64,000 nt of DNA, from positions 3,217 through 67,216 of the forward strand of contig JAWKHJ010000018.1 in assembly GCA_041394905.1 (NCBI GenBank). The letters run 5' to 3'. The translations under genes were made by a program, and so were the position numbers. Under the pieces are notes generated by a model. That model had not been told where the DNA came from, ran no database searches, and worked only from the letters and a program-made list of their open reading frames with translations. Below are positions 1 through 64,000 of this stretch, piece after piece. Each line of letters opens with the position of its first letter. Within the stretch, counting starts at the first letter, position 1. Source of the stretch: Bryobacterales bacterium (lineage in GTDB: Bacteria; Acidobacteriota; Terriglobia; Bryobacterales; UBA6623).

Positions 1-296
1 CGCGTGATCTGGCGCTGCTCCTGCAATGGCGCGTCGAAGACCGGCTCAGGCAGCCATTCGCCCGGATAGACCTCGCGTCGCCGTCTGGCGGAGCGCAAGA
101 GGTCGAGCGCGAGACGGCTGACGACGGTCGTAAGCCAAGCCGCTGGTTGCCGCAAGGCGGCGACATCCGCCGACTCGAAGCGCAAGTACGCGTCCTGCAC
201 CACGTCCTGGGCCTCTGCGAGGCTGCCAAGCAAACCATAGGCTATCGAGAGTAGCCGCGAGCGTTCCCGTTCGAAGATCTCGTGAGCTGGAAGCAA
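1..296 (-). CDS. ECF-type RNA polymerase sigma-70 factor, SigJ-like (N-terminal part; gene continues beyond window start)
   Basis: Not in ORF track (TTG start near 296, truncated at window edge). Minus-strand translation [87 protein letters not shown] shows sigma-70 region 2 followed by the xWLPEP segment typical of SigJ-type ECF sigmas. Confidence 0.6.
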
Positions 297-366
297 AACT
301 CACGCTAGCAAAGCGCAACGGCGTTGCGGCCCCGGTCACAAAACAGCGCGCCGTCTCGTCAGGCCA

Positions 367-843
367 ATGGAGGTCCAAAAATTGCAACCGAGAATGGAAT
401 ATCAGAACGCAGGCTTCGCCGGCGGGGCGATGAAGGCCATGATGGGGCTCGAATCCTATGTGCGCCGGTCGGGCCTGGAGCACTCGCTGCTCGAGTTGGT
501 GAAGACGCGGGTTTCGCAGATCAATGGCTGCGCCTACTGCATCGACATGCACACCAAGGACGCTCGCGCCGAAGGCGAGACGGAACAGCGGCTCTACGCA
601 CTGAGCGCCTGGCGGGAGACGCCGTTCTTCAGCGAACGCGAGCGGGTCGCGCTCGAGTGGGCGGAAGAGCTGACGCTGATTGCGGACAACGACGTTTGCG
701 ATGCCTTGTACACGCGCGTGCGGGAGCAGTTCAGCGAGGAGGAACTGCTGAAGCTGACGATGGCGGTGATTGCGATCAACGGGTGGAACCGGCTGGCAAT
801 TCCGTTCCGCAGCGTGCCGGGAAGCTATACCCGAGCGGAGTGA
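367..843 (+). CDS. carboxymuconolactone decarboxylase (AhpD-like) family protein
   Basis: ORF track 158 aa. [13 protein letters not shown] CxxC motif and CMD-family layout. Divergent from the sigma factor gene. Confidence 0.85.
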
Positions 844-887
844 CGCAATGAAGAAGAGCGCGCGTGTACGAGCACGCGCGCTTCCCT

Positions 888-2278
888 TTACAGGTTTTCC
901 AAACGCTGGTCGGTGTCGCCGAAGCGCTCGAGCTCGACGCCCATGCGGTCCATCAGCGAAAGGTAGAGACTGCAGGCGCGGCGACCGTCGGGCTTGTTCT
1001 CGGAGTAGTCGAGCACGCGGCCGGTCTCGATCGTGCCGCCGCCCTTGCCGGCGAGCAGGATGGGCATCTGGTCGGCCCCGTGGGTATCGCCGTCGAACAA
1101 GTTCGACATGCCGATGAGCATCGAGTTGTCGAGCAAGGTCGTGCCTTCGCCTTCGTCGATGTTCTTCATGCGCTCGACGAGATAGGCGTATTGGCGGATG
1201 TGGTACTGGTTGGTGCGCAGGTACATCGCCTCGAGCTTGGGCGCATGGCCGTTGTGCGTGAGGTCGAGGTGCAGAGGCGCCTTCGACGCCCGGGATAAAG
1301 CCGAAGTTCATCTGAGACAAGTCGTTGTTGAGCATCAGCGTGGCGATGCGCGTCTTGTCCATCTGGAAGGCCAGCACGACGAGGTCGAGCATGAGCTTCA
1401 TGTGGGTGGGAATGTCCTGCGGCAGGTCGGTCGCGGGACGCTCCATGTTGGGCTTCTCGAGAGTGGGGCCAGCCTTCGAGGCGCTCTTCCTTGGAGGCGC
1501 GCTCAATGCGCTTCTCGATGTCACGCACCGATTCGAGGTATTCGTCGATCTTGCGGCCATCGTTGCGGCTGACCTTGCCGGAGAGACCGTGAGCCTGCTC
1601 GAGGACAGCGTCGAGGATGCTGCGGTCGAGTTGGCGGCCCTTGCCGTCGCCAACGAGTTGGTCGAAGGCGCGCGCGGGATAGATCTCCTTGGTCGCCGGC
1701 TTGGTGGCCGTGGCCCACGAGATGCACGAGCCGTAAATCATCGAGACGCCGTCTTCCAGGCGTAGCTCGTTGGGCTCGATGCCAAGAACGAGGCTCGGGA
1801 CCCGCGTGCGGTCGCCGATACGCTTGGCCATCACCTGATCCATCGTCTCGCCGCAACGAATGTCCGCCGGGTCGAGGCTGACGGTCGCGCCGGAGAGCAT
1901 GTTCGGCATGCGTCCCAGGTGGGGGCTCGACGAGAGCACGGCCTGCTCGTTGAACAAGCCCTTGATGAAGCACATGTCCGTCTTGAGCTTCTCCATCGGC
2001 GTCAAGCCCGGACCGATCTCCATCGCGGCGCCCTGCCCCTTGGCCCACCAGTGCTCCGGCTCTACGCCGTTGGAGAAGTAGACGAGGCCGAATCGCACCG
2101 GCGGTTTGTTCGGATCGACCTGCGACCCGGCCGTGGCGGCGGCTTGGAGCGGGAAGGACTCGAGCCAGGGGAGGGCGAGCGCCACGCCCGCTCCGCGCAG
2201 GAAGTTGCGGCGGGAGGGCTGCTGGTTTACGTGTTTGTCTCTCATGTCGAACTTCGTCCTTGGATTGTCTGCGCTCAC
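888..2278 (-). pseudogene. DUF1552-family protein with Tat-type signal; reading frame broken twice
   Basis: Three minus-strand pieces join into one DUF1552-like protein. (1) 1166..2278 frame: [10 protein letters not shown] signal through KEERLEGW. (2) Middle piece in the 46..1653 frame: [64 protein letters not shown]. (3) 888..1226 frame: [25 protein letters not shown]...[13 protein letters not shown]. Breaks lie near 1465-1472 and 1273-1282. The GTG start overlaps the upstream stop (GTGA) at 2275-2278. Confidence 0.8.
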
Positions 2279-5200
2279 TCTTCTGCCGCGCCGCCGACGC
2301 CGGTTTGCTGCGCCTCGGGCTGGCTGTCTTCGAGTCCCCTGCGATAACGGAACTGTTTGCTGCTGACGATCTTGGCGACCAAGTCGGCGAACTTGGCGTC
2401 GCCGCCCGCGGCTACGATATCGTCCAGCAGCGGCTTGTCGGAGGCGATCATCGTACGCCCCAGAGCGAAGCCGAGAAGCTTTTTGGAAAACGTATCGAGG
2501 ACCTGCTTGTCTTGGGTCTCGAGGTAGTCGATCAGGCCTTCCATGCCGGCGATCTGCTCGCCGTCGTCAAGCGTGGAATGGTCGTCGATCTCCTGTCCTT
2601 CGGAGTAGGTCTGGCGCCAGCGGCCGATCGAATCGTAGTGCTCGAGCGGGAAGCCCAGCGGGTCGATCCGAAGGTGGCAGCTCGCGCAAGTGGGATTCTT
2701 ACGATGTTCCTCGAGTTGCTGCCGCACGGTCTGTCCGCCGAAAGCTTTGTCGTCGGCCGGCAAAAGCTTCACGTTCGGCGGAGGCGGCGGAGTAGGCCGT
2801 CCGACGACTCGCCGTAGCACCAATCGCCGCGCTTGACGGGGCTGGTGCGCAGCGGCGCGGAGGTGGCGGTGAGCACCGCCCCAAGCCGCAGCATGCCGCC
2901 GCGATGCTCAGCCCTCCACCCGCTCCACTGCACCCGCCGAGACCTTCTCGGGGTCGAGACCGTAGTGCGTGGCGAGCGCCTTGTTGAGGAACGTGTAATC
3001 GGCCGAGAGCATCTCGAGGATGGGCCGGTCGTTCTGAATGATGTACTGGAAGAACGAGACCGCCTCGTCGTACATCGCATTCTTGACGTCGTTGGTGAAC
3101 TCAGGGAAGCGTTTGGCGTCCACGCCGCGGTGCTCGTCAAAACGGTAGAAACCCAGCCACTGGCCAAAGAATTCCGTGGCGATGCGGCGTGCCTTGGGAT
3201 CGGCGAGCATCCGCCGAACCTGCCTGCTCAAGCCGTCCCCGTCGGTCAGCTCGCCCGCGGCGGCGGCGCGGCGCAGCTCGGCGTCGGGCACTGACGACCA
3301 CAGGAAGAAGCTCAACCGGCTTGCGAGCTCCCAATTGTCGAGCGGCGCCATGCCGCTGACTTCGGTCGGCTGTTCGAGGCGATAGAGGAAATCCGGCGCC
3401 ACGAGGATACGCGCGATCAATGTGCGCATGGCGCGGCGGTGGTCGAGCTCGAAGTTGTCGCGAGAGCGGGCGTAGAAGGCGCGAAGCTCTTGCTTCTCCG
3501 TCTCCTTGAGCGGGCGCCGCCAGGCGCGTGCGGCAAACTCGAGGGCTTGCTCGATGTGCCCGGGCTCGGCCGCCTTTTGCACTGCCTGGACCTCGTTGTA
3601 CTCCTGCTTGAGCCACTCGACGTACTGGCGAGGCTCAGCGGGCATTGCGGCGATGTCTGCGTCGGTCAGCTCGGCGATGCCCTTACCGTCGAGCTTCAAG
3701 CTGTACTTGTCTTCGAGGAAGTCGAGCCAAGCGTCGTGGAACTCGAACGAGGCCTTGAGGTCGTACCATGCGTTGTCGAGCCGCTCGCGCGTCTCGTCGT
3801 CAATCATGTTGGCGACGAAGAACTTGTCGTCGCGGTAGTACTTCACACGCTGGTGGAAGCGGTTGCGCTCAGGCTGATCGTAGGTGTTGTTCCAGGGGGC
3901 CGGGATGGGGTCGCGATCTGACGGAGTGGGCTCGCCGTGCGTGGTCTGGGGGAAACGCGCGGCGTAAGCCAACACGTCCTTTTTCCACTCGCGGAAGGCG
4001 GGCGTCGAGTCATCGCCGAGCAGCGCCCAGGCTGGACGGCCGCTGCCCTCGGCGTTTTCCGAGACGAGCACACGTGTGATCGAGTCGCCGGCGTGCGCCA
4101 TGTCGAGCTCGACCTCGAGGCCCATCGAAAACACGCGGGAATCTTCCGGGATGTTCACCGCGAAGCCGAGCTCGAGCGGACCTTCGGTGACGAATTCGTT
4201 CGGGGCGAGGATCTCGCCGTTGAGCCCGCGTCCGAAGGCGAGCTTGTCGCGCGTGGCCTCATCGAGCATTTCCGCGAGCGGCGTACCTTCTGCGTCGCGG
4301 CTGACGCGAACGTCGCCGGCCTTCCACTTGAGCACCGGTTTCGCCGTAGAGCTGGGGTCGACGGGCGAAACGGAAATGTGGACGGTCGCCTTGCCGCGGT
4401 CCCGGATGCGTTGGACGACGCGCAACTCTTCCTTTTTCTTGACCTCGAGAGCGGCGTCCGTGATGACCAGAGCGCGCTCGTCGCCCGCGCCTCCGGCAGC
4501 GAGCTCGCCTGCGCCGAAAAGCCAACGCGGCCAGTTGATGACGAACTCCTGAATCTCAGTGCAAGCGGCGCGGACGTCCCTTTCCGGCGCACCGGGCGCG
4601 GGCAACGCGGCAAACTTCGCTAGGACCTCGGTGGTCGGGTAGGTCGCGTCGGATGTCTGCAAAACCTTCCAAACGTGGTCGACGAAGCGAGGGTTGAGGT
4701 CTTCCTTGGCGGCGAGCGACGCCAGAGTGACGTCCCCGAGCTTCAGCTCGTCTCGATGGCGATACTGCCAAGCCGCGTAGAAGGCTCTCGCGTACTGCTC
4801 GAGGCCGAACGCGCGTCCGCCCTCCGCCGCGACGGCGCGAAAGCCGTGCTTGCGGTAGATGTCGTGGATGCGATGGATGGCCGAGAGCTCGAAACCGCTC
4901 ATGCCGGGATCGTCGCCGAACTGCAGCGGGCCTGCGCCGATCACGGCGTGGTCGGCTACCGTCTTGGCCGCTTCGAGATAGCGTTGCAGGCTGCCGTCCT
5001 GCATGAACTGCACGTCGCCGAAGTTGGTGAAGCCCTCGCCTCCGACCGAGTCCGGAACGAAGCCGGGGCCGAGGTCGATGTCGGCGCCGGTGAGGTCATG
5101 GATGACGTAAGCGTACTCGCCGCCGGTGAGCCGACGGACCGTCACGCGGCCGGGATCGCCGTCGTGTTTCTGGGCGTAAGCGTCGAGCTCGCCGCGCACC

Positions 5201-5542
5201 CAGGCCGCAGCGTGTCCTCGCTCGGCCGCGCTCGGCTGCGGCATGCCCTTGGGCGGCATGCGGTCGCGCTCGAGCACGTCAATCACCTTCTCCCACTGCC
5301 GAAAGCTCGACCCTACGGACTCTTCCGCTGCCAGCTTGGTGAGGCTCACGCCGGCCTGCGGACCGGAATCGCCATGGCAGGCGTAGCAGTATTGCTGGAA
5401 GGTGGCGGAGACGTTGTCAGGGGCGGGGGCGAGCCGAGGCAACGGAGGCCGCTACGGCGAGGACAAACGCGAGAGGCCGCAAAGAGAGAGACCTCCGCCG
5501 CCGGACGGCTGGGACCGGCGGTTCGACTGGCAGTTCGGGCAT
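2275..5542 (-). pseudogene. large DUF1587/DUF1592/DUF1595/DUF1588/DUF1585-type (planctomycete PSD/PSCyt-like) protein with two CxxCH motifs; reading frame broken about three times
   Basis: Pieces: 2908..5442 (844 aa, CYACH near N-term); a short piece [27 protein letters not shown] in the 2769..3167 frame; and 2275..2823 ([17 protein letters not shown]...CASCHLRIDPLGF). A 41-codon ORF from ATG about 5542 (MPELPVEPPVPAVRRRRSLSLRPLAFVLAVAASVASA) supplies a signal peptide in another frame. Breaks lie near 5425-5445 (C runs), 2905-2912 and 2820-2825 (G run). Confidence 0.75.
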
Positions 5543-5601
5543 ATCGATAACGGGGATTATTTTAAGTGGCGAGACCCTCCCGAGTCTAGCGCACACTTAA
5601 T

Positions 5602-7292
<1,691 letters not shown>

Positions 7293-7338
7293 CAAAAACC
7301 TCAGCGGTAGACGGGGACGCAGCCCCCGACGTTGCCTC

Positions 7339-7344
7339 ATTATA
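7339..7344 (-). promoter_or_regulatory. putative -10 hexamer (TATAAT on minus strand) for htrA
   Basis: Plus-strand cATTATAtc is a perfect TATAAT on the minus strand, about 45 nt upstream of ATG 7292. A GAGG ribosome-binding site lies about 9 nt before that ATG. Confidence 0.3.
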
Positions 7345-7362
7345 TCTGCCCGACATTCGGCG

Positions 7363-8618
7363 CTAGCTCAACTGCAAGGCGGCCAGAGCGAGCACGATGC
7401 GGTGCAAACCAAGCGCGCGGCCTTCGGGATGGTACCACTCAGTGAGCATATGGGCGTCGCCGCCACGGCCTCCTGCACCAATGGCGGCGGCTGGAATGCC
7501 GGCGGCCAAGGGCACGTTGGCGTCGGTCGAAGCGCAGTCGAGCCGCGAGCGGATTCCCAGATGGGCGTCAACGGCGAGCAGGCATTCGGCGAGGCGGTTG
7601 CCGGAGGAGCGCGGGGCGGCGGGGCGGTTGCCGATTTCGCGGATACGGTAGCCGGAGAGGCGATCGACTGAGCGGCGGTTCTCGCGTTCGACGGCCAAGC
7701 GGACGGCTTCCTCCATCGATTGAACAACCTGATCCATGCCGGCGGCGCTGCGTAGGCGAATATCAACCTTGGCGCGGGCGGACGAGGCGATCGAGTTGAT
7801 GCCGGAGCCGCCCTCCACCATGGCGACGGTGAGCGTTGCGCGGGGTGCTCGCGGCAGCTCGATGTCGGCCAGCAGGGCGACGGCGCGCGCCATGGCGTGG
7901 ACGGGGTTAGCGCGCCCGTAGTCATTCCAACTGTGCCCGCCCTTGCCTTCGAGCACGATCTCGAAGCGGCGGCTGCCGAGGGCTTCCACGGTGATGTGCG
8001 CGGTGGAGGCGCCGTCGAGCACAAGGTAGTCTGCGATACGCGGGGCCCACTCCGATTGCCCAACCAGGTGCTTCATGCCGAGCAAGTTGCCCTCGCCTTC
8101 TTCGGCGACATTGGCCACCAGCAACAGATTGCGTCGCGGAGGATCGACCAGAGGTCCGTCGCGCAGCGCGCGCGCAATCGCGACGAGCGCAGCCAAGCCG
8201 GCAGCCGTTGTCCGTAACGCCCGGGCCTTTCAAGCTGCCGTCGGGCTCGACGTAAATGTCACCAGGACGGCGCGGACTGATGGTGGTGTCCATGTGCGCC
8301 GAAACGGCGATGAACGGCAGCGATTCGTCGTAGATGAGAGGGGCGATCAGGTTGCCGGCTTCGTCCACGTTCGAGACGACGCCGACATCGGCGAAAAGCT
8401 CTTGAAGAAACTCCGCGCGCTCCTGCTCGCGGAAGGTGAGGGCCGGGACGCGGCAGATTTCGACATGCCGCTCGTCGATCCATTTGCGCTCTTCGTCGGA
8501 ACGGCCGAACAGCGCGCCGGACGCCTGGTTCGTCGGCCAGGCGGCGGATGCGAGGAAGCCATCCAGAGGCGGATGGGGCTTCGACGCTTAGGAGCCCGGC
8601 TTCGCGGCTGTCAGCCAT
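7363..8618 (-). pseudogene. M20-family metallopeptidase (peptidase T / ArgE-DapE-like); reading frame broken once or twice
   Basis: 7363..8196 frame carries AALVAIARAL...EEGEGNLLGMKHL...GGHSWNDYG...GGSGINSIA. 7922..8368 frame carries ICRVPALTFREQERAEFL...FIAVSAHMDTTISP...GPGVTDNG. The break at about 8199-8204 separates GVTDNG from AAGLAAL. The N-terminus is uncertain: ATG 8618 is in a third frame, with a possible break at the CCCC run near 8575. Confidence 0.75.
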
Positions 8619-8653
8619 GAGGTATCAGTCTATCAGAGGTTTTCCGGTCCAAA

Positions 8654-8683
8654 TTGACGTTCGCGCCGCGCGGCTGATAGCGT
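8654..8683 (+). promoter_or_regulatory. putative sigma-70 promoter for tpx (TTGACG-N18-TAGCGT with upstream TG)
   Basis: TTGACG at 8654-8659, TGaTAGCGT ending at 8683, CCGGAGG ribosome-binding site about 8 nt before ATG 8710. Confidence 0.3.
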
Positions 8684-8709
8684 TGAGAATTCCCCGGAGG
8701 TCAACCGAA

Positions 8710-9216
8710 ATGGCAGAAGCACGTACCGTCAACATGAAAGGAAACGCAATGGCGCTGGAAGGCTCGGCGGTCACGCCCGGAGCCGCAGCGCCCGACTTTA
8801 CACTCGTCGGCATCGACATGAAGCCGGTGAAACTCAGCGACACATCCGGCGTGCGCATCATCAGCGCCGTGCCGTCGCTCGACACGGCGGTTTGCGATAC
8901 CGAGACGCGCCGCTTCAATGAGGAGGCGGCCAAGCTCGACGGCGTGACGATCTACACCGTGAGCCGGGATTTGCCGTTCGCGCAGAAGCGTTGGTGCGGC
9001 GCGGCGGGCATCGACAAGGTCATCACTCTGTCGGACTACCGTGACGGCGCTTTCGGGCGCGACTGGGGCGTGATGCTCGAGCCGTTGCAGATCCATTGCC
9101 GGGCAGTGTTCGTGGTGGATTCGGATGGCAAGGTGACCTACACACAGTACGTACCCGAAGTGACCGAAGAGCCGGACTACGAGGCCGCAATCGCCGCAGC
9201 GAAGGCGGCGAACTAG
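8710..9216 (+). CDS. tpx: thiol peroxidase (atypical 2-Cys peroxiredoxin)
   Basis: C-terminal 169 aa of ORF 8548..9216 starting at MAEARTVNMKGN. PSLDTAVCDTE carries the peroxidatic Cys and FAQKRWCGA the resolving Cys. Confidence 0.9.
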   Translation: MAEARTVNMKGNAMALEGSAVTPGAAAPDFTLVGIDMKPVKLSDTSGVRIISAVPSLDTAVCDTETRRFNEEAAKLDGVTIYTVSRDLPFAQKRWCGAAGIDKVITLSDYRDGAFGRDWGVMLEPLQIHCRAVFVVDSDGKVTYTQYVPEVTEEPDYEAAIAAAKAAN

Positions 9217-9246
9217 CAGCTAGGCTCGCTCGCGGGCCTGTTCTGC

Positions 9247-9275
9247 AAAAGCCGGCCGTCTCCCGGCCGGCTTTT
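9247..9275 (+). terminator. intrinsic terminator-like hairpin after tpx
   Basis: AAAAGCCGGCC-gtctccc-GGCCGGCTTTT: an 11-bp stem followed by a T run, 30 nt after the tpx stop. Confidence 0.6.
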
Positions 9276-9308
9276 GTGCGGCGCCGGCGAATCCGGACGG
9301 GCAGGATC

Positions 9309-10262
9309 ATGACGCCCAACTCAAACTCGAAGCCCTGGCGTGGACGCGAGCTGTTCGAACGCGCCGGTTGGCAATGGTCGCTCGCGCAGGCCGATCTCGA
9401 TGCGGTTCACGCGGGAGAGGGGCTGTCCGACGCGACAGCCGAGGCGCTTCGGGGCGAGCTCGAACATGGAACCGGCGCAGTGCTCCTCGAGCGGCTGCCG
9501 GTGGAGGGCTGGGACCAGGCGACGCGCGAGAAAGCCTTTTGGGCGTTGACGTCGAGTCTTGGGACGCCCGTCTCGCAGAGCGCCGAGGGGCAGCGACTGT
9601 TCCCGGTGCGGGACGCGGGCTATGCACCCAACGATCCGCGCTTTCGCGGACCGATGTCGAGCAAGCGATTGAGCTTCCACACCGACCGCTGCGACGTCAT
9701 CGCGTTTCTGTGCATCCAGCCGGCAGCCGAGGGTGGCGAAACGTTCGTTGCCAACTCGATGGCTCTTTACGAAGAGCTCACGCAGCACGATCCCGAAACA
9801 CTCGACGTATTACGCCGCCCATTCCCCTACTTGCGCCATACCGTCGATCAAGGCAACCAGCGGCCCTATTGCGAGTTGCCTGTATTCTCCGAGCGCGATG
9901 GACGCGTGGGCGCGCATTTCCTGCGCGTGCTCATCGATCGCGCCGACCGTTCCGATCAAGCGCCGAATTTGACCGACGAGCAGCGCAAAGCGCTCGACGC
10001 GCTCGAAGCGTTAGCGGAAAATTCCGCGATGCACGCATCGTTCAGCCTCAAGGCCGGGGATGTGCTGCTGCTCAACAACTGGACGACGTTCCACCGCCGA
10101 AGCGAATTCGTAGACGCCGAGGAGCCTGAGCGCAAACGTCACTTGCTGCGCGTGTGGCTTTCCATGCCGAACAGCCGGCCGATCGATCCGCGGTTTGCGG
10201 ATCATTTTGGGGCGACTGAAGCCGGGGCATTGCGCGGCGGCATGCGACCGCTCGATCCGTAG
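9309..10262 (+). CDS. TauD/TfdA-family Fe(II)/2-oxoglutarate dioxygenase
   Basis: In-frame ATG at 9309 (MTPNSNSKPW) of ORF 9096..10262. Motifs LSFHTDRCD, LLLNNWTTFHRRSEF and KRHLLRVWL match the family. Confidence 0.8.
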   Translation: MTPNSNSKPWRGRELFERAGWQWSLAQADLDAVHAGEGLSDATAEALRGELEHGTGAVLLERLPVEGWDQATREKAFWALTSSLGTPVSQSAEGQRLFPVRDAGYAPNDPRFRGPMSSKRLSFHTDRCDVIAFLCIQPAAEGGETFVANSMALYEELTQHDPETLDVLRRPFPYLRHTVDQGNQRPYCELPVFSERDGRVGAHFLRVLIDRADRSDQAPNLTDEQRKALDALEALAENSAMHASFSLKAGDVLLLNNWTTFHRRSEFVDAEEPERKRHLLRVWLSMPNSRPIDPRFADHFGATEAGALRGGMRPLDP

Positions 10263-10269
10263 ATCAAAG

Positions 10270-11046
10270 CTATTCCAGCTCGCTGCTCCACGGGCCGCGG
10301 GCGAACATGCCCCCATCGACGAAGAGCGTGTGACCAGTGATGTAGTCGGCCTCGTCAAGCGAGAGGTAGCAGACCGCCGAGGCGACGTCTTCCGGCTTGC
10401 CGACGCGCCGCATGGGCGCCATCGGCCCCCAAGTGCCTGCGTAGTCCTCCAGCTCGAGCTTGGTGCGTTCCGTTTCGATGGCGCCCGGAGCGACGCAGTT
10501 GACGGTGATGCCGTAGGGTCCGAGCTCGATGGCTGCGACCTTGGTGAACTGCTCCACGCCGCCGCGGCTGGCCGTGTAGTCGACCAAGCGCGGGAAGCCG
10601 ACTTTGTTCGACCCGGAACCGAGGTTGATCACGCGTCCGCCGCCGTGCTCCTTCATGTGGCGGCCGGCGCGTTGCGTACACAGAAAGACGCCTTTCAGGT
10701 TGGTGCGAATGACCCGGTCCCACTCCTGCTCTTCGAGATCGAGCAGGGGCTTCCACGTCTGGATGCCGGCGTTGTTGACGAGGATGTGCAATCGACCGAA
10801 CGCATGGATGACCGTGCGGAACATCTCGTCGACGTCCTCGGCTGAACCGACATCGCCCATGACGACTACGGCTCGGCGGCCCAGCTCGGCGATCAGGCGT
10901 GCCGTCTCCTGCGCGCCCGATTCATCCTTGAAATCGTTGACGGCGACGTCGCACCCGCGGCGCGCAAGCTCGAGCGCGATGCCGCGGCCGATGCCTTTGG
11001 CTGAGCCGGTAACGAGCGCCGTTTTGCCTGCAAGGGGAAGAGACAC
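10270..11046 (-). CDS. short-chain dehydrogenase/reductase (glucose 1-dehydrogenase / FabG-like) with YxxxR instead of YxxxK
   Basis: GTG start at 11046 (VSLPLAGKTALVTGSAKGIGRGIA Rossmann motif), NNAG, and DYTASRGGVEQFTK. The upstream part of ORF 10270..11151 overlaps hisG and was discarded. Confidence 0.85.
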   Translation of the reverse strand: MSLPLAGKTALVTGSAKGIGRGIALELARRGCDVAVNDFKDESGAQETARLIAELGRRAVVVMGDVGSAEDVDEMFRTVIHAFGRLHILVNNAGIQTWKPLLDLEEQEWDRVIRTNLKGVFLCTQRAGRHMKEHGGGRVINLGSGSNKVGFPRLVDYTASRGGVEQFTKVAAIELGPYGITVNCVAPGAIETERTKLELEDYAGTWGPMAPMRRVGKPEDVASAVCYLSLDEADYITGHTLFVDGGMFARGPWSSELE

Positions 11047-11056
11047 GCGCGCCCCC

Positions 11057-11833
11057 CTAAACGTGGCCGAAGACCGGCTCTTCTTCACGACGCACCGGCG
11101 CACCGAGCGATAAGAGCTCGCGAACGCGCTCGATGATCGGGCGCTTGTCACGGTGCCGCAATGAGCGGCGATTACACAAAAGGCGCGCGGTCGAGTTGGG
11201 CAGCACCTTCTCGATGATCTTCAAGTTGTTCGCGCGCAGCGTCGAGCCCGTCTCGGTGTTGTCGATGATGGCGTCGCCGTCATCCGGCGGTTTGGACTCG
11301 GTCGCGCCGAAGGAATGGAAGATCGCCACGGGGGATGACGAGCGGCGCTCGACGTGCAACCGAGCGTAGGGCGTATAGAGGGACGGCTCGAGATCGGTAT
11401 GGCGCCGGACCAGGTTTTCGGTCAGATTGAGGTACTCGGTCCAGATGCGCAGCGGGCGGGCGCCGGTGGTGTTCGAAAACTTCTGGAACAGGTCCGCCGC
11501 GGAGTCGACTTCCTCCCAGGCGTCCGGCACCGCGAGCACGATGTCGACGCGGCCAATCCCCAGGTCGAGCAAATCCTCGACGTTAGGCTGGCATTCGGTC
11601 TCCTGATACCAGTCGAGACCGGAGATGCCGATGTCGAAGAAGCCCGAGGAGAGCAGATAAGGGATCTCCTGCGGACGCATGATCTTGACTTCGACGCCGT
11701 CGATGCCCAGATCAGGCCGATAGCTGCGCGAGCCGTCGCCGTAGCCCACGGGATCGATCCCGCAGGACTCGAGGAAGGCCCGCATCTTCTTTTCGAGGCT
11801 GCCTTTGGGCAGCGCGAGTCGCACCGTGCTCAT
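11057..11833 (-). CDS. hisG: ATP phosphoribosyltransferase, short-form-like with internal insertion
   Basis: ORF track 258 aa. MSTVRLALPKGSLEKKMRAFLESCGI, DIGISGLDW and DAIIDNTETGSTLRANNLKII match HisG. Confidence 0.85.
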   Translation of the reverse strand: MSTVRLALPKGSLEKKMRAFLESCGIDPVGYGDGSRSYRPDLGIDGVEVKIMRPQEIPYLLSSGFFDIGISGLDWYQETECQPNVEDLLDLGIGRVDIVLAVPDAWEEVDSAADLFQKFSNTTGARPLRIWTEYLNLTENLVRRHTDLEPSLYTPYARLHVERRSSSPVAIFHSFGATESKPPDDGDAIIDNTETGSTLRANNLKIIEKVLPNSTARLLCNRRSLRHRDKRPIIERVRELLSLGAPVRREEEPVFGHV

Positions 11834-11840
11834 TGGAATC

Positions 11841-13205
11841 TCATCCTAGCGCCGCAAGCGCCGATTCGTCGCCCGCGTCGACGGTTTTGTCTGCATTGGC
11901 GCCATCGCCCGGCCCCACTCCGACGCGCATGCCCTGGTCGCGGAGTTTCTCCGCGACGGCCTGAGCGCGCACAGCCGAGGCGGCGTCACTGGTCTTCAGG
12001 TAGACCTGGAATGGCTTGGGGGCCGACCAGCCGCCGCCGGCTTCGAAGGCCGCCATGAGAGCGTCGAAACGGAAAGCGCAACCGACGGCTGGCAAAGCGT
12101 CCCCGCCGAACAGCGCCGTGAGGTTGTCATACCGGCCGCCGCCACCGAGCTTCTTGCCGCCAGCTTCGGCCGGTTGCAGGATTTCGAAGATGCAGCCCGT
12201 GTAGAACGTGAGCCCGCGGGCGATGCCGAGATGGACCTCGAAGTCCTTCACCCCATAGGCCTCGACGCGCCGGCAGACCTCGACGAGGTTTTCCAGCGCG
12301 CCCTGGGCCTGGGTGCCCTCGAGCAAAGCGCGAGCCTGCTCAAGCACGACGGCTAGCGACCCCTGGAGACGCGACAAGGCGATCAGCGTGTCCGAGGTCG
12401 CTTCGTCCAGGATGCCTTCTTTGGCCCAGTTGTCCCGCAGGGCGGCTTCGGTCTCGGCCGGCATGCGCGCGACGATCTCCTCACGCGTAACCTCGGGCTT
12501 GTCCTTGACTGCGTGCGGACCTTCGTAGCCGGAGCGCTCCTGCATGAGGGCGATCTGGCCGCGGTCGATTTTGAGCTCCTCGAAGGCGACGCGGTCGTCG
12601 GTCTTCTCGAGCGTCGTGCAGAGCTCGCGAATTCCGGCGAGCATGTCGAGGTGGCCGATGACGGCGGCGCGGTCCTCGGGGTCGATCTTCTCGGGCAGCA
12701 CGTCGCGGAAGATACCGAGCGTCCCGATGCGCAGGGTGAAGTCCGCGACGCCGATCAAGCGCAGGAAGCGGCATGCCAGCGCGATCACTTCCGCATCGGC
12801 CTCGGGACCGCTCTCGCCGATCAGTTCGACGCCGGCTTGCGTGAACTCGCGGTAGCGTCCCGAGCCGGGCCGCGTGTAGCGGAAGCAGGAACCGGTGTAA
12901 TACAGCCGTAGCGGCGTCGGGACATCTTCGAATGCCCCGGAAGCGATCAGGCGGCAGACCGGCGCGGTGAGCTCGGGCCTAAGCGCAAACTCCTCGTGAT
13001 CGCAATGAAAGGTGAGCATCGAGCTCTTGATCTCCGAGCCGGAACGGGCGGAGAACAGCTCGACCTTCTCGAACGAGGGCGTCTCAACGGGCTGGAAGCC
13101 GTAGGACTCAGCGGCGTGGGCGAACTTCGAAAGCACGTGCCGGCGGGCGGCCGCCTCTTCGGGGAGGTAGTCCCGCGTGGCGCGCGGCGGAGGAATTTCA
13201 GGCAT
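11841..13205 (-). CDS. histidyl-tRNA-synthetase-like protein; probable HisZ regulatory subunit by position (HisS not excluded)
   Basis: ORF track 454 aa. Motifs: RDYLPEE, LRPELTAP, FRYTRPGSGRYREFTQAGVELIG (class II motif 2-like), RGLTFYTG, GGGRYDNL. Lies 7 nt upstream of a short-form-like hisG. Confidence 0.6.
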   Translation of the reverse strand: MPEIPPPRATRDYLPEEAAARRHVLSKFAHAAESYGFQPVETPSFEKVELFSARSGSEIKSSMLTFHCDHEEFALRPELTAPVCRLIASGAFEDVPTPLRLYYTGSCFRYTRPGSGRYREFTQAGVELIGESGPEADAEVIALACRFLRLIGVADFTLRIGTLGIFRDVLPEKIDPEDRAAVIGHLDMLAGIRELCTTLEKTDDRVAFEELKIDRGQIALMQERSGYEGPHAVKDKPEVTREEIVARMPAETEAALRDNWAKEGILDEATSDTLIALSRLQGSLAVVLEQARALLEGTQAQGALENLVEVCRRVEAYGVKDFEVHLGIARGLTFYTGCIFEILQPAEAGGKKLGGGGRYDNLTALFGGDALPAVGCAFRFDALMAAFEAGGGWSAPKPFQVYLKTSDAASAVRAQAVAEKLRDQGMRVGVGPGDGANADKTVDAGDESALAALG

Positions 13206-13257
13206 GGGAATGGGCCGGGTAGCGCGTCGTGACAGACGCGAGGAACGGGGAACTCCC

Positions 13258-13267
13258 GTTATATCAG
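13258..13267 (-). promoter_or_regulatory. putative extended -10 element (minus-strand CTGATATAAC) upstream of hisZ-like gene
   Basis: About 55 nt upstream of ATG 13205. The same decamer occurs inside the two TBDR palindromes at 41541 and 45100. Confidence 0.3.
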
Positions 13268-13516
13268 CCAGACGGGAGGCGCCGCAATCGACGGGGTGCG
13301 CTCGGCGACCCGGAATGCCGCAGTCCCTTCCTCGTCCGGAGGTCTGGCCCGGTGACTCGCCAATTCCTGCAATTGGAGTCGGCGCCCCAGGGCGTGTCCG
13401 AATCGTTCCTTTCGGGAAGGCCGCGCCGCGGTCTATACTGAAGGCTTACATCCAAATTCGGCGGAGCGGCTGCCGCTCCCTGCCGTCACCCCTTTCCGCT
13501 GCACTAGGATTTCCCC

Positions 13517-15358
13517 ATGTCTACCGTCGAAGCGGCCCCTGTAGGCAAAGCTCTTCTCGACCCAAATCAGCCTGTCGTCAACGACTTCTCGATCCAGGTG
13601 GCTACCGTCAATGGGTCGGGCAGCCAGTCGGCGAACCTGGTGCTGTTGCGGGCGCTGTTCCAGATGGGCATTCCCGTCTCGGGAAAGAATCTGTTTCCGT
13701 CGAACATCGCCGGCCTGCCGACCTGGTACACGATTCGCACGAGCAAGTACGGGCACATCGGGCGCAAGAAAGAGATCGACTTCCTGGTGGCGATGAACCC
13801 GGACACCGCGCGAGAGGACGTGATGAGCCTCGAGCCGGGCGCTGCCGTGGTCTATGACGCGCCGCTCAACTTGAGCGAGCTACGTTCGGACGTACACTTC
13901 TACCCGGCGCCGTTCGACGAGCTGGTGCAGCCGGTGGTCCCGAACCCGAAGCTGCGCAAGCTGGTCAAGAACATCATCTACGACGGAGTGTTGGCCTTCC
14001 TTCTCGACATCGAGATGGAGGAGATCAAGCACGCGCTCGACAAGCAGTTCTCGACCAAGCCAAAGGCCGCCGCGCTGAACTGGAACGCGGTGCAGGTAGG
14101 CTACGACTGGGCCAAAGCGAACCTCACCAAGAAAGATCCGTTCCGCGTCGAGCGGATGCAGGAGAACGACGGCAAGATCATCATTGAAGGTAACGCCGCC
14201 GCGGCCCTGGGCTGCGTGTTTGCGGGTGTGACCGTGGTGACTTGGTACCCGATCACGCCGTCCTCTTCACTCGCGGAAACGCTGGCCGACTATGCTCACC
14301 GCTTCCGCCGCGACCCGGACACGGGCAAGGCGACTTACGCGATCGTGCAGGCCGAGGACGAGTTGGCCTCGATCGGTATGGCGATCGGCGCTGGCTGGGC
14401 CGGCGCGCGGTCGATGACGACAACCGCCGGACCGGGCATCTCGCTCATGAGCGAGTTTGTGGGACTGGGCTACTTCGCCGAGATCCCCGTTGTCCTCTTC
14501 GACGTGCAGCGCATGGGTCCGTCGACCGGACTGCCGACGCGTACCTCTCAGGGCGACCTCCTTTCGGCCGCTACGCTCTCGCACGGCGACACACGCCACC
14601 CGCTGCTGTTGCCCGCAACGCCGCACGAATGCTTCCAGATGGCGGGCGAGGCCTTTGACTTGGCTGAACAGCTCCAGACGCCGGTCTTTGTCATGCTCGA
14701 TCTCGATTTGGGCATGAACTATTGGATGTCGGAGAAGTTTGAATACCCGACCGAGCCGCTCGACCGCGGCAAGGTGCTCTCGGCGGAAGACCTGGAGCGC
14801 TTGGGCGGCTTCAAGCGCTATGCCGATGTGGACGGCGACGGCGTGCCTTACCGTACGCTGCCCGGCACCAAAAGCCCCCACGCCGCCTACTTCACTCGCG
14901 GGACCGGTCACAACGACAGCGCCAAGTACAGCGAGCGCGAGGACGACTGGCGTAACAACATGGACCGGCTCGTGCGAAAGTTCGAGACCGCTCGCTCGCT
15001 CGTGCCCGCGCCCGAGGTCAACATGACCGAAGGCGCCAAGATCGGTTTCATCGCCTGCGGCACCTCCGATAATGCCGTCGAAGAGGCGCAAGGGCAACTC
15101 GAACGTGAGTACAAGGTCAAGACTTCGTATCTGCGCGTGAAGGCTTATCCGTTCAACCAGCAGCTCGTGGACTTCGTGAACGCGCATGAGCGTGTCTACG
15201 TGGTCGATCAGAACCGCGATGGCCAGTTGCTGCAGCTCATCCGGTTGGATCAGCCACAGTTGCCCACCGAGAAGCTGCGCTCGATCCGCTATTACGGCGG
15301 CATGCCGCTCGACGCGCGCACCGTCACCGATCTTCTGGTCCAGCAGGAGGGCCTGTAA
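13517..15358 (+). CDS. korA: 2-oxoacid:ferredoxin (acceptor) oxidoreductase subunit alpha (fused gamma-alpha type)
   Basis: ORF track 613 aa, intact. GSGSQSAN... N-terminal domain, then ITPSS and GPGISLM pyruvate/2-oxoglutarate:ferredoxin oxidoreductase motifs. Confidence 0.85.
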   Translation: MSTVEAAPVGKALLDPNQPVVNDFSIQVATVNGSGSQSANLVLLRALFQMGIPVSGKNLFPSNIAGLPTWYTIRTSKYGHIGRKKEIDFLVAMNPDTAREDVMSLEPGAAVVYDAPLNLSELRSDVHFYPAPFDELVQPVVPNPKLRKLVKNIIYDGVLAFLLDIEMEEIKHALDKQFSTKPKAAALNWNAVQVGYDWAKANLTKKDPFRVERMQENDGKIIIEGNAAAALGCVFAGVTVVTWYPITPSSSLAETLADYAHRFRRDPDTGKATYAIVQAEDELASIGMAIGAGWAGARSMTTTAGPGISLMSEFVGLGYFAEIPVVLFDVQRMGPSTGLPTRTSQGDLLSAATLSHGDTRHPLLLPATPHECFQMAGEAFDLAEQLQTPVFVMLDLDLGMNYWMSEKFEYPTEPLDRGKVLSAEDLERLGGFKRYADVDGDGVPYRTLPGTKSPHAAYFTRGTGHNDSAKYSEREDDWRNNMDRLVRKFETARSLVPAPEVNMTEGAKIGFIACGTSDNAVEEAQGQLEREYKVKTSYLRVKAYPFNQQLVDFVNAHERVYVVDQNRDGQLLQLIRLDQPQLPTEKLRSIRYYGGMPLDARTVTDLLVQQEGL

Positions 15359-15361
15359 ACC

Positions 15362-16402
<1,041 letters not shown>

Positions 16403-16447
16403 GCAGCCGCCCTCCTTTCTCAGGAGCCGTAGCCGTGTTAGGCTCTT

Positions 16448-17299
16448 TTGCGTGTCATGACGGTCAACGAGACCGATCTCCACGTGGAAGAGCGCGGATC
16501 CGGCAAGCCGATTGTCCTCGTCCACGGCTCTGCAAGCGACGTCCGCACCTGGCAAGCTCAATCGGACGGCCTGAGCCAGGGACATCGAGTCATTGCATTC
16601 AGCCGCCGCTACCACTGGCCGAACGGGTCCATTCCGCCGTCGGCGGACTATGCCATGCGCGAACACGTCTCGGACCTCGTGGCGCTGCTAGAGCGTATGG
16701 GGGCGGCGCCCGCCAACGTAGTCGGTCATTCCTACGGCGGTCTAGTCGCCCTAGAAGTCGCGATGAGTGCACCGCGTCTGCTGCGGCGCTTGGTTCTCAT
16801 AGAACCACCGGTTTTGACTCTGTTCACGAGCAACGAGCCGAAACCGGCGGAATTGCTGAAGCTGTTGTTCACGCGTCCACGGACCGCGGCAGCGATCGTG
16901 CGGCTCGGCGCCAAAGGATTCGCGCCGGCCAAAGCCGCCGCCAGACGAGGCGACCTGGACAGAGCGCTCCACGCATTCGGAACGGCGGTACTGGGCGAGA
17001 AGAGCTATCAGGCGCTTTCGAGCGAGAGGCTCGAACAGGCGCGGCGCAACACCTTCCAGGCTGAGTTTCTAGGCTCGGGCTTCCCGCCGCTTTCCGCCCA
17101 AGCCATCCGCAACATTCGGATTCCGGTCTTATTGGTGACAGGTAGCCTGAGCCCTTCGGTGTTCCACCGCTTCGCGGACAGGCTGGAGGAGCTGTTGCCC
17201 GACGTCCAGCGTGTGGAGATTCCAGACGCCTCGCATATCGTGCATGAGGACAACCCCGAAGATCTTAATGCAGCGGTGTTGGCCTTCTGCGGAGGCTAG
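16448..17299 (+). CDS. alpha/beta-fold hydrolase
   Basis: ORF track 283 aa. PIVLVHGSASD and the nucleophile elbow VVGHSYGG, with C-terminal DASHIVHEDNP. Confidence 0.8.
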   Translation: MRVMTVNETDLHVEERGSGKPIVLVHGSASDVRTWQAQSDGLSQGHRVIAFSRRYHWPNGSIPPSADYAMREHVSDLVALLERMGAAPANVVGHSYGGLVALEVAMSAPRLLRRLVLIEPPVLTLFTSNEPKPAELLKLLFTRPRTAAAIVRLGAKGFAPAKAAARRGDLDRALHAFGTAVLGEKSYQALSSERLEQARRNTFQAEFLGSGFPPLSAQAIRNIRIPVLLVTGSLSPSVFHRFADRLEELLPDVQRVEIPDASHIVHEDNPEDLNAAVLAFCGG

Positions 17300-17364
17300 C
17301 GGGCCCCGCCAAATCGGCTCCTTGGCGCCAGGATTGCAAACCTGATCTCTTAGGGAGGTTTGCC

Positions 17365-18306
17365 ATGCGCATCGCAACGCGTCTTCTATGGATTCTGGTG
17401 ATCGCGGGCTCGCTACTCGCGAGCGGCCGGCCTCCTCTCGAGCCTGGACAGCAGTCGGTAACGGTGAACGTGACGCACAGAGGTAAGGCCGTGCCAGACC
17501 TGGCGGCTCCAAACTTCATCGTGCGGCAGGGCCAAATGCCCCTTGACGTGGTCTCCGCGCAACCGGCAGGGCCCGCTTCGGTGGTCTTTCTCGTCGAGAA
17601 CAGCGCGGCGTCATGGAACTACTTGCAGGACGTGAACAGCGCGATGCGAGGATTTCTAGCGCATGCTCGGCCCCAAGACGGCTATGCGTTGGTCAGCTAT
17701 GGACGCGACGTACGGGTTGAAGCGACGCTTACAAGCGACCCAACCGAGGTTGCGCGAGCCTTCGCCGGGCGTACGCAATCGAGTTGGCCTGACGCCACGC
17801 TCTACGACGCGCTCGACCGGCTGCTTGACCAGACCCCGACGCTGCCCAATCGCCCGGTAATCGTGTTGATCGGCTCTGGGCTCGACCGCTTCAGCGAGGC
17901 AGGGTATAAACAACTTCTGGAGCGAATCGAGAGTGAAGACGTGGTGATCCATGCCATCCAGCTCGGAGGGACAGACCCGGCGCTCCGACCGCAGCCGAAG
18001 ATCTCGGCGGATCTTCGCAGCATGATCGCCGCAAGAACGGCCGCGGAGCAGGCGCCGCCGGATCTGAATTGGGGCGCGATGTTCCTGCGCGCCATCACCA
18101 CGGCCAGCGGAGGACGTTTCTTCTGCCCGCCGTGCGAAGCGGCATTCTCGTCGGCGGTCGAGCAGATTCTGCAGTCGCTCGATGCAGACTATCGCGTGGT
18201 CTACCGGCGTGCGCCGGAGCGGGCCGCCGGAAAGCTGAGAGTCGAGGCGTTTCGACTGGATGACGACGTGAGGACGAATTTCGACGTCCGAGTGGGGCGC
18301 AGGTAG
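17365..18306 (+). CDS. secreted VWA-domain protein (VWFA-related acidobacterial type)
   Basis: ORF track 313 aa. Signal peptide, GGGAGG ribosome-binding site upstream, SVVFLVENSA...LYDAL...VIVLIGSGLD layout, C-terminal YRVVYR. Confidence 0.7.
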   Translation: MRIATRLLWILVIAGSLLASGRPPLEPGQQSVTVNVTHRGKAVPDLAAPNFIVRQGQMPLDVVSAQPAGPASVVFLVENSAASWNYLQDVNSAMRGFLAHARPQDGYALVSYGRDVRVEATLTSDPTEVARAFAGRTQSSWPDATLYDALDRLLDQTPTLPNRPVIVLIGSGLDRFSEAGYKQLLERIESEDVVIHAIQLGGTDPALRPQPKISADLRSMIAARTAAEQAPPDLNWGAMFLRAITTASGGRFFCPPCEAAFSSAVEQILQSLDADYRVVYRRAPERAAGKLRVEAFRLDDDVRTNFDVRVGRR

Positions 18307-18310
18307 TAAC

Positions 18311-18523
18311 TCACTGCTCGGCGGCGCGGCGTAGGCACTTAGGGCAGAGGCAGCGCTTGTACTGGGCCTTCAAGGCTTCGCGCGCTTCTGGAGAGACGTT
18401 CTCCCGCATGCACCAGCAGCCGCCTTTTACCAGCGGGCCGCAAATGAAGCTCGAGCCGCACGCTTCACAGCTTTGCTCGGCGCCTTGCAGCGCCCACTCG
18501 ACCGCTTTGCCGAGGATCGCCAT
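18311..18523 (-). CDS. cysteine-rich CWC-family small protein
   Basis: Last 70 codons of ORF 18311..18979 from ATG 18523: MAILGKAVEWALQGAEQSCEACGSSFICGPLVKGGCWCMRENV...CLCPKCL. Confidence 0.65.
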   Translation of the reverse strand: MAILGKAVEWALQGAEQSCEACGSSFICGPLVKGGCWCMRENVSPEAREALKAQYKRCLCPKCLRRAAEQ

Positions 18524-18590
18524 CCCGATCAGGATGACACAACGTGCCGTATTCCCAGGGTAGGAGCGAGGTGCTAGCCTGAAATCAGTC

Positions 18591-19010
18591 TTGCGGCGTG
18601 GCCTAAGCTCCCTTCTAGTGCTGGCGCTTGCGTTCGGGGTCGTTCCGGCGCAGGGGCTAGCGGCGCTCGTGGGAGCGCCAGTGCACGAGTGCGCGCACGG
18701 GCATGGATCGGACTGCAATTGCGGCGAGGCTTGCAAGCGGCCACGCAAAGACAAGCCGAAGACGGAGCCGGAAGGCCCCGCTTGCCACCGTCCGAAGAAC
18801 CAAGATTCGAAGGGCGTCAGCCTGTGCAGGCTTTCCTGCTCTGGGATCCCAAAGGCCGAGGGCCTCGACCTCGCGCCGAAGTCGCTCGAGCCTCCTGTTT
18901 TAAGCAAAATGGACGCCCCTGAAAAAGGCGGCAAGGGCTTGCCCGGCGACGGAGGCGCATCGCCCCAGCGAGTTCCCAACCCTCCCGAACCTCCTCCACG
19001 ACTCTCCTAA
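18591..19010 (+). CDS. hypothetical secreted Cys/His-rich protein
   Basis: ORF track 139 aa (TTG start). Signal peptide MRRGLSSLLVLALAFGVVPAQG, then VHECAHGHGSDCNCGEAC...ACHRP...LCRLSCSG. GC-rich third codon positions are consistent with coding. Lies 117 nt upstream of a TBDR. Confidence 0.5.
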   Translation: MRRGLSSLLVLALAFGVVPAQGLAALVGAPVHECAHGHGSDCNCGEACKRPRKDKPKTEPEGPACHRPKNQDSKGVSLCRLSCSGIPKAEGLDLAPKSLEPPVLSKMDAPEKGGKGLPGDGGASPQRVPNPPEPPPRLS

Positions 19011-19127
19011 AAGCTCCGAAACCCAACGGCGGCCGGAGTGCCGCCTCGTGGCGAGCGCTTGGCGCGCGCGGTTTCGACCGCGCGCGCTGCGTTCGATGTG
19101 TTTTTGCGGAACGAGGAGAGATCACCC

Positions 19128-21455
19128 ATGATTGCGGATCGAATGCCGCAGCTTGCCCGCCTGTGTGCGTGGGCGCTGCTGCTTGCGTCCGGGTTGCACG
19201 CTCAACAAGCAACCCTCGAAGTGGAAGTACAGGATCCGGCCGGCGCGGCCGTCGGAGAGGCGCAGGCTGCACTGTCTGCGTTATCGGGCGCGGAGCTGCG
19301 CTCGAGCCAGACGGCGGCGGACGGCACTGTAAGCTGGGCCGGCTTGCGCCCCGGACTCTACCGGTTGCACGTGACAGCGGACGGATTCCTGCCCCTGGAG
19401 CGAACTGCGCAGGTACGCGCCGGCGGATCGAGCTTGACCGTCCAGCTCGAGCTTGCGACGTTGTCGACCACGGTCGAAGTCCAGGCCGAGGCTGGCTCGC
19501 CAGTCGCCACGGTGACGGAGACGGAAGCCGAGCTTGCGGAGAAGCCTTCCACCGACCTGGTCGACAATCTGAGCTCGATTCCAGGCGTGAACATCATCCG
19601 TCGCGGCGGGACGAATTTCGACCCGGTGCTGTTCGGCCTGCGCGAGACCCAGATCGCGATGGTCGTGGACGGCACGCGCACATTCGCCGCCGGCCCGGCG
19701 CGTATGGATTCCGAGCTCAGCCACGTGGAGCCAGGACACGTGGCAGGCGTCGATGTGGTGAGCGGACCCTACGCACTCACCGAGGGCGCAGGCGCGTTTT
19801 CGGCCATCCTCGTGCGGACGCCGGATATCCCGCGCTTTGATCACTTCCGGGTGGGCGCTGCGACCAGCGCCGGCTACGGGCTCAATGGCGCCAACCGCTT
19901 CGCACGTACGCGCCTCTACGGCGGCGGCCGCAGCTTCGGCTTCAGCCTGCGCGGCGCGGGCAACAAGGGCAACGACTACATCCCGGGCAAATCCGGACCG
20001 GCGATCCCAGGTGACTACAGCAATCATCAGTTCGGCGGCAAACTGCGCTTCAACCCGGTGGACAGCCAGGAGCTCACCCTGGCGGCGATGTACGACGAGC
20101 AGACCGGCGTCGACTACCCAGGCCGCATCCTCAACGCCGCGCACTTCATTTTGCGTTCCTGGAGCGGCGCTTACCTCTTCCGACAACCGACGCAACACAT
20201 ACGGGCGGCGAAACTGGGGCTCTACCTCAACAAGAAGAGCCATCGCATGACGAACAACGGCAAGCCGACCGCGATGGACATGCCCGGCCGCGTCCCTCCG
20301 TTCGCCCTGCGTATCGACCTGCCAACCGAGTCGGACACCGCAGGCGGTTTCGCTTGGATCGACTTCGCGCCGGCTCAAGGCTGGTCGGTCAAGACGGGTT
20401 TCGATTTCTACAACCTCAATCAGGAAGCCCGTCGGTTCATTTCACGCGCTAGCAATGGGCTGGTCTTGTTTAACGACTCGGTATGGCCGAACGTGTCGAT
20501 CAACGACCAAGGCTTTTACGTGCAAACCAGCCGCGCATTCGAGAGCGGCGAGCTTTCTGGAACGTTCCGGCTGGACACGGTGCAGGCCAACGCAGGACCG
20601 GCGTCGCAGTACTTCCTCGATCACACGACGGGCTCGCTGGATCAGTCGGAGGCGAACGCCAGCTTCAGCGTGGCCGGACGTAAGCAGCTGGCGCGCGGGG
20701 TCTCGCTAGGTGCGGGCTTTGGACGTGTCGTGCGCACGGCGACCGGGATGGAGCGGTACTCCGACCGCTTCCCGAGCACGAAGTACCAAGTCGGCGGAGT
20801 TCATGGGCTCTCCCGGCATCCAGCCGGAAGCCAGCTACCAGGGCGATCTGAACCTCGAAGTCACCGCGGGGACCTGACGCTGAGCGGCGGCGCATTCTAC
20901 CGCCGCGTGGATGACTACATCAGCGTGGCGCTCGACCCAACTCTGACCAAGGAGCTGCCCTTAAGCCCGCCGACCGTCGCTACGTGAACGGAGATCACGC
21001 GACGTTTCGCGGCTACCAGTTCGGCGCGCGCTATGCCACTGATGCGAATGGCCGAGGTGCGACTGCAGGGCGCGAAGGTGATTGCCGACGACATCGAGCA
21101 AAACCAACCGCTGATCGGGCGCAACGAGCCCGTGCTCGGCATTCCGCCATTCGAGATGACCAGCGCGCTGCGCATCCACGAGCCCACCGGACGCTTCTGG
21201 GCGGAGTACCAGATGCGCAACGTGTGGAACCAAAGCCGGGTGGCAGCCTCACGGCTCGAGACGCCCTCACCGGGTTTTACGCTGCATGGGATTCGGTTCG
21301 GTGCAGAACTACCCAAGCGGTTCACGAACGCGGGCTTGGAGAACCTGGGCGACAAGCTCTACTTCGAGCACCTCAACGCCTACAATCCGTTCACGAGGCA
21401 GCGCGTCCCAGAGCCGGGGCGGAACGCCTATGTGGCGCTGACGAAGGTCTGGTAG
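19128..21455 (+). pseudogene. TonB-dependent receptor (CarboxypepD_reg N-domain; plug resembles OprC/NosA copper-receptor type); reading frame broken about four times
   Basis: In-frame ATG at 19128 of ORF 19038..20987 (MIADRMPQLARLCAWALLLASGLHAQQ) with a GGAGAGA ribosome-binding site. Plug region: SIPGVNIIRRGGTNFDPVLFGL...GTRTFAAGPARMDSELSHV. Continues in the 20984..21655 frame (VNGDHATFRGYQFGARYA) and the 21033..21455 frame (ends RVPEPGRNAYVALTKVW). Breaks lie near 20793-20799, 20866-20872, 20973-20978 and 21020-21035. Confidence 0.8.
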
Positions 21456-21466
21456 CCAAACCAGTT

Positions 21467-21494
21467 GCACGCGCGCATGAGAGTGCGCGCGTGC
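21467..21494. terminator. GC-rich hairpin between convergent genes (possible bidirectional terminator)
   Basis: GCACGCGCGCA-tgagag-TGCGCGCGTGC: a perfect 11-bp stem between the TBDR stop (21455) and the lipoprotein stop (21517). Confidence 0.5.
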
Positions 21495-21516
21495 TAGCGC
21501 CCTCTTTCCTGCTCGT

Positions 21517-21825
21517 TCAGCGTGACGCCATGGTGGCACCGCCGACCGTCACGCCGCTGAGCACCGTTCCGCGCACGGTAAGCTTCGCGCCGGCGGCAGG
21601 CAGTCCGGCGGTCGTAACCACATTGATCTCGCCTGTTTCGTCCGCTAGTGTGTAGAGCCCGGTGGAGAATAGGCCGAATGCGTCCGTGACTTCGCCGGAG
21701 AGCTCGACCGTTTGCTCTTCGTAGAGCGAAGGGTCCGCCAGGATATCGGCGATCTTCAGCTCGGGCGCGGGCTTGGAGCACGCCACGGCGAGCGCTAGCA
21801 AAATCGCCGCGCTCAGCAGCCTCAC
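21517..21825 (-). CDS. small lipoprotein, possibly OB-fold
   Basis: ORF track 102 aa. Lipobox LALAVAC. The GTG start overlaps the pntB stop (GTGA at 21822-21825). Confidence 0.6.
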   Translation of the reverse strand: MRLLSAAILLALAVACSKPAPELKIADILADPSLYEEQTVELSGEVTDAFGLFSTGLYTLADETGEINVVTTAGLPAAGAKLTVRGTVLSGVTVGGATMASR

Positions 21826-23212
21826 AGGTCTTTGACGGCCGTCGTCAGGTCCCGAATCGCCTGTTTGCCATCCGAGAAGAACATGAGCGTATTATCGTTG
21901 GCGAACAGCGGATTGGGGATGCCGGCGAAGCCCGGGCTCAAGCTGCGCTTGATGACCACAACGGTGCGCGCCTTGTCCACGTCGAGGATAGGCATGCCGT
22001 AGATCGGGCTGCCCTTCTGCTCACGCGCCGACGGGTTCACGACGTCGTTGGCGCCGAGCACGATGGCCACGTCGATCTCCGGGAACATGGGGTTGATGGT
22101 GTCCATGTCGTAGAGCTTGTCGTAGGGCACATCAGCTTCCGCGAGCAGTACGTTCATGTGGCCGGGCATGCGGCCGGCGACGGGGTGGATGGCGTACACA
22201 ACTTCCGTTCCGCGCGATTCGAGCAGGTTGGCGAAGTCGCGTACAGCGTGTTGGGCCTGCGCGACGGCCATGCCATAGCCGGGCACGATGGCAACCTTTT
22301 CCGCCGTATCGAGCAACATGGCGATCTCGTCCGGGCCGGCGCTCTCCCGATGCGGCCGGCGTAGACGTCGTCGGCGGACGGGCCTTGAGCAGCCGCGCCG
22401 CCAAGGTCGCCTCGCATCACGTCGATCAGCGAACGGTTCATCGCGTCGCACATGATCTTGGTGAGGATGACGCCTGAGGCTCCCACCAGGGATCCGGCGA
22501 TGATCAACACGCTGTTGTTGAGCACGAAACCCGTTGCTGCGGCAGCCAAGCCGGAGAGCGAGTTCAGCAGGGCGATGACCACCGGCATGTCCGCGCCGCC
22601 GACGGAGGCGGTGAGCAGTACGCCGTAGAGCGCCGCCATAGCTGTTACGGCCCAGAAGACCCACAGCTGCGACGGGTCGACGACGTAGTAAGCCGACAAC
22701 GCAAGCGAAGCCAGCCCGGAGCCCATGCTCAGCGACTGATAGGCGATGCCGGTGGGCTGGAACTTGATGAGCTCCGCCAGCTTGAGGAAGGCGACCATCG
22801 AGCCGGTCAGGGTAACCGCGCCGATCAGCGTACTGAGCACGCTAGAGGAGTAAAGCTGGACAGGCGGAACGTCGGGAGCCATCTGCGGCGCAAGCACGGC
22901 TGTCGCGGCCACCAGAGCCGAGGCGCCGCCGCCAAAGCCGTTGAAGATGGCGACCATCTCCGGCATGGCGGTCATCTGCACCTTGACCGCTGCGATCGCT
23001 CCGATGACCGTCCCGATCGCGATACCAAGCAGAATCAGCTCAAAGCTGACGATCTGCTTCTCCGCCAAGGTCGCCACAACCGCAGTGAGCATGCCGAGCG
23101 ACCCGAGGATGTTGCCGCGCCGCGCGGTGCGAGGCGAAGTCAGCCCGATCAGTCCGAGGATGAACAGGACCGAGGCGACCAGGTAGGCGAAGTTGATGAC
23201 GTACGGGCTCAC
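21822..23212 (-). pseudogene. pntB: NAD(P) transhydrogenase subunit beta; one frame break
   Basis: 22154..23212 frame encodes the membrane domain (MSPYVINFAYLVASVLFILGL...). 21822..22664 frame encodes the NADP(H) domain (VAIVPGYGMAVAQAQH...GANDVVNP...). The break is at a CCC run at about 22346-22348, consistent with one lost G on the coding strand. Confidence 0.9.
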
Positions 23213-23218
23213 GTTCGA

Positions 23219-23506
23219 CTACGCCTTTTTCTTTTTCTTGAACATCGACAACATGCGATGGGTCACCAGAAAGCCGCCCACTACGTTGACGGTGGCCAAG
23301 GCGACAGCGACCGTGCCTAGGACACGCGCCAGTTGTGGCACATCCGCCCCGGCGGCGACCAGCGCGCCGACGACGGAAATGCCCGAAATGGCGTTCGAGC
23401 CCGACATCAGTGGCGTGTGCAGAGTCGGCGGAATCTTGGTGATGATTTCGAAACCGACAAAGATGGCCAGCACGAAGATGGTGAGCGCGGTGATGAAGGC
23501 ATCCAT
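23219..23506 (-). CDS. pntAB: NAD(P) transhydrogenase subunit alpha part 2
   Basis: ORF track 95 aa, three TM helices, GSNAISGISVVGAL motif. Confidence 0.9.
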   Translation of the reverse strand: MDAFITALTIFVLAIFVGFEIITKIPPTLHTPLMSGSNAISGISVVGALVAAGADVPQLARVLGTVAVALATVNVVGGFLVTHRMLSMFKKKKKA

Positions 23507-23512
23507 GGCGTT

Positions 23513-24667
23513 CTACTTTGCTTCCAGCGCTTTCTGCACCCGCGGTTCGGTCACCTTTCCGTCATGCGCCACGAGCGTCCCGGCGGTGATCTCATCCTCG
23601 AGATCGATCTGAAGCTTGCCGTCCTTCACTAAATGAGACAGCAGAGTCTGAATATTGCGAGAATACATCTGGCTCGCGTGGGCCGGCACTTGCGCCGGAA
23701 CGTTGAGCGGGCCGAGAATCTTGACGCCGCGGTAGTCCACGGTCTCGCCGGGTTGGGTCAGAGCGCAATTCCCCCCGCGCTCGGCGGCCAGATCGACGAT
23801 GACTGTACCGGGGTGTAGGCCCTGCATCATCGCCTCGGTAATCAGAGTCGGCGCCTTGCGCCCAGGCACGGCTGCCGTGGTGATGATGACATCGACGCCG
23901 CTGAGATGCTGGCCGAGCAACTCCTGTTGGCGCGCGTAGTACTCGGGCGATTGCTGCGCTGCATAACCGCCGGCGCCGGTCTTCGTTTCCACGTCGACCT
24001 TGATCTCGACGAACTTGGCGCCGAGACTTTCGATCTGCTCGCGCACTTCCGTCCGGATGTCATAGCCTTCCACGACGGCGCCAAGGCGCTTGGCGGTCGC
24101 GATCGCCTGTAAGCCTGCTACGCCCGCGCCCAGGACGAAGACCTTTGTCGGCCTGATCGTGCCGGCGGCGGTCATCATCATCGGAAACATCGTCGGTGCG
24201 TTGTCAGCGCCCATGATCACGGCCTTGTAGCCGGCAATGGAGGCCATAGACGACAGCGCGTCCATCGATTGCGCGCGGGTGATGCGCGGAATCAACTCCA
24301 TCGAAAACAGAGTCAGACCGCGAGCAGCCAGCGCCTGCATCTGCTGCGGCTGGCCGAGCGGATCGAGAAAAGCCACGATGGCCGCGCCCTTCTTGATCGA
24401 GTCGAGATCTTCGGTCGGATACTGCGGATAATCTCCGGGGCCGCGCACGAGCAGCACGATGTCGGCCTGCCCGAGCAGGGCCTTGCGGTCCGATTCGATG
24501 CGTGCGCCGTGGGCCTCGTACTCCACGTCGGAGCAAAGGGCAGACACACCGGCGCCCGCCTCTACGGCGACGTCGAGTCCGGCTTTCTTGAGGGGAGCGA
24601 TGCCTGCGGGAATGAGCGCGACGCGCGTTTCGCCAGGATAGAGCTCTTTCGGGACCGCAACGAGCAT
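23513..24667 (-). CDS. pntAA: NAD(P) transhydrogenase subunit alpha part 1 (alanine-dehydrogenase-like)
   Basis: In-frame ATG at 24667 (MLVAVPKELYPGETRVALIP) of ORF 23513..24733. VFVLGAGVAGLQAIATAKRLGA Rossmann motif. Confidence 0.9.
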   Translation of the reverse strand: MLVAVPKELYPGETRVALIPAGIAPLKKAGLDVAVEAGAGVSALCSDVEYEAHGARIESDRKALLGQADIVLLVRGPGDYPQYPTEDLDSIKKGAAIVAFLDPLGQPQQMQALAARGLTLFSMELIPRITRAQSMDALSSMASIAGYKAVIMGADNAPTMFPMMMTAAGTIRPTKVFVLGAGVAGLQAIATAKRLGAVVEGYDIRTEVREQIESLGAKFVEIKVDVETKTGAGGYAAQQSPEYYARQQELLGQHLSGVDVIITTAAVPGRKAPTLITEAMMQGLHPGTVIVDLAAERGGNCALTQPGETVDYRGVKILGPLNVPAQVPAHASQMYSRNIQTLLSHLVKDGKLQIDLEDEITAGTLVAHDGKVTEPRVQKALEAK

Positions 24668-24753
24668 GGTTGACGGAGTGAGCGGAAACCACGTTGTACC
24701 AGAATGCGCAGAGCGGTGTCGATTCGAGCGCACGGCGCGGTATCCTGGGGCGC

Positions 24754-26407
24754 ATGTTGCGCCCCTTGTTTGCCCTCTTGGTTTTTGTCGCGGCTTGGCC
24801 TGTTTCCGCAGCCGAAGACGTGGATTTGGACGTCGTTCACCGCATCCGCAACGAAGCGATGGTCAAGGGGCATGTGATGGACCACCTGTTCCAACTCGTC
24901 GACGTCCACGGGCCGCGCATCACGGGGTCGCCGGGCTTCCAGGGTGCGGCTGAATGGGCGGCCGGACAGCTGCGCGAGTGGGGCCTGGAGAACGTGAAGC
25001 TCGAGAAGTGGGGGCCATTCGGCCAGGGCTGGTCGCGCAGCTACTACTCCGCCCATCTGGTAGAGCCGGGCTACGAAATGCTGATTGGCGTGCCGCTCGG
25101 CTGGACGCCTTCGACAGACGGCGTCGTCAAAGGTTCGCCTATGATCGCGCCTCTCGAGGGCTACCCCACGGTGAAGCAACGCGAGCAGGCGATCGACGAG
25201 TACATCACGAAGTATCGCGGCAAGCTACGTGGCGCCATCGTGCTCCTTTCGCCGCTCAAAAAGGTGGAGATGAACGAGAAGGCAATGGCGCACCGTTACT
25301 CGAACGATGAGCTCGCGCGCCTGGCCGAGGCTCCCGAGGGAGCTGTTCCAATTGACTTCTCCGACCCAGACATCGAAATTCCCGACGACCCTGAGCGCAG
25401 GCGGGAGCTCTTCGCGCAGGCGCCGCCCTGGTTCGACCAGTGGCAACGTGACGAGCGCAAGCGCGTCCAGGGCAAGCTGAACACATTTCTGACTTCGGAG
25501 GGCGTCCGGCTGGTGATCGAGCCGGCCGCGAAGGGCGACGGCGGCACGGTTTTCCCACCGCGCATGGGCGACCGCGATGTGAACCATCCCCTGCCCCCAC
25601 CGGCGATTGCGATTACACCGGAACAGTACAACCGCATCTTCCGGCTAGCTGAAAAGGGCTTGGAACCACAGGTCGAAGTGGAAGTGCGTACGACTCTGCA
25701 CAAGGATACGCTCGATTCGCTGAACGTGGTCGGTGAGATTCCAGGCGGCTCGAAGAAGGACGAAGTCGTGATGATCGGCGCGCACCTGGACTCGACCGCC
25801 GCAGCGCTCGGCGCGACCGACAACGGGTCCGGCAGCGCCGTGATGCTGGAAGTCATCCGCATCTTGAAGACGCTCGACCTGAAGCTCGACCGCACCGTAC
25901 GCATCGCCCTGTGGGGCGGCGAGGAGCAAGGCCTGCTGGGGTCAAAAGCTTACGTGAAGGAGCACTTCGGCGATCCGGAAACGATGAAGCTGACCGCTCG
26001 GCACGCAAAGCTCGCCGGGTACTTCAACGTCGACAACGGCAGCGGCAAGATCCGTGGCGTCTACCTGCAAGGGAACGACATGGCGCGGCTGAATCTTGAC
26101 GCGTGGCTGCGGCCTCGCCGACCTCGGCGCGAAGACGCTCTCCATTCGCGACACGGGCGGCACCGATCATCTCTCGTTCGATGCGGTGGGCCTGCCGGGC
26201 TTCCAGTTCATCCAAGATCCGCTGGAGTACTCGACGCGCACGCACCACTCCAACATGGATGCCTACGACCGCGCCCAGCCGGCGGACCTGATGCAGGCGG
26301 CGGCGATCGTGGCCTCTTTTGTCTACAACGCGGCGAATCGCAGCGAGATGCTACCGCGCAAACCCTTGCCGGACCCGCAACCGCTCGAGCGCCCAGAAGC
26401 CCAGTAG
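24754..26407 (+). pseudogene. secreted M28-family aminopeptidase; one frame break
   Basis: In-frame ATG at 24754 (MLRPLFALLVFVAAWPVSAAE) of ORF 24694..26505, with IGAHLDSTAAALGATDNGSGSAVMLE and WGGEEQGLLGS. The C-terminus lies in the 26096..26407 frame ([21 protein letters not shown]...THHSNMD). The break is near 26105-26118. Confidence 0.85.
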
Positions 26408-26413
26408 ACTGCG

Positions 26414-27628
26414 CTAGCTCTGGAACACAGATTCGAGCCGCCGCACCTGCGCCGCGGCCAACTCCATCAGCCACCCCTCGGCATAGCGCACAGAATCGGG
26501 GCTGAGCGTGCGGATCGAGTCGAGATGACTCTTCGTCTTGCGTCCGAGCTCATATTCGCGAAGGAAGCTTTCCGGCGCGGCGGCGGTCGAGGGACGAATC
26601 AGTGCGCCTTCGATTTTCGACTGCCGCGCGATAAGCATCTCATGCTCGGCGCGAAGCTCGCCGCGCACCCGCTCGCCGGCTTTCTCGAGCGAGCGAGGCA
26701 GCTTACGGATGACCTTGTTGATGCGCTTGACGCGCTCGTCGATGTGACGCTGGATTTGTTCACGAGCCGCCTCGTAGAGCGGCGTCTGATCGCTATCTGC
26801 AAAGGGCATGCGCACCTCTGCGTACCAGCTCGATAGAGCCCAGAGGTTGCCAATGAGCTTGGCCGTCGTGATCAGCTTGCGCTTGAGACTGGTGTAGATC
26901 TCGCGGTCGAATCCCTCGACGTTCTGAGTGCGCGCGACCTCGAAGTGGACACAGCCCTGGCCAACATCGTGGCGCACGATGGAGCCGGCGGCAACCACTG
27001 CGCCGAAGTCGATGTGGACCGGGGCGACCAAGCCGACTTGTCCGCCGACAAAAACAGGCGCGGAGCGCAGCAGCACGCCGCGGACGTCACCCATCAAGCT
27101 GCCCCATTTGTCCTGGCGCGGGTCGAAGTTGAAATGCACCACCCCAGAGCCCACCTCGGAGTGGTCGTCGCGCGACGTGCCGCCCGACATGAACAGATCG
27201 CAGTAGTTGAGGATCGAGCCGGTGACGCAGGTCGCGGTGAGAATGGTGTTCTTGAATGCGACAGAGTGGGCCGCTTCCACTTCCTCTTCGAGCAGCGTGC
27301 CGGGGCGCAGTTCGGCGAAGCCGCGCACGGCGGCGCCTTCAAGCAGAGTGGCGCTGTCATAGGTTCCGGCGCCCATCTCGCAGTCGCGGCCGATCTGGCA
27401 ATCATGCACACGTGCGTGGCCGGACTGGCCGATCTTCGCTCCCCGACCGATGAAGGTCTTCGGCCCGCTGATCGTTGCGTTGTAGATGGTGGCGCCGGGC
27501 TCGATGTTCTCGATCGGCACATCGTCGGAGATGTATACGCGGTCCGAGCCCCAAACGTTCACCCCGCGATCGGACAGGCGAGCAATGCGGAGTCGGTTGC
27601 CGCCTTCGTCGTAACGATTTTCAAACAT
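26414..27628 (-). CDS. left-handed beta-helix (hexapeptide-repeat, GlmU C-domain-like) protein with helical C-terminal region
   Basis: ORF track 404 aa, intact. Repetitive I/V-G-x-x turns in the first 250 aa or so, then a charged helical tail. Last gene of the co-directional locus. Confidence 0.55.
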   Translation of the reverse strand: MFENRYDEGGNRLRIARLSDRGVNVWGSDRVYISDDVPIENIEPGATIYNATISGPKTFIGRGAKIGQSGHARVHDCQIGRDCEMGAGTYDSATLLEGAAVRGFAELRPGTLLEEEVEAAHSVAFKNTILTATCVTGSILNYCDLFMSGGTSRDDHSEVGSGVVHFNFDPRQDKWGSLMGDVRGVLLRSAPVFVGGQVGLVAPVHIDFGAVVAAGSIVRHDVGQGCVHFEVARTQNVEGFDREIYTSLKRKLITTAKLIGNLWALSSWYAEVRMPFADSDQTPLYEAAREQIQRHIDERVKRINKVIRKLPRSLEKAGERVRGELRAEHEMLIARQSKIEGALIRPSTAAAPESFLREYELGRKTKSHLDSIRTLSPDSVRYAEGWLMELAAAQVRRLESVFQS

Positions 27629-27642
27629 TCGAACCCCCGATT

Positions 27643-28812
27643 CTAGCCCATCGGGGGTGGTGTGACTTCACCGACGCCCAGGCCCGGGGCTTGGGGGAAA
27701 CAATACCCGGCGTCTCCCATCTCGACCGGGTGCTCGATGAACTGGTTCGCCCATTCGAGCACGCGCGGGTTGTATTCAACCAGATTGCAGCTCTCGGCCG
27801 CGGCGGCCAAGTGCAACGCGGCGGCGATTTGCGGACCACAGGCCGTGCTGACGTGCGGCACGACTTTGGCGCCGACCGAGGCCGCGGTCTCGGCAAGCGC
27901 AAACGATTCGGTGAGACCGACTCTGCCAAGGTCAGGCTGCAAAAACCCGACGACGCCTGCCTCGAAGAAGCGTTCGAGCTCATAGCGCGTGCGGTAGCTC
28001 TCGCCCAGCGCTAGAGGGGTCGCGATCGCTTCGTGCAGACGGCGGTGGACATCTACATCTTCAGGGTAGAAAGGCGCCTCGAGCCACAGGATGCCGCGGT
28101 TGTCGAGTTGCTTGCCAAATGCGACAGCACCCTCGGAGTCGAGCCGCCATAACGCGTCGACCGCGATTACGATGCCTTCGAAAGCGTCCTGCAAACGGTC
28201 GATCAAATCAAAGAGGTCGTCACGGGTCCGATCGTAGAAGAGCTTGTACGTGCGATAGCCCTGCTGCCAAGTTTTCCGAGCGGCCTCGACGCGGAGGGCA
28301 TTCGTGTCGCCGGCCAGACCGGAGACGTAGGCCGGCAGCTGCGACTTGGGGCTGTGCGCAACGAGAGCGGCGGCCGGCTTGCCTACGGCTTTGCCGGCCA
28401 AGTCCCACAAGGCGAGATCGACGCCGGCGATGGCATCCAGCATGAAGCCGCCGGTCTGACCGCGCACGCGCATGGTCGCGTACATGCGGCGATAGAGCTC
28501 AGCGATACGCTCGGGCGTCGAGTCGAGGTCTTCGCCGACAATGGCCGGTCGCAGCAACAACTCGACGATCGAACAGGCCACTTCAGGAGCGAGCGGCGCT
28601 TGCGCCTCGCCCCATCCCTCTAGGCCGTCGTCCGTGCGCACGCGGACGAGCGCAGTCTCGAAGCGCGACGAATAGAGGGTAGGAAACGTGGATGACCAGT
28701 GGTAGGCGAACTGGCCCTGCTGCAACTTGGCGGGCAAGCCCGCCGCGCCCGTGCCGGCGGCGACGTCACGGGCGAGCTTGACGGGAAAAGCGTCGAGAGC
28801 AGCGATTTTCAT
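27643..28812 (-). CDS. enolase-superfamily enzyme (mandelate racemase/muconate lactonizing family; probable acid-sugar dehydratase), cytoplasmic
   Basis: ORF track 389 aa. GWGEAQAP, IAGVDLALWDLAGK, and the metal-ligand pattern AVDA / WLEAP / LGES. Confidence 0.8.
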   Translation of the reverse strand: MKIAALDAFPVKLARDVAAGTGAAGLPAKLQQGQFAYHWSSTFPTLYSSRFETALVRVRTDDGLEGWGEAQAPLAPEVACSIVELLLRPAIVGEDLDSTPERIAELYRRMYATMRVRGQTGGFMLDAIAGVDLALWDLAGKAVGKPAAALVAHSPKSQLPAYVSGLAGDTNALRVEAARKTWQQGYRTYKLFYDRTRDDLFDLIDRLQDAFEGIVIAVDALWRLDSEGAVAFGKQLDNRGILWLEAPFYPEDVDVHRRLHEAIATPLALGESYRTRYELERFFEAGVVGFLQPDLGRVGLTESFALAETAASVGAKVVPHVSTACGPQIAAALHLAAAAESCNLVEYNPRVLEWANQFIEHPVEMGDAGYCFPQAPGLGVGEVTPPPMG

Positions 28813-28832
28813 GGTTCAGCTTCGAGCGCCGC

Positions 28833-29735
28833 CTAATAAACCAGCTTGCGCAACTGCGCCAGCTCGTCGAGCCCTGCGGCGTCGAGTGAGCGCGTCGGCT
28901 CGCGCACCGTGGCCGTCTTGATGATGCCGCGCGACACCAGGTTGTGCTTGGCGGCGGAGACGCCTAGGCCAGGTTGCAGCTCATAGCGAATCAACGGCAG
29001 CGCGCGCACGAATACTTCCCAGGCCTGCCCTGCGTCGCCGGCCTCGAGCGCGTTCCAGATCGCGACGAACAAACTCGTCATGTCAGCCGCAGGCATCACA
29101 CCGCGGGCGCCACGCTGGATCTCCTCGATCATGAACTGACCGTTGAGACCGCCCATCAACGTGACCGCTTCGCCGACCGCCCCGGCTACTGCAGTGATCT
29201 TCGGGGCCGTCGGCGGCGCCTCAACCTTTGCATATGCCACCCGCTCGACCTCGCGCCCGAGCCTGGCCAACAGCGCCGGAGGCATGGCGACGCCGGAGAG
29301 CATCGGCGCGTCCTGCACCATGATCGGAATCGTCACCGCATCCGAGATCGCACGGTAAAAAGCCACCACGCCCTCGCCGTCGGGCTTGAGGTAGTAAGGC
29401 GGCAGCACCATCAGCGCATTCGCCCCCAGGCCCTCCAGCATGCGGCAATCTTCCACCGCCGCCAGCGTCCCTGTGGCCCCGACTCCGGCAACCAGCGGAA
29501 CCCTTCCGTCAACATGGCGCGCGATCGTTTGCATCAGCTCGCGCTTCTCCGAAGAGAGCAACGCATAGCCTTCCCCCGCGTTGCCGAAAACACCGAGGCC
29601 GTGTGCGCCCTGTTCGATCAAATCGTCGGCGAGGCGCCTTTGGCTATCCAGATCGACCGAGCCGTCCTCGAAGAACGGCGTCGCGAGAATGGGGATGACC
29701 CCTTTGAGCAGCGGTTCCATCAAGCTCCTTGTCAA
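28833..29735 (-). CDS. DapA/dihydrodipicolinate-synthase-family lyase (2-keto-3-deoxy acid-sugar aldolase/dehydratase-like)
   Basis: ORF track 300 aa. ILATPFFEDGSVDL, GVFGNAGEG and the family TIM-barrel layout. The start overlaps the gntR stop by 4 nt. Confidence 0.8.
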   Translation of the reverse strand: MTRSLMEPLLKGVIPILATPFFEDGSVDLDSQRRLADDLIEQGAHGLGVFGNAGEGYALLSSEKRELMQTIARHVDGRVPLVAGVGATGTLAAVEDCRMLEGLGANALMVLPPYYLKPDGEGVVAFYRAISDAVTIPIMVQDAPMLSGVAMPPALLARLGREVERVAYAKVEAPPTAPKITAVAGAVGEAVTLMGGLNGQFMIEEIQRGARGVMPAADMTSLFVAIWNALEAGDAGQAWEVFVRALPLIRYELQPGLGVSAAKHNLVSRGIIKTATVREPTRSLDAAGLDELAQLRKLVY

Positions 29736-30448
29736 TCCGCCGCCGGCGCCGCTTCTTGGCGCTCGAGGTCGGCGAGAAGATTACGTTGGGCGCGGCGGAT
29801 GTGATCGGCCAACGCCTGGCCCAGTTCGGCGGCTTGGCGCCGGCCTAAGGCGTTCAGAATTTCGCGGTGCTCCGTCTGCTCCTGCGCCACGCGGGCGCGC
29901 CATTCCTCGGTGGCCGAGTGGATGCGCGCGATTTTGATGTGCGCCTCGAGCTCTTCATAGATCTCGTAGAGCTTGCGGTTGCCGCTCAAGCGAACCAGAC
30001 GGCGGTGGAACTCCGTGTTGAGCTCCTCGTGGCGCTGGCGCTGCTCGGCGTCCTCCACTGTCTCGTCCATGGCATCGACCATCGCCGTCAACTGATCGAG
30101 ATCATCCGGCGTGAGGTTCGAGACCGCGGACTCGGCGGCGAGCCGCTCGAGCGCGGTGCGCACCTCGAACGTCTCTGCGATTTCGCGCGGATCGATGCGC
30201 GCAATGTAGGTACCGCTGCGCGGAATGATCTCGACGAAACCGGCATCCGCGAGACGACCGATCGCCTGACGTACCGGCATCTGGCTGACGTCGAATGTCT
30301 CAGCGAGAGCCGGAATGTCGATCCGTTCACCGGGCTCGAAACGGCGGCCCAGAATAGCCGCGCGAATGCGCTCGTAGACATCATCGGCTATACGCCGGCG
30401 GTGAATCTTGGCGAAGCCGCTCGCTCTGGATTTGCGCGCTTTCTTCAT
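29732..30448 (-). CDS. GntR-family (FadR/FCD-type) transcriptional regulator
   Basis: ATG at 30448 (MKKARKSRASGF...) within ORF 29732..31195. wHTH IPALAETFDVSQMPVRQAIGRLADAGFVEIIPRSGTYI followed by a helical FCD domain. ATGA overlap with the MFS stop. Confidence 0.85.
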   Translation of the reverse strand: MKKARKSRASGFAKIHRRRIADDVYERIRAAILGRRFEPGERIDIPALAETFDVSQMPVRQAIGRLADAGFVEIIPRSGTYIARIDPREIAETFEVRTALERLAAESAVSNLTPDDLDQLTAMVDAMDETVEDAEQRQRHEELNTEFHRRLVRLSGNRKLYEIYEELEAHIKIARIHSATEEWRARVAQEQTEHREILNALGRRQAAELGQALADHIRRAQRNLLADLERQEAAPAAD

Positions 30449-31734
30449 CGTGCAAGCGCCTCTCGTGGCTGCGCCTGATCTTCGTCGATCCCGCCCTTGA
30501 CCAATGCCCGCAGCAAAAGATAGGCGGCGGGATGGAGGAACGACATCACTACAAAAATAGTCGCATAAGAATAGTGCTCGACTACATAGCCCACCGCACC
30601 GGTTGCGAGTACGGAGCTCAGCGAGCTTCCCAAACCAACCAATCCGGAGACGGAGCCGACGATGGCCGTGGGGTAGATGTCGTTCGTCATCGTCATTTGG
30701 TTGGTTTTCCACGACATGTGCGCGAAGGTAATCAAGCAAATTGCCGCGACCGCAATGACGTTCGACTCGGTCCAAGCGACGACCATGCCCAGCGGCATGA
30801 GCAACGCGCTGAACAGCATCACCCGGCTGCGAGCCTTCACCGGAGAGAGCCCGGCCTTGATCAACCGGCCCGAGGCGTAGCCGCCGAGCATGGAGCCGAT
30901 ATCCGCGGTGAGATAAGGAATCCAGGAGGTAAGCGCAACCATCTCGATGGTGAAGCCCCGATCCTCCTGCAAGTACTTGGGCAGCCAAAACAGATAAAAC
31001 CACCAAACCGGGTCGGCGACCACGCGCGTCAAAAACAATCCCCAGGTTTGCGGGAATTTGAATAGGTCGCGCCAGCGGATCTTCGTTTCCCGGCGGTTGA
31101 ACGCAGCCTCGCGCGCAATCATCTGCCGCTCGTCTTCGGTGACACGCGGATGCTCGTCCGGCGTCCAGTAGAGGCGCATCCAAAAAACCAGCCACACGAA
31201 GCCCGCCGCGCCAGTGATGACGAAGGCCGCGCGCCAGCCGTAGCTACGGTAGATCCAGACAATCAGCAGCGGCGCGACGATCGCGCCGGTCGCCGCCGCC
31301 GCGTTCACCAAGCCATTTGCGAAACCGCGTTCCTTGGGAGGAAACCACTCCGAGACAGCTTTCTCCGCCGCGAGGAAATTGCCCGCCTCGCCGGCGCCCA
31401 GCAGCGCACGGAACAGCCCTAGCGTCAGCGCCCCGCGCGCCACGCCGTGCAACATGTTGGCCAGCGACCACCAGACCATCGCCACAGCCAATGCAACGCG
31501 CGTTCCCCAGCGGTCGATCAGCAAGCCCCAGACGATGTACATTCCGGAGTAACAGATCAGAAACCCCTGAAGTATCTGCGAGTATTCGATATTCGAAAGG
31601 CCGAATTCGTCTGAAATCTGAACGGCGAGAACCGACAGCGTCTGACGATCGACGTAGTTGATCACCGTGGCGAAAAACAACAACGCCGCGACACGCCAGC
31701 GGATGTTCGGCGTCTTTGCAGCGGCGTCGGTCAT
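30445..31734 (-). CDS. MFS transporter, anion:cation symporter type (hexuronate/galactonate-like)
   Basis: ORF track 429 aa, 12 predicted TM segments. NYVDRQTLSV and GAGEAGNF motifs. Confidence 0.8.
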   Translation of the reverse strand: MTDAAAKTPNIRWRVAALLFFATVINYVDRQTLSVLAVQISDEFGLSNIEYSQILQGFLICYSGMYIVWGLLIDRWGTRVALAVAMVWWSLANMLHGVARGALTLGLFRALLGAGEAGNFLAAEKAVSEWFPPKERGFANGLVNAAAATGAIVAPLLIVWIYRSYGWRAAFVITGAAGFVWLVFWMRLYWTPDEHPRVTEDERQMIAREAAFNRRETKIRWRDLFKFPQTWGLFLTRVVADPVWWFYLFWLPKYLQEDRGFTIEMVALTSWIPYLTADIGSMLGGYASGRLIKAGLSPVKARSRVMLFSALLMPLGMVVAWTESNVIAVAAICLITFAHMSWKTNQMTMTNDIYPTAIVGSVSGLVGLGSSLSSVLATGAVGYVVEHYSYATIFVVMSFLHPAAYLLLRALVKGGIDEDQAQPREALAR

Positions 31735-33017
31735 CCTACCCGATACCTTTCTAGCTTTCTCTCGTCAAACTCGACGCCAATGCCGTGACCTTCCGGCACG
31801 CGCGCGTCTCCCGGGCTCCAAGCAAGCGGATGTTTGAGCAGATCGTTGCCGAAGGGCCGCTCGAGCAGTGTGCCGCCCTCGATGATGACCGAGTTGGGCG
31901 TGTGCGCGGCCAGGTGCGTCGATGCCGCCAAATAGAGCGCCGTTCCAGTAGAGACGTGCGGAGACCAGAGCACGCCATGTACGTCCGCCAAGATGGCGAT
32001 CTTACGGCACTCGGTCACGCCGCCTGCACGACAAACGTCCGGATTGATGATGTCGACGGCTCGCGCCGTGAACAAGTCGCGAAACTGGAATCGGTTTGAA
32101 ACCTCTTCTCCCGCACAGATAGGCGTCTTGAGCGAGGCGCTGAGTTCGGCATAGCCGCCGATGTCCTCGGGCAGCAGAGCGTCTTCCCACCAGCCAATGT
32201 TGGACAACTCGTCGAGCCGTGCGCCCACCTCGCGCGCTTCGTGGATCTTGTACGCGCCGAGCGAATCGAGCAACAGCTGGCCGTTCTTCCCGATGGCTTC
32301 TGATGCTGCGAACACGCGCTCGATGTCCGACGTGCCGGCGCCCTTCGCCAGACCCATCTTCACGGCGGAGAAGCCTCGCTCGAGCGCCGCACGCGCGTTG
32401 CGTTGCAGCTCGTCGAGGGTGCGGCCGCCTAGGCTCGAATACGTCGGGATAGCATCACGGTATTTGCCGCCCAACAAGCGGTAAAGCGGCTGCTCAGTGT
32501 ACTTGCCCAGCAAATCCCACAGCGCCAGGTCGATGCCAGCGATCGATTCTGTGAAGAAGCCGGTGGCGTAGCCGCGTGTGCGCTGGCTCGAGTAGAGCTT
32601 TTCCCACAACGGTTCGACTTGCCGCGCGTCCTGCCCAACCAGAATCGGAGCGAACAGATCGCTGACAACCGCCTCGTGGACACGTGGCGCGGCGGGCGCA
32701 TGACTCTCACCCCAGCCGACGAGCCCCTGCTTGGTGGTGATCTTGACCAGCAACGCTTGGGTAGCGCCGTGGAAGCGGGAAGGCGACGCGTGATCGAGCC
32801 GGTTCCAGAGGCCTTTGCCGCCGGTCATCGCGCCTAACGGCGGCATCTGGATGTAGTGCTCGGGCGGCTGGTCTTCAACAGGCGTGCGAATGACAATCGG
32901 CTCCGCGCTTTGGATCTCGAGCGGCCCGTTGCCCGCGGCATGAAGGCGATCGAGCAGCGGAGCGGCGGAGAGGCCGAGAGCGCTCGAGAGGAATCGGCGG
33001 CGGCTGGTCTTCGACAT
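31731..33017 (-). CDS. enolase-superfamily enzyme (mandelate racemase family) with twin-arginine signal peptide
   Basis: ATG at 33017 (MSKTSRRRFLSSALGLSAAPLLDRLHAAG) inside ORF 31731..33476. GWGESHAP, IAGIDLALWDLLGK, and the ligand pattern LLLD / WWED / AGEE. Confidence 0.8.
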   Translation of the reverse strand: MSKTSRRRFLSSALGLSAAPLLDRLHAAGNGPLEIQSAEPIVIRTPVEDQPPEHYIQMPPLGAMTGGKGLWNRLDHASPSRFHGATQALLVKITTKQGLVGWGESHAPAAPRVHEAVVSDLFAPILVGQDARQVEPLWEKLYSSQRTRGYATGFFTESIAGIDLALWDLLGKYTEQPLYRLLGGKYRDAIPTYSSLGGRTLDELQRNARAALERGFSAVKMGLAKGAGTSDIERVFAASEAIGKNGQLLLDSLGAYKIHEAREVGARLDELSNIGWWEDALLPEDIGGYAELSASLKTPICAGEEVSNRFQFRDLFTARAVDIINPDVCRAGGVTECRKIAILADVHGVLWSPHVSTGTALYLAASTHLAAHTPNSVIIEGGTLLERPFGNDLLKHPLAWSPGDARVPEGHGIGVEFDERKLERYRVG

Positions 33018-33040
33018 GGAAGCGGTATTCTCGGACGGTC

Positions 33041-33826
33041 TTACTGGGCGTCCTGCACGCAGCGGAAGCCCAAATTGGGGGTCTTCTGATTGGGGCGAAC
33101 CCAGTTGCGGAAGAAAACGGTGATGCGTCGCGGACCGCTGGACCACGAGCCGCCCCGGATGACTTTGTACATCCCGGTCTCCGGTCCCTTGGGGTTGGCG
33201 GCCGGACTGGCTTCGTAATAGGTGCGTTCGAACCAGTCGCTGCACCATTCCGCCACTCCGCCGGCCATGTCGCGCAGCCCATAGGCATTGGGTTTGCGTT
33301 TGCCGACCGCGCTTGGGCCCAGAGGAGTATTGAACAGCGCGACCGATGTGGTCGGCTTGTCGTCGCCCCAAGGATAGTCGAGCCCTTCCAGTCCGCCGCG
33401 GGCGGCTTTTTCCCACTCGGCCTCGGTCGGCAGACGTTTGCCCGCCCAGGCGCAATAGTCGGAGGCGTCCTGCCAATCCACGTTGTAGACCGGGAGGTCC
33501 TTTTTCTCTTCCGGCATCTTGCCGCCCAGCCAGTGGTATGGAGGTGTGTGGTGGGTCGCTTCGACGAACGCGGCGTACTTGGCGTGGGTAACCTCATCGA
33601 CGTCCATGTAGAACGCGTCGATCAGGACCGTGTGTACAGGGCGGTCGTCGCGCAAGGCGAGCGGCCGCATGCCCTTTTCGTCATCGGCAGTCAATCGGTG
33701 ACGGCCCATCGAAAACTCGCCCGCGGGAATGAGAGCCATGCCCATCGGCGCCTTGGGCGCGGCGTTCTCCGCCGCCGTCAGCGTTGTCGCGAGCGCGAGC
33801 CCGATCAAGACGCGGAACGCGTTCAA
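33041..33826 (-). CDS. secreted FGE-sulfatase-fold (SUMF1/EgtB-like) domain protein lacking the FGE Cys pair
   Basis: ORF track 261 aa. Signal peptide, YCAWAGKRLPTEAEWEKAARGG, NAYGLRDMAGGVAEW and RGGSW...GFRC. The start overlaps the DUF1501 stop by 4 nt. Confidence 0.8.
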   Translation of the reverse strand: MNAFRVLIGLALATTLTAAENAAPKAPMGMALIPAGEFSMGRHRLTADDEKGMRPLALRDDRPVHTVLIDAFYMDVDEVTHAKYAAFVEATHHTPPYHWLGGKMPEEKKDLPVYNVDWQDASDYCAWAGKRLPTEAEWEKAARGGLEGLDYPWGDDKPTTSVALFNTPLGPSAVGKRKPNAYGLRDMAGGVAEWCSDWFERTYYEASPAANPKGPETGMYKVIRGGSWSSGPRRITVFFRNWVRPNQKTPNLGFRCVQDAQ

Positions 33827-35208
33827 ACGAAGAGCTCCTCGATTTCGTCAGCGATGCAGGGCTCGGTTGCGCCCAACGGATCGACGAAGCGGTAGACACG
33901 TTTGGACGGCGTATTCGTGATCTCCTTGGTCCAATCGATGCCCAGCGCGGAGTAGACCGAAGCGACGATGTTTTCGGTTTTCGGCTGCATCTTGTGCTTC
34001 CAGCCCGTCTCGACGCAGTGCTCGCCGTCAGCGTCCGTCTTGCCGATGATGCGGCCGCCCTTCACGCCGCCGCCAGCGAACAAGCCGACGTAGCAGAGGT
34101 TGTAGTGGTGCCTCCCGGCGACTCCGTTGAGCTTGCCGGGTACACGTCCAAACTCGGTCGGTACGGCGATGACCGTCTCGTCGAGCAAAGTCTTTGCGGG
34201 GTCGCGCGGAGAGGGCGTCGACTCGAGATCGGTGATCAGGTTCGCCAACGCCTGGTCGAGTTTGTTGCAGTGCTCGTAGTGGTTGGAGCCAACCTCGTGG
34301 TTGAAGATGTTCTTGTGGTGATCCCAACCCGAGTGCTTCACGTGGATGTAGCGCGTACCGGCGTCGGCTTGCACCAGGTTGCGCGCCAGCAGGCAGCCCA
34401 GACCGACTTCGTTGTCGCCGTAGCGCTCTTTGTCCGCAGCGGCGAGGTCAAGCGCAGCGGGCCAGCGCGAGTCGCCAAGCACGTGATAAGCCTCTTCCTG
34501 GAAGGAACGGAAGCCCTCCAGCTCTGGGCCGCGGCGGCCTTGTTCGCGCGCAATGGCTTTCTCGAGGTCACCAAGCAGGCGATAGCGCTCTTCGAGCAGA
34601 GCCAGAGCTTCGCCCTTGGCTGCAACCGAACCCGCTCCCGCGCCGGCGTCCACATCAAGGCCGGAGTACCGCGGGTGCAGGAAGCCGCTCGGCAAGGCGG
34701 ACGATCCAAGATTACAGGAGATGAAAGTCGGAAAAGTATCCGACTCGCGGCGCTGCGAATAGAGTTCCGACGAAACAATCGAACCGACGGGCGGAATCTC
34801 AGCGACCTGCGCCGGATTCAATGGACGGCCGGCGCGCGTGTAATACTCGCCGCGGAAGTGCACCACCTCGTGGCTCTTGAACGAACGCACGATCGAGACT
34901 TTGTCCATCAGCGCGGACAACTGCGGAAACAGACGGTAAGAGAGATACAGATCGTTGCGGATTTGACGCACGTCGAAATCTGCCTGCGTACCCTCGTCCT
35001 CCTTGAAGTCGAAGGTATCCACATGGCTGATCGCGCCGGCCGCCTCCACGATGATGGCAAAGCGCGCCGTCCCGCGAGGGTTGGCCCGGCCGGCGGCGCG
35101 AACCTTCGAAGGCCACAGACCTTCTCCGACGAACGCACCGAGCAGGCTAGCCGTGCCGTACTTGAGCACGTCGCGGCGGGTGGCGATGAGGTCTCTTACC
35201 GTGCGCAT
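33823..35208 (-). CDS. DUF1501-family protein (alkaline-phosphatase/sulfatase fold) with Tat-type signal
   Basis: ATG at 35208 (MRTVRDLIATRRDVLKYGTASLLGAFVG) inside ORF 33823..35457. AGAISHVDTFDFKED, SGWDHH and TEFGR motifs. Confidence 0.8.
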   Translation of the reverse strand: MRTVRDLIATRRDVLKYGTASLLGAFVGEGLWPSKVRAAGRANPRGTARFAIIVEAAGAISHVDTFDFKEDEGTQADFDVRQIRNDLYLSYRLFPQLSALMDKVSIVRSFKSHEVVHFRGEYYTRAGRPLNPAQVAEIPPVGSIVSSELYSQRRESDTFPTFISCNLGSSALPSGFLHPRYSGLDVDAGAGAGSVAAKGEALALLEERYRLLGDLEKAIAREQGRRGPELEGFRSFQEEAYHVLGDSRWPAALDLAAADKERYGDNEVGLGCLLARNLVQADAGTRYIHVKHSGWDHHKNIFNHEVGSNHYEHCNKLDQALANLITDLESTPSPRDPAKTLLDETVIAVPTEFGRVPGKLNGVAGRHHYNLCYVGLFAGGGVKGGRIIGKTDADGEHCVETGWKHKMQPKTENIVASVYSALGIDWTKEITNTPSKRVYRFVDPLGATEPCIADEIEELFV

Positions 35209-35237
35209 GTTTCTGTTTCCCTTTGCATGTCGTCCAT

Positions 35238-37145
35238 TTAATAGTTGAAAAGAAACTCCGGCTTGTTGACGAGGGCCCACTGCAGGTTTTCGAGTCCCTG
35301 TTTGCGGTCCTTGTCGAGCGCGCCTAGCGCCACGTCCATCTCGGCGGCGACGGGGCGACGGGTCAGCGTCGCGACGTAGAGCTTCTCGACGAGCGCGCGA
35401 TTTAGAGCGCGAGTCATCTCGTCTTCCGTGGGTTCGCGGCCAGTGGCGGCGCGCCACGCTTGCTCGATGTCGATGCGATCTTCCTCGGCATGACCGAGCA
35501 ATTGCGCCACGCGACTCTCGCCCTCGGCCTTGACACGCTCGAGCACGACGTCGGAATTCATCATCAGCATGGCTTGCAGAGAAGAGGTCGGCGTGCGTGT
35601 GGGCATTTCGTCCCGCGTTTGCTGACCGAAGGCGCGCATCAGTTCGCCGACTTCGCTGTTCACGTGCGCCGGGTCGAGCAACTGCCGTGCTAGCTGCACG
35701 CCGTCCACGCCGCTGTCATAAGAACCCGGTACCGCCGTCGCCGTGACCAGTGAGTCGTGCAACTGCTCCGGGCTCAGCATGCGCACGAATTTGCGATTGA
35801 AGGTTCGCGCATACTCCGGCTTCCACTCCGCATCGAATTGCGACGAGAGCTGGTAGGCGCTCGAATTCATGATCGTGCGAATCAGATGTTTGAAGCTGAA
35901 ATTGCTCTTTTGAAAGTCCTTCGCCAGGTCGTCGAGCAATTCGGGGTCGGAAGGCTGCACCGTCCAGCCATCCGGAATGTCCTGGCTGGGGTAGTAGCGA
36001 TTGAGGTCGAAGTCCTCGATCGGCTCGACGATGCCGAATCCCATCAGCTCGGACCAGATGCGGTTCGTCGTCGCGCGCGCGAACTGGATGTGACCGGTGA
36101 GCAGGCGAGCAAGCTCGTCGCGCGGCAGAGCGTCAGGGCGCGCAGCCTCGTTCGTCAGGATGAAGTGGGGCTCGTTCGATCCGCCGGTGCGCGGAACGCG
36201 CACGATGCTCTCGCCTTCGGTCGGGTAGCCCGGCTCCACGTCGTCAACGGTGTACTCCGTGTTGGCCTGGAAGCCGTTTTCCCAGTTCATCAACATGCGC
36301 GTGCGGCCGAAGAACGACGCCTGCTGAAAGAACTGCTCGCGTGTGTGGGCGGTCAGCCACAGGTTCACCTTCTCCAAGTGATTGGCGCCGTCGTGGCAGG
36401 AGATGCATCCAAAATTCATCCCCAGCAGCACCTTGCCGTACGTGATCGTGAACTCATCGATCGCGTCGGCGCGGTTGACCAGATCGTGGGCGTCGGGCTC
36501 GTCCGGGTCGTCCTTCGCCTTCACGAAGTCGCGCGCGAAGTAGAGCCCGCCAGGCAAAGAATGGCTGCTCTTGCCACCCTGCGTCAGCAAGTCGGTCACC
36601 ACTTCGTTGTACGGCCGGTCGAGGGTCAGCCATTCCTCGATCCAGAAGTGGAACAAGTTTTTCCCGTAGCCCATGCGGTTGCCCGCGCGGAACAGGTCCT
36701 CGAAGTAGTAGGACCAGCGCTCGACGAACTCCTTGCTGTCGACCAGCTCGTCGATCAGCCTTTCGCGTTTTTCCGGGTCGTCATTCCGCAGGAACGTCTG
36801 CGTCTCCTCGAGCGTCGGAATGCGCCCGATGGCATCTAAATAGGCTCGGCGCAGGAACTCCTGGTCGCTCGCGATACCTGCATGCGGGATGCCCTGTTGC
36901 TCGATCTTTCCGAAAATGTGGTCGTCAATGAAGTTGCGCTTCTGGACATGCAGGGAGGGTGCGTCCGAGCGAAGCGCAGCGGTTTGGCGGGTGAGCTCTT
37001 CGGCCGTCTTTGCCGCATCCGCCGGCTCGGACTCCAGCCTTTGGTGCGCGCGCTCCATGCGCTCGCGAGCCTCGGGCGTCAGCGTTTGCGCGGCGGACAT
37101 GGCCGCGAAACACATAACGAGCGCTGCAATTCGGAACATTGGCAT
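35238..37145 (-). CDS. DUF1549/DUF1553 (PSCyt2/PSD1-like) protein with signal peptide
   Basis: ATG at 37145 (MPMFRIAALVMCFAAMSAAQ) inside ORF 35238..37526. FLRRAYLDAIGRIPTLEE (DUF1549), CISCHDG, C-terminal LQWALVNKPEFLFNY (DUF1553). Confidence 0.8.
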   Translation of the reverse strand: MPMFRIAALVMCFAAMSAAQTLTPEARERMERAHQRLESEPADAAKTAEELTRQTAALRSDAPSLHVQKRNFIDDHIFGKIEQQGIPHAGIASDQEFLRRAYLDAIGRIPTLEETQTFLRNDDPEKRERLIDELVDSKEFVERWSYYFEDLFRAGNRMGYGKNLFHFWIEEWLTLDRPYNEVVTDLLTQGGKSSHSLPGGLYFARDFVKAKDDPDEPDAHDLVNRADAIDEFTITYGKVLLGMNFGCISCHDGANHLEKVNLWLTAHTREQFFQQASFFGRTRMLMNWENGFQANTEYTVDDVEPGYPTEGESIVRVPRTGGSNEPHFILTNEAARPDALPRDELARLLTGHIQFARATTNRIWSELMGFGIVEPIEDFDLNRYYPSQDIPDGWTVQPSDPELLDDLAKDFQKSNFSFKHLIRTIMNSSAYQLSSQFDAEWKPEYARTFNRKFVRMLSPEQLHDSLVTATAVPGSYDSGVDGVQLARQLLDPAHVNSEVGELMRAFGQQTRDEMPTRTPTSSLQAMLMMNSDVVLERVKAEGESRVAQLLGHAEEDRIDIEQAWRAATGREPTEDEMTRALNRALVEKLYVATLTRRPVAAEMDVALGALDKDRKQGLENLQWALVNKPEFLFNY

Positions 37146-37147
37146 CT

Positions 37148-38101
37148 TTACTTTACCCGACGAAATATCTGCACCCGGTTGCCATTCACCTCCGCGACGA
37201 ACAGGCGTCCGTCCGCAGCCGTTGCCATCAGGTGCGGCAGCTGCAGCGTCTGCGCGTCGCCCCACTGCGCCACGAGCTTGCCGTCTTTCAAGCTGAGGTG
37301 GTTGATCTTGTTGGCATCGCCGTCGCTCACCAGCAGAACGTCCCCCACGACTAGAGCGCCAAACGGATTGCCGAAGCCGCCCCAGGCGCCGAGGAACTTG
37401 CCCTCGGGTGAAAACACCTGGATACGGTTGTTCCCGCGGTCGGCCACGTAGATGCGGTCCTGCTTGTCGATCGCGATTCCGTGTGCGGCCGCGAACTCGC
37501 TCTCGCCCTTGCCTTTCTTGCCCCATTCGCCCACGTAGGAGCCGTCGGCCTTCAAGTGGACGATGCGCCCGTTGCCGGCGTCGGCCACGTAAATGTCGCC
37601 GTTGGAGGCGAACACCAAATCGTCGGGCGAGCGAAACAGGGTCTCCCCCGCCCCGGGCGTCGACTCGAGCCCGTAGGTCGCGAGCAATTCGCCTTGGGGC
37701 GAAAACTTGCGGATCACGTGGCGCCCGTTGTCCGTCGTCCAGATGTTGCCGTCGGGCCCGACGCGCAGCCCATGCGCCACCTGGAACATGCCGTCGCCGA
37801 AGGCGTTCACCATCTTGCCCTTGTCGTTGAATGCCAACAAAGGCGGCTCGCCCCGGTGCAGAATATAGACGTTGCCTTTGGCGTCGACATCGACCGCGGA
37901 CATCGCCCCCAAGCGCACCGCTCCCGGGATCTCGACGAAGCCCTCGGAGACGTAGGGCTCGGCGGCCATGGCAGCCGTTGCGAGCAAAAAAAGAGCCACG
38001 GGGACCAGCGCTTGCGACCGTCCCCGCAACGGATGGCGGACGCGGAGGAGACAGCCACGAGTGACTGCCCCCAGCGCGCCGGATTGAAGCAAATTCTTCA
38101 T
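37148..38101 (-). CDS. secreted NHL-repeat six-bladed beta-propeller protein
   Basis: ORF track 317 aa. Repeated GxxxxPxGxAVDxxGNIYVAD-like blades (GNVYILH, GNIWTTD, GDIYVAD, DRIYVAD). Confidence 0.8.
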   Translation of the reverse strand: MKNLLQSGALGAVTRGCLLRVRHPLRGRSQALVPVALFLLATAAMAAEPYVSEGFVEIPGAVRLGAMSAVDVDAKGNVYILHRGEPPLLAFNDKGKMVNAFGDGMFQVAHGLRVGPDGNIWTTDNGRHVIRKFSPQGELLATYGLESTPGAGETLFRSPDDLVFASNGDIYVADAGNGRIVHLKADGSYVGEWGKKGKGESEFAAAHGIAIDKQDRIYVADRGNNRIQVFSPEGKFLGAWGGFGNPFGALVVGDVLLVSDGDANKINHLSLKDGKLVAQWGDAQTLQLPHLMATAADGRLFVAEVNGNRVQIFRRVK

Positions 38102-38105
38102 AGCT

Positions 38106-41100
38106 CTAGAAGATCAGCTTGAGGCCAAGCTGGATGACGCGCGCATCGCGCGCCGCCGTGATGGTACCGAACGAGCCACTGGCATTGAAGCCGTCCGGGC
38201 CAGGCGAGAAGCTGTCGTTCACCAGCTTGTAGTTCGTCTGGTTGAGGAAGTTGAACGCCTCGGCGCGAAACTGCACGTTGAATCGCTCGCTGATCCGAGT
38301 GTCCTTGATCATCGAAAGGTCCCAATTGACTGCGCCGGGGTGCCGCACGTCCGGTAAAGCGCGTCCTACGTTGCCGAAGGTAAAGTCCGGCGGGTTGACG
38401 AACTGCGTCGTGTCGAACCAACGCTGCGGCGTGCGCTCGCCACGCGGCAATGCGGCGCTCACACCAGTCGAATTGGGACGGTCGGCCTGGAAGTTGCTCG
38501 CACCGCGAACGGTTACCGGCACGCCGTTTTGCATCACGCCGATCACGTTGAGCTGCCATCCGCCGACGATCTTGCGCATCACGGCGCTGCCCGGATCGAA
38601 ACGCCGACCACGTCCGAACGGCAACTGGTAGATGCCGCTCAGCACAAGTCTGCGCGAAACGTCCGTCGGGTCGATCGAACGTGCCGGTTGGCGGTTATAC
38701 AACCCGTTCTGGAAGCCGTTCTCATTCACCTGCTCCACCGAGCCGAAGTTAACCGGGTTCGCGAGCGAATCAGAAATCCGCTTGCCGCCGGTGAACGCCG
38801 CGTGCAACAGCAATCCGTTGGTCAGCCGCTTCTTCACCGTCAATTGCAGCTGGTGCGAAACGTAGTTGCCGAGTCTGGGGTTCCGGATGCTTACGGAGTT
38901 GTAGTACGGAAACGCCATCAGTGAACGCTCACGCGTGATGGTGGCCGCGCCAAGGCCGCCGGGCGCCATGCCGGCATACGGATTGGGCACGCGGTCGTTC
39001 AGCGACTGGCCGAGTGCTAGGCGTGTCGCCGGGTCAATCTGGTTTAGGTTGTAGCCCGACCCGATGAAGTGGTTGCCCTTGTTGCCCGCGTAGCTTGCTT
39101 CGAACATCCAATCCTTGATTTGGTGCTGGATGCCGAAGTTCCATTGCTGGGTCAGCGGCGTGGTCTTGTCCGACTCGGTCAGGTTCACTGACTGCCCCAA
39201 GCGCGCGGCCGGGCCGGCGGAAGCGCCCGGAGACTCGTCGGGAGCATAGGGCAGACCGTTCTCGAACTGGAAGGCGGCCAAGCCGGGCGTCCCCGTCACA
39301 TATTGCGTGCGCGTGCTCGAGAACAGCGTGACATCGCCAAGGAAGTTGCGCCAGAAGATCGACGGATAAAACACACCGTAGCCGCCACGTAGTACCGTCT
39401 TACCTTTGCCGGTCACGTCGTAGGCAAAGCCAAAGCGTGGCGCGAAATCGTTGTGATCCTCGTTCAAGAAGGTCCGCGGCTGGCCGTCGACGCCCGCGAA
39501 GACCGTACAGCCGGTCAGGCCGTTGGGTAGCGTGCAGGTCGGGTCGAAGTTGATTTGGCCGTTGTTGCGCTCGTAGGGCTTCTGCTGGAAGTCGTAACGC
39601 GCGCCCAGGTTGAGGGTCAAGCGGCGCGAAACCCTCCAGTCGTCTTGCAGGAAGAAGCTCCAGGCGACGGCATGCCAGGAGTTGCCCAAAATGCGGTCGA
39701 TGCTCGCCGAAGAGACCGAACCGAGCAGGAACTGCGCCATGTTGGAGCCGGTTCCGCTGGTCCTTTGCGGGTTGGTGGTCAGCCCGCTGAAGGCGTAGTT
39801 GCCGGACAGAGCCGCGCCCTGCTTGTTGCCGCCGTAGAGGTTGCGGTAGTTTGCCCCAATCTTGAGCGTGTGCGAGCTCTTCACCAGCGTGACCATGTCC
39901 TGCACGTCCCAGTTGAGGGAGGTCCGCGTGCCGGCAGCGCCGCCGCCGATCGTGCCAAAGCCGAAGTTCACCTGCGGCATCTGATCGTTGGGCACGCTCG
40001 CGGGCAGGCCGAGCTTGCTCGGCCAGTCCTGGCCGAAGTTGACGGCCGTAAAGGCAAACGCCTGGCGCATGATGCCCACACGCAGGTTGTTGATCACGGT
40101 CGGCGAAAACGTGTGTGTATCGGAAACGACGGCGTTGCGGTTCGTCTGATCGTCAAAGCGGTTGGAGCCCGCATTGGGATCGGTGAAGATCGCGTTCGAC
40201 GAGGGCTGGTGGCGCGACTGCGTGTAGCGCACGAAGATCGAATTCTTGTCGGTGATGCGGTGGTCGACCTTCGTGTTCCATTGCGACCAATCGACGTTGC
40301 TCGCCGAGACGTCCTGGTAATTCTGGCTGAAAGTGTAGGCGTTGACCGGCGCACGGTTGGCGTTGGGCCACAGCGCAACGATGTTCGGTGCGACATTGTC
40401 AAAGCGGGTCTGCGGTACCTGATTGTTCGCGAAGACATCGCGGACAAGACCAGAGCCCGCCGGATTGGGCCGCGTCGTCGCCGGATCATAAACCGGGATC
40501 GAGGCGCCCGAGGCCGTGCGTAACTCGCTGAAATCGCCCTGTCGGAACGGCGCGATCGGAACCGTCGAGATTCGCGGGTTGGAACGGCGCAGACGATACT
40601 CTTCCCAGTTGAAGAAACCGAACGTACGATTCTTGATGATCGGGCCGCCGATCGAGGCGCCGAACTGGTTGTAGCGCAGCGGCAGCTTCGTCCCCGCGAA
40701 GGTATTGCGCGCATCGAACTTGTCGTTGCGCAGAAATTCGTAGGCCGTGCCGTGGATCTGATTGGTGCCGGAACGGGTAACCAAGTTGACCGCACCGCCG
40801 GCCGTGAAACCAAACTCCGCCGACATCGTGCCCGATTGCACTTTGAACTCTTCCACCGCATCGACAGCCGGCGGAACGCCAATCTCGCCAACGTAGCTCA
40901 GCGTGTTGTTGTTGCCGTCGAGCATCTGGGCGTTCATCGAGTTGGGGCTGCCGTTGATCGAAATCGACGAAAGCGCGATGCCACGATCCCCGAAGCCGGA
41001 GTTCGTGGGGCCGGCGTTCGAAACCACGCCGGCGTTCAGCATGGTCAAGGCGAGCGCGTTGCGCCCGTTTAGAGGCAAGTCCGCCACGCTTTTGCGCTCG

Positions 41101-41507
41101 ATCACTTCGCCCAGAGTCGCGTCCGATGCGCTCACCAGCGGAGCCTCGCCCGTGACCTCGACCACCTCGGCCACCGCGCCAACCTCGAGCGTCAAGTTGA
41201 TCTGCGCGATCTGATTCACTTGCAAAGTCACGCCGCTGTGGACGGCGCGCTTGAAACCAGCCGACTCAGCGGTAATCTCGTACTCTCCAACGGCGAGACC
41301 GGGCGCAACGTATCCGCCGCGCTCGTTTGTCACCGTCGAAAAGACCGCATTGGTCGACGTGTTCACGACATTCACCTGTGCTCCGGGAATGACTGCGCCC
41401 TGCTGGTCGCTCACCGTTCCCGAAATCGTGCCCATGCTCTGCTGGCCAAAGGCGGTCAGCGCACACAAGGCGCTCAGCGCAACAATGCGCATACCTCGAA
41501 CCTTCAT
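38106..41507 (-). CDS. TonB-dependent receptor, CarboxypepD_reg-plug-barrel type (paralog 1)
   Basis: ORF track 1133 aa, intact. Signal peptide, GTISGTVSDQQGAVIPGAQV, and C-terminal LGLKLIF aromatic end. CAGGAGG ribosome-binding site about 12 nt upstream. Confidence 0.9.
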   Translation of the reverse strand: MKVRGMRIVALSALCALTAFGQQSMGTISGTVSDQQGAVIPGAQVNVVNTSTNAVFSTVTNERGGYVAPGLAVGEYEITAESAGFKRAVHSGVTLQVNQIAQINLTLEVGAVAEVVEVTGEAPLVSASDATLGEVIERKSVADLPLNGRNALALTMLNAGVVSNAGPTNSGFGDRGIALSSISINGSPNSMNAQMLDGNNNTLSYVGEIGVPPAVDAVEEFKVQSGTMSAEFGFTAGGAVNLVTRSGTNQIHGTAYEFLRNDKFDARNTFAGTKLPLRYNQFGASIGGPIIKNRTFGFFNWEEYRLRRSNPRISTVPIAPFRQGDFSELRTASGASIPVYDPATTRPNPAGSGLVRDVFANNQVPQTRFDNVAPNIVALWPNANRAPVNAYTFSQNYQDVSASNVDWSQWNTKVDHRITDKNSIFVRYTQSRHQPSSNAIFTDPNAGSNRFDDQTNRNAVVSDTHTFSPTVINNLRVGIMRQAFAFTAVNFGQDWPSKLGLPASVPNDQMPQVNFGFGTIGGGAAGTRTSLNWDVQDMVTLVKSSHTLKIGANYRNLYGGNKQGAALSGNYAFSGLTTNPQRTSGTGSNMAQFLLGSVSSASIDRILGNSWHAVAWSFFLQDDWRVSRRLTLNLGARYDFQQKPYERNNGQINFDPTCTLPNGLTGCTVFAGVDGQPRTFLNEDHNDFAPRFGFAYDVTGKGKTVLRGGYGVFYPSIFWRNFLGDVTLFSSTRTQYVTGTPGLAAFQFENGLPYAPDESPGASAGPAARLGQSVNLTESDKTTPLTQQWNFGIQHQIKDWMFEASYAGNKGNHFIGSGYNLNQIDPATRLALGQSLNDRVPNPYAGMAPGGLGAATITRERSLMAFPYYNSVSIRNPRLGNYVSHQLQLTVKKRLTNGLLLHAAFTGGKRISDSLANPVNFGSVEQVNENGFQNGLYNRQPARSIDPTDVSRRLVLSGIYQLPFGRGRRFDPGSAVMRKIVGGWQLNVIGVMQNGVPVTVRGASNFQADRPNSTGVSAALPRGERTPQRWFDTTQFVNPPDFTFGNVGRALPDVRHPGAVNWDLSMIKDTRISERFNVQFRAEAFNFLNQTNYKLVNDSFSPGPDGFNASGSFGTITAARDARVIQLGLKLIF

Positions 41508-41540
41508 CGAAACCGAACCTCCTGTTCCCCATTCGGAAAG

Positions 41541-41560
41541 CGATCTGTTATATCAGATCG
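41541..41560. promoter_or_regulatory. 20-bp palindrome CGATCTGTTATATCAGATCG (candidate operator overlapping an extended -10-like element) upstream of TBDR paralog 1
   Basis: Perfect 7-bp arms with a 6-nt AT spacer, centre about 43 nt upstream of ATG 41507. The reverse complement recurs at 45100. The minus strand reads TGATATAAC. A TTGACA lies at 41589-41594 (minus strand). Confidence 0.45.
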
Positions 41561-41625
41561 TCGTTAGGCTAGCCGATAGAGCCTAGCCTGTCAACTGGAG
41601 GACGGTTAGCCCTGTAAAGCTATCG

Positions 41626-41658
41626 CCGGGCCGCCGCCAGGGCTAGTCGGCGGCCCGG
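41626..41658 (-). terminator. GC-rich hairpin after TBDR paralog 2 stop
   Basis: CCGGGCCGCCG-11 nt-CGGCGGCCCGG: an 11-bp stem 16 nt downstream of stop 41674, with no clear U tract. Confidence 0.4.
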
Positions 41659-41673
41659 GGTCAATTCGCGGGC

Positions 41674-44600
41674 CTAGAAGATTAGCTTCAGGCCCAGTTG
41701 CATCACACGCGCATCGCGCGCGGAGTTGATCACGCCGAACGTCGCGCTTTGGTTCTTGCCGTCCGGCCCCGCCACGAAGGTATCGTTCACCAAACCGTAG
41801 TTGACGTGGTTGAGGAAGTTGAAAGCCTCTGCCCGGAACTGGATGTTGAAACGCTCGCCGATGTGCGTATCCTTGATCAGCGAGAGATCCCAGTTCACCG
41901 TACCCGGGTGACGCACGTCCGGTAACGAGCGCCCGATGTTGCCAAACGTGAACAGCGCCGGGTTCACGAACTGGTCGGTATCGAACCAACGTTGCGCCGT
42001 GCGCTGGTCGCCCGGCAGTTTGGCGCTCACGCCTGTCGAATCGGGGCGGTCGGCGCCCTGGTTGTTGGCGCCGCGGACGGTGATCGGAAGGCCGGTCTGC
42101 ATCACGCCGATCGTGTTGATCTGCCAGCCGCCGACGATCTTGTTCAGCACGGCGTTCGACGGATCGAAGCGTCGCCCACGGCCGAACGGCAACTCGTAGA
42201 TACCGCTGATCACCAACCGGCGGGATACATCGGTCGGATCGACGCCCTTCTGCGACTTGCGGTCGTAGAGGCCGTTCTGGAAGCTGTTCTCGTTCGTCTG
42301 CTCCACCGCGCCGAAATCCACCGGATTGGCGAGCGAGTCCGAGATCTTCTTGCCGCCGGTGAACGCGACATGCATCAGCAGGCCTTGCGCCAGCCGCCGC
42401 TTCACGTTGATCTGCACCTGGTGCGAGTTGTAGTTACCCATCAACGGATTGCTGATGTTGACCGAGTTGTAATACGGGAACGCCATCAGGGAGCGCTCCC
42501 GGGAGATCGTGGCCGCACCGAGGCCGCCCGGAACCATGCCGGCATAAGGGTTGGCGACGGCGTCATTGAGCGACTGGCCCAGTTGCAACCGCACGGCCGG
42601 ATCGATCTGGTTGAGGTTATAGCCACCCGCGATGAAGTGGTTGCCCTTGTTGCCGGCGTAGGTCACGTCGAACATCCACTCTCCGATCTGGTGTTGGATG
42701 GAGAAGTTCCACTGCTGAGTGAGCGGCGTGATGCCCTTAGCCTCGCGCAGGTTCACAGCTTGGCCCAGCCGCGCTTCCGGTCCGGCCGACCGCCCCGGCG
42801 ACTCGACCGGCGCATAGGGGAAGCCGTTCTCGAAGAAGAACGATTCCCGGTTGGGCCCGACAGCAACGTAGCTCGTCCGCGTGGTCGAGAACAGCGTGGT
42901 GTCGCCGAAGAAGTTGCGCCAGAAGATCGATGGATAGAAGACGCCGTAGCCGCCGCGAATGACGGTCTTGCCTTGGCCGGTCAGGTCATAAGCGAAGCCG
43001 AAACGCGGCGCGAAGTCGTTGTGATCTTCGGATACGAACGAGCGCGGCTGGCCCTCGTAGTTGGCATAGACGGTGCATCCCTTCAAGCCGTTCGGCAACG
43101 TGCAGGTCGGATCGAAGTTGATGTGGCCGTCGTAGCGCTCCACCGGGCGGCGCTGGAAGTCGTAGCGCAGACCGAGGTTCAACGTCAGCCGGCGGCTGAC
43201 CTTCCAGTCGTCGTTCACGAAGCCGCTCGCTGCGTAGCCCTGCCAGGAATTGCCCAGGATGCGGTCGATGTTCGACGAGTTCACCGCACCGAGCAGGAAC
43301 TGTGCCATGTTGGAGCCGGTACCACCCGGGCTTTGCGGATTCGTCGTCAAGCCGCTGAAGCTGAAGGCGCCCGACAGCGCCGCACCTTGCAGGTTGCCGC
43401 CGTAAAGGTCACGGTAGTTCGCGCCCAGCTTGAGCGTGTGCGAGCCGTGCACCCAGGTCAGCATGTTCTGGATATCCCAGTTGAGTGAACCGCGCTTACC
43501 CGCGGCGCCGCCGCCGATCGATCCGAACCCAAAGTCGATTTGCGGCATCTGGTCGTCGGGGACGATTGCCGGCAAGCCGAGCTTGCTCGGCCAGTTCTGC
43601 CCGAAGTTGACCGCGGTGAAATTGAACAACTGCTGCACCACGCCCACGCGGAAGTTATTGATCACGGTCGGCGAGAACGTGTGCGTATCCGAAAGCACGA
43701 TGTTCTTGTTCGTCTGGTTGTCCACGCGGTTCGAGCCGACGGTGGGATCGGTAAAGATCGAGTTTGCCGACGGCGAATGCTCGGCCTGGGTATAGCGGAA
43801 GAAGATCGAGTTCTTGTCGTTGAAGACGTGGTCGAGCTTGCCGTTCCACTGCGACCAGTCGACGTCGCTGGTGGCGGCGTTTTGGAAGTTTTGCGCGAAT
43901 GTGTTCGCGTTGCTCGGCGCGCGGTTCGCTTCGGGCCAGAAGGCGAGAATCTTCGGCGTGATCGCGTCAAAACGCGCCTGCGGAACCAGGTTGTTCGCGA
44001 AGGCGTCGCGAATCTGGCCACCGCCGTTGGGGTTGGCTCGCGTTGTCGCCGGATCGTAGACCGGGATGAAAGCGCCGGCCGAGGTCTTCAACTGCGAGAA
44101 GTCGCCCTTGCGGAATGCATCGATCGGAACCGAGGCGATGCGCGGCGTCTGGCGGCGCAGGCGATACTCTTCCCAGTTGAAGAAAAAGAATGTCTTGTTC
44201 TTGATGATCGGACCGCCGACGGAGGCGCCGAATTGGTTGTAGCGCAGCGGCAGCTTGTTGGCCGTGAAGGTGTTGCGGGCGTCGAACGCGTTGTTGCGCA
44301 GAAACTCGTACACGGTGCCGTGGAACGTGTTTGTTCCCGAGCGCGTGACGAGGTTGACCGTGCCCCCGGCGGTGAAACCGAACTCGGCTGACATCGTTCC
44401 CGATTGCACCTTGAACTCTTCAACCGCATCGACGGCCGGAGGCACGCCGACTTCGCCCACGTAGCTCAGCGTGTTGTTGTTGCCGTCGAGCATGCTGGCG
44501 TTCATCGAGTTCGGGCTGCCGTTGATCGAAATCGCCGAGAGCTGGATGCCGCGGTCGCCAAAGCCTGAATTCGTGGGGCCGGCGTTGGAGATGACGCCCG

Positions 44601-45072
44601 TATTGAGCAACGTCAGCGCGAGCGCGGAACGGCCGTTGATCGGCAGGTCCGCGACGCGTTTGCGCTCGATGACCTCGCCGAGCGTTGCGCCGGAGACGTC
44701 GACCAGCGCCGCGTCCGCGCGGACTTCGACGACCTCGGCGACGGCGCCGACTTCGAGCGTGAGATTGACCAGAGCGTTTTGGTTGACTTGGAGGGTTACG
44801 CCGGTTCGAAGAGCCTTCTTGAAGCCCTCGGATTCGGCGGAGATTTCGTAGTCACCCACCGGCAAGCCTGGAGCGGTATAAAATCCGCTTTCATTGGCTG
44901 CCGCAGTGGAGACTGCGTTTGTCGCAACATTGCGAACTTGGATTTGTGCGCCGGGAACGACCGCCCCTTGCGGATCGGTGACCGTACCGGAGATCGTACC
45001 GGAGCTTTGTTGACCAAAAGCGAGACATGCGCTGACAAGCGCGAGCGCCACGAGGCGCCACCCCTGAAACAT
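41674..45072 (-). CDS. TonB-dependent receptor, CarboxypepD_reg-plug-barrel type (paralog 2)
   Basis: ATG at 45072 (MFQGWRLVALALVSACLAFGQQ) inside ORF 41674..45153. GGAGG ribosome-binding site 8-9 nt upstream. Collinear with paralog 1 along its full length. Confidence 0.9.
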   Translation of the reverse strand: MFQGWRLVALALVSACLAFGQQSSGTISGTVTDPQGAVVPGAQIQVRNVATNAVSTAAANESGFYTAPGLPVGDYEISAESEGFKKALRTGVTLQVNQNALVNLTLEVGAVAEVVEVRADAALVDVSGATLGEVIERKRVADLPINGRSALALTLLNTGVISNAGPTNSGFGDRGIQLSAISINGSPNSMNASMLDGNNNTLSYVGEVGVPPAVDAVEEFKVQSGTMSAEFGFTAGGTVNLVTRSGTNTFHGTVYEFLRNNAFDARNTFTANKLPLRYNQFGASVGGPIIKNKTFFFFNWEEYRLRRQTPRIASVPIDAFRKGDFSQLKTSAGAFIPVYDPATTRANPNGGGQIRDAFANNLVPQARFDAITPKILAFWPEANRAPSNANTFAQNFQNAATSDVDWSQWNGKLDHVFNDKNSIFFRYTQAEHSPSANSIFTDPTVGSNRVDNQTNKNIVLSDTHTFSPTVINNFRVGVVQQLFNFTAVNFGQNWPSKLGLPAIVPDDQMPQIDFGFGSIGGGAAGKRGSLNWDIQNMLTWVHGSHTLKLGANYRDLYGGNLQGAALSGAFSFSGLTTNPQSPGGTGSNMAQFLLGAVNSSNIDRILGNSWQGYAASGFVNDDWKVSRRLTLNLGLRYDFQRRPVERYDGHINFDPTCTLPNGLKGCTVYANYEGQPRSFVSEDHNDFAPRFGFAYDLTGQGKTVIRGGYGVFYPSIFWRNFFGDTTLFSTTRTSYVAVGPNRESFFFENGFPYAPVESPGRSAGPEARLGQAVNLREAKGITPLTQQWNFSIQHQIGEWMFDVTYAGNKGNHFIAGGYNLNQIDPAVRLQLGQSLNDAVANPYAGMVPGGLGAATISRERSLMAFPYYNSVNISNPLMGNYNSHQVQINVKRRLAQGLLMHVAFTGGKKISDSLANPVDFGAVEQTNENSFQNGLYDRKSQKGVDPTDVSRRLVISGIYELPFGRGRRFDPSNAVLNKIVGGWQINTIGVMQTGLPITVRGANNQGADRPDSTGVSAKLPGDQRTAQRWFDTDQFVNPALFTFGNIGRSLPDVRHPGTVNWDLSLIKDTHIGERFNIQFRAEAFNFLNHVNYGLVNDTFVAGPDGKNQSATFGVINSARDARVMQLGLKLIF

Positions 45073-45099
45073 TGGACCATTCCTCCTCGAGGAGCTAGG

Positions 45100-45119
45100 C
45101 GATCTGATATAACAGATCA
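45100..45119. promoter_or_regulatory. 20-bp palindrome CGATCTGATATAACAGATCA in the divergent TBDR2 / CRTAC1-like intergenic region
   Basis: Reverse complement of the 41541 site in 19 of 20 positions. Centre is about 37 nt upstream of ATG 45072 (minus) and about 84 nt upstream of ATG 45193 (plus). Confidence 0.45.
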
Positions 45120-45192
45120 AGGCGAGCGTATCGCTTTGCAGGCAGGCGAACAATCCCCCTCGAAGGGCCTAAAACGAAACTCGTTTCGCGGG

Positions 45193-46755
45193 ATGGGGAT
45201 GGCGTTGGCCGTCGTGATTTGCCTGGCCCCAGGCATCGTCCAGGCGCAACGCTTCGAGGACGTTACCGCCTCTTCGGGCGCCAAGTTCAAGCACGACGCA
45301 GGCAAGACCGCTGAAAAGCGGCTGATCGAGACGATGGGTTCGGGTCTGGCCGCAGCGGACTTCAACGGCGATGGCTTGGTGGACCTGTTCTTTGTCGGCG
45401 GCGCCGACGGCGCTCATCGACTGTATTTGAATCGCGCCGCCTTGAGCTTCGAAGACGCCACCGCAGACTCCGGAATCGCGGGCGGAGCTTACGGCATGGG
45501 CGCGGCGGCGGCGGATGTCGATGATGACGGCGACGTGGATCTCATCGTCACTGCCTTCGACGAGCTGACCTTGTACCGCAATTCGGGAGAGGCTAGCTTC
45601 CAGGCGTCGACCCTGCCTGCTCGAGGTTGGCTCTCCGGCCCCGCCTTTGTCGACTTCGACGGAGATGGCCGGCTCGACCTGTTCGTGTCGCGCTACCTCG
45701 ATTGGGACTACGAGCACAGCCGCTGGTGCGGCGAGAACGAACCCGGACGCCGCTCCTACTGCCACCCGCGCGAGTACGGCCCGGTCACTCATCTGCTGCT
45801 GCGCAACCTCGGCGACGGCCGCTTCGAAGACATCTCCGTTCAAGTCGGCCTCGATAAACACCCCGGCAAAGGCCTCGGCGTTGCGGTCAACGACTTCGAC
45901 GGCGACGGACGACCAGACGTTTTCGCGGCGAATGATTCCTATCCGCAACAGCTATTCCGCAACGTAGACGGCGAGCGGTTCGAAGATGTCGGCGTGTCCG
46001 CGGGCGTCGCCTATGACGTCGACGGCCGCGACTTCGCGGGGATGGGGGCGCTCTTCGACGACTACGACGAAGACGGCTGCCCAGACATCTTCGTCGACGC
46101 GCTGGGTCGCCAAGGCTACTGGCTCTATCGCAACCTTGGCGGCGGCGAGTTCGAACCTGTCAGCCGCCAAGCAGGTCTCGTCGGCCCGACGGAGATGCGC
46201 TCTGGCTGGGGTGCGGCGTTTGCCGATTTCGACAACGACGGCTGGCGCGATCTCGTCGTCGCCCAAGGTCACGTGATGGATGACATCGAACGCACGGACC
46301 CCGCTCTGGCCTATCGCGAGCCGCTGTTACTGCTACGCAACTTGTTCGGGCGCTTCTATGACCGCTCGCGTCAAGCCGGCGAGGCCTTCGTCGAACCTCG
46401 GGCCGCACGCGGCGCCGTCGCCGTCGATCTCGACCAAGACGGGCGCCTGGATTTGGTCGTGACGACTAACGACGGCCCTGCGGTCATCCTGCGCAATGTC
46501 ACCGACACCGCCGGCAATTGGCTCGCCGTCGACGCGCCGCTCGGTTCGACTGTTCGGCTGAAGCTCGCGTCCGGCCGCGAGCTCGTCCGCCACGTCGGTT
46601 CCGGCGGCGGCTATCTCTCCTCGGGAGGCCCGCTGGTCCACTTCGGGTTGGGCGCTGACACCCCGGCTGGACTGTCGATCACGCTGCCCGACGGGCAAAT
46701 GTGGATCGCGCCCACGCCCTCAGCGAACGAGATCGTCATCTGCCCAAGGCCCTGA
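45193..46755 (+). CDS. secreted FG-GAP/VCBS-repeat protein with ASPIC/UnbV C-terminal domain (CRTAC1-like)
   Basis: ATG at 45193 (MGMALAVVICLAPGIVQAQ) inside ORF 44779..46755. Repeated DFNGDGLVDL / DVDDDGDVDL / DFDGDGRLDL / DFDNDGWRDL motifs, and C-terminal GSGGGYLSSGGPLVHFGLG. Confidence 0.85.
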   Translation: MGMALAVVICLAPGIVQAQRFEDVTASSGAKFKHDAGKTAEKRLIETMGSGLAAADFNGDGLVDLFFVGGADGAHRLYLNRAALSFEDATADSGIAGGAYGMGAAAADVDDDGDVDLIVTAFDELTLYRNSGEASFQASTLPARGWLSGPAFVDFDGDGRLDLFVSRYLDWDYEHSRWCGENEPGRRSYCHPREYGPVTHLLLRNLGDGRFEDISVQVGLDKHPGKGLGVAVNDFDGDGRPDVFAANDSYPQQLFRNVDGERFEDVGVSAGVAYDVDGRDFAGMGALFDDYDEDGCPDIFVDALGRQGYWLYRNLGGGEFEPVSRQAGLVGPTEMRSGWGAAFADFDNDGWRDLVVAQGHVMDDIERTDPALAYREPLLLLRNLFGRFYDRSRQAGEAFVEPRAARGAVAVDLDQDGRLDLVVTTNDGPAVILRNVTDTAGNWLAVDAPLGSTVRLKLASGRELVRHVGSGGGYLSSGGPLVHFGLGADTPAGLSITLPDGQMWIAPTPSANEIVICPRP

Positions 46756-46787
46756 CGTGAGTTGGGGTTACAAGTCCCGCAACCGAG

Positions 46788-46807
46788 CCGCAGCGGCAAC
46801 GCTGCGG
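46788..46807 (+). terminator. hairpin with GNRA-type loop after the CRTAC1-like gene
   Basis: CCGCAGCG-GCAA-CGCTGCGG: an 8-bp stem about 33 nt after the stop, with no T tract. Confidence 0.35.
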
Positions 46808-46890
46808 TATCAGAGGCTGGCGCTCCCGCGACTCGGCTTCGGATTCTCCTGCCACAACTCTAAATCACCGCTTTGGGATAATGGCGCTTC

Positions 46891-47742
46891 ATGCGTCTCT
46901 GCACCTTCGATCACTCCGGGGCCACGCAGCCCGGCATCCTTCGCGGCGAGAAGATTCTACCGGTCGCCGAAGTCAACGCCAAGCGCGGCGCGCGCTTCCC
47001 GCTCGAGCTGCTCGAGCTGATCCAAACCGAGAACCTGGATGCGCTCGCCGACCTTTCGAAAGGCCTCGAGGCGGACATCCCTCTACGAGAGACCAAGTTA
47101 CGGCTCCCCTACCCGCGGCCCGGCAAGATCTGGTGCATCGGCCTCAATTACAAGTCGCACGCCGAGGACATCAACGCCGTCCAACCCGAAGAGCCGGGCG
47201 CCTTCATGAAGCCCTCGAGCTCGATCTTCGAGCCCGGCGGCTGGATCGAGCTTCCGCCTGAGCGGCTGACCAAAGACGTCGACGCGGAAGGCGAGCTCGC
47301 CATCGTATTCGGCAAACGCTGCCGCGAAGTCCCGATCGAGGAGATCGAAGACGTCATCCTCGGCTACACGACGACGCTCGACTTGACCGCGCTCGACATT
47401 CTGGCCAAGAACCCACGCTACCTGCAGCGCTCGAAAAGCTTCGACACGTTCTTCAGCTTCGGCCCGGTGATCGTGACGAAGGACGAGATCAAGGATGTGA
47501 ACGCGCTCGAGGTCATCACGAAGCACAACGACAAAGTCTTCTCGCGCGACTTCGTCCACAACATGCGTCACCTGCCCTACAAGCTCGCCTCGTTCCATAC
47601 CGATGTCATGACGTTCGAGCCGGGCGACATCCTATCGACCGGCTGCCCCAAGGGCGCGCGCATCAAGCCCGGCGACACGGTTGAGGCGTACATCGAAGGC
47701 GTGGGGAGCCTGAAGGCCAACGTCAAGCGCCGCGGCGAATAG
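46891..47742 (+). CDS. fumarylacetoacetate hydrolase (FAH) family protein
   Basis: ORF track 283 aa. KIWCIGLNYKSHAED, EGELAIVFGK and TGCPKG motifs. Confidence 0.85.
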   Translation: MRLCTFDHSGATQPGILRGEKILPVAEVNAKRGARFPLELLELIQTENLDALADLSKGLEADIPLRETKLRLPYPRPGKIWCIGLNYKSHAEDINAVQPEEPGAFMKPSSSIFEPGGWIELPPERLTKDVDAEGELAIVFGKRCREVPIEEIEDVILGYTTTLDLTALDILAKNPRYLQRSKSFDTFFSFGPVIVTKDEIKDVNALEVITKHNDKVFSRDFVHNMRHLPYKLASFHTDVMTFEPGDILSTGCPKGARIKPGDTVEAYIEGVGSLKANVKRRGE

Positions 47743-47747
47743 CTCGA

Positions 47748-48482
47748 TTAGGCCCGCAGTACGTAAAACACGTAGCCGTAGCTGTCGCCGAAGCGTTCGT
47801 AGAGCTCGATCTCTCGATCCGTCTCCGAAATCATGTCCGCCATGGCCGGATCGGAGCGCAGCTCATCCATCCTCAGCCTGAGCGGAGCGTAGAATTCGCG
47901 CTCCCAATCGGAGCGCGGAAGGGCGAACGTGGCCAGTGTGTCGTAGCCTTCGGCCCGGGCGCGTTCGACATTGCTTTCGATCGTCCCCATGTCGGGGTAG
48001 CCCGCATCCCAGAAGGCCCGCGCTCCTTCGGGCGGATCGTCGGTCAGCCAAGTCGCCTCGGTGACGCAGACATGTCCGCCGGAACGCAGCAGCGGACGCC
48101 AAAGCCGTAACCCGCGCGCGAACCCGATGAGGTAGATCGCGCCCTCGCTCCAGATCAGGTCGTAGCTTGCGGGCTCATCCTCGAGCGCATCCATCGACTG
48201 GAGCCGTGGAGTTACCTGAGCCGCAAGCCCCGCCGCTTTAGCCGTCCGCTCGAGCTCGTCCAAGAACGGTTGGTGTACGTCGACCGCAGTCACGTGTCCA
48301 CCCGTCTCCCGCGCCAACACGATCGCCGCAGCGCCTGCGCCACAACCAAGGTCGAGAATGCGCGGCTTCGGCGGCAGGTCCGAAAGGGCCCGCAAGGCCC
48401 GCAGCGTGGACGCCTCGCTGCCTGGTCCTTTGCGCGGTAGTCCTGCAAACAGGCGAAATAGCGGTTCGTGGGATTCGCTCAT
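47748..48482 (-). CDS. class I SAM-dependent methyltransferase
   Basis: ILDLGCGAGAAAIVLA motif I. Start placed at ATG 48482 (MSESHEPLF), which overlaps the permease stop as ATGA. ORF track gives 47748..48506. Confidence 0.75.
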   Translation of the reverse strand: MSESHEPLFRLFAGLPRKGPGSEASTLRALRALSDLPPKPRILDLGCGAGAAAIVLARETGGHVTAVDVHQPFLDELERTAKAAGLAAQVTPRLQSMDALEDEPASYDLIWSEGAIYLIGFARGLRLWRPLLRSGGHVCVTEATWLTDDPPEGARAFWDAGYPDMGTIESNVERARAEGYDTLATFALPRSDWEREFYAPLRLRMDELRSDPAMADMISETDREIELYERFGDSYGYVFYVLRA

Positions 48483-49123
48483 TCCGTGCGCAGCCTCCGC
48501 GTCCATCGTCGCTCCAGCAGCCCTAGCGCGCCATCGGCGGTCAGGGCCAGCAGCGCCGCCGGCAAGGCGCCCAGCAAGATCAAGCTCGTGTTCACAGTCT
48601 GCAAACCCATGAAGATGAACTGCCCGAGCCCGCCGGCGCCAATCAAGGCGGCGATGGTCGCCACGCCCACGCAGGTCACCGTCGCCACGCGCAGCCCGGC
48701 GAGGATCGTCGGCGCAGCAAGAGGAAGCTCGACCATGCGCAGGAGTTGCCGGTCCGTCATGCCCATCGCCACCGCCGCCTCACGTACAGCAGGGTCCACT
48801 TGTCGAATGCCCACGAAGGCGTTGCGCAGAATCGGCAGCAGCGCATAGAGCGTCAGCGCCACGATCGCCGACCGCACGCCGATGCCGCCAATCAGTGGAA
48901 TCGGAATGAGGAAGCCGAACAGGGCCAAGCTCGGGATCGTCTGCACCGTGTTCGCGAAGCCCAGTGTCCAACGCTCCCAGCGCGGCTTACGCGTCAGCCA
49001 GACTCCGGCTGGAATCCCAATTGCCGCGGCGATGCCGACAGAGACCGCGACCAGCCAAAGGTGCTCCCAGGTGCGCAGCGCCAGGTCGACGCGGTAACTC
49101 GAGAGCGTCTCCCAAAAGCTCAT
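48479..49123 (-). CDS. ABC transporter permease, osmoprotectant (OpuB/OpuC/ProW-like) type
   Basis: ORF track 214 aa, five or six TM segments, EAAVAMGMTDRQLLRMVELPLAAP EAA-loop. Confidence 0.8.
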   Translation of the reverse strand: MSFWETLSSYRVDLALRTWEHLWLVAVSVGIAAAIGIPAGVWLTRKPRWERWTLGFANTVQTIPSLALFGFLIPIPLIGGIGVRSAIVALTLYALLPILRNAFVGIRQVDPAVREAAVAMGMTDRQLLRMVELPLAAPTILAGLRVATVTCVGVATIAALIGAGGLGQFIFMGLQTVNTSLILLGALPAALLALTADGALGLLERRWTRRLRTE

Positions 49124-49845
49124 GCGCGCCCCTCACGAAATGCCCGCACCGCCGGCTCGTCGGTGCGGGAGAAGTCTTCGGACGTGCCCGACCATGCCAG
49201 CCGCCCGCCTTCGAGCAATGCGATGCGGTTACCTAGGAGCACCGCCTCAGCGATGTCGTGCGTGACGAAGACGATTGTCTTGTGCAACTGCTCTTGCAGC
49301 GCTCTGAGCTCGCTTTGCAGCTCTCCGCGGGTAATCGGATCGAGCGCGCCGAAAGGTTCATCCATCAACAGAATGGGCGGATCCGCAGCCAACGCACGCG
49401 CCACGCCCACCCGCTGGCGCTGCCCTCCGGAGAGCTCCGAGGGCCTCCGCTGGGCGACTTCCCCCGCCGGCAGGCCAACCCGTTCGAGCAATTCCGCGAC
49501 CTTCGCTTCCGTAATCGGCGCGCCGGATATGCGCGGGACGAGCGCCACGTTCTCCGCAACCGTCAAGTGCGGCAGCAGGCCGATCTCCTGGATGACGTAG
49601 CCGATCGAACGCCGCAGCGCGATCGGGTCCCATTCGGCCGTCGAGCGCCCTTGCACGACGACGGCGCCCTGGTCGGGCGTGCGCAGGGCGTTGATCAGCT
49701 TGAGAGCTGTCGTCTTGCCCGAGCCGCTGCGGCCTAGGAGTACGAGCGTTTCGCCGGGAGTCGCGTCGAGGGTCAGCGAGGAGAGAACATCGCGTCCGCC
49801 CAGGCGGCAAGCGACGTTTTCAAAACGAATCGGAGAGTCCTGCAA
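49120..49845 (-). CDS. ABC transporter ATP-binding protein (no CBS tail)
   Basis: ORF track 241 aa. Walker A GRSGSGKTT, signature LSGGQRQR, Walker B ILLMDEP. 4-nt overlap with the permease. Confidence 0.9.
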   Translation of the reverse strand: MQDSPIRFENVACRLGGRDVLSSLTLDATPGETLVLLGRSGSGKTTALKLINALRTPDQGAVVVQGRSTAEWDPIALRRSIGYVIQEIGLLPHLTVAENVALVPRISGAPITEAKVAELLERVGLPAGEVAQRRPSELSGGQRQRVGVARALAADPPILLMDEPFGALDPITRGELQSELRALQEQLHKTIVFVTHDIAEAVLLGNRIALLEGGRLAWSGTSEDFSRTDEPAVRAFREGRA

Positions 49846-49896
49846 AGCCGGGCGGTCCGTCGGGCTCCATCGTACCGCGATCGGGCGAAATGCCCG

Positions 49897-50217
49897 TCAC
49901 GCTGATCGCGCAAGCGCGACTTCCACGAACTGAAGCCCAATCTTGAATCGCCCGGCCTCGATCTCAGACACATGCGCCACCCGCGCCAGACCGTTGATCT
50001 TAAATGAGAGCTCCTGACTGCGTAGGTCGCCTTGCAGACTGACCAACGATCCGCTCTCGATGCGGACAAAGGCCTCGATGCCGACCCCCGTCTCCGACAC
50101 GTCAATCAGCTTCGCCATGATCGAGCGAGTCCGGCCGGCGGCGTTCGTCACGCCTAGACGCAAACCCGGAGGCAGGGAGACCACTGTGCGAGGACTGGCG
50201 CGGCGTTCGGCTCCCAT
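49897..50217 (-). CDS. single-domain PilZ protein
   Basis: ORF track 106 aa. ERRASPR (RxxxR) and DVSETGVG (DxSxxG) motifs. Confidence 0.7.
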   Translation of the reverse strand: MGAERRASPRTVVSLPPGLRLGVTNAAGRTRSIMAKLIDVSETGVGIEAFVRIESGSLVSLQGDLRSQELSFKINGLARVAHVSEIEAGRFKIGLQFVEVALARSA

Positions 50218-50268
50218 CGCAGAAACATATCGGCGTTGGGAACCGAACCCTGTAGTGCCTTCGGCGCG

Positions 50269-53200
50269 CTAAAAGCTGAACCGCAAGCCGAACTGCTGCT
50301 GCCGAGGAAGTCCGAGCGTCGAGGTGATTTTACCCGCGTCCGGACTCGAGATGTTCGTGTTGGGCGTGCCGTAGGAGGGATGGTTCGTCACGTTGAAGAC
50401 CTCCCAACGGAATTGCAGCTTGAAGCGTTCGGTGAGTTGGAAGCTCTTCATCAGGCCGACGTCCCAGTTGAAGATGCCTCCCTCTTGCATCGAGTTCCGG
50501 CCCAGGTTGCCATAGGTCGGATTGCCATTGGCGTCGAGCGGCGTGGCGAACGCCGCCGGATTGAACCACTGCGCCGGCGACGGGTTGGCCACACGATGGT
50601 CGCCAATGACATTCGGCCGCCAAACGCCAGGCCCGTTGGTTCCCAACTCGGCTGCGGAATTGGCCAATGTCACGTTGTAATACTGGCCCGTCTGCATGCT
50701 GACGATGCCTGTCATCTGCCAACCGCCGAAAATGGCGTTGATCGCCCCGCCTTTATCTAGCAGCCGCTGCCCCTTCCCGAACGGCAAGTTTAGGATGTAG
50801 CTGTTCACGAGCCGCTGCCGCACGTCGTTGCTCGTGCTGCCTCGCTCACATGAGAAACACGACGTATTTTGCGGTCCGTTATTGTCGCCGCTGACGAAGA
50901 TCTCCGACGTCTGGCTAATGCCGTGCGACCAGGTATAGGCCGAGGTGAACTGGAAGCCCTGCGAGAAGCGCTTCGTCAGCGTTGTCTCGAAACCGTGATA
51001 GTTGCTGTGCGCCGCCGGCGTGCGGTACGTCAGAGCATTTAGAGACGGAAAGAAGACGCGGCGCTGCGCCTCTGTCGCCGATGGGCCAGGCCCTGGAGCA
51101 TTGATGTTGTAGTCGAGCGGAACGTTCGTCGACGAAGACCCAACGTAAGAGGTCGTCAGCGCGAGCGTTTGGCTGAGCTGGCGTTGGACGCTGAAGTTCC
51201 ACTGGTAGACCATTGGCAAGGGGTGGTTGCGGGCCCAGGAGCGCATCACCGAATTCGCCGGCAGATCAGCGACGCTTGTGACGGGTGCGTCCAAATCGCC
51301 CAGGAAGTCCGACGGGATCCCGTCCTGGAGCAGGATCTTCGGGGCCTTCGAGGTTCCGCGGGCGGTCACGACCGCCACAAACGGATAGTTCCGTAACATG
51401 CGTGCGCTGGCGCCGAGCCCTGCCGAACCGCCGTAAAAGATGCCGCTGCCCGCACGCACGGTCCACCTGGCCCCAGGCTGCCAAGCAATTCCCACTCGCG
51501 GCGCCAGATTGTTCTTGTCGAAGCTGATCAGCGCGCGGTCGGCCAAACTGTCTCCCTGCTCGCCCGCGCGAATGATCCGCCCGAAATCTGGCCCAGCGTC
51601 GAAAACGACCGTGTTCATCTTGTCGTTCCTCTCCACCCAGGGCTCCGTCAGCTCGTAGCGCATCCCAAGGCTCAAGGTCAGGTTGGGACGGATCTTCCAG
51701 TCATCCTGGAAGTAGCCCATCCAACTGTTGAACGTCATGTTTGCGTCGATCGTCGTCCCCGACGAAACCTGATCGACCCAACCTAGCAAGCCGTCCCCCA
51801 ATCCGATGCCGGTGTAGCGGCCGTTGAAACGGATGGTTCCGGTAGCGTTCTGCGAGCCGAGAATGTCAGAGAAATCGTGCCGGATGTCCACGCCCGCCTT
51901 GAAGCTGTGATTACCACGGATGAAGGTCAGGTTGTCGACGAACTGCATCGTGTCGCTGACCTTTCCATTGGGCAGGTTGTTGCTTCCGCCGAGGCTGATG
52001 TGCGCCAGCCCGCCAGCAAGTTGGATGCGCGGTAGGCCCAAGATCGAGGGATCTTCGTTGAAGCCCTTCAGCCCAAACTCCTGGTTGAGCTCGGATTGCG
52101 GCGGCGTGTTGGGCTGCACCTTGTTGACCTTCAGGTGCTTGTAACCGAAGCGCACCTCGTTGATCGTCGTCGGGGAGAACACGTGCGACCAAGACGCCGT
52201 CATGTGGTCGCCTCCGTTGTCGTCTAGCCCTCGGTCGTTGCCCACGCCGCCGCGCGCGATTCCCGGCAGAGGCGCGTCCCGCAAGTTGTCATAGCGATAG
52301 TGGCTATAGCGAACGAAGAAGTTGTCGGTCGCCGACAACGTGTGGTCATAGCGAAAATCCATCTGGTCGCGGTCGGTCTTCCACGGCGGATTGTTCACGA
52401 AGTTGCGCCGTGTATTGTCGGAAAAGTTCGGATTCGGGTAGAGGTCAACCAGCTTCGCGTAGACCGGATCGAACCGCGAAGCCGGGATCGCCATGTTCGC
52501 AAACGTGCCGCCCTCAGGGTCTTTGAGCGAGCTCAGGCCGGTGGTCTGGCTGAAGTCGCCTGACCGCTCGAGCGCCGTCGGCACGATCACGATGTCGGAT
52601 TGCGACTTGCGCAGTTTCCAAGCCTCCCAGCTCGCAAAGAAAAAGGCCTTGTTCTTCTTGATCGGCCCGCCGAAAGTGACGCCGTACTGGTTCTGGCGCA
52701 AGACTTCCGGATCGGCTTTACCGTCGCCGTTGCGATCATTGCGGGCAAACGCCTCGCGGGCGTCGAAAAAGTCGTTGCGCAAGAACTCATACGTCGAGCC
52801 ATGGAACTCGTTCGTTCCGCTGCGGATGGTCACGTTGACCACCGCGCCCGCGTTGCGGCCATACTCGGCGGAATAGTTTGAGGTCTGGATCTTGAACTCC
52901 TGGACGGCGTCCATCGAGGGAATCATGGCCTGCGCCTTGCGGTCCTGCTGGCCCATGACGGTCGAATTGTTGTCGATGCCATCGATCAGATAGTTGTTCT
53001 GTTGGGCGCTCTGGCCGTGGCTCACGAAGCCGCCCCCGAGGCGGGCATCGCCCAGCGGGCCGCGGTCACGGCCGCCGATTTCCGGCGCCACCCCAGCCGT
53101 GAGCTGCGCCAAGGACTGATAGTTGCGGCCGCTGATCGGCAAGTCCTCGATTTGCTCGCGCTCCACCGTGTAGGCCAGCGTCGCCGACTCGGTCTCGAGC

Positions 53201-53570
53201 AGCGGCGTGGCGCCGGTCACTTCGACGACTTCGACGACGTTGCCCACTTCCATCCGGAAGTTCATACCAATGCGGTCGCCGGAATGGATCTCGATACCGG
53301 TCTTGACCGAACGCTTGAACCCCGCCGTCTCGACCGAGATCTCGTAAACGCCCACCTTAAGCGGTCCCGAGACGTAGATGCCGGAAGCGTTCGACTGCTC
53401 TCGACCGTAATGCCCGTGTTGACTTCACGGATCACAACGTCCGCGCCAGGAATGACCGCGCCGCTCGCATCCATCACGGTCCCTGTAATGACGCCTTGGT
53501 CCTGCTGCGCCTGCAAGAAGGGCGCGACGGCCAACAGCAGGGTCGCCGTCAAAGCAAATCGCAATTTCAC
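50269..53570 (-). pseudogene. TonB-dependent receptor, CarboxypepD_reg-plug-barrel type (third copy); one frame break
   Basis: 53262..53570 frame carries MKLRFALTATLLLAVAPFLQAQQDQGVITGTVMDASGAVIPGADV...ESSR. 50269..53355 frame carries (NASGIYVSGPLK)VGVYEISVETAGFKR...GLRFSF. The break at about 53389-53393 is consistent with one lost A in GAAAC. Confidence 0.85.
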
Positions 53571-53845
53571 CTCGTACCTCTCGAACTCGTTCTTGTCGGG
53601 TCTTGTCCGGGCAGTCGCTCAAACCAAACCGCCTCACTCTCAGCTCGGTTTCACTACGCGCGGCTATCGCGCGCGTGGCTGACTGCAGAAGGGCCACAAC
53701 GAAGTTGCGGCTCTACACTATAACCGAAAGTCGTTATTTTGAGGTACAGAAATTTGCTAGCCCTGGTCAGGCCTTGATAAGTGATCGTAAAAGCTACGAC
53801 CACCGTCATCCAAGCAGAGGGAACGAACGTCGAAACGCGCGCCGA

Positions 53846-54112
53846 TCAGCGCGCGAGGCGGAAGGCTTCGGAAGCGGCGATCCAGAGGTTGACGAGCCCC
53901 AGCCCGCTCACAGCGCCGCGCACGTACGAGTTGAGCCAAAGCCGGCTCCACTCGGGAAAAAGACTGACGAAGAAGTTGTTATCCCACAGCAGCGTCCACG
54001 GCAGCAGCAGCAGGATGAGGCCAATCTCGAGGCAGAACAACAGGAAAACGACGCGGACGACGCGGCGGCCCGACTCTGGTGCGGCTTGCGGCGTGATGGC
54101 GCTGTCAGACAT
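53846..54112 (-). CDS. small two-TM membrane protein, hypothetical
   Basis: ORF track 53846..54130; start at ATG 54112 (MSDSAITPQ) preferred. Hydrophobic segments VVFLLFCLEIGLILLLLPW and GAVSGLGLVNLWIAA. Overlaps the rnhB end by a few nt. Confidence 0.5.
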   Translation of the reverse strand: MSDSAITPQAAPESGRRVVRVVFLLFCLEIGLILLLLPWTLLWDNNFFVSLFPEWSRLWLNSYVRGAVSGLGLVNLWIAASEAFRLAR

Positions 54113-54848
54113 CTCCGCCTCCGACCGCAAAGAGCGACATCTGCGGGTCTAGCCGGGCTTCGGCAGGCAACGCGACCGAAAAGCCGGCCACTGCTGCAAC
54201 CGGAGCGAAACTGAACCGGTGCGCCGGCGTGGGACCGTGACGCTCCAGCGCTTCCAGGTGATCCGGCGTAGAGTAGCCCTTGTTCCTCGCCAGGTTGTAC
54301 TCGGGATAAATCTCCGCCCAGCGCCGCATCCAGGCGTCCCGTTCCACCTTGGCCAGGATCGACGCCGCGGCGATCGAGCGGCAGCGCGCATCCCCTTTGA
54401 TCAGCGGACGATGCGGGATGGCGACCTGCAGCCGCATGGCGTCGGTCAGCACGAAGTCCACCGCAACGGACAGCTTGGCGAGCGCCTGTTCCATGGCCAC
54501 GCGGGCCGCTTGGTAGATGTTGATACGGTCGATCCAGCCCGCATCGACCGACGCTGTCGCGCAAGCCACGGCGCGCTCGCGGATGCGTTCGGCGAGCGCC
54601 TCGCGGCTGGCGCGATCCAGCATCTTCGAGTCGTTGAGTCCCCGAATCGGGCGATCCGGGTCGAGCACCACGGCCCCGGCCACGACGGGGCCGAACAGAC
54701 AGCCCCGCCCTACTTCGTCCACGCCCGCTACCCAGACATACCCCGCCTCGCGCGCTTCGCGCTCGAAGCGGCTCGAGGGCCTGGCGGGCAAGCTCGCCGG
54801 AGCAGGCTCCAGCCGCGGCAGGCGTTCATCTAGGGGCGGGCCCGGCAC
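54105..54848 (-). CDS. rnhB: ribonuclease HII
   Basis: ORF 54105..54965 trimmed to GTG 54848, downstream of the rplS stop. VAGVDEVGRGCLFGPVVAGAV, DSKML and ASILAKVERD motifs. Confidence 0.85.
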   Translation of the reverse strand: MPGPPLDERLPRLEPAPASLPARPSSRFEREAREAGYVWVAGVDEVGRGCLFGPVVAGAVVLDPDRPIRGLNDSKMLDRASREALAERIRERAVACATASVDAGWIDRINIYQAARVAMEQALAKLSVAVDFVLTDAMRLQVAIPHRPLIKGDARCRSIAAASILAKVERDAWMRRWAEIYPEYNLARNKGYSTPDHLEALERHGPTPAHRFSFAPVAAVAGFSVALPAEARLDPQMSLFAVGGGDV

Positions 54849-54855
54849 GCTCGTC

Positions 54856-55212
54856 TTAGCGAGTGTCGCGCTCCACCAGACGGGCGGCTTTGCCGCGCAG
54901 ATTGCGCAGGTAGTAGAGCTTGGCGCGGCGCACCTTGTGGCTGCGCGTCTTCTCGATCTTCGCAATCACCGGCGCGTGCACCGGGAAGATGCGCTCGACG
55001 CCGATGCCACCGAAGCTGATCTTGCGCACCGTGATCGTCTCGCGAACGCCGAGGTTGTTGCGCGCGATCAGCACGCCCTCGAAGACCTGGATGCGTTCCT
55101 TGTCACCCTCACGGATGCGCACGTGGACCTTGACGCCGTCGCCAATGGCGAGCTGCGGCACGTCCTGCTTCATGTGGGCTTTGCCAATCTTTTCGAGGAC
55201 TGCGTTCTGCAT
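54856..55212 (-). CDS. rplS: 50S ribosomal protein L19
   Basis: ORF track 118 aa. [28 protein letters not shown]. Confidence 0.95.
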
Positions 55213-55245
55213 CTTCGATACTCCCGGCGCCCGCGGCGCCTCGAT

Positions 55246-56010
55246 CTACCCTTCTCGCGTGGACGAAAGCTCGTCCAAAATTTTCCGGTCTTCCGCGCTT
55301 AGCGCCGCCGTCTCGAGCAGGTCCGGACGATTCCGGAGCGTCTTCTCGAGCGCCGCGCGCCGCCGCCAAAGCCGTATTTTCTCATGGTCGCCGCTCAACA
55401 AGACCTCCGGTACGGTCCATCCGTGCAACTCCGCCGGCCGCGTGTAGTGAGGATAATCCAACACCCCTACGCGGTCCGCGTCATCGCTCGAGAAAGACTC
55501 GCGCCGGCTCGACGCCTCGTTGCCCAGCACGCCCGGCAACAACCGAGCCACGCTGTCGACCACCATCCCGGCGGCCCATTCGCCGCCGCTCAACACAAAA
55601 CTTCCAACCGAAAGCTCCTCGTCCACCAGGCCCCGCTCGACCACGCGTTCGTCGACTCCCTCGTAGCGGCCGCAGATCAGCACGACTTCGTCGTACCCGC
55701 TCAGCCGCCGGGCGTCCGCCTGGTCGAACAACTTGCCTTGCGCCGAGAGCAGCGCCTTTCGCCGCCGCGCCTCCGGCCGCCGTCCCTCCAGCTCCTCCAG
55801 AGCCAGAGCGATCGGCTCAACCTTCATCACCATCCCTTCGTCGCCGCCGAACGGCCGGTCATCCACCGTCCGGTGCCGATCGAAGGTCCAATTCCTCAGA
55901 TCGTGCGTCTCGATCTCGATCAGGCCCGCATTGCGCGCCCGCGAAACCACTCCATACTCGAAGGGCCCGCGAAAAAAGTCCGGGAAGATCGTAAGCAGAT
56001 CGAACCGCAT
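55246..56010 (-). CDS. trmD: tRNA (guanine37-N1)-methyltransferase
   Basis: ORF track 254 aa. MRFDLLTIFPDFF, VDDRPFGGDEGMVM and ICGRYEGVDERV. Confidence 0.95.
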   Translation of the reverse strand: MRFDLLTIFPDFFRGPFEYGVVSRARNAGLIEIETHDLRNWTFDRHRTVDDRPFGGDEGMVMKVEPIALALEELEGRRPEARRRKALLSAQGKLFDQADARRLSGYDEVVLICGRYEGVDERVVERGLVDEELSVGSFVLSGGEWAAGMVVDSVARLLPGVLGNEASSRRESFSSDDADRVGVLDYPHYTRPAELHGWTVPEVLLSGDHEKIRLWRRRAALEKTLRNRPDLLETAALSAEDRKILDELSSTREG

Positions 56011-56020
56011 CTTCCCTCGC

Positions 56021-56554
56021 TCACGCGTTGAGGTCCTCGAGCCCTTCCGGCAACTGGACGCGAATGCTCTTCCTTTCCGGGTCGACCTCGATGCAGATCT
56101 CCTTGATGAAGGGGATCAGAATCTCGCGCCCGTCGCGCACAACCTCCAAAACCAACGGCCCGCCCGGCTCCTGGATCGCTTCGACCGTTCCGATCTCACG
56201 GTCCGTCTCAGCGTCCCGCACCACACAGCCGACCAAGTCGACGTAGTAGTATTCGCCTTCCGGCGGCGCCCCTAACTCCTCATACGGGATACAGACTTCC
56301 GTCCCCCGTAGTTCCTCAGCGGCCGAGATCGAATCGACGCCTTCGAACTTCAGGATCAACCGGCCTTGATGATCCCAAGCGTTTTCGATCTTTGCCGTCG
56401 TGAACCGCCCTGCCGGGTCACGGAGAGTGACCTCCGTACCGTCGGCGAAGCGGTCCAAATCCTCACACAAGTCCTGCGCGGCGACCTCGCCGCGATTGCC
56501 GCGCGGCTTGGTGATCCTCGCCAGAGCGATCCACTGCTTTTCGTCCTCGCTCAA
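56021..56554 (-). CDS. rimM: 16S rRNA processing protein RimM
   Basis: ORF 56021..56611 trimmed to TTG 56554, after the KH-protein stop. IARITKPRGNRGEV, and a PRC-barrel end LIPFIKEICIEVD. Confidence 0.85.
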   Translation of the reverse strand: MSEDEKQWIALARITKPRGNRGEVAAQDLCEDLDRFADGTEVTLRDPAGRFTTAKIENAWDHQGRLILKFEGVDSISAAEELRGTEVCIPYEELGAPPEGEYYYVDLVGCVVRDAETDREIGTVEAIQEPGGPLVLEVVRDGREILIPFIKEICIEVDPERKSIRVQLPEGLEDLNA

Positions 56555-56561
56555 CCGGCCC

Positions 56562-56822
56562 TCAGGGCTCGAGAATGTCGAGCGCGTAGCGCCGCTTGCG
56601 CTTATCGCCATAGGCGTTCAACACCGTCCGGATGGACTTGGCGGTGCGGCCCTTCTTTCCGATGATCTTGCCCAGATCCGACTCCTCGACGCTGAGCTCG
56701 AGAACTCCGCCCGCGCGGCCGCCCTTGGCGAAACGCACATCGACGGCGTCCGGCTCGTCGACGAGCGCCTTGGCGATGAGCTCAACGAGCTCGACGGCTG
56801 GATCCGTGGTGGACTCGGGCAT
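56562..56822 (-). CDS. KH-domain RNA-binding protein (YlqC/UPF0109-like)
   Basis: ORF track 86 aa. DLGKIIGKKGRTAKSIRTVL GXXG loop. Confidence 0.9.
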   Translation of the reverse strand: MPESTTDPAVELVELIAKALVDEPDAVDVRFAKGGRAGGVLELSVEESDLGKIIGKKGRTAKSIRTVLNAYGDKRKRRYALDILEP

Positions 56823-56842
56823 GGAATGGCCTCCCTACTTTA

Positions 56843-57283
56843 CTACCCCTCGGCTTCCGGCTTGGCTTCTTCTTCAGCAGCTTCTTCAGCGGCAGCCGGC
56901 GCTTCCTCAGCGGCCGGAGCAGCCTCTTCTTCAGCCTTCGCCTCGGCAGCGGGAGCCTCCTCGGCCTTCGGCTTGGGCGGCGCCGGAGTGGCGGCCGCGG
57001 CCGCTTCCTGCATCGCTTTCCGCTTGGGCTCTCCGAAGCTCGCACCGTTCTCGTCGAAGTACTTGATCAAGCGCTTGACCGTGTCAGACGGCTGGGCGCC
57101 CACGCCGAGCCAATAGCCGATGCGCTCACGCTCCAGGTTCAGCTCGATTGGCTCCAAACGCGGGTTGTAGTGGCCCACGATCTCGAGCGTCTTGCTGTCC
57201 CGCGCGCGGCGTTTGTCAGTCACGACCACACGGTAGGTCGGTTTCTTCTTCGCGCCCGTGCGGGTCAGGCGAATGGCAACCAT
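56843..57283 (-). CDS. rpsP: 30S ribosomal protein S16 with Ala/Glu/Pro/Lys-rich C-terminal extension
   Basis: ORF track 146 aa. MVAIRLTRTGAKKKPTYRVVVTD... core of about 85 aa followed by a low-complexity tail. Confidence 0.95.
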   Translation of the reverse strand: MVAIRLTRTGAKKKPTYRVVVTDKRRARDSKTLEIVGHYNPRLEPIELNLERERIGYWLGVGAQPSDTVKRLIKYFDENGASFGEPKRKAMQEAAAAATPAPPKPKAEEAPAAEAKAEEEAAPAAEEAPAAAEEAAEEEAKPEAEG

Positions 57284-57380
57284 GTCTTTTCAATCCTCCA
57301 GAATCTCTTCTCGCGCGCTCACCGGCGCGGCGAGAGCGTCATCCCTTGCAAACTTTCCCTTTGTACGTTCTGTCGCCGCC

Positions 57381-58774
57381 TCAACGGCCAAAGAAGCCCG
57401 GCATGCCTTGCGGATCGTAGGCGAGCGGCGTCCGCCCCACTTTTCCCTTTTTCTTCCGCTTCAAGCCGCCCTTCTTCAGCCCTCCGGTCATCATCCGCAT
57501 CATCTTGCGGGCTTCCCGGTACTGCTTGAGCAGTTGATTGACTTCCTGCACGGTCGTGCCGCTGCCCTTGGCGATGCGCCGGCGGCGGCTGCCGTTGATC
57601 ACTTCGTGATTGCGCCGCTCCTTCAGCGTCATCGAGCTGATGATCGCCTCCACGCGGCCCATCTCCTTGGGATCGACTTCGACCCCCTTGAGCTCCTTGA
57701 ACGGCCCAACACTCGGCAGCATCTTCAGAAGCGAGTCGAACGAGCCGAGCTTCTTCAGCGACTGCATCTGCTTGAGAAAATCCTCGAGCGTAAACTCGTT
57801 GTCGAGGATCTTCTCCTGCATCTCGAGCGCTTGATCCTTGTCGATCGTCTCCTCGACCTTCTCGATCAGCGACAAGACGTCGCCCATGCCGAGAATGCGC
57901 GAGACGATGCGGTCAGGATGGAATTGCTCGAAGGCGTCAGGCTTCTCGCCCACGCCCACAAACTTCAGCGGACGCCCTGTGACCTGGCGAATCGACAGCG
58001 CCGCGCCGCCGCGGGCGTCGCCATCCATCTTGGTCAGGATTACGCCGGTGATGCCGAGCCGGTTGTGGAATTGCTCGGCGCTCTTCACCGCGTCCTGTCC
58101 GGTCATGGCGTCGGCCACGAACAGGATTTCGGTCGGCTGCAGCTCCTGCTTGAGCTGCTCGAGCTCGACCATCAGCTCTTCATCGATATGCAGACGGCCG
58201 GCGGTATCGACGATCACCACGTCGCGCCCGGTCTGCACAGCCTCGACCTTGGCCTTCTGGCCAGCTCGAGCGGCGCTTTCTCGTCCGGTTCGCCGACGTA
58301 GATCGGCGCGCCGATCTGGCCGGCCACCACGCGTAACTGTTCGCGCGCTGCCGGACGGTAGACGTCAACGGAGACCAACTGCGGCCGATGCCCGTTCTTC
58401 GTCAGCCACTTGGCCAGCTTGCCCGTCGAGGTCGTCTTACCCGAGCCCTGCAAGCCGACGATCATGTAGACCGACGGAGGGCTCGAGGCGAACCGCAGCT
58501 TCGACTCAGTGGAGCCCAGCAGCCGGATCAGTTCGTCCTTTACGATCTTGACGACCTGCTCGGTGGGCGAAAACGCCGTCAGGACTTCCTGTCCCAGCGC
58601 CTTCGTGCGGATGTTCTCGATGAGCTGCTTGACGACCTTGAAGTTGACGTCCGCCTCGAGCAAAGCAAGACGGATCTGCTTCAAAGCCTCCTGAATGTTG
58701 GCTTCGGTGAGCTTGCCCTCGCCGCGCAAGTCTTTGAAGACGCGCTGCAGCTTCTCTGAGAGATTCTCGAACAT
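57381..58774 (-). pseudogene. ffh: signal recognition particle protein Ffh; one frame break
   Basis: 58214..58774 frame carries MFENLSEKLQRVFKDLRG...GLQGSGKTTSTGKLA...GEPDEKAPLELA. 57381..58238 frame carries QKAKVEAVQTGRDVVIVDTAGRLH...DARGGAALS... M-domain ...KKKGKVGR. The break is at about 58248-58253 (CTGGCCAG). Confidence 0.9.
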
Positions 58775-59019
58775 CGCCTAACGAGCTGGGACCGGGGGAC
58801 ACACGGACGCTGCCGCGCGGACACACGCGGACGCACGATTCCCGAGGAACCTCGTTCCATTGTAGAGGGCGCTCGCCAGGAGCGTCAATCACTGTGGCGA
58901 CACGGCGTTCTAGGGAAGTTGTCGAACATCCAAACGGTCCTTCGGTACTGTTGACGCTTGGCGCTGAGCGAAATGAAAATCATATGTACCCCTAGGACGT
59001 GGCAAATAAAAGGCCCAAA

Positions 59020-59367
59020 ATGTCTTTCGCAGCCCGCGCACTTCAGGGCTTCACTCAGGCCCTCGGTTTTGGCAAGCCCTCCAACAAGGAGCGGCGGAAG
59101 GCCAATCGCCTGCCCGGTCACGCCGGCGTCCTGCTACTGATGCCCGGCGACGACGGTGCGGAGGCTCGCATTCAAGCTAACGTCGTGGACATCGCCCCCG
59201 GCGGAATGGCGGTGCGCTCGACCAAGAGCGCCGCCCTGGGCGCGCCGCTGCGCGTCAAAGACGCGGGCCGCATCCTGGCATGCATCGTCCGGCGTGTTAC
59301 CCCGGACGGCAAGGAGTTCATCCTCGGCCTCGAGTTCGAGAAATCGGGAGACGCCGCCACTGGATGA
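59020..59367 (+). CDS. single-domain PilZ-like protein
   Basis: ORF 58999..59367 with ATG at 59020 (MSFAARALQ). ERRKANR plus DIAPGGM motifs. TTGACG at 58951-58956 with GAAAAT about 18 nt downstream. Confidence 0.6.
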   Translation: MSFAARALQGFTQALGFGKPSNKERRKANRLPGHAGVLLLMPGDDGAEARIQANVVDIAPGGMAVRSTKSAALGAPLRVKDAGRILACIVRRVTPDGKEFILGLEFEKSGDAATG

Positions 59368-59428
59368 CTGCTCGCCTGAGCAGCTTTTTTCCGGCTGCAA
59401 TGATGCGGTTCCTCAGGCGGACCGCGCC

Positions 59429-59938
59429 TCATTGCACGCGATTGAATGCTCCGCCGATGGCGCCCGTGGACTCCGCGCGAGCGTCGCGCAAGGTCCGCGT
59501 TTCGCATTTTGCTCCCGCCGGCACGACCGTCCCGCAACTCGCGATGTGCGTATTGAACGAACAGATCCCGTGTCCCGGCGACTCGATCTCAAACATGCCG
59601 GCGGCTTGATTGCCCGCCTCCACCGCAATCTCGAGCGCCCGAGGGGAATAGCTGAAAGCCATTCGCTGCTCGAGATTCGGGTCGCGCCGAGGCTGCTCGT
59701 AGCATCCGATTTCAGGGTAGATGCCGACGTAGACCACACCATCGGAGCACGCGCTGGACGTCGCCACGAACACGCGATAACGCAGCATGCCGTCCTCGGA
59801 CTCTTCCGGCAATCCAATCTGATTGCTCTTGATCAGCACCAAACAAGTCCAATCTTCCGGACGACTTCGCGGCAATGCCGACTCCTGCGCTGCCGCCGGC
59901 CAAGCAAGAACAGTCGTGAGGATGAGCATCCGGAGCAT
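59429..59938 (-). CDS. hypothetical secreted protein with six Cys
   Basis: ATG at 59938 (MLRMLILTTVLAWPAAAQ) inside ORF 59429..60583. No family recognised. Confidence 0.5.
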   Translation of the reverse strand: MLRMLILTTVLAWPAAAQESALPRSRPEDWTCLVLIKSNQIGLPEESEDGMLRYRVFVATSSACSDGVVYVGIYPEIGCYEQPRRDPNLEQRMAFSYSPRALEIAVEAGNQAAGMFEIESPGHGICSFNTHIASCGTVVPAGAKCETRTLRDARAESTGAIGGAFNRVQ

Positions 59939-60091
59939 GGCGCTTGGACGCGGCGCTGGAGTCAGGGGTACATCCCAATTTCGGGACTTCCTGGGCCGGT
60001 TTCGAGACGGGTACATCTCCAAAAACCTAGAAGAATCGCCCAGCGCCAAACGGCCCCCGGCGTGCTCCGGGCTTATCATGTGGAGCCGGAA

Positions 60092-62598
60092 ATGAGCGCT
60101 CTCCTGCAGGACCTTCGTTTCGGGGTGCGCGGATACGGCAGTTCGCCCGGATTCACGGCGATCGCGGTCCTGACGCTGGCGCTGGGCATCGGCGGAACGA
60201 CATCCATCTTCAGCTTCGTGGACGCGCTCTTGCTGCGCCGGCTCCCCGTTGCAGCCCCGGACGAACTGGTCGTTCTGGGTCCTGGCGGCGGCGGCATCAC
60301 CGGCGAGAGCGACATGCCGCAGGCCAACAACTTCTCCTTCGCGCAGTACGAGGGGCTCCGGCGGCAGAACGACGCTTTCCAAAGCGTCGCCGCCGCAGCA
60401 ACTTTCAACACAGGAACCACCGTCCGCACCGAGCAGGATGCCGAGCCAGACGCGTCTCTCGTGCTCGCAACCCAGCTCGTCAGCGGCGACTACTTCGATC
60501 TGCTCGGACTCCACCCATGCGGCGGGACGCTTGCTCGCTCCATCTGACATGACCGTACCCGGCGCCGACGCGGTGGTCGTCATCGGATACGACTACTGGA
60601 TGCGCAGGCGTGGAGGGTCTCCGGATGTCCTCGGGTCGACGCTTTTCCTGCAGGACCTGCCCTACCGCGTGATCGGAGTCGCGCCGGCCGGTTTCGAAGG
60701 GCACGCGCCCGACAATCCGGCCGATCTTTGGGTTCCGCTGACGATGCAAGCCCAAATCACGCGCGCGGACTCGTTGTTCGAGCGCACTCCGCCAATGCAG
60801 TCTTTCTGGCTCGACATCCTGGGCCGCCTCAAACCTGGACTTAGCCGCACAGCGGCGGAAGGCCGGCTCAACCTGCGGCTACAGCAGATCTTTCTAGCCT
60901 CCTACGCGGCGGACGTCTCGCCTCAGAGGCGGGCGGATATTGCCAAGGTCCACGTGCCGCTCACCCCGGCCGGCGGCGGCTTGTCGTCGATGCGCAACGA
61001 GCTCCGAGCCCGCTCACGTTGCTATGGGCCGCGACCGGGCTGATTCTCCTGATCGGCTGCGCCAACTTGGCGAATCTGCTGCTTGCGCGCGCCGCCGACC
61101 GCCGGCGGGAGATCTCGGTGCGGCGCGCCCTTGGCGCTGGAGCAGGCCGCATCATCCGCCAGATGCTGACAGAAAGCCTGCTGCTGGCAGGACCGGCGCC
61201 GCAGCAGGACTGGCGCTCGCCTCGTGGCTGATCCCGATCCTGAAATCCGTCCTGACCGACTTGCGAGGGCCGAATCACGTAGTCGTCGGGCTGGACTCGT
61301 CCGTGCTCGCCTTCAGCCTCACGGCGAGCCTGCTGACGGTGCTCCTTTTCGGGTTTACTCCGGCGGTATGGGCCGCCCGGCGCGATGTCGCGGACGGGCT
61401 AAAAGCGGGAGCCAAGGGCTCGACGCCCAGCCGCGCACATACCCTTGCAAAAAACAGCCTGGTCGCGGCTCAAACGGCATTGTCGATCGTGCTGCTCGCC
61501 GGCGCGGGGCTATTCCTGCGTACTTTGGCCGAGTTGCGCAGTATCGACCTCGGCCTACAGTTGGACAACGTGGTCTTGATGCGAACGAACGGCCGACGGG
61601 CCGGCTTGCCGCGCGAGGGCGACGATGCAATGCGGCGGCTGATCCTCGCGCGCTTGGATCAGACTCCTGGCGTGGTCGCAGCGTCGTTCACGACGACAGA
61701 GCCGCTCAGCGGCAACTACAATTCTTCCTCGATGGCCGTCGACGGCTATCAGCCGGCTCGAACGAGGACACGAGTGCGATCAACAAGATCGTCACCGACG
61801 GCTATTTCCAGGCGCTTGGCATCGGCCTAGTCGAGGGCCGCATGCTCAGCGCAGCGGATCGCTACGACCAAACCTGTTTGGTCAGCAGGGCTTTCGCAAC
61901 GCGATTCTTCCCGAGACGCAGCGCGGTCGGGGGCGTTGTCCGAACGATGGGCCAGGCTTGCATCATAGAAGGCGTGGTGGAGGACGTGCGCGAAGTCCGC
62001 ATCCGCGACGAACCGCCGCAAGTCGTGTACCGGCCCGCCTTGGGATACGGCAACTTTTTGCCGCGGCTGATCGCGCGTGGACGGCGATCCGAGCCAGGGT
62101 TCGGAAGCAATGCGCACCGCAATCGCGCGAGACTCGCACCGCAACTGCCAGTCAACCCCGGGTTTAGTCTGCTTCGAGAGGACCGTGGATCGGTCTTTGA
62201 CCATCGAGCGACTGCTCGGCCAGGTGACCGGCGCGTTTGCGGGTGTAGCGCTCCTTCTCGCGTCCGTCGGTCTGTTCGGGTTGATGAGCTACGTCGTGCG
62301 CCAGCGTACGGCGGAAATCGGCCTACGGCAGGCGCTCGGAGCCTCGGCCCATGACGTGATCACGATGACGCTTCGCCAAGCCGCCACCCCGGTCACAACC
62401 GGCATCGCGGTCGGTCTCGCCGCGACTGTCGCCCTCGGAGGGATTGTCGAGAAGATGCTCTTCGCCGTCACGCCAACCGACGCTTGGGCGCTGGGAGGGG
62501 CGGTCGCATCGATGCTCGCGGCGGGCTTGGCCGCAGCACTGCTACCTGCCCGTCGCGCGTCGCGGATTGACCCCATCGACGCCTTGCGCCAGGAGTGA
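60092..62598 (+). pseudogene. ADOP-type duplicated FtsX/MacB-like permease; reading frame broken at least five times
   Basis: ATG at 60092 (MSALLQDLRFGVRGYGSSPGFTAIAVLTLALGIG). The protein is followed through frames 59156..60547, 60249..61043, 61019..61231, 60940..61830, 61224..62354 and 62077..62598 (ends RRASRIDPIDALRQE). Breaks lie near 60517-60520, 61006-61010, 61191-61195, 61753-61757 and 62068-62078, with a possible extra compensating pair near 62130-62185. Confidence 0.8.
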
Positions 62599-62604
62599 TC
62601 CAAG

Positions 62605-64000
62605 ATGCTCAACGCTCTCCGGCAAGATTTACGCCATGGCCTGCGCATGCTCTGGCGCACACCGAGCTTCACCGTCCCCGCCGTCATCGCGCTGGCGCTG
62701 GGCGTGGGCGCGACGACGCTGATCGTCTCCTACGCCCAGGCGACCTCGCTGCGCCTGTTTGCGTACCGCGACGCGCTCGGCATCCTAAACGTCAACCGCA
62801 TTGCACCGGACGGCCGCGAACGCAGCGTGCCCGCCTCCACCTATCAAGCTTGGCGTGAGCATGCAGGCTCGTTCTCCGAAATCGCCGCCACCAACTTCAC
62901 CACTGCCAACCTGACCGGCGTCGACGACCCGGAGCCGCTTTTCGGCAGCCGTATTACCGCAAGCCTGATGCCGTTGCTCGGAGTGACACCCGAGGTCGGA
63001 CGCGGCTTTCGTCCCGAAGACGAACAGCCCGGCGCGCCCGCAGTGGTCATGGTCAGCGAGCGGCTGTGGCGCACTCGATACGGCGCCAATCCAGGCATAG
63101 TTGGGCGAACCGTTCGCCTCAACGACGAGGCCTTCACGGTGATTGGCGTAATGCCGGGCCGCTATTACGGCTACGGTCCCATCCTGGCCTTCCATGACTA
63201 CTGGGTCCCGCTCGTCTTCTCGCCCGACGCACCCGGCCGCTACCTCGACCGAGATGCGCGGAACGACTCGGTGACCGTCTACGCCCGCCTCCGGCCGGGC
63301 TTCGAAGCGAGGGCCGCCCTCGGCGAGCTCGACCGCCTCGCCATGGCCGCCGAACAGGGTATGAGCGGCGACCGGGCTGCCTGGAAGACGAGCCTCTTGC
63401 CGCTGCACGAGCGCGTCACGGAGCGCTATGGCCAAACGCTCGCCACCTTTTGGGCCGCGGCCTGCGGGCTACTTTTCATTGCTTGCGTCAACGTGGCGCT
63501 GATGATGCTGGCGCGTACAAACCGGCGTAGCCGCGAGTTTGCCTTGCGCTCGACGCTCGGCGCCGGAGCGAGCCGGCTGGCGCGCCAACTGCTCACCGAG
63601 AGCCTGTTGCTCGCCTCCGCGGGAGGTCTCGCCGGCGTCCTGCTTGCGAACTTGGCGCTACCCGTCGTGCAGGCTTGGGCGCCCGTCAGTCTGCGGCGAG
63701 GCGGGCTGGACTCGATGACGCTCGACGGCGCGACGCTCGCCGCCGCGCTGATGCTCTCGGTGTTCACGGCAATCGCCTTCCGGACTACTGCCGTGCGCTG
63801 CGCGCGGCTCGGCCCAACTTGCTCGACACGCTCAAGCTCACCTCCGGCGCGGGAGGGCCCGGCCGCGTGGGGCGCTTGTTCCAGGACGGGCTTGTAGTCA
63901 GCGCCATCGCGTCGTCGCTCGCCCTGCTGATCGTCTCGAGCCTGCTCGTCGAGAGCTTTCGCAAGCTCAGCGCCGTCGACCCTGGCTACCAGACCCGCCA
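62605..64000 (+). pseudogene. second ADOP-type duplicated FtsX/MacB-like permease (3' end beyond window); one frame break
   Basis: ORF 62605..63897 (MLNALRQDLRHGLRMLWRTPSFTVPAVIALALGVG...). After about 63780 the family sequence continues in another frame (LDTLKLTSGAGGPGRVGRLFQDGLVVSAIASSLALLIVSSLLVESFRKL) to the window end. Confidence 0.8.

Follow-up and report, generated by a model that had tools for sequence, protein, structure and literature searches.

Twelve tightly packed open reading frames, all on the minus strand, occupy positions 26414 to 45072 of the window (the whole 64,000-nucleotide stretch of DNA analyzed here, from a soil or marine acidobacterium of the Bryobacterales). Genes on the opposite strand flank them, one for an M28 peptidase on the lower side (below 26414) and one for an ASPIC/UnbV protein on the upper side (above 45193) (Table 1). 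The preliminary description of this DNA had claimed a close-packed, co-directional set of 12 genes, and both the reading-frame coordinates and the gene calls on a near-identical Bryobacterales MAG contig (JAWKHK010000016.1, assembly GCA_041394825.1; 99.9% identity) agree with it; the same 12 genes are called there, but with later starts for the NHL, DUF1549/1553 and DapA-like products (283, 620 and 295 amino acids, respectively). With our own choice of starts, the junctions from TBDR2 through to the LbH gene measure 166, 4, 2, 29, -4, 23, -4, -4, -4, 20 and 14 nt, so that the 166-nt spacer between the receptor genes and the gaps of 2–29 nt elsewhere are as first given. Three of the four 4-nt overlaps reported earlier stand (33823-33826, 31731-31734 and 30445-30448); the one at 29732-29735 is insecure, because it depends on a TTG start and the DapA-family gene is called later on the near-identical contig. 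Pfam and NCBIfam profiles bear out all of the original domain calls, the "beta-helix" being a weak hexapeptide/LbH match, and no SusD-family Pfam match was found among the 12 products, as had been supposed.

Table 1. Genes and sequence features of the locus, in window coordinates
Feature	Position	Strand	Basis or remark
Operator-like 18-bp near-palindrome GATCTGTTATATCAGATC	45101..45118	.	29-46 nt upstream of TBDR2 start codon
TBDR2, outer-membrane receptor (CarboxypepD_reg + OMP_b-brl_4)	41674..45072	-	Pfam; tandem paralogue
GC-rich hairpin just after TBDR2 stop codon, without U-tract	41626..41658	-	Fold of spacer
Operator-like 18-bp palindrome, second copy	41542..41559	.	35-52 nt upstream of TBDR1 start codon
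TBDR1, outer-membrane receptor, conserved copy	38106..41507	-	Pfam
Secreted six-bladed NHL beta-propeller	37148..38101	-	Pfam NHL E 3e-27; alternative start 37999
DUF1549(PSCyt2)-DUF1553(PSD1) protein, Sec signal	35238..37145	-	PSCyt2 E 3e-32, PSD1 E 1e-34; alternative start 37100
Tat-signal DUF1501 protein	33823..35208	-	Pfam E 3e-55
Secreted FGE-fold protein, Sec-type signal	33041..33826	-	PF03781 E 2e-59, 202 bits
enoP, enolase-superfamily enzyme with predicted Tat export	31731..33017	-	MR_MLE_N/C; candidate periplasmic acid-sugar beta-eliminase
ACS-type MFS transporter	30445..31734	-	MFS_1; gene most often directly beside enoP
GntR/FCD-family regulator	29732..30448	-	Pfam GntR + FCD; candidate binder of the two palindromes
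DapA/DHDPS-family Schiff-base enzyme	28833..29735	-	PF00701 E 1e-40; alternative start 29720
enoC, cytoplasmic enolase-superfamily enzyme	27643..28812	-	31% identity to enoP
LbH (GlmU-acetyltransferase-like) protein	26414..27628	-	Weak hexapeptide match; GlmU C-terminal domain E 2e-11

The two receptors are 75% identical. The OMP_b-brl_4 barrel (E 1e-217) and the CarboxypepD_reg domain are clear, and the Plug domain of both receptors is only weakly detected, at the expected position (E 0.04-0.07, 14-15 bits against a cut-off of 23.9). The palindromes noted earlier near 41541 and 45100 proved to be a single 18-mer that occurs exactly twice in the 64 kb, where none would be expected by chance. 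The core of this 18-mer, TCTGTTATAACAGA, also precedes the TBDR gene at 28 related loci; shuffled sequence gave one match. The FadR/FCD subfamily of GntR regulators recognizes operators of the type T-GT-N4-AC-A, which the TCTGTTATAACAGA palindrome matches. The locus thus has the features of a GntR/FadR-subfamily regulon (a wHTH plus FCD regulator and a T-GT-Nx-AC-A palindrome), with TCTGTTATAACAGA as the predicted operator. The spacer between the receptor genes had been credited with a hairpin and promoter-like signals; the hairpin is real (the 166-nt fold has a free energy of -79.2 kcal/mol, z = -5.2), but a consensus scan of the spacer found no sigma-70-like site, and an Rfam search of it returned no family match.

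Conserved order and separable modules

About 30 species of Bryobacterales share the order TBDR-(NHL)-DUF1549/1553-DUF1501-FGE-like-enolase-MFS-GntR-DapA-enolase, and the genes from NHL to FGE-like, which we call the cassette, lie next to enoP in at least six other arrangements (L011, L034/L041, L049, L056, L067/L113 and L112). A lack of synteny outside this genome, which the preliminary description had named as grounds for abandoning its proposal, is therefore not what is seen. Among 48 related loci with full flanks, an MFS gene is present in 39, DapA-like and enoC genes in 35 each, the GntR gene in 33, a TBDR gene in 31 and the cassette in 22. The conserved part of the unit is about 10 genes, not the 12 first proposed. 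TBDR1 orthologs (66-79% identity) stand at the head of the locus in most Bryobacterales relatives, most related loci have a single TBDR gene, and the LbH gene, although adjoining and in the same direction, has an ortholog at only 1 of 80 loci (L028); it lies outside the conserved locus, and it and the second TBDR are lineage-specific.

The unit consists of two separable modules. A core module comprises the TBDR, the enolase with the Tat signal, the ACS-type MFS transporter, the GntR/FCD regulator, the DapA-like enzyme and the cytoplasmic enolase; the cassette, (NHL)-DUF1549/1553-DUF1501-FGE-like, is found also without the core. Of the metagenome loci anchored on the cassette, 12 have enough flank, and the acid-sugar genes are missing from 7 of these; two other cassette-anchored loci (L082 and L100) keep MFS-GntR-DapA-enoC and lack enoP. 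Within 10 kb of enoP, approximately 40% of enoP-anchored loci show no PSCyt-type pair at all. Coupling of cassette and core is therefore frequent, not obligatory, and the DUF1501/DUF1553 pair, which had been described as embedded in the locus, does recur beside the core but belongs to a separable cassette that includes the FGE-like gene. DUF1501 and DUF1552 genes concentrate near enoP (18, 10, 3 and 5 per 2.5-kb bin going outward). In the Blastocatellia (L047, L052), PSCyt1-PSCyt2-PSD1 and DUF1501 genes lie between enoP and the MFS gene, and PSCyt3/PSD and DUF1552 genes stand directly upstream of enoP in L063, L066, L068, L047 and L038. Since these genomes are rich in PSCyt-type pairs, of which the window holds a second elsewhere, loose proximity alone is weak evidence, and since the syntenic loci come mostly from related Bryobacterales, they are not independent observations. 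Genes for sulfatases, GH43 enzymes, fucosidases, and FAD, PQQ and GFO oxidoreductases neighbor some related loci; M16 peptidase genes also occur near some relatives.

The modularity can be read in a second way. Two unrelated systems may simply be neighbors, one a TBDR-cassette unit for a substrate that is not an acid sugar and the other an ordinary sugar-acid operon, their juxtaposition being a matter of inherited history. We consider this rather unlikely but worth taking seriously: either module can occur alone, the core doing so at many loci (e.g., L012, L018, L023 and L026), and, since the loci with the full order belong mostly to one taxonomic order, vertical descent can account for a large part of their conservation. 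Against it, the cassette stays immediately next to enoP or the core in at least six rearranged gene orders, and in Blastocatellia and Bryobacter PSCyt-type pairs that are not orthologous to this one sit inside that core. The close junctions run throughout the block with no terminator detected between the halves. In addition, the gene for the regulator belongs to the enolase side, whereas the conserved, predicted operator is found ahead of the receptor gene, on the cassette side.

The enolase-superfamily enzymes and their partners

The N-terminus of enoP, SRRRFLSSALGLSAAP, in which a hydrophobic stretch follows the twin arginines, bears out the Tat signal originally assigned to this protein, its RR motif being present in 103 of 120 homologs. 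The nearest relatives outside the clade (at most 43% identity) start without a signal peptide. The enoP clade is discrete, with a conserved twin-arginine signal, and is predicted to act in the periplasm; the enolase superfamily is heavily studied, and we found no report in the literature of a periplasmic location for it. The closest solved structures are those of AtGci (4GGB, E 1e-55) and DauB (5OLC, E 4e-49), the latter from a sulfated-galactan pathway (PMC5698469). Residues D251, E278, E304, D327 and H354 of enoP, which are invariant in 28 homologs and align with D194, E220, E246 and His296 of AtGci, supply the three carboxylates that bind metal where barrel strands 3-5 end, and the His-Asp dyad, both characteristic of MR-type enzymes. 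The metal-ligand set and a general-acid His are shared by enoP, AtGci and DauB. Those two enzymes are ring-opening cycloisomerases that form 2-keto-3-deoxy acids by beta-elimination of the ring oxygen. Besides its Tat signal, enoP differs from them at the position of Lys166, the general base of AtGci and the second Lys of its KxK motif, which is Gly222 in enoP and Gly, Ser or Glu across the clade; K220 and K225, the latter three residues beyond this position, are invariant. Because of this substitution, the reaction of enoP is not transferable from its relatives.

In the DauB pathway, the next two steps are carried out by a PfkB-type kinase and then a KDPG-type aldolase. A Latescibacterota enoP gene lies beside genes for a PfkB-family sugar kinase, a KDPG-aldolase-family protein, a sulfatase and a TBDR, and these neighbors point to a 2-keto-3-deoxy-hexonate product. 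Among NCBIfam models, enoP scores highest with those for acid-sugar dehydratases (220, 178, 159, 158 and 156 bits) and far lower with amino-acid-type models (78 and 51 bits); all of these matches are below the curated cut-offs, as with DgoD (NF010624, cut-off 311), which gives 220 bits for enoP and 124.5 bits for enoC. The best NCBIfam match of the MFS transporter, also below cut-off, is the D-galactonate transporter family TIGR00893 (242 bits). The DapA-like protein has the marks of the DapA/DHDPS-NAL family, an active-site Lys170 within AYAKVEA and PPYY at residues 111-115, and its best PDB match is L-2-keto-3-deoxyarabonate dehydratase (3FKK/7C0C, E 6e-40); we regard it as a candidate 2-keto-3-deoxy-acid dehydratase or aldolase.

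This set of genes resembles the non-phosphorylative sugar-acid pathways of the Weimberg and Dahms type in placing a cytoplasmic enolase-type dehydratase beside an enzyme like L-KDA dehydratase, and dgo- and rhm-type operons in having a galactonate-transporter-like MFS protein and a GntR/FCD regulator. It differs from the Weimberg/Dahms type in its extra periplasmic enolase-type enzyme before uptake, in scores below the cut-offs of the curated models, and in the absence from the locus of a cytoplasmic lactonase, a sugar dehydrogenase and an alpha-ketoglutarate-semialdehyde dehydrogenase; nor is there a CAZyme within the locus.

Enzymes acting on amino acid derivatives occur in the enolase superfamily as well as in the DapA family, and it is conceivable, though improbable, that the operon degrades a carboxylate other than a sugar, for example an acid derived from a peptide, a modified amino acid or a compound of the hydroxyproline type. 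In that case the enolases would be dehydratases, racemases or epimerases, the NHL propeller would be a PAL-like lyase, and the DapA-like protein would deaminate a pyrroline carboxylate. The 78-bit match of enoP is to a cis-3-hydroxy-L-proline dehydratase model, the NHL protein matches peptidyl-hydroxyglycine lyase (E 7e-23), and peptidase genes lie near this locus (M28) and some relatives (M16). The scores of enoP, however, favor the acid-sugar models by a wide interval, its His-Asp dyad is of the MR/acid-sugar kind, where the MLE subgroup has a second Lys, and the transporter is closest to the galactonate family. The sugar-kinase, KDPG-aldolase-family, sulfatase, GH43 and fucosidase genes in related contexts likewise argue for a sugar, and the M28 gene, which abuts the locus, is convergent and its synteny is not conserved.

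The DUF1549/DUF1553-DUF1501 cassette

The CISCH motif first noticed in the DUF1549/1553 protein is confirmed as residues 247-251 (codons 36393-36407) and is invariant across 30 homologs; with the Sec signal, this heme-c motif makes the product a putative heme-c protein. Its AF2 model is mostly helical and of low confidence, the motif falling within residues 186-332 at pLDDT below 40, and a PDB fold search with this model gave no match. DUF1501, whose gene follows 29 nt downstream as in a DUF1501 plus PSCyt2-PSD1 (CxxCH) module, has invariant arginines R11/R12, in keeping with the Tat signal claimed for it, and equally invariant His-rich motifs (SH, SHExxH, WDHH and GRHH). The FGE-like gene adjoins DUF1501 at every locus with enough flank. 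The NHL gene is an optional member, found at 11 of 80 enolase-anchored loci and fused to DUF1549/1553 in P0354 and L095.

In the AF2 model of DUF1501 (pLDDT 63, pTM 0.72), the best Foldseek matches are LtaS, YejM and S1 sulfatases, and all of the top ones belong to the alkaline-phosphatase/sulfatase superfamily, with TM-scores of only 0.3-0.35 (E 3e-4). When the FGE-fold protein is aligned with the S. coelicolor enzyme (2Q17/6MUJ), "LCHDSYC" of the enzyme becomes "W---SSGPRR", and the catalytic, copper-binding Cys pair is missing; a role as a formylglycine-generating enzyme is thereby ruled out. DUF1501 is likewise ruled out as a formylglycine sulfatase by its lack of the [CS]x[PA]xR signature, which the genuine sulfatases neighboring related loci carry as CSPTR or CTPTR. 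It is thus very hard to credit that DUF1501 is a sulfatase matured by its FGE-fold neighbor in a cassette that desulfates a sulfated glycan, despite the modeled fold, the 202-bit FGE-sulfatase domain and the classical sulfatase genes near 11 related loci: beyond the missing residues, profile-profile comparison (hhalign) with the genuine neighboring sulfatases gave a 3% probability, aligning only TEFGR with the sulfatase SDNG, and a Tat signal, which exports folded protein, on DUF1501 with a Sec-type signal on the FGE-like protein would make maturation of unfolded DUF1501 unlikely.

DUF1501 and PSCyt/PSD1 ("Planctomycete-specific cytochrome") modules were reportedly described by Studholme in 2004 in Planctomycetota and Verrucomicrobiota. 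The present cassette shares with them a Tat-signal DUF1501 protein adjoining a secreted PSCyt2-PSD1 protein with CxxCH. It differs in belonging to Acidobacteriota, in its short form without a PSCyt1 domain, in the cysteine-less FGE-fold protein that invariably comes next and the NHL propeller that often precedes or is fused, and in its setting within a TBDR/acid-sugar operon. A link between DUF1501/PSCyt pairs and carbohydrate use has been suggested before (PMC3542564, Kamneva 2012; PMC5615132, He 2017).

Proposed function of the locus

We think it somewhat probable that the locus is a composite, envelope-spanning operon, itself probably GntR-repressed, for an acidic sugar. The likely source of this sugar is a fragment of an acidic or sulfated glycan, from which it has been freed or to which it is still bound. 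The logic of uptake, periplasmic processing, inner-membrane uptake, dehydratase/lyase catabolism and local regulation set out in the preliminary description agrees with the domain content, with the signal peptides and with the strongly conserved synteny. The TonB-dependent receptors would import the substrate. Export signals predict a periplasmic location for the NHL, DUF1549/1553, DUF1501 and FGE-fold proteins and for enoP; there the cassette, where present, could form a single complex that binds the substrate and removes or oxidizes a substituent, exposing the free acid sugar. By abstracting the proton next to the carboxylate and eliminating the beta-substituent (a hydroxyl group, or else the oxygen of a ring or ether, as in AtGci and DauB), enoP would yield a 2-keto-3-deoxy acid, which, or a co-released aldonate, the ACS-type MFS symporter would take up. 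The enoC dehydratase and the DapA-family enzyme would then produce alpha-ketoglutarate semialdehyde, or pyruvate and an aldehyde, and a pathway intermediate would free the GntR/FCD regulator from its TCTGTTATAACAGA operators. The presence of two enolase-type enzymes in one pathway, one in the periplasm and one in the cytoplasm, is a feature we count against this explanation, as are the profile scores below cut-off and the lack of dehydrogenase and CAZyme genes in the locus.

No characterized pathway of this composition was found in the literature, as had been claimed. Xanthomonas-type CUT loci and Bacteroidota PULs have in common with this locus a co-directional arrangement of a TonB-type receptor, periplasmic processing, an inner-membrane transporter, cytoplasmic enzymes and a local regulator. 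Here, in contrast, the receptor is of the acidobacterial CarboxypepD_reg/OMP_b-brl_4 type, the periplasmic step falls to proteins of unknown function and an enolase-superfamily enzyme, and a Pfam search of the 12 products recognized neither a SusD-like protein nor any of the glycoside hydrolases or polysaccharide lyases that mark a Bacteroidota PUL, GH43 and fucosidase genes being confined to some related loci.

A bolder reading, which we offer as a long shot, is that the cassette is a new heme- and metal-dependent periplasmic machine for glycans, operating without glycoside hydrolases and generating or uncapping an acid sugar on which enoP would act, as the first enolase-superfamily enzyme known to be exported by Tat to the periplasm; the PSCyt-type pairs, whether their partner is DUF1501 or DUF1552, might then be substrate-specific front ends of sugar-acid pathways in Acidobacteriota, Planctomycetota and Verrucomicrobiota. 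If true, this would explain the dozens of PSCyt-type copies per genome. DUF1501 and the PSCyt/PSD proteins, recognized in 2004, have to our knowledge been assigned no function so far, and few unexplained gene families are as abundant as these in Planctomycetota, Verrucomicrobiota and Acidobacteriota. This locus and its rearranged relatives link one DUF1501/PSCyt subfamily to tractable enzymes and to a regulator with a predicted operator, and a cassette of unexplained proteins thereby gains a testable biochemical context. If the periplasmic location of the enoP clade is confirmed, bacterial sugar-acid metabolism would gain a step in that compartment.

Gene layout and predicted products

This is a real and conserved locus that had not been described. 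Its twelve co-directional minus-strand genes at 26414-45072, as laid out in the preliminary description, were borne out by our open reading frames, which form a block flanked on either side by opposite-strand genes, and by the stored gene calls of the public contig JAWKHK010000016.1 (Bryobacterales, Acidobacteriota MAG GCA_041394825.1). That contig is 99.9% identical to the window, with four substitutions and no indels in the locus, and is called with the same twelve genes, the starts of NHL, DUF1549/1553 and DapA lying somewhat later. Taking the starts that we chose, the junctions measure 166, 4, 2, 29, -4, 23, -4, -4, -4, 20 and 14 nt; three of the four 4-nt overlaps previously noted are firm, and the one between GntR and DapA is uncertain because the public calls start DapA later. 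Outside the locus, small indels relative to this contig cut pntB into two overlapping reading frames and shift the frame of an M28 peptidase gene at its C-terminus, producing a spurious 603-aa reading frame that overlaps the LbH gene; they are assembly or strain differences.

Profile annotation of all twelve products (Pfam and NCBIfam) confirmed the product calls (see table). Sec-type signals occur at the N-termini of the NHL, DUF1549/1553 and FGE-fold proteins, and twin-arginine signals at those of DUF1501 (ATRRDVLKYG, with R11/R12 invariant among 28 homologues) and of enoP, an enolase-superfamily enzyme (SRRRFLSSALGLSAAP). The GntR, DapA, enoC and LbH proteins have no N-terminal signal peptide.

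Products of the locus and other positioned features (window coordinates unless another locus is named)
Feature	Position	Strand	Assignment
TBDR2 and TBDR1, receptors		-	CarboxypepD_reg + OMP_b-brl_4; 75% mutual identity; Plug weakly detected
NHL		-	NHL propeller
DUF1549/1553		-	PSCyt2(DUF1549)-PSD1(DUF1553)
DUF1501		-	DUF1501
FGE-like		-	FGE-sulfatase domain
enoP	31731-33017	-	MR_MLE enzyme
MFS		-	MFS_1 transporter, closest to D-galactonate-transporter family
GntR		-	GntR+FCD
DapA-like		-	DHDPS-family enzyme
enoC, cytoplasmic	27643-28812	-	second MR_MLE enzyme
LbH		-	weak hexapeptide-repeat match, akin to GlmU acetyltransferase domain
Second PSCyt-type pair	46-5442	-	two genes, next rows
PSD gene of second pair	2908-5442	-	PSD3/PSD5/PSD4 + cytochrome-c protein
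DUF1552 gene of second pair	46-1653	-	DUF1552 fragment
Further receptor	19038-20987	+	649-aa ORF; Plug + CarboxypepD_reg, no barrel match; may be truncated or frameshifted
Further receptor	50269-53355	-	complete, 1028 aa
Indels against public contig	22346-22348; 26090-26115		
ASPIC-UnbV gene	45193-46755	+	FG-GAP/ASPIC-UnbV secreted protein
FAH-family gene	46891-47742	+	fumarylacetoacetate-hydrolase family
Extra gene, L028	3736-5826		PF12831 with DUF7402 + F5/8-type-C
Extra gene, L004	3475-5832		as in L028
enoP context, L109	5733-12728		Latescibacterota SAG

The locus is not a canonical PUL, since SusD and CAZymes are both absent from it. Its best reading is that of a GntR-controlled, envelope-spanning operon for the use of an acid sugar, a substrate that we infer. 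The receptors would import this substrate, enoP would act on it in the periplasm by an enolase-type beta-elimination, the MFS transporter would then take up the product, and the cytoplasmic dehydratase and DapA-type enzyme would cleave or dehydrate it. A separable cassette, (NHL)-DUF1549/1553-DUF1501-FGE-like, attached in many Bryobacterales, probably pre-processes the substrate by a chemistry that is likewise putative. Further TonB-type receptor genes lie elsewhere in the window.

Conservation of the predicted operon and its cassette

An enoP-anchored scan, limited to one genome per species, yielded 80 loci onto which the twelve proteins were mapped by tblastn. Synteny recurs beyond the source genome: the order TBDR-(NHL)-DUF1549/1553-DUF1501-FGE-like-enoP-MFS-GntR-DapA-enoC is found in about 30 Bryobacterales species at 45-93% protein identity. 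Related loci also occur in the Bryobacter and Solibacter lineages. In the 48 loci flanked by 8 kb or more on each side, TBDR is present in 31, MFS in 39, DapA in 35, enoC in 35, GntR in 33, the cassette in 22, NHL in 6 and LbH in 1. The unit that is conserved thus comes to about ten genes; of the twelve originally grouped together, the LbH gene and the second receptor are confined to particular lineages. In several rearranged orders the cassette stays beside enoP or the core genes: it is relocated behind enoC in L011, precedes DapA-MFS-enoP in L034 and L041, follows the same three genes in L049, follows TBDR-enoP in L056, and in L067 and L113 forms TBDR-enoP-cassette with a divergent core; L112 carries a different DUF pair, transcribed divergently.

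A DUF1501-anchored scan of metagenomes returned 27 loci (62-83% identity), and every one with enough flank has DUF1549/1553 upstream and FGE-like downstream of DUF1501, frequently with NHL further upstream; the invariant core of the cassette is DUF1549/1553-DUF1501-FGE-like. When at least 3 kb could be read past the FGE-like gene (n = 12), acid-sugar genes were present in 5 loci and absent from 7, which makes the cassette a separable module. Two of the five, the metagenome loci L082 and L100, have no enoP gene: MFS-GntR-DapA-enoC comes directly after the FGE-like gene, so that some versions can dispense with enoP. The neighbours of cassette-only loci include no coherent alternative partner, being a mixture of acetyl-xylan-esterase-like, pectate-lyase-like, amidohydrolase and signalling proteins. 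Fusions of NHL to DUF1549/1553 (P0354, 868 aa; L095, 857 aa) argue for a propeller that would work physically with DUF1549/1553.

The FGE-fold protein aligns well to bacterial and human FGE and is without both catalytic cysteines ('W---SSGPRR' against 'LCHDSYC' of S. coelicolor FGE). We reject the possibility that it matures DUF1501: those cysteines are missing, and a search of DUF1501 for a C/S-x-P/A-x-R motif found none. No relative of DUF1501 was detected by sequence search against the PDB, and profile-profile comparison with neighbouring genuine sulfatases gave a probability of 3% and aligned nothing but the TEFGR/SDNG motif. Its AF2 model (pLDDT 63, pTM 0.72) matches, at low TM-scores, exclusively members of the alkaline-phosphatase superfamily (LtaS, YejM/PbgA, S1 sulfatases and phosphonate monoester hydrolase), and its His-rich motifs, which are invariant, hint at a metal site. 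Across 30 homologues the CISCH motif of DUF1549/1553 does not vary; the model of this protein (pLDDT 62), largely helical and of poor quality near the haem motif, has no fold match in the PDB (best E 0.69). Earlier work (PMC3542564, PMC5615132) describes the DUF1501-PSCyt/PSD module as conserved and of unknown function, and hints that it takes part in electron transfer or in the use of carbohydrates; our literature search found no later characterisation.

Clustering of neighbouring reading frames, with Pfam annotation of the clusters, revealed 'Planctomycete-specific cytochrome' pairs of two further kinds next to enoP: PSCyt1-PSCyt2-(Laminin_G_3)-PSD1 + DUF1501 between enoP and MFS-enoC-DapA (L047 and L052, Blastocatellia), and PSCyt3/PSD2-5 + DUF1552 directly upstream of enoP (L063, L066, L068, L047, L038). 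Counts of DUF1501/DUF1552 genes per 2.5-kb bin are highest close to enoP (18, 10, 3 and 5 going outward), with 29 of 36 on its strand, although these genomes are rich in such pairs and the loci are phylogenetically related. The window itself holds a second pair, its reading frames apparently split, possibly by frameshifts, so that this genome is dense in PSCyt-type pairs and the chance level of loose proximity is raised. Other recurrent neighbours of enoP are sulfatases, GFO/IDH/MocA oxidoreductases, PQQ dehydrogenase-cytochrome c, GH43 and fucosidases. The closest relatives, L028 and L004, have between NHL and DUF1549/1553 an extra gene, absent from the window, for an FAD-dependent oxidoreductase, a family that also adjoins the TBDR gene in L045, L048, L057, L059, L062 and L075. 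At L070, L071, L074 and L078 enoP has as neighbours two GFO/IDH/MocA oxidoreductases, a xylose-isomerase-like TIM-barrel protein, a second DHDPS-family enzyme and a TBDR, a context that we take to resemble periplasmic oxidation systems of the 3-keto-sugar and C-glycoside type. The GC3-based filter on reading frames was empty for the low-GC loci L054, L072, L073, L077 and L080; L054 was recovered by another route, and the other four contexts are under-sampled.

The predicted exported enolase and the cytoplasmic enzymes

An N-terminal RR motif is present in 103 of the 120 best enoP homologues (57-100% identity). In a library of representatives at 50% identity the enoP clade is a single full-length representative with a Tat-type N-terminus, and the 29 next relatives read (at most 43% identity) have N-termini without a signal peptide; the clade is therefore discrete. 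The catalytic machinery of enoP seems complete, with no variation at D251, E278 or E304, the metal ligands, or at D327 or H354. Among solved structures the nearest are AtGci (4GGB/4HPN, E 1e-55), a D-galactaro-1,4-lactone cycloisomerase, and DauB (5OLC, E 4e-49), a 3,6-anhydro-D-galactonate cycloisomerase, in which Lys166 is the general base and His296 the general acid (PMC5698469). The His is kept in enoP, but the Lys166 position is Gly, Ser or Glu, with K220 and K225 invariant instead, and the AtGci/DauB reaction is therefore not simply transferable. Curated NCBIfam matches of enoP are all acid-sugar dehydratases, every score falling under its cut-off. A literature search for Tat-exported enolase-superfamily enzymes found nothing relevant. 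In a Latescibacterota single-cell genome (L109), enoP stands beside sulfatase, KDPG-aldolase-family, PfkB-family kinase, DUF386 and TBDR genes; this independent context supports a 2-keto-3-deoxy acid as the likely product, and a semi-phosphorylative end appears to take the place of enoC and DapA.

The DapA-like protein keeps the Schiff-base lysine, as K170, and among solved structures matches L-2-keto-3-deoxyarabonate dehydratase best (E 6e-40). The cytoplasmic enoC shares 31% identity with enoP; the structures nearest to enoC come from uncharacterised structural-genomics targets (2PPG, 4H1Z, 2NQL, 4DN1), on which a literature search gave nothing relevant. Fumarylacetoacetate-hydrolase-family proteins serve as hydrolases or dehydratases in non-phosphorylative deoxy-sugar-acid pathways; a gene of this family lies 1.8 kb upstream of the locus, and L091 has a 62%-identical homologue about 5.6 kb downstream of the cassette.

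A shared palindrome and the significance of the locus

The two palindromes suspected before the receptor genes proved to be copies of GATCTGTTATATCAGATC, which occurs exactly twice in the window (0 expected by chance). One copy lies 29-46 nt before the start of TBDR2; the other, in the reverse orientation, lies 35-52 nt before that of TBDR1. In 28 related loci the perfect-palindrome core of this sequence, TCTGTTATAACAGA, stands a short way in front of the TBDR gene, whereas shuffled sequence gave 1 hit. The T-GT-N4-AC-A form agrees with the operators known for FadR/FCD-subfamily GntR regulators. If GntR binds this palindrome, the regulator gene of the 'catabolic' half would be tied to the receptor genes of the 'uptake' half. 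Between TBDR2 and TBDR1 the 166-nt spacer as a whole folds strongly (z = -5.2) and contains the hairpin noted earlier, which is GC-rich and has no U-tract; the promoter-like signals also ascribed to the spacer were not recovered by consensus scans. Across the locus, consensus promoter and terminator scans gave no excess over shuffled sequence (1 against 3.0 and 14 against 18.2, respectively), and Rfam gave zero matches. The ASPIC-UnbV gene is divergent from TBDR2, with the palindrome in the common intergenic region, and may be part of the same regulon; homologues stand next to a receptor gene in L100, at 54% identity and again divergently arranged, and in L015, L023/L115 and L012.

The locus brings to notice a clade of predicted periplasmic enolase-superfamily enzymes, and it gives the DUF1501/PSCyt families a concrete setting that can be tested.

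Follow-up and report, generated by a model that had tools for sequence, protein, structure and literature searches.

A twin-arginine leader on an enolase-superfamily enzyme encoded in a putative sugar-acid utilisation locus of a Bryobacterales bacterium

To our knowledge, all characterised acid-sugar dehydratases, cycloisomerases and racemases of the enolase superfamily are cytoplasmic, and pathway models as well as genome annotation presume this location for the acid-sugar enzymes of the superfamily. A search of the full-text literature on Tat-exported or periplasmic enolase-superfamily enzymes revealed only incidental co-mentions and no paper on such export. An earlier note on a 64,000-nucleotide stretch of a Bryobacterales contig (the window, to which all positions refer) described a gene of this superfamily with a twin-arginine leader. 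The locus raises the question of whether this leader is genuine and, if so, what reaction such an enzyme could carry out in the periplasm.

The gene and its twin-arginine leader

The gene, whose product P0002 is called Tat-enolase below, was found at the coordinates given in the earlier note, which had left the strand unstated. It lies on the minus strand, with the ATG at 33017 and the stop codon at 31731–31733; a plus-strand reading of 31731–33017 was rejected, its translation being full of stops. The following features were assigned to it:

31731–33017, minus: Tat-leader gene of the enolase superfamily (MR subgroup-like), product P0002 of 428 aa (translation, Pfam, AF2, Foldseek)
32931–33017, minus: predicted twin-arginine signal peptide, codons 1–29 (read from the sequence; Pfam TAT_signal sub-threshold; family leader statistics)
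32997–33002, minus: invariant twin-arginine codons R6-R7 (46-homolog alignment)

The translation matches the leader quoted earlier, MSKTSRRRFLSSALGLSAAPLLDRLHAAG, exactly and contains all of the motifs GWGESHAP, IAGIDLALWDLLGK, LLLD, WWED and AGEE. Enolase-superfamily proteins consist of an N-terminal capping domain and a C-terminal modified TIM barrel, and the MR/MLE type was defined here by Pfam PF02746 and PF13378. Both domains were detected above cut-off, MR_MLE_N at residues 88–183 (62.8 bits) and MR_MLE_C at residues 204–420 (187 bits). The AF2 model (pLDDT 87, pTM 0.87) had only enolase-superfamily structures among its top Foldseek matches in the PDB (TM 0.75–0.91). Together with the invariant metal ligands and His-Asp dyad described below, this bears out the view that the MR/MLE-type barrel is complete.

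The leader is composed of an n-region (MSKTS), the RRRFL stretch, an h-region of 12 uncharged residues (SSALGLSAAPLL) and a c-region (DRLHAAG). Its residues S5-R6-R7-R8-F9-L10 fit the S/T-R-R-x-F-L pattern, as had been claimed. The A-A-G cleavage site is only AxA-like and is not conserved in more distant homologs. In an alignment of 46 homologs with 50–86% identity (A1), R6 and R7 are invariant in all 46, and the other leader positions vary. The motif RRx[F/L] was present in 108 of the 120 closest database homologs, most of the others being truncated gene calls. Of 104 leaders of the family, 94 have F or L at RR+2 and 73 have L or F at RR+3; their uncharged stretch has a median length of 15 residues and a mean hydropathy of 1.23. 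In the AF2 model the leader region forms a detached helix of low confidence (residues 6–26).

The leader of a 51%-identical paralog passes TIGR01409 with 25.6 bits (cut-off 16.7). The leader of P0002 gave no match to TIGR01409, and its sole match was Pfam TAT_signal PF10518 with 16.8 bits, below the gathering threshold of 22.7. A strict Tat regular expression matched none of 150 representatives. As true family members, P0125 and P0140 among them, had escaped it, the N-termini were read directly.

These sub-threshold scores, and the lack of a strong Shine-Dalgarno sequence before the ATG at 33017, are in favour of a leader without function, that is, of a true start located downstream or of an incidental RR stretch on an enzyme as cytoplasmic as its characterised relatives. 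We regard this as extremely improbable. A better-supported downstream start was looked for, and none was found before codon 58: only codons 1, 58, 64 and 89 of the first 100 are ATG, GTG or TTG. Because the next start codon is number 58, no alternative start retains the conserved first beta strand (residues 34–45), and the starts at codons 58, 64 and 89 were rejected, since each of them deletes this strand. Invariance of the RR pair between variable flanks, and a leader that could be aligned by six-frame search in dozens of genomes, also argue against an incidental motif. Finally, the host genome encodes the Tat machinery, namely TatC (206 bits) and two TatA/B/E proteins (66.8 and 63 bits), one of whose genes lies about 700 bp from tatC, and contains approximately 320 other Tat-like leaders versus 28 in a reversed-sequence control. 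Judged from the sequence, the leader is far beyond chance and is no start-codon artefact. An extension of the gene in the opposite direction, to the TTG at 33476, was rejected as well, since homologs do not have this Arg-rich stretch, which also shares nucleotides, in a different frame, with the FGE-like gene.

Export of such an enzyme had been described as unusual. This is true in comparison with the characterised enzymes but not within the lineage, where the leader is common. The genome itself contains at least 12 Tat-tagged enolase paralogs; the 51%-identical one (the C4 paralog locus) lies together with an Alginate_exp porin, a TRAP DctP/DctM transporter and an SDR. Tat-tagged homologs number in the hundreds, and a second Tat-tagged enolase family, annotated plainly as galactonate dehydratase by NCBI and JGI, spans Acidobacteriota and Planctomycetota. 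In a search of 1.84 billion representatives, the leader was confined to the Tat-enolase family (481 bits); the next relatives (at most 305 bits and 43% identity) are signal-less and begin with MKI... at the first beta strand. In the tree, the Tat clade (SH-aLRT 100) is nested inside signal-less relatives. Within the order, 48 of 201 genomes contained the family; in a phylum-wide sample, none of 300 genomes outside the order did at E ≤ 1e-110.

Gene string around the Tat-enolase gene and its conservation

The gene belongs to a string of co-directional genes, in which we distinguished, in the order of transcription:

38106–41507, minus: outer-membrane barrel of the TonB-dependent-receptor type (Pfam CarboxypepD_reg and OMP_b-brl_4; the same gene type adjoins orthologs)
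37148–38101, minus: NHL six-bladed beta-propeller with a Sec-type leader, candidate periplasmic lactonase (Pfam, N-terminus)
35238–37139, minus: DUF1549/DUF1553 (PSCyt2/PSD1) protein (Pfam, tblastn)
33823–35280, minus: DUF1501 protein of sulfatase/phosphatase fold, start approximate (Pfam; tblastn with the L002 ortholog)
33041–33826, minus: FGE-sulfatase-fold protein with a Sec-type leader (stop 21 nt before the Tat-enolase ATG)
30445–31734, minus: MFS transporter of the anion:cation symporter type, DgoT-like (Pfam, NCBIfam, comparison with DgoT)
29732–30448, minus: GntR/FCD-family regulator, start approximate (Pfam GntR and FCD)
28833–29735, minus: DHDPS-family enzyme without signal, nearest to L-2-keto-3-deoxyarabonate dehydratase (Pfam DHDPS, PDB matches)
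27643–28812, minus: signal-less enolase-superfamily paralog P0003 (MR_MLE_N and MR_MLE_C; catalytic residues present in the alignment)

Two neighbours of Tat-enolase had been pointed out before, and both were recovered. The signal-less paralog P0003 contains both MR_MLE domains and lies in the same gene string; it begins with MKIAALDAFPV and is 31% identical to P0002. The gene that directly follows Tat-enolase, with an overlap of 4 nt between its start and the enolase stop (31731–31734), encodes an MFS transporter of the acid-sugar type: it matches MFS_1 with 202 bits, its best NCBIfam match is the D-galactonate transporter TIGR00893 (241 bits, below cut-off), and its full-length identity with E. 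coli DgoT is 27% (E 1e-51). The GntR and FCD domains occupy the C-terminal part of the ORF 29732–31195, and the ortholog in L002 has 232 aa. The best PDB matches of the DHDPS-family enzyme are 3fkk and 7c0c (L-KDA dehydratase; 140 bits). The propeller matches NHL with 93.6 bits and SGL (SMP-30/gluconolactonase/LRE-like) with 41.9 bits (cut-off 26.3).

Five related loci with 58–78% identity (L002/L003, L004, L007, L008 and L009, including two near-duplicates) were revealed in four other assemblies. All five keep the genes for the TonB receptor, Tat-enolase, MFS transporter, GntR regulator, 2-keto-3-deoxyarabonate-dehydratase-like (DHDPS) protein and signal-less enolase, in shuffled order. In a Latescibacterota locus the neighbours of Tat-enolase are a PfkB kinase, a KDPG-type aldolase, a sulfatase and a TonB receptor.

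The distribution of signals is also conserved. In the host string they are present on the TonB receptor, the NHL/gluconolactonase-like propeller, the DUF1501 protein (the L002 and L008 orthologs of which have RR leaders) and the FGE-like protein, and absent from the DHDPS-type dehydratase and the second enolase. Across the related loci, a leader of the RR or Sec type precedes the FAD oxidoreductase, DUF1501, sulfatases and NHL protein, and DHDPS, the second enolase, SDR, kinase and aldolase have none. No counterpart of the FAD oxidoreductase was found in the host locus, or genome-wide above 150 bits. The suggestion made in the earlier note, a periplasmic conversion before uptake, fits this conserved split into signal-bearing and signal-less proteins.

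Active site and possible role of the enzyme

In the enolase superfamily, barrel strands 3, 4 and 5 each carry at their ends one of three carboxylates that bind the divalent metal; the mandelate racemase subgroup has, in addition, a His-Asp dyad (ends of strands 7 and 6) and a KxK motif (end of strand 2). The metal ligands D183, E209 and E235 of E. coli DgoD align with D251, E278 and E304 of Tat-enolase, and the DgoD residues D258 and H285 with D327 and H354 of the dyad; all five are invariant in the 46 homologs. The KxK motif is altered to K220-M-G222, where K220 is invariant and the second Lys is replaced by Gly, and a clade-specific K225 is present in at least 90% of the family sequences. 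His185 of DgoD (D183-x-H185), which serves as its general acid, aligns with Leu253; the resulting D-S-L-G is invariant in the family, and the signal-less sisters P0128 and P0130 keep D-A-H-G. The expected alignment with MR-subgroup dehydratases thus held for the metal ligands and the His354-Asp327 dyad but failed for the beta-3 His and for KxK, and the Tat-enolase clade represents a defined enzyme with an altered acid/base set. With the D-galactonate dehydratase equivalog NF010624 the protein scored 220 bits, below the curated cut-off of 311. As every NCBIfam equivalog score was far below cut-off, assignment of a substrate by homology was dropped.

The probable site of action of Tat-enolase is the periplasm, where it would stand between import across the outer membrane and acid-sugar transport across the inner one; export and cleavage of the leader are both inferred. 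We consider it likely that it is a Mg-dependent enzyme, exported by Tat after folding, which performs a beta-elimination on a periplasmic sugar acid in a route leading from the TonB receptor to the MFS transporter. The enzyme would fold in the cytoplasm and then be moved to the periplasm by the Tat translocase. Its substrate would enter via TonB-dependent receptors encoded in the string, and the NHL/gluconolactonase-like propeller, the DUF1501 protein and the FGE-like protein may prepare it. The His354-Asp327 dyad would take the alpha proton from the carboxylate sugar to give a Mg-stabilised enediolate held by D251, E278, E304 and K220. Elimination of the beta substituent, in which either an aldonate or aldarate would be dehydrated or the ring of a lactone or anhydro-acid opened, would yield a 2-keto-3-deoxy sugar acid. 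This product, or the unconverted acid, would be imported by the translationally coupled DgoT-type MFS symporter, and the L-KDA-dehydratase-like DHDPS-family enzyme and the signal-less enolase, controlled by the GntR/FCD regulator, may complete the pathway in the cytoplasm. The type of reaction, the substrate and the order of these steps are likewise inferred.

Among the points against this scheme, a 2-keto-3-deoxy acid formed in the periplasm leaves the cytoplasmic enolase, which is always co-encoded, unexplained. It would be accounted for, as a catalytically intact dehydratase-like paralog, if Tat-enolase were an exported racemase or epimerase that converts a periplasmic acid sugar, or another alpha-substituted carboxylate, into the stereoisomer accepted by the MFS transporter and the cytoplasmic enolase. 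Since the active site departs from those of the characterised dehydratases, dehydration is not certain, and the enzyme could conceivably carry out an epimerisation or some other 1,1-proton transfer. The general-acid His of DgoD is missing from beta-3, and K220 and K225 together with the His354-Asp327 dyad could supply one base on each face, an arrangement known from mandelate racemase. However, the second base of mandelate racemase is the KxK lysine that Gly replaces in Tat-enolase, and the solved structures closest to it in sequence belong to cycloisomerases that catalyse eliminations. Moreover, the Latescibacterota locus contains a kinase and a KDPG-type aldolase without a second enolase, and therefore a 2-keto-3-deoxy product is needed there. 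On balance we find a racemase unlikely.

The leader can also be read in another way. The RR leader could be an uncleaved signal-anchor tethering the enzyme beside the MFS transporter, on the outer face of the inner membrane, or a handle by which P0003 is exported as a hitchhiker in a hetero-oligomer. Enolase-superfamily enzymes are oligomers, five of the six related loci that we looked at contain the signal-less paralog, and the A-A-G site, only AxA-like and not conserved in more distant homologs, would suit an anchor. Nevertheless, we hold both variants to be highly unlikely. P0002 and P0003 are only 31% identical; their genes are separated by three others here and lie in divergent operons in L008, and in the Latescibacterota locus and the C4 paralog locus no second enolase accompanies the one with the Tat leader. 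Exported P0003 would, besides, form its product in the wrong compartment, because its DHDPS-family partner has no signal.

Returning to periplasmic beta-elimination by a Tat-exported enzyme, a broader and more tentative proposal can be added, which we would not put above a possibility. Acidobacteriota and Planctomycetota may have placed the upper part of non-phosphorylative sugar-acid catabolism in the periplasm by means of several independently Tat-tagged enolase clades. Since in the Tat clade Leu253 stands in place of the general-acid His and Lys225 is new, this clade may catalyse a new elimination. Lactones, anhydro-sugar acids and sulfated sugar acids released from a TonB-imported glycan are examples of substrates with a good leaving group on which it might act.

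If export is real, part of sugar-acid catabolism in abundant soil phyla would run outside the cytoplasm, as an exported step coupled to TonB-dependent uptake in PUL-like loci. The predicted substrate of the transporter would be a 2-keto-3-deoxy acid, not an aldonate, and annotations as 'galactonate dehydratase' would need a different reading.

Comparison with known systems

The solved structure nearest in sequence is that of Gci, the D-galactaro-1,4-lactone cycloisomerase of Agrobacterium tumefaciens (4GGB/4HPN, labelled in the PDB as 'proposed galactarolactone cycloisomerase'). It was the best PDB sequence match (192 bits, Tat-enolase residues 81–426) and one of the top structural matches (TM 0.76–0.86, about 29–33% identity in the structural alignment). 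Both proteins share the two-domain fold, the Asp/Glu/Glu metal ligands and the Asp-His dyad. Unlike Tat-enolase, Gci has no signal peptide, and it contains K-I-K at beta-2 and D-A-N-H at beta-3, where the Tat-enolase family has K-M-G...K225 and D-S-L-G. Gci reportedly acts upstream of a DHDPS-family 2-keto-3-deoxy-acid dehydratase in the oxidative uronate pathway.

The second-best sequence match (171 bits, TM up to 0.91) was DauB (5OLC), the 3,6-anhydro-D-galactonate cycloisomerase from the carrageenan pathway of the marine Bacteroidota species Zobellia galactanivorans. It carries out a ring-opening beta-elimination to 2-keto-3-deoxy-galactonate, so that the reactions of Gci and DauB are both beta-eliminations giving 2-keto-3-deoxy acids. 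DauB is said to be encoded in a polysaccharide-utilisation regulon together with sulfatases. Its PDB chain aligns from residue 38 and, in contrast to Tat-enolase, an RR leader is not evident; its motifs are K-M-K and D-S-N-H instead of K-M-G and D-S-L-G.

In gene content the locus resembles the E. coli dgo set (DgoD, DgoT, DgoK, DgoA, DgoR): the MFS transporter is a homolog of DgoT, and the regulator is of the GntR/FCD type like DgoR. DgoD is 32% identical to Tat-enolase over 350 residues, with the metal ligands and His-Asp dyad aligning one to one. It begins with MKITKI and lacks a leader, and its DFHG motif has His185 in place of Leu253. The downstream steps differ too, with a KDA-dehydratase-like enzyme in the host string versus a kinase and an aldolase in dgo.

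Classical Tat substrates that are exported folded include the glucose-fructose oxidoreductase of Zymomonas mobilis and AmiA, AmiC and SufI of E. coli; none of these belongs to the enolase superfamily. Tat-enolase is like them in its S/T-R-R-x-F-L leader, weakly hydrophobic h-region and basic c-region, and also in being a soluble, oligomeric enzyme of cytoplasmic type that would be sent folded to the periplasm, as predicted from its leader. Should this prediction be correct, the enolase superfamily would be added to the known repertoire of Tat substrates.

Gene model and leader of the Tat-enolase

The ORF of the enolase-superfamily protein P0002 (428 aa) lies on the minus strand, with an ATG at 33017 and its end at 31731, and its product begins with MSKTSRRRFLSSALGLSAAPLLDRLHAAGNGPLEIQSAEPIVIRTP. 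All motifs quoted for this product in the earlier note are present in the minus-strand translation, and the superfamily assignment was confirmed by the Pfam models MR_MLE_N (residues 88-183) and MR_MLE_C (204-420), both well over cut-off. The plus-strand reading gave nonsense on translation. An in-frame upstream extension was also rejected: it overlaps the gene for an FGE-fold protein, whose stop lies 21 nt ahead of the ATG, and is missing in homologs.

A better-supported downstream start that removes the RR peptide had been named as a possible objection. Among the first 100 codons, ATG, GTG or TTG occur only at codons 1, 58, 64 and 89. In the AF2 model the capping domain opens with a beta strand at residues 34-45, and signal-less relatives start exactly at this strand, with MKIxxVE-like sequences. 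Since the next start codon is 58, a downstream start would delete a conserved structural element; codons 58, 64 and 89 all lie past the strand and the objection fails.

Residues S5-R6-R7-R8-F9-L10 match the S/T-R-R-x-F-L motif; 12 uncharged residues come next, and then the c-region DRLHAAG, in which there is one basic residue as well as an A-A-G site. Support from curated signal HMMs is lukewarm: the only match was Pfam TAT_signal (16.8 bits vs cut-off 22.7), and TIGR01409 did not match the leader. Comparative evidence, in turn, argues strongly for a Tat leader. RRx[F/L] is found near the N-terminus in 108 of the 120 closest proteins (57-85% identity), drawn from a collection of 5.8 billion proteins, and those without it are mostly obvious truncated gene calls. 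When 46 diverse family members (50-86% identity) are aligned, R6 and R7 are invariant in 46/46 and no other leader position is conserved. Of 104 family leaders, 94 have F or L at RR+2 and 73 have L or F at RR+3. Their uncharged stretch has a median length of 15 residues (hydropathy 1.23), and the median distance from RR to the leader's end, right ahead of the first strand, is 26 residues.

The genome (G000) encodes TatC and two TatA/B proteins, one adjoining tatC. A crude motif count, restricted to ORFs of 200 codons or more, gave ~320 Tat-like leaders vs 28 in the reversed-sequence control; by this census the predicted Tat secretome is unusually large, and the organism appears to use Tat heavily.

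Gene string and related loci

The string runs as follows, with every gene on the minus strand like P0002:

38106-41507, minus, TonB-type receptor
37148-38101, minus, NHL six-bladed propeller with a Sec-type leader
between the NHL propeller and DUF1501, minus, DUF1549/1553 protein
between DUF1549/1553 and the FGE-fold gene, minus, DUF1501 protein
directly upstream of the Tat-enolase, minus, FGE-fold protein
31731-33017, minus, Tat-enolase P0002
downstream of the Tat-enolase, minus, MFS transporter (27% identity to the galactonate transporter DgoT, E 1e-51)
after the MFS gene, minus, GntR/FCD regulator
28833-29735, minus, DHDPS-family protein (nearest solved: L-2-keto-3-deoxyarabonate dehydratase, 3fkk/7c0c, 140 bits)
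after the DHDPS-family gene, minus, signal-less enolase P0003 (enolase-2)
26414-27628, minus, beta-helix protein, last of the string (weak hexapeptide/LbH matches only)

As the earlier note had it, the MFS ATG shares 4 nt with the enolase stop and a signal-less paralog, the tenth gene, belongs to the same string. Besides its NHL match, the propeller scores 41.9 bits with the SMP-30/gluconolactonase/LRE-like model (cut-off 26.3), which makes it a candidate for a periplasmic lactonase, upstream of the exported enolase. The DHDPS-family gene points to the end of a Weimberg-type non-phosphorylative pathway, not to an aldolase. The position of the 26414-27628 gene is conserved; Pfam gave no match on its counterpart in the related loci L002/L003.

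A core of Tat-enolase, MFS, GntR, DHDPS, enolase-2 and TonB receptor recurs at 58-78% identity, in shuffled order, in five loci of four other assemblies (L002/L003, L004, L007, L008, L009), two of the loci being near-duplicates. Retention of the same set despite the shuffled order argues for functional linkage. A Latescibacterota locus combines a Tat-enolase with a sulfatase, a PfkB kinase, a KDPG-type aldolase and a TonB receptor. In the same genome as P0002, a 51%-identical Tat-enolase paralog (L006, G000:C4:109000-128999) is accompanied by an Alginate_exp-type outer-membrane porin, TRAP components (DctP, DctM) and an SDR, a second arrangement of channel, exported enolase and acid transporter. 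Common to the loci, as predicted from their genes, are an outer-membrane channel, an exported enolase, an inner-membrane organic-acid transporter and cytoplasmic enzymes consuming 2-keto-3-deoxy acids.

Within the loci, leaders are carried by the FAD oxidoreductase, DUF1501, sulfatases and the NHL protein, and none was found on DHDPS, enolase-2, SDR, kinase or aldolase. The large FAD-dependent oxidoreductase (L002:3928-5898 and L007:11367-13721; PF12831, with or without an F5/8 type C domain) has its own RR leader (MKRRDFLGAG... and MKITRRQLMGAM...) and may be a periplasmic sugar oxidase; it is not found in G000 above 150 bits.

Paralogs, distribution and origin of the leader

The G000 assembly (6.85 Mb, 104 contigs, 88% complete) contains ~23-25 enolase-superfamily loci by tblastn, and at least 12 of them have an RR leader right ahead of the first strand. 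Tat-leader paralogs are located as follows:

C4:118521-119822
C2:247264-248445
C32:19462-20682
C15:1072-2307
C33:12017-13339
C20:125867-127114
C5:244097-245350
C10:212974-214218
C25:45212-
C14:16239-17480
C67:65-1288 (same N-terminal region at a contig end in C24)

Four of these (C67, C32, C15, C20) exceed the galactonate dehydratase equivalog cut-off. The C14 paralog has an Arg-rich out-of-frame stretch mid-ORF and a normal C-terminal barrel, probably a frameshift caused by pseudogenization or assembly error. At C25:45212-46756 the enolase ORF runs on in frame to a further RR leader (MNRRDYLKLAGANALAAASAPSQASAQ), as if two Tat-substrate genes were read together or a stop codon had been lost.

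The C15 paralog has at least 8,000 homologs, with the motif in 110 of the top 120; top homologs are named 'galactonate dehydratase' and come from Bryobacteraceae, Pirellulales, Isosphaeraceae and Singulisphaera. The P0002 family itself is present in 44/76 genomes sampled from the GTDB family of G000, in 48/201 from the order, and in none of 300 sampled across the phylum; named homologs also occur in Blastocatellia and Latescibacterota. Database entries for Tat-leader enolases are annotated without comment, and a full-text literature search found no paper describing Tat-exported enolase-superfamily enzymes. Judged from sequence, the finding is real and widespread.

Among 1.84 billion 50%-identity representatives, searched exhaustively with HMMER, the only full-length member of the same family, besides fragments, was P0125 (51% identity, 481 bits, RR leader). 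Beyond these, no score exceeds 305 bits and no identity 43%, and every full-length relative lacks a leader and begins right at the first strand. In the maximum-likelihood tree the Tat clade (SH-aLRT 100) is nested within signal-less relatives, and across the paralogs sampled the Tat label changes at least three times on well-supported branches; the leader was thus gained by the P0002 clade and later retained.

Active site and relation to characterised enzymes

D183, E209, E235, D258 and H285 of E. coli galactonate dehydratase DgoD (K-12 record) align with D251, E278, E304, D327 and H354 of P0002, and these five residues and strand-2 K220 are invariant in the family. Thus the metal site and His-Asp base are intact. 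The cap loop G62..TGGxGLWNRLDHASPSRF82 is highly conserved and of low model confidence, as expected of a mobile lid. The many invariant Arg residues (at 73, 81, 146, 148, 187 and 234) suggest a strongly anionic substrate.

The most economical reading is that P0002 is a Tat-exported periplasmic enzyme performing alpha-proton abstraction and beta-elimination. Its substrate would be an acid sugar, a lactone or an anhydro-acid; acting between TonB-dependent import and MFS uptake, it would yield a 2-keto-3-deoxy product for completion in the cytoplasm. With the altered acid/base set, epimerisation instead of elimination is a live alternative, and the substrate may also be one that has a good leaving group. 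One alteration concerns DgoD His185, the general acid of that enzyme, which is replaced by Leu253 within an invariant D-S-L-G; signal-less sister sequences retain D-A-H-G. It is unlikely that P0003 is exported piggy-back with P0002, as some loci are without a second enolase and the pathway partner of P0003 is cytoplasmic.

P0002 is an MR-subgroup-like member that fits no characterised function. Its best NCBIfam model is galactonate dehydratase (220 bits vs cut-off 311). The best solved structures by sequence are 4ggb/4hpn, a proposed galactarolactone cycloisomerase (Gci) of A. tumefaciens, and 5olc, the 3,6-anhydro-D-galactonate cycloisomerase (DauB) of Zobellia; both are also fold matches, with several enolases of unknown function (TM 0.75-0.91). 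The second alteration is at the KxK motif of Gci and DauB, where P0002 has K-M-G, with a clade-specific K225-G226 five residues further.
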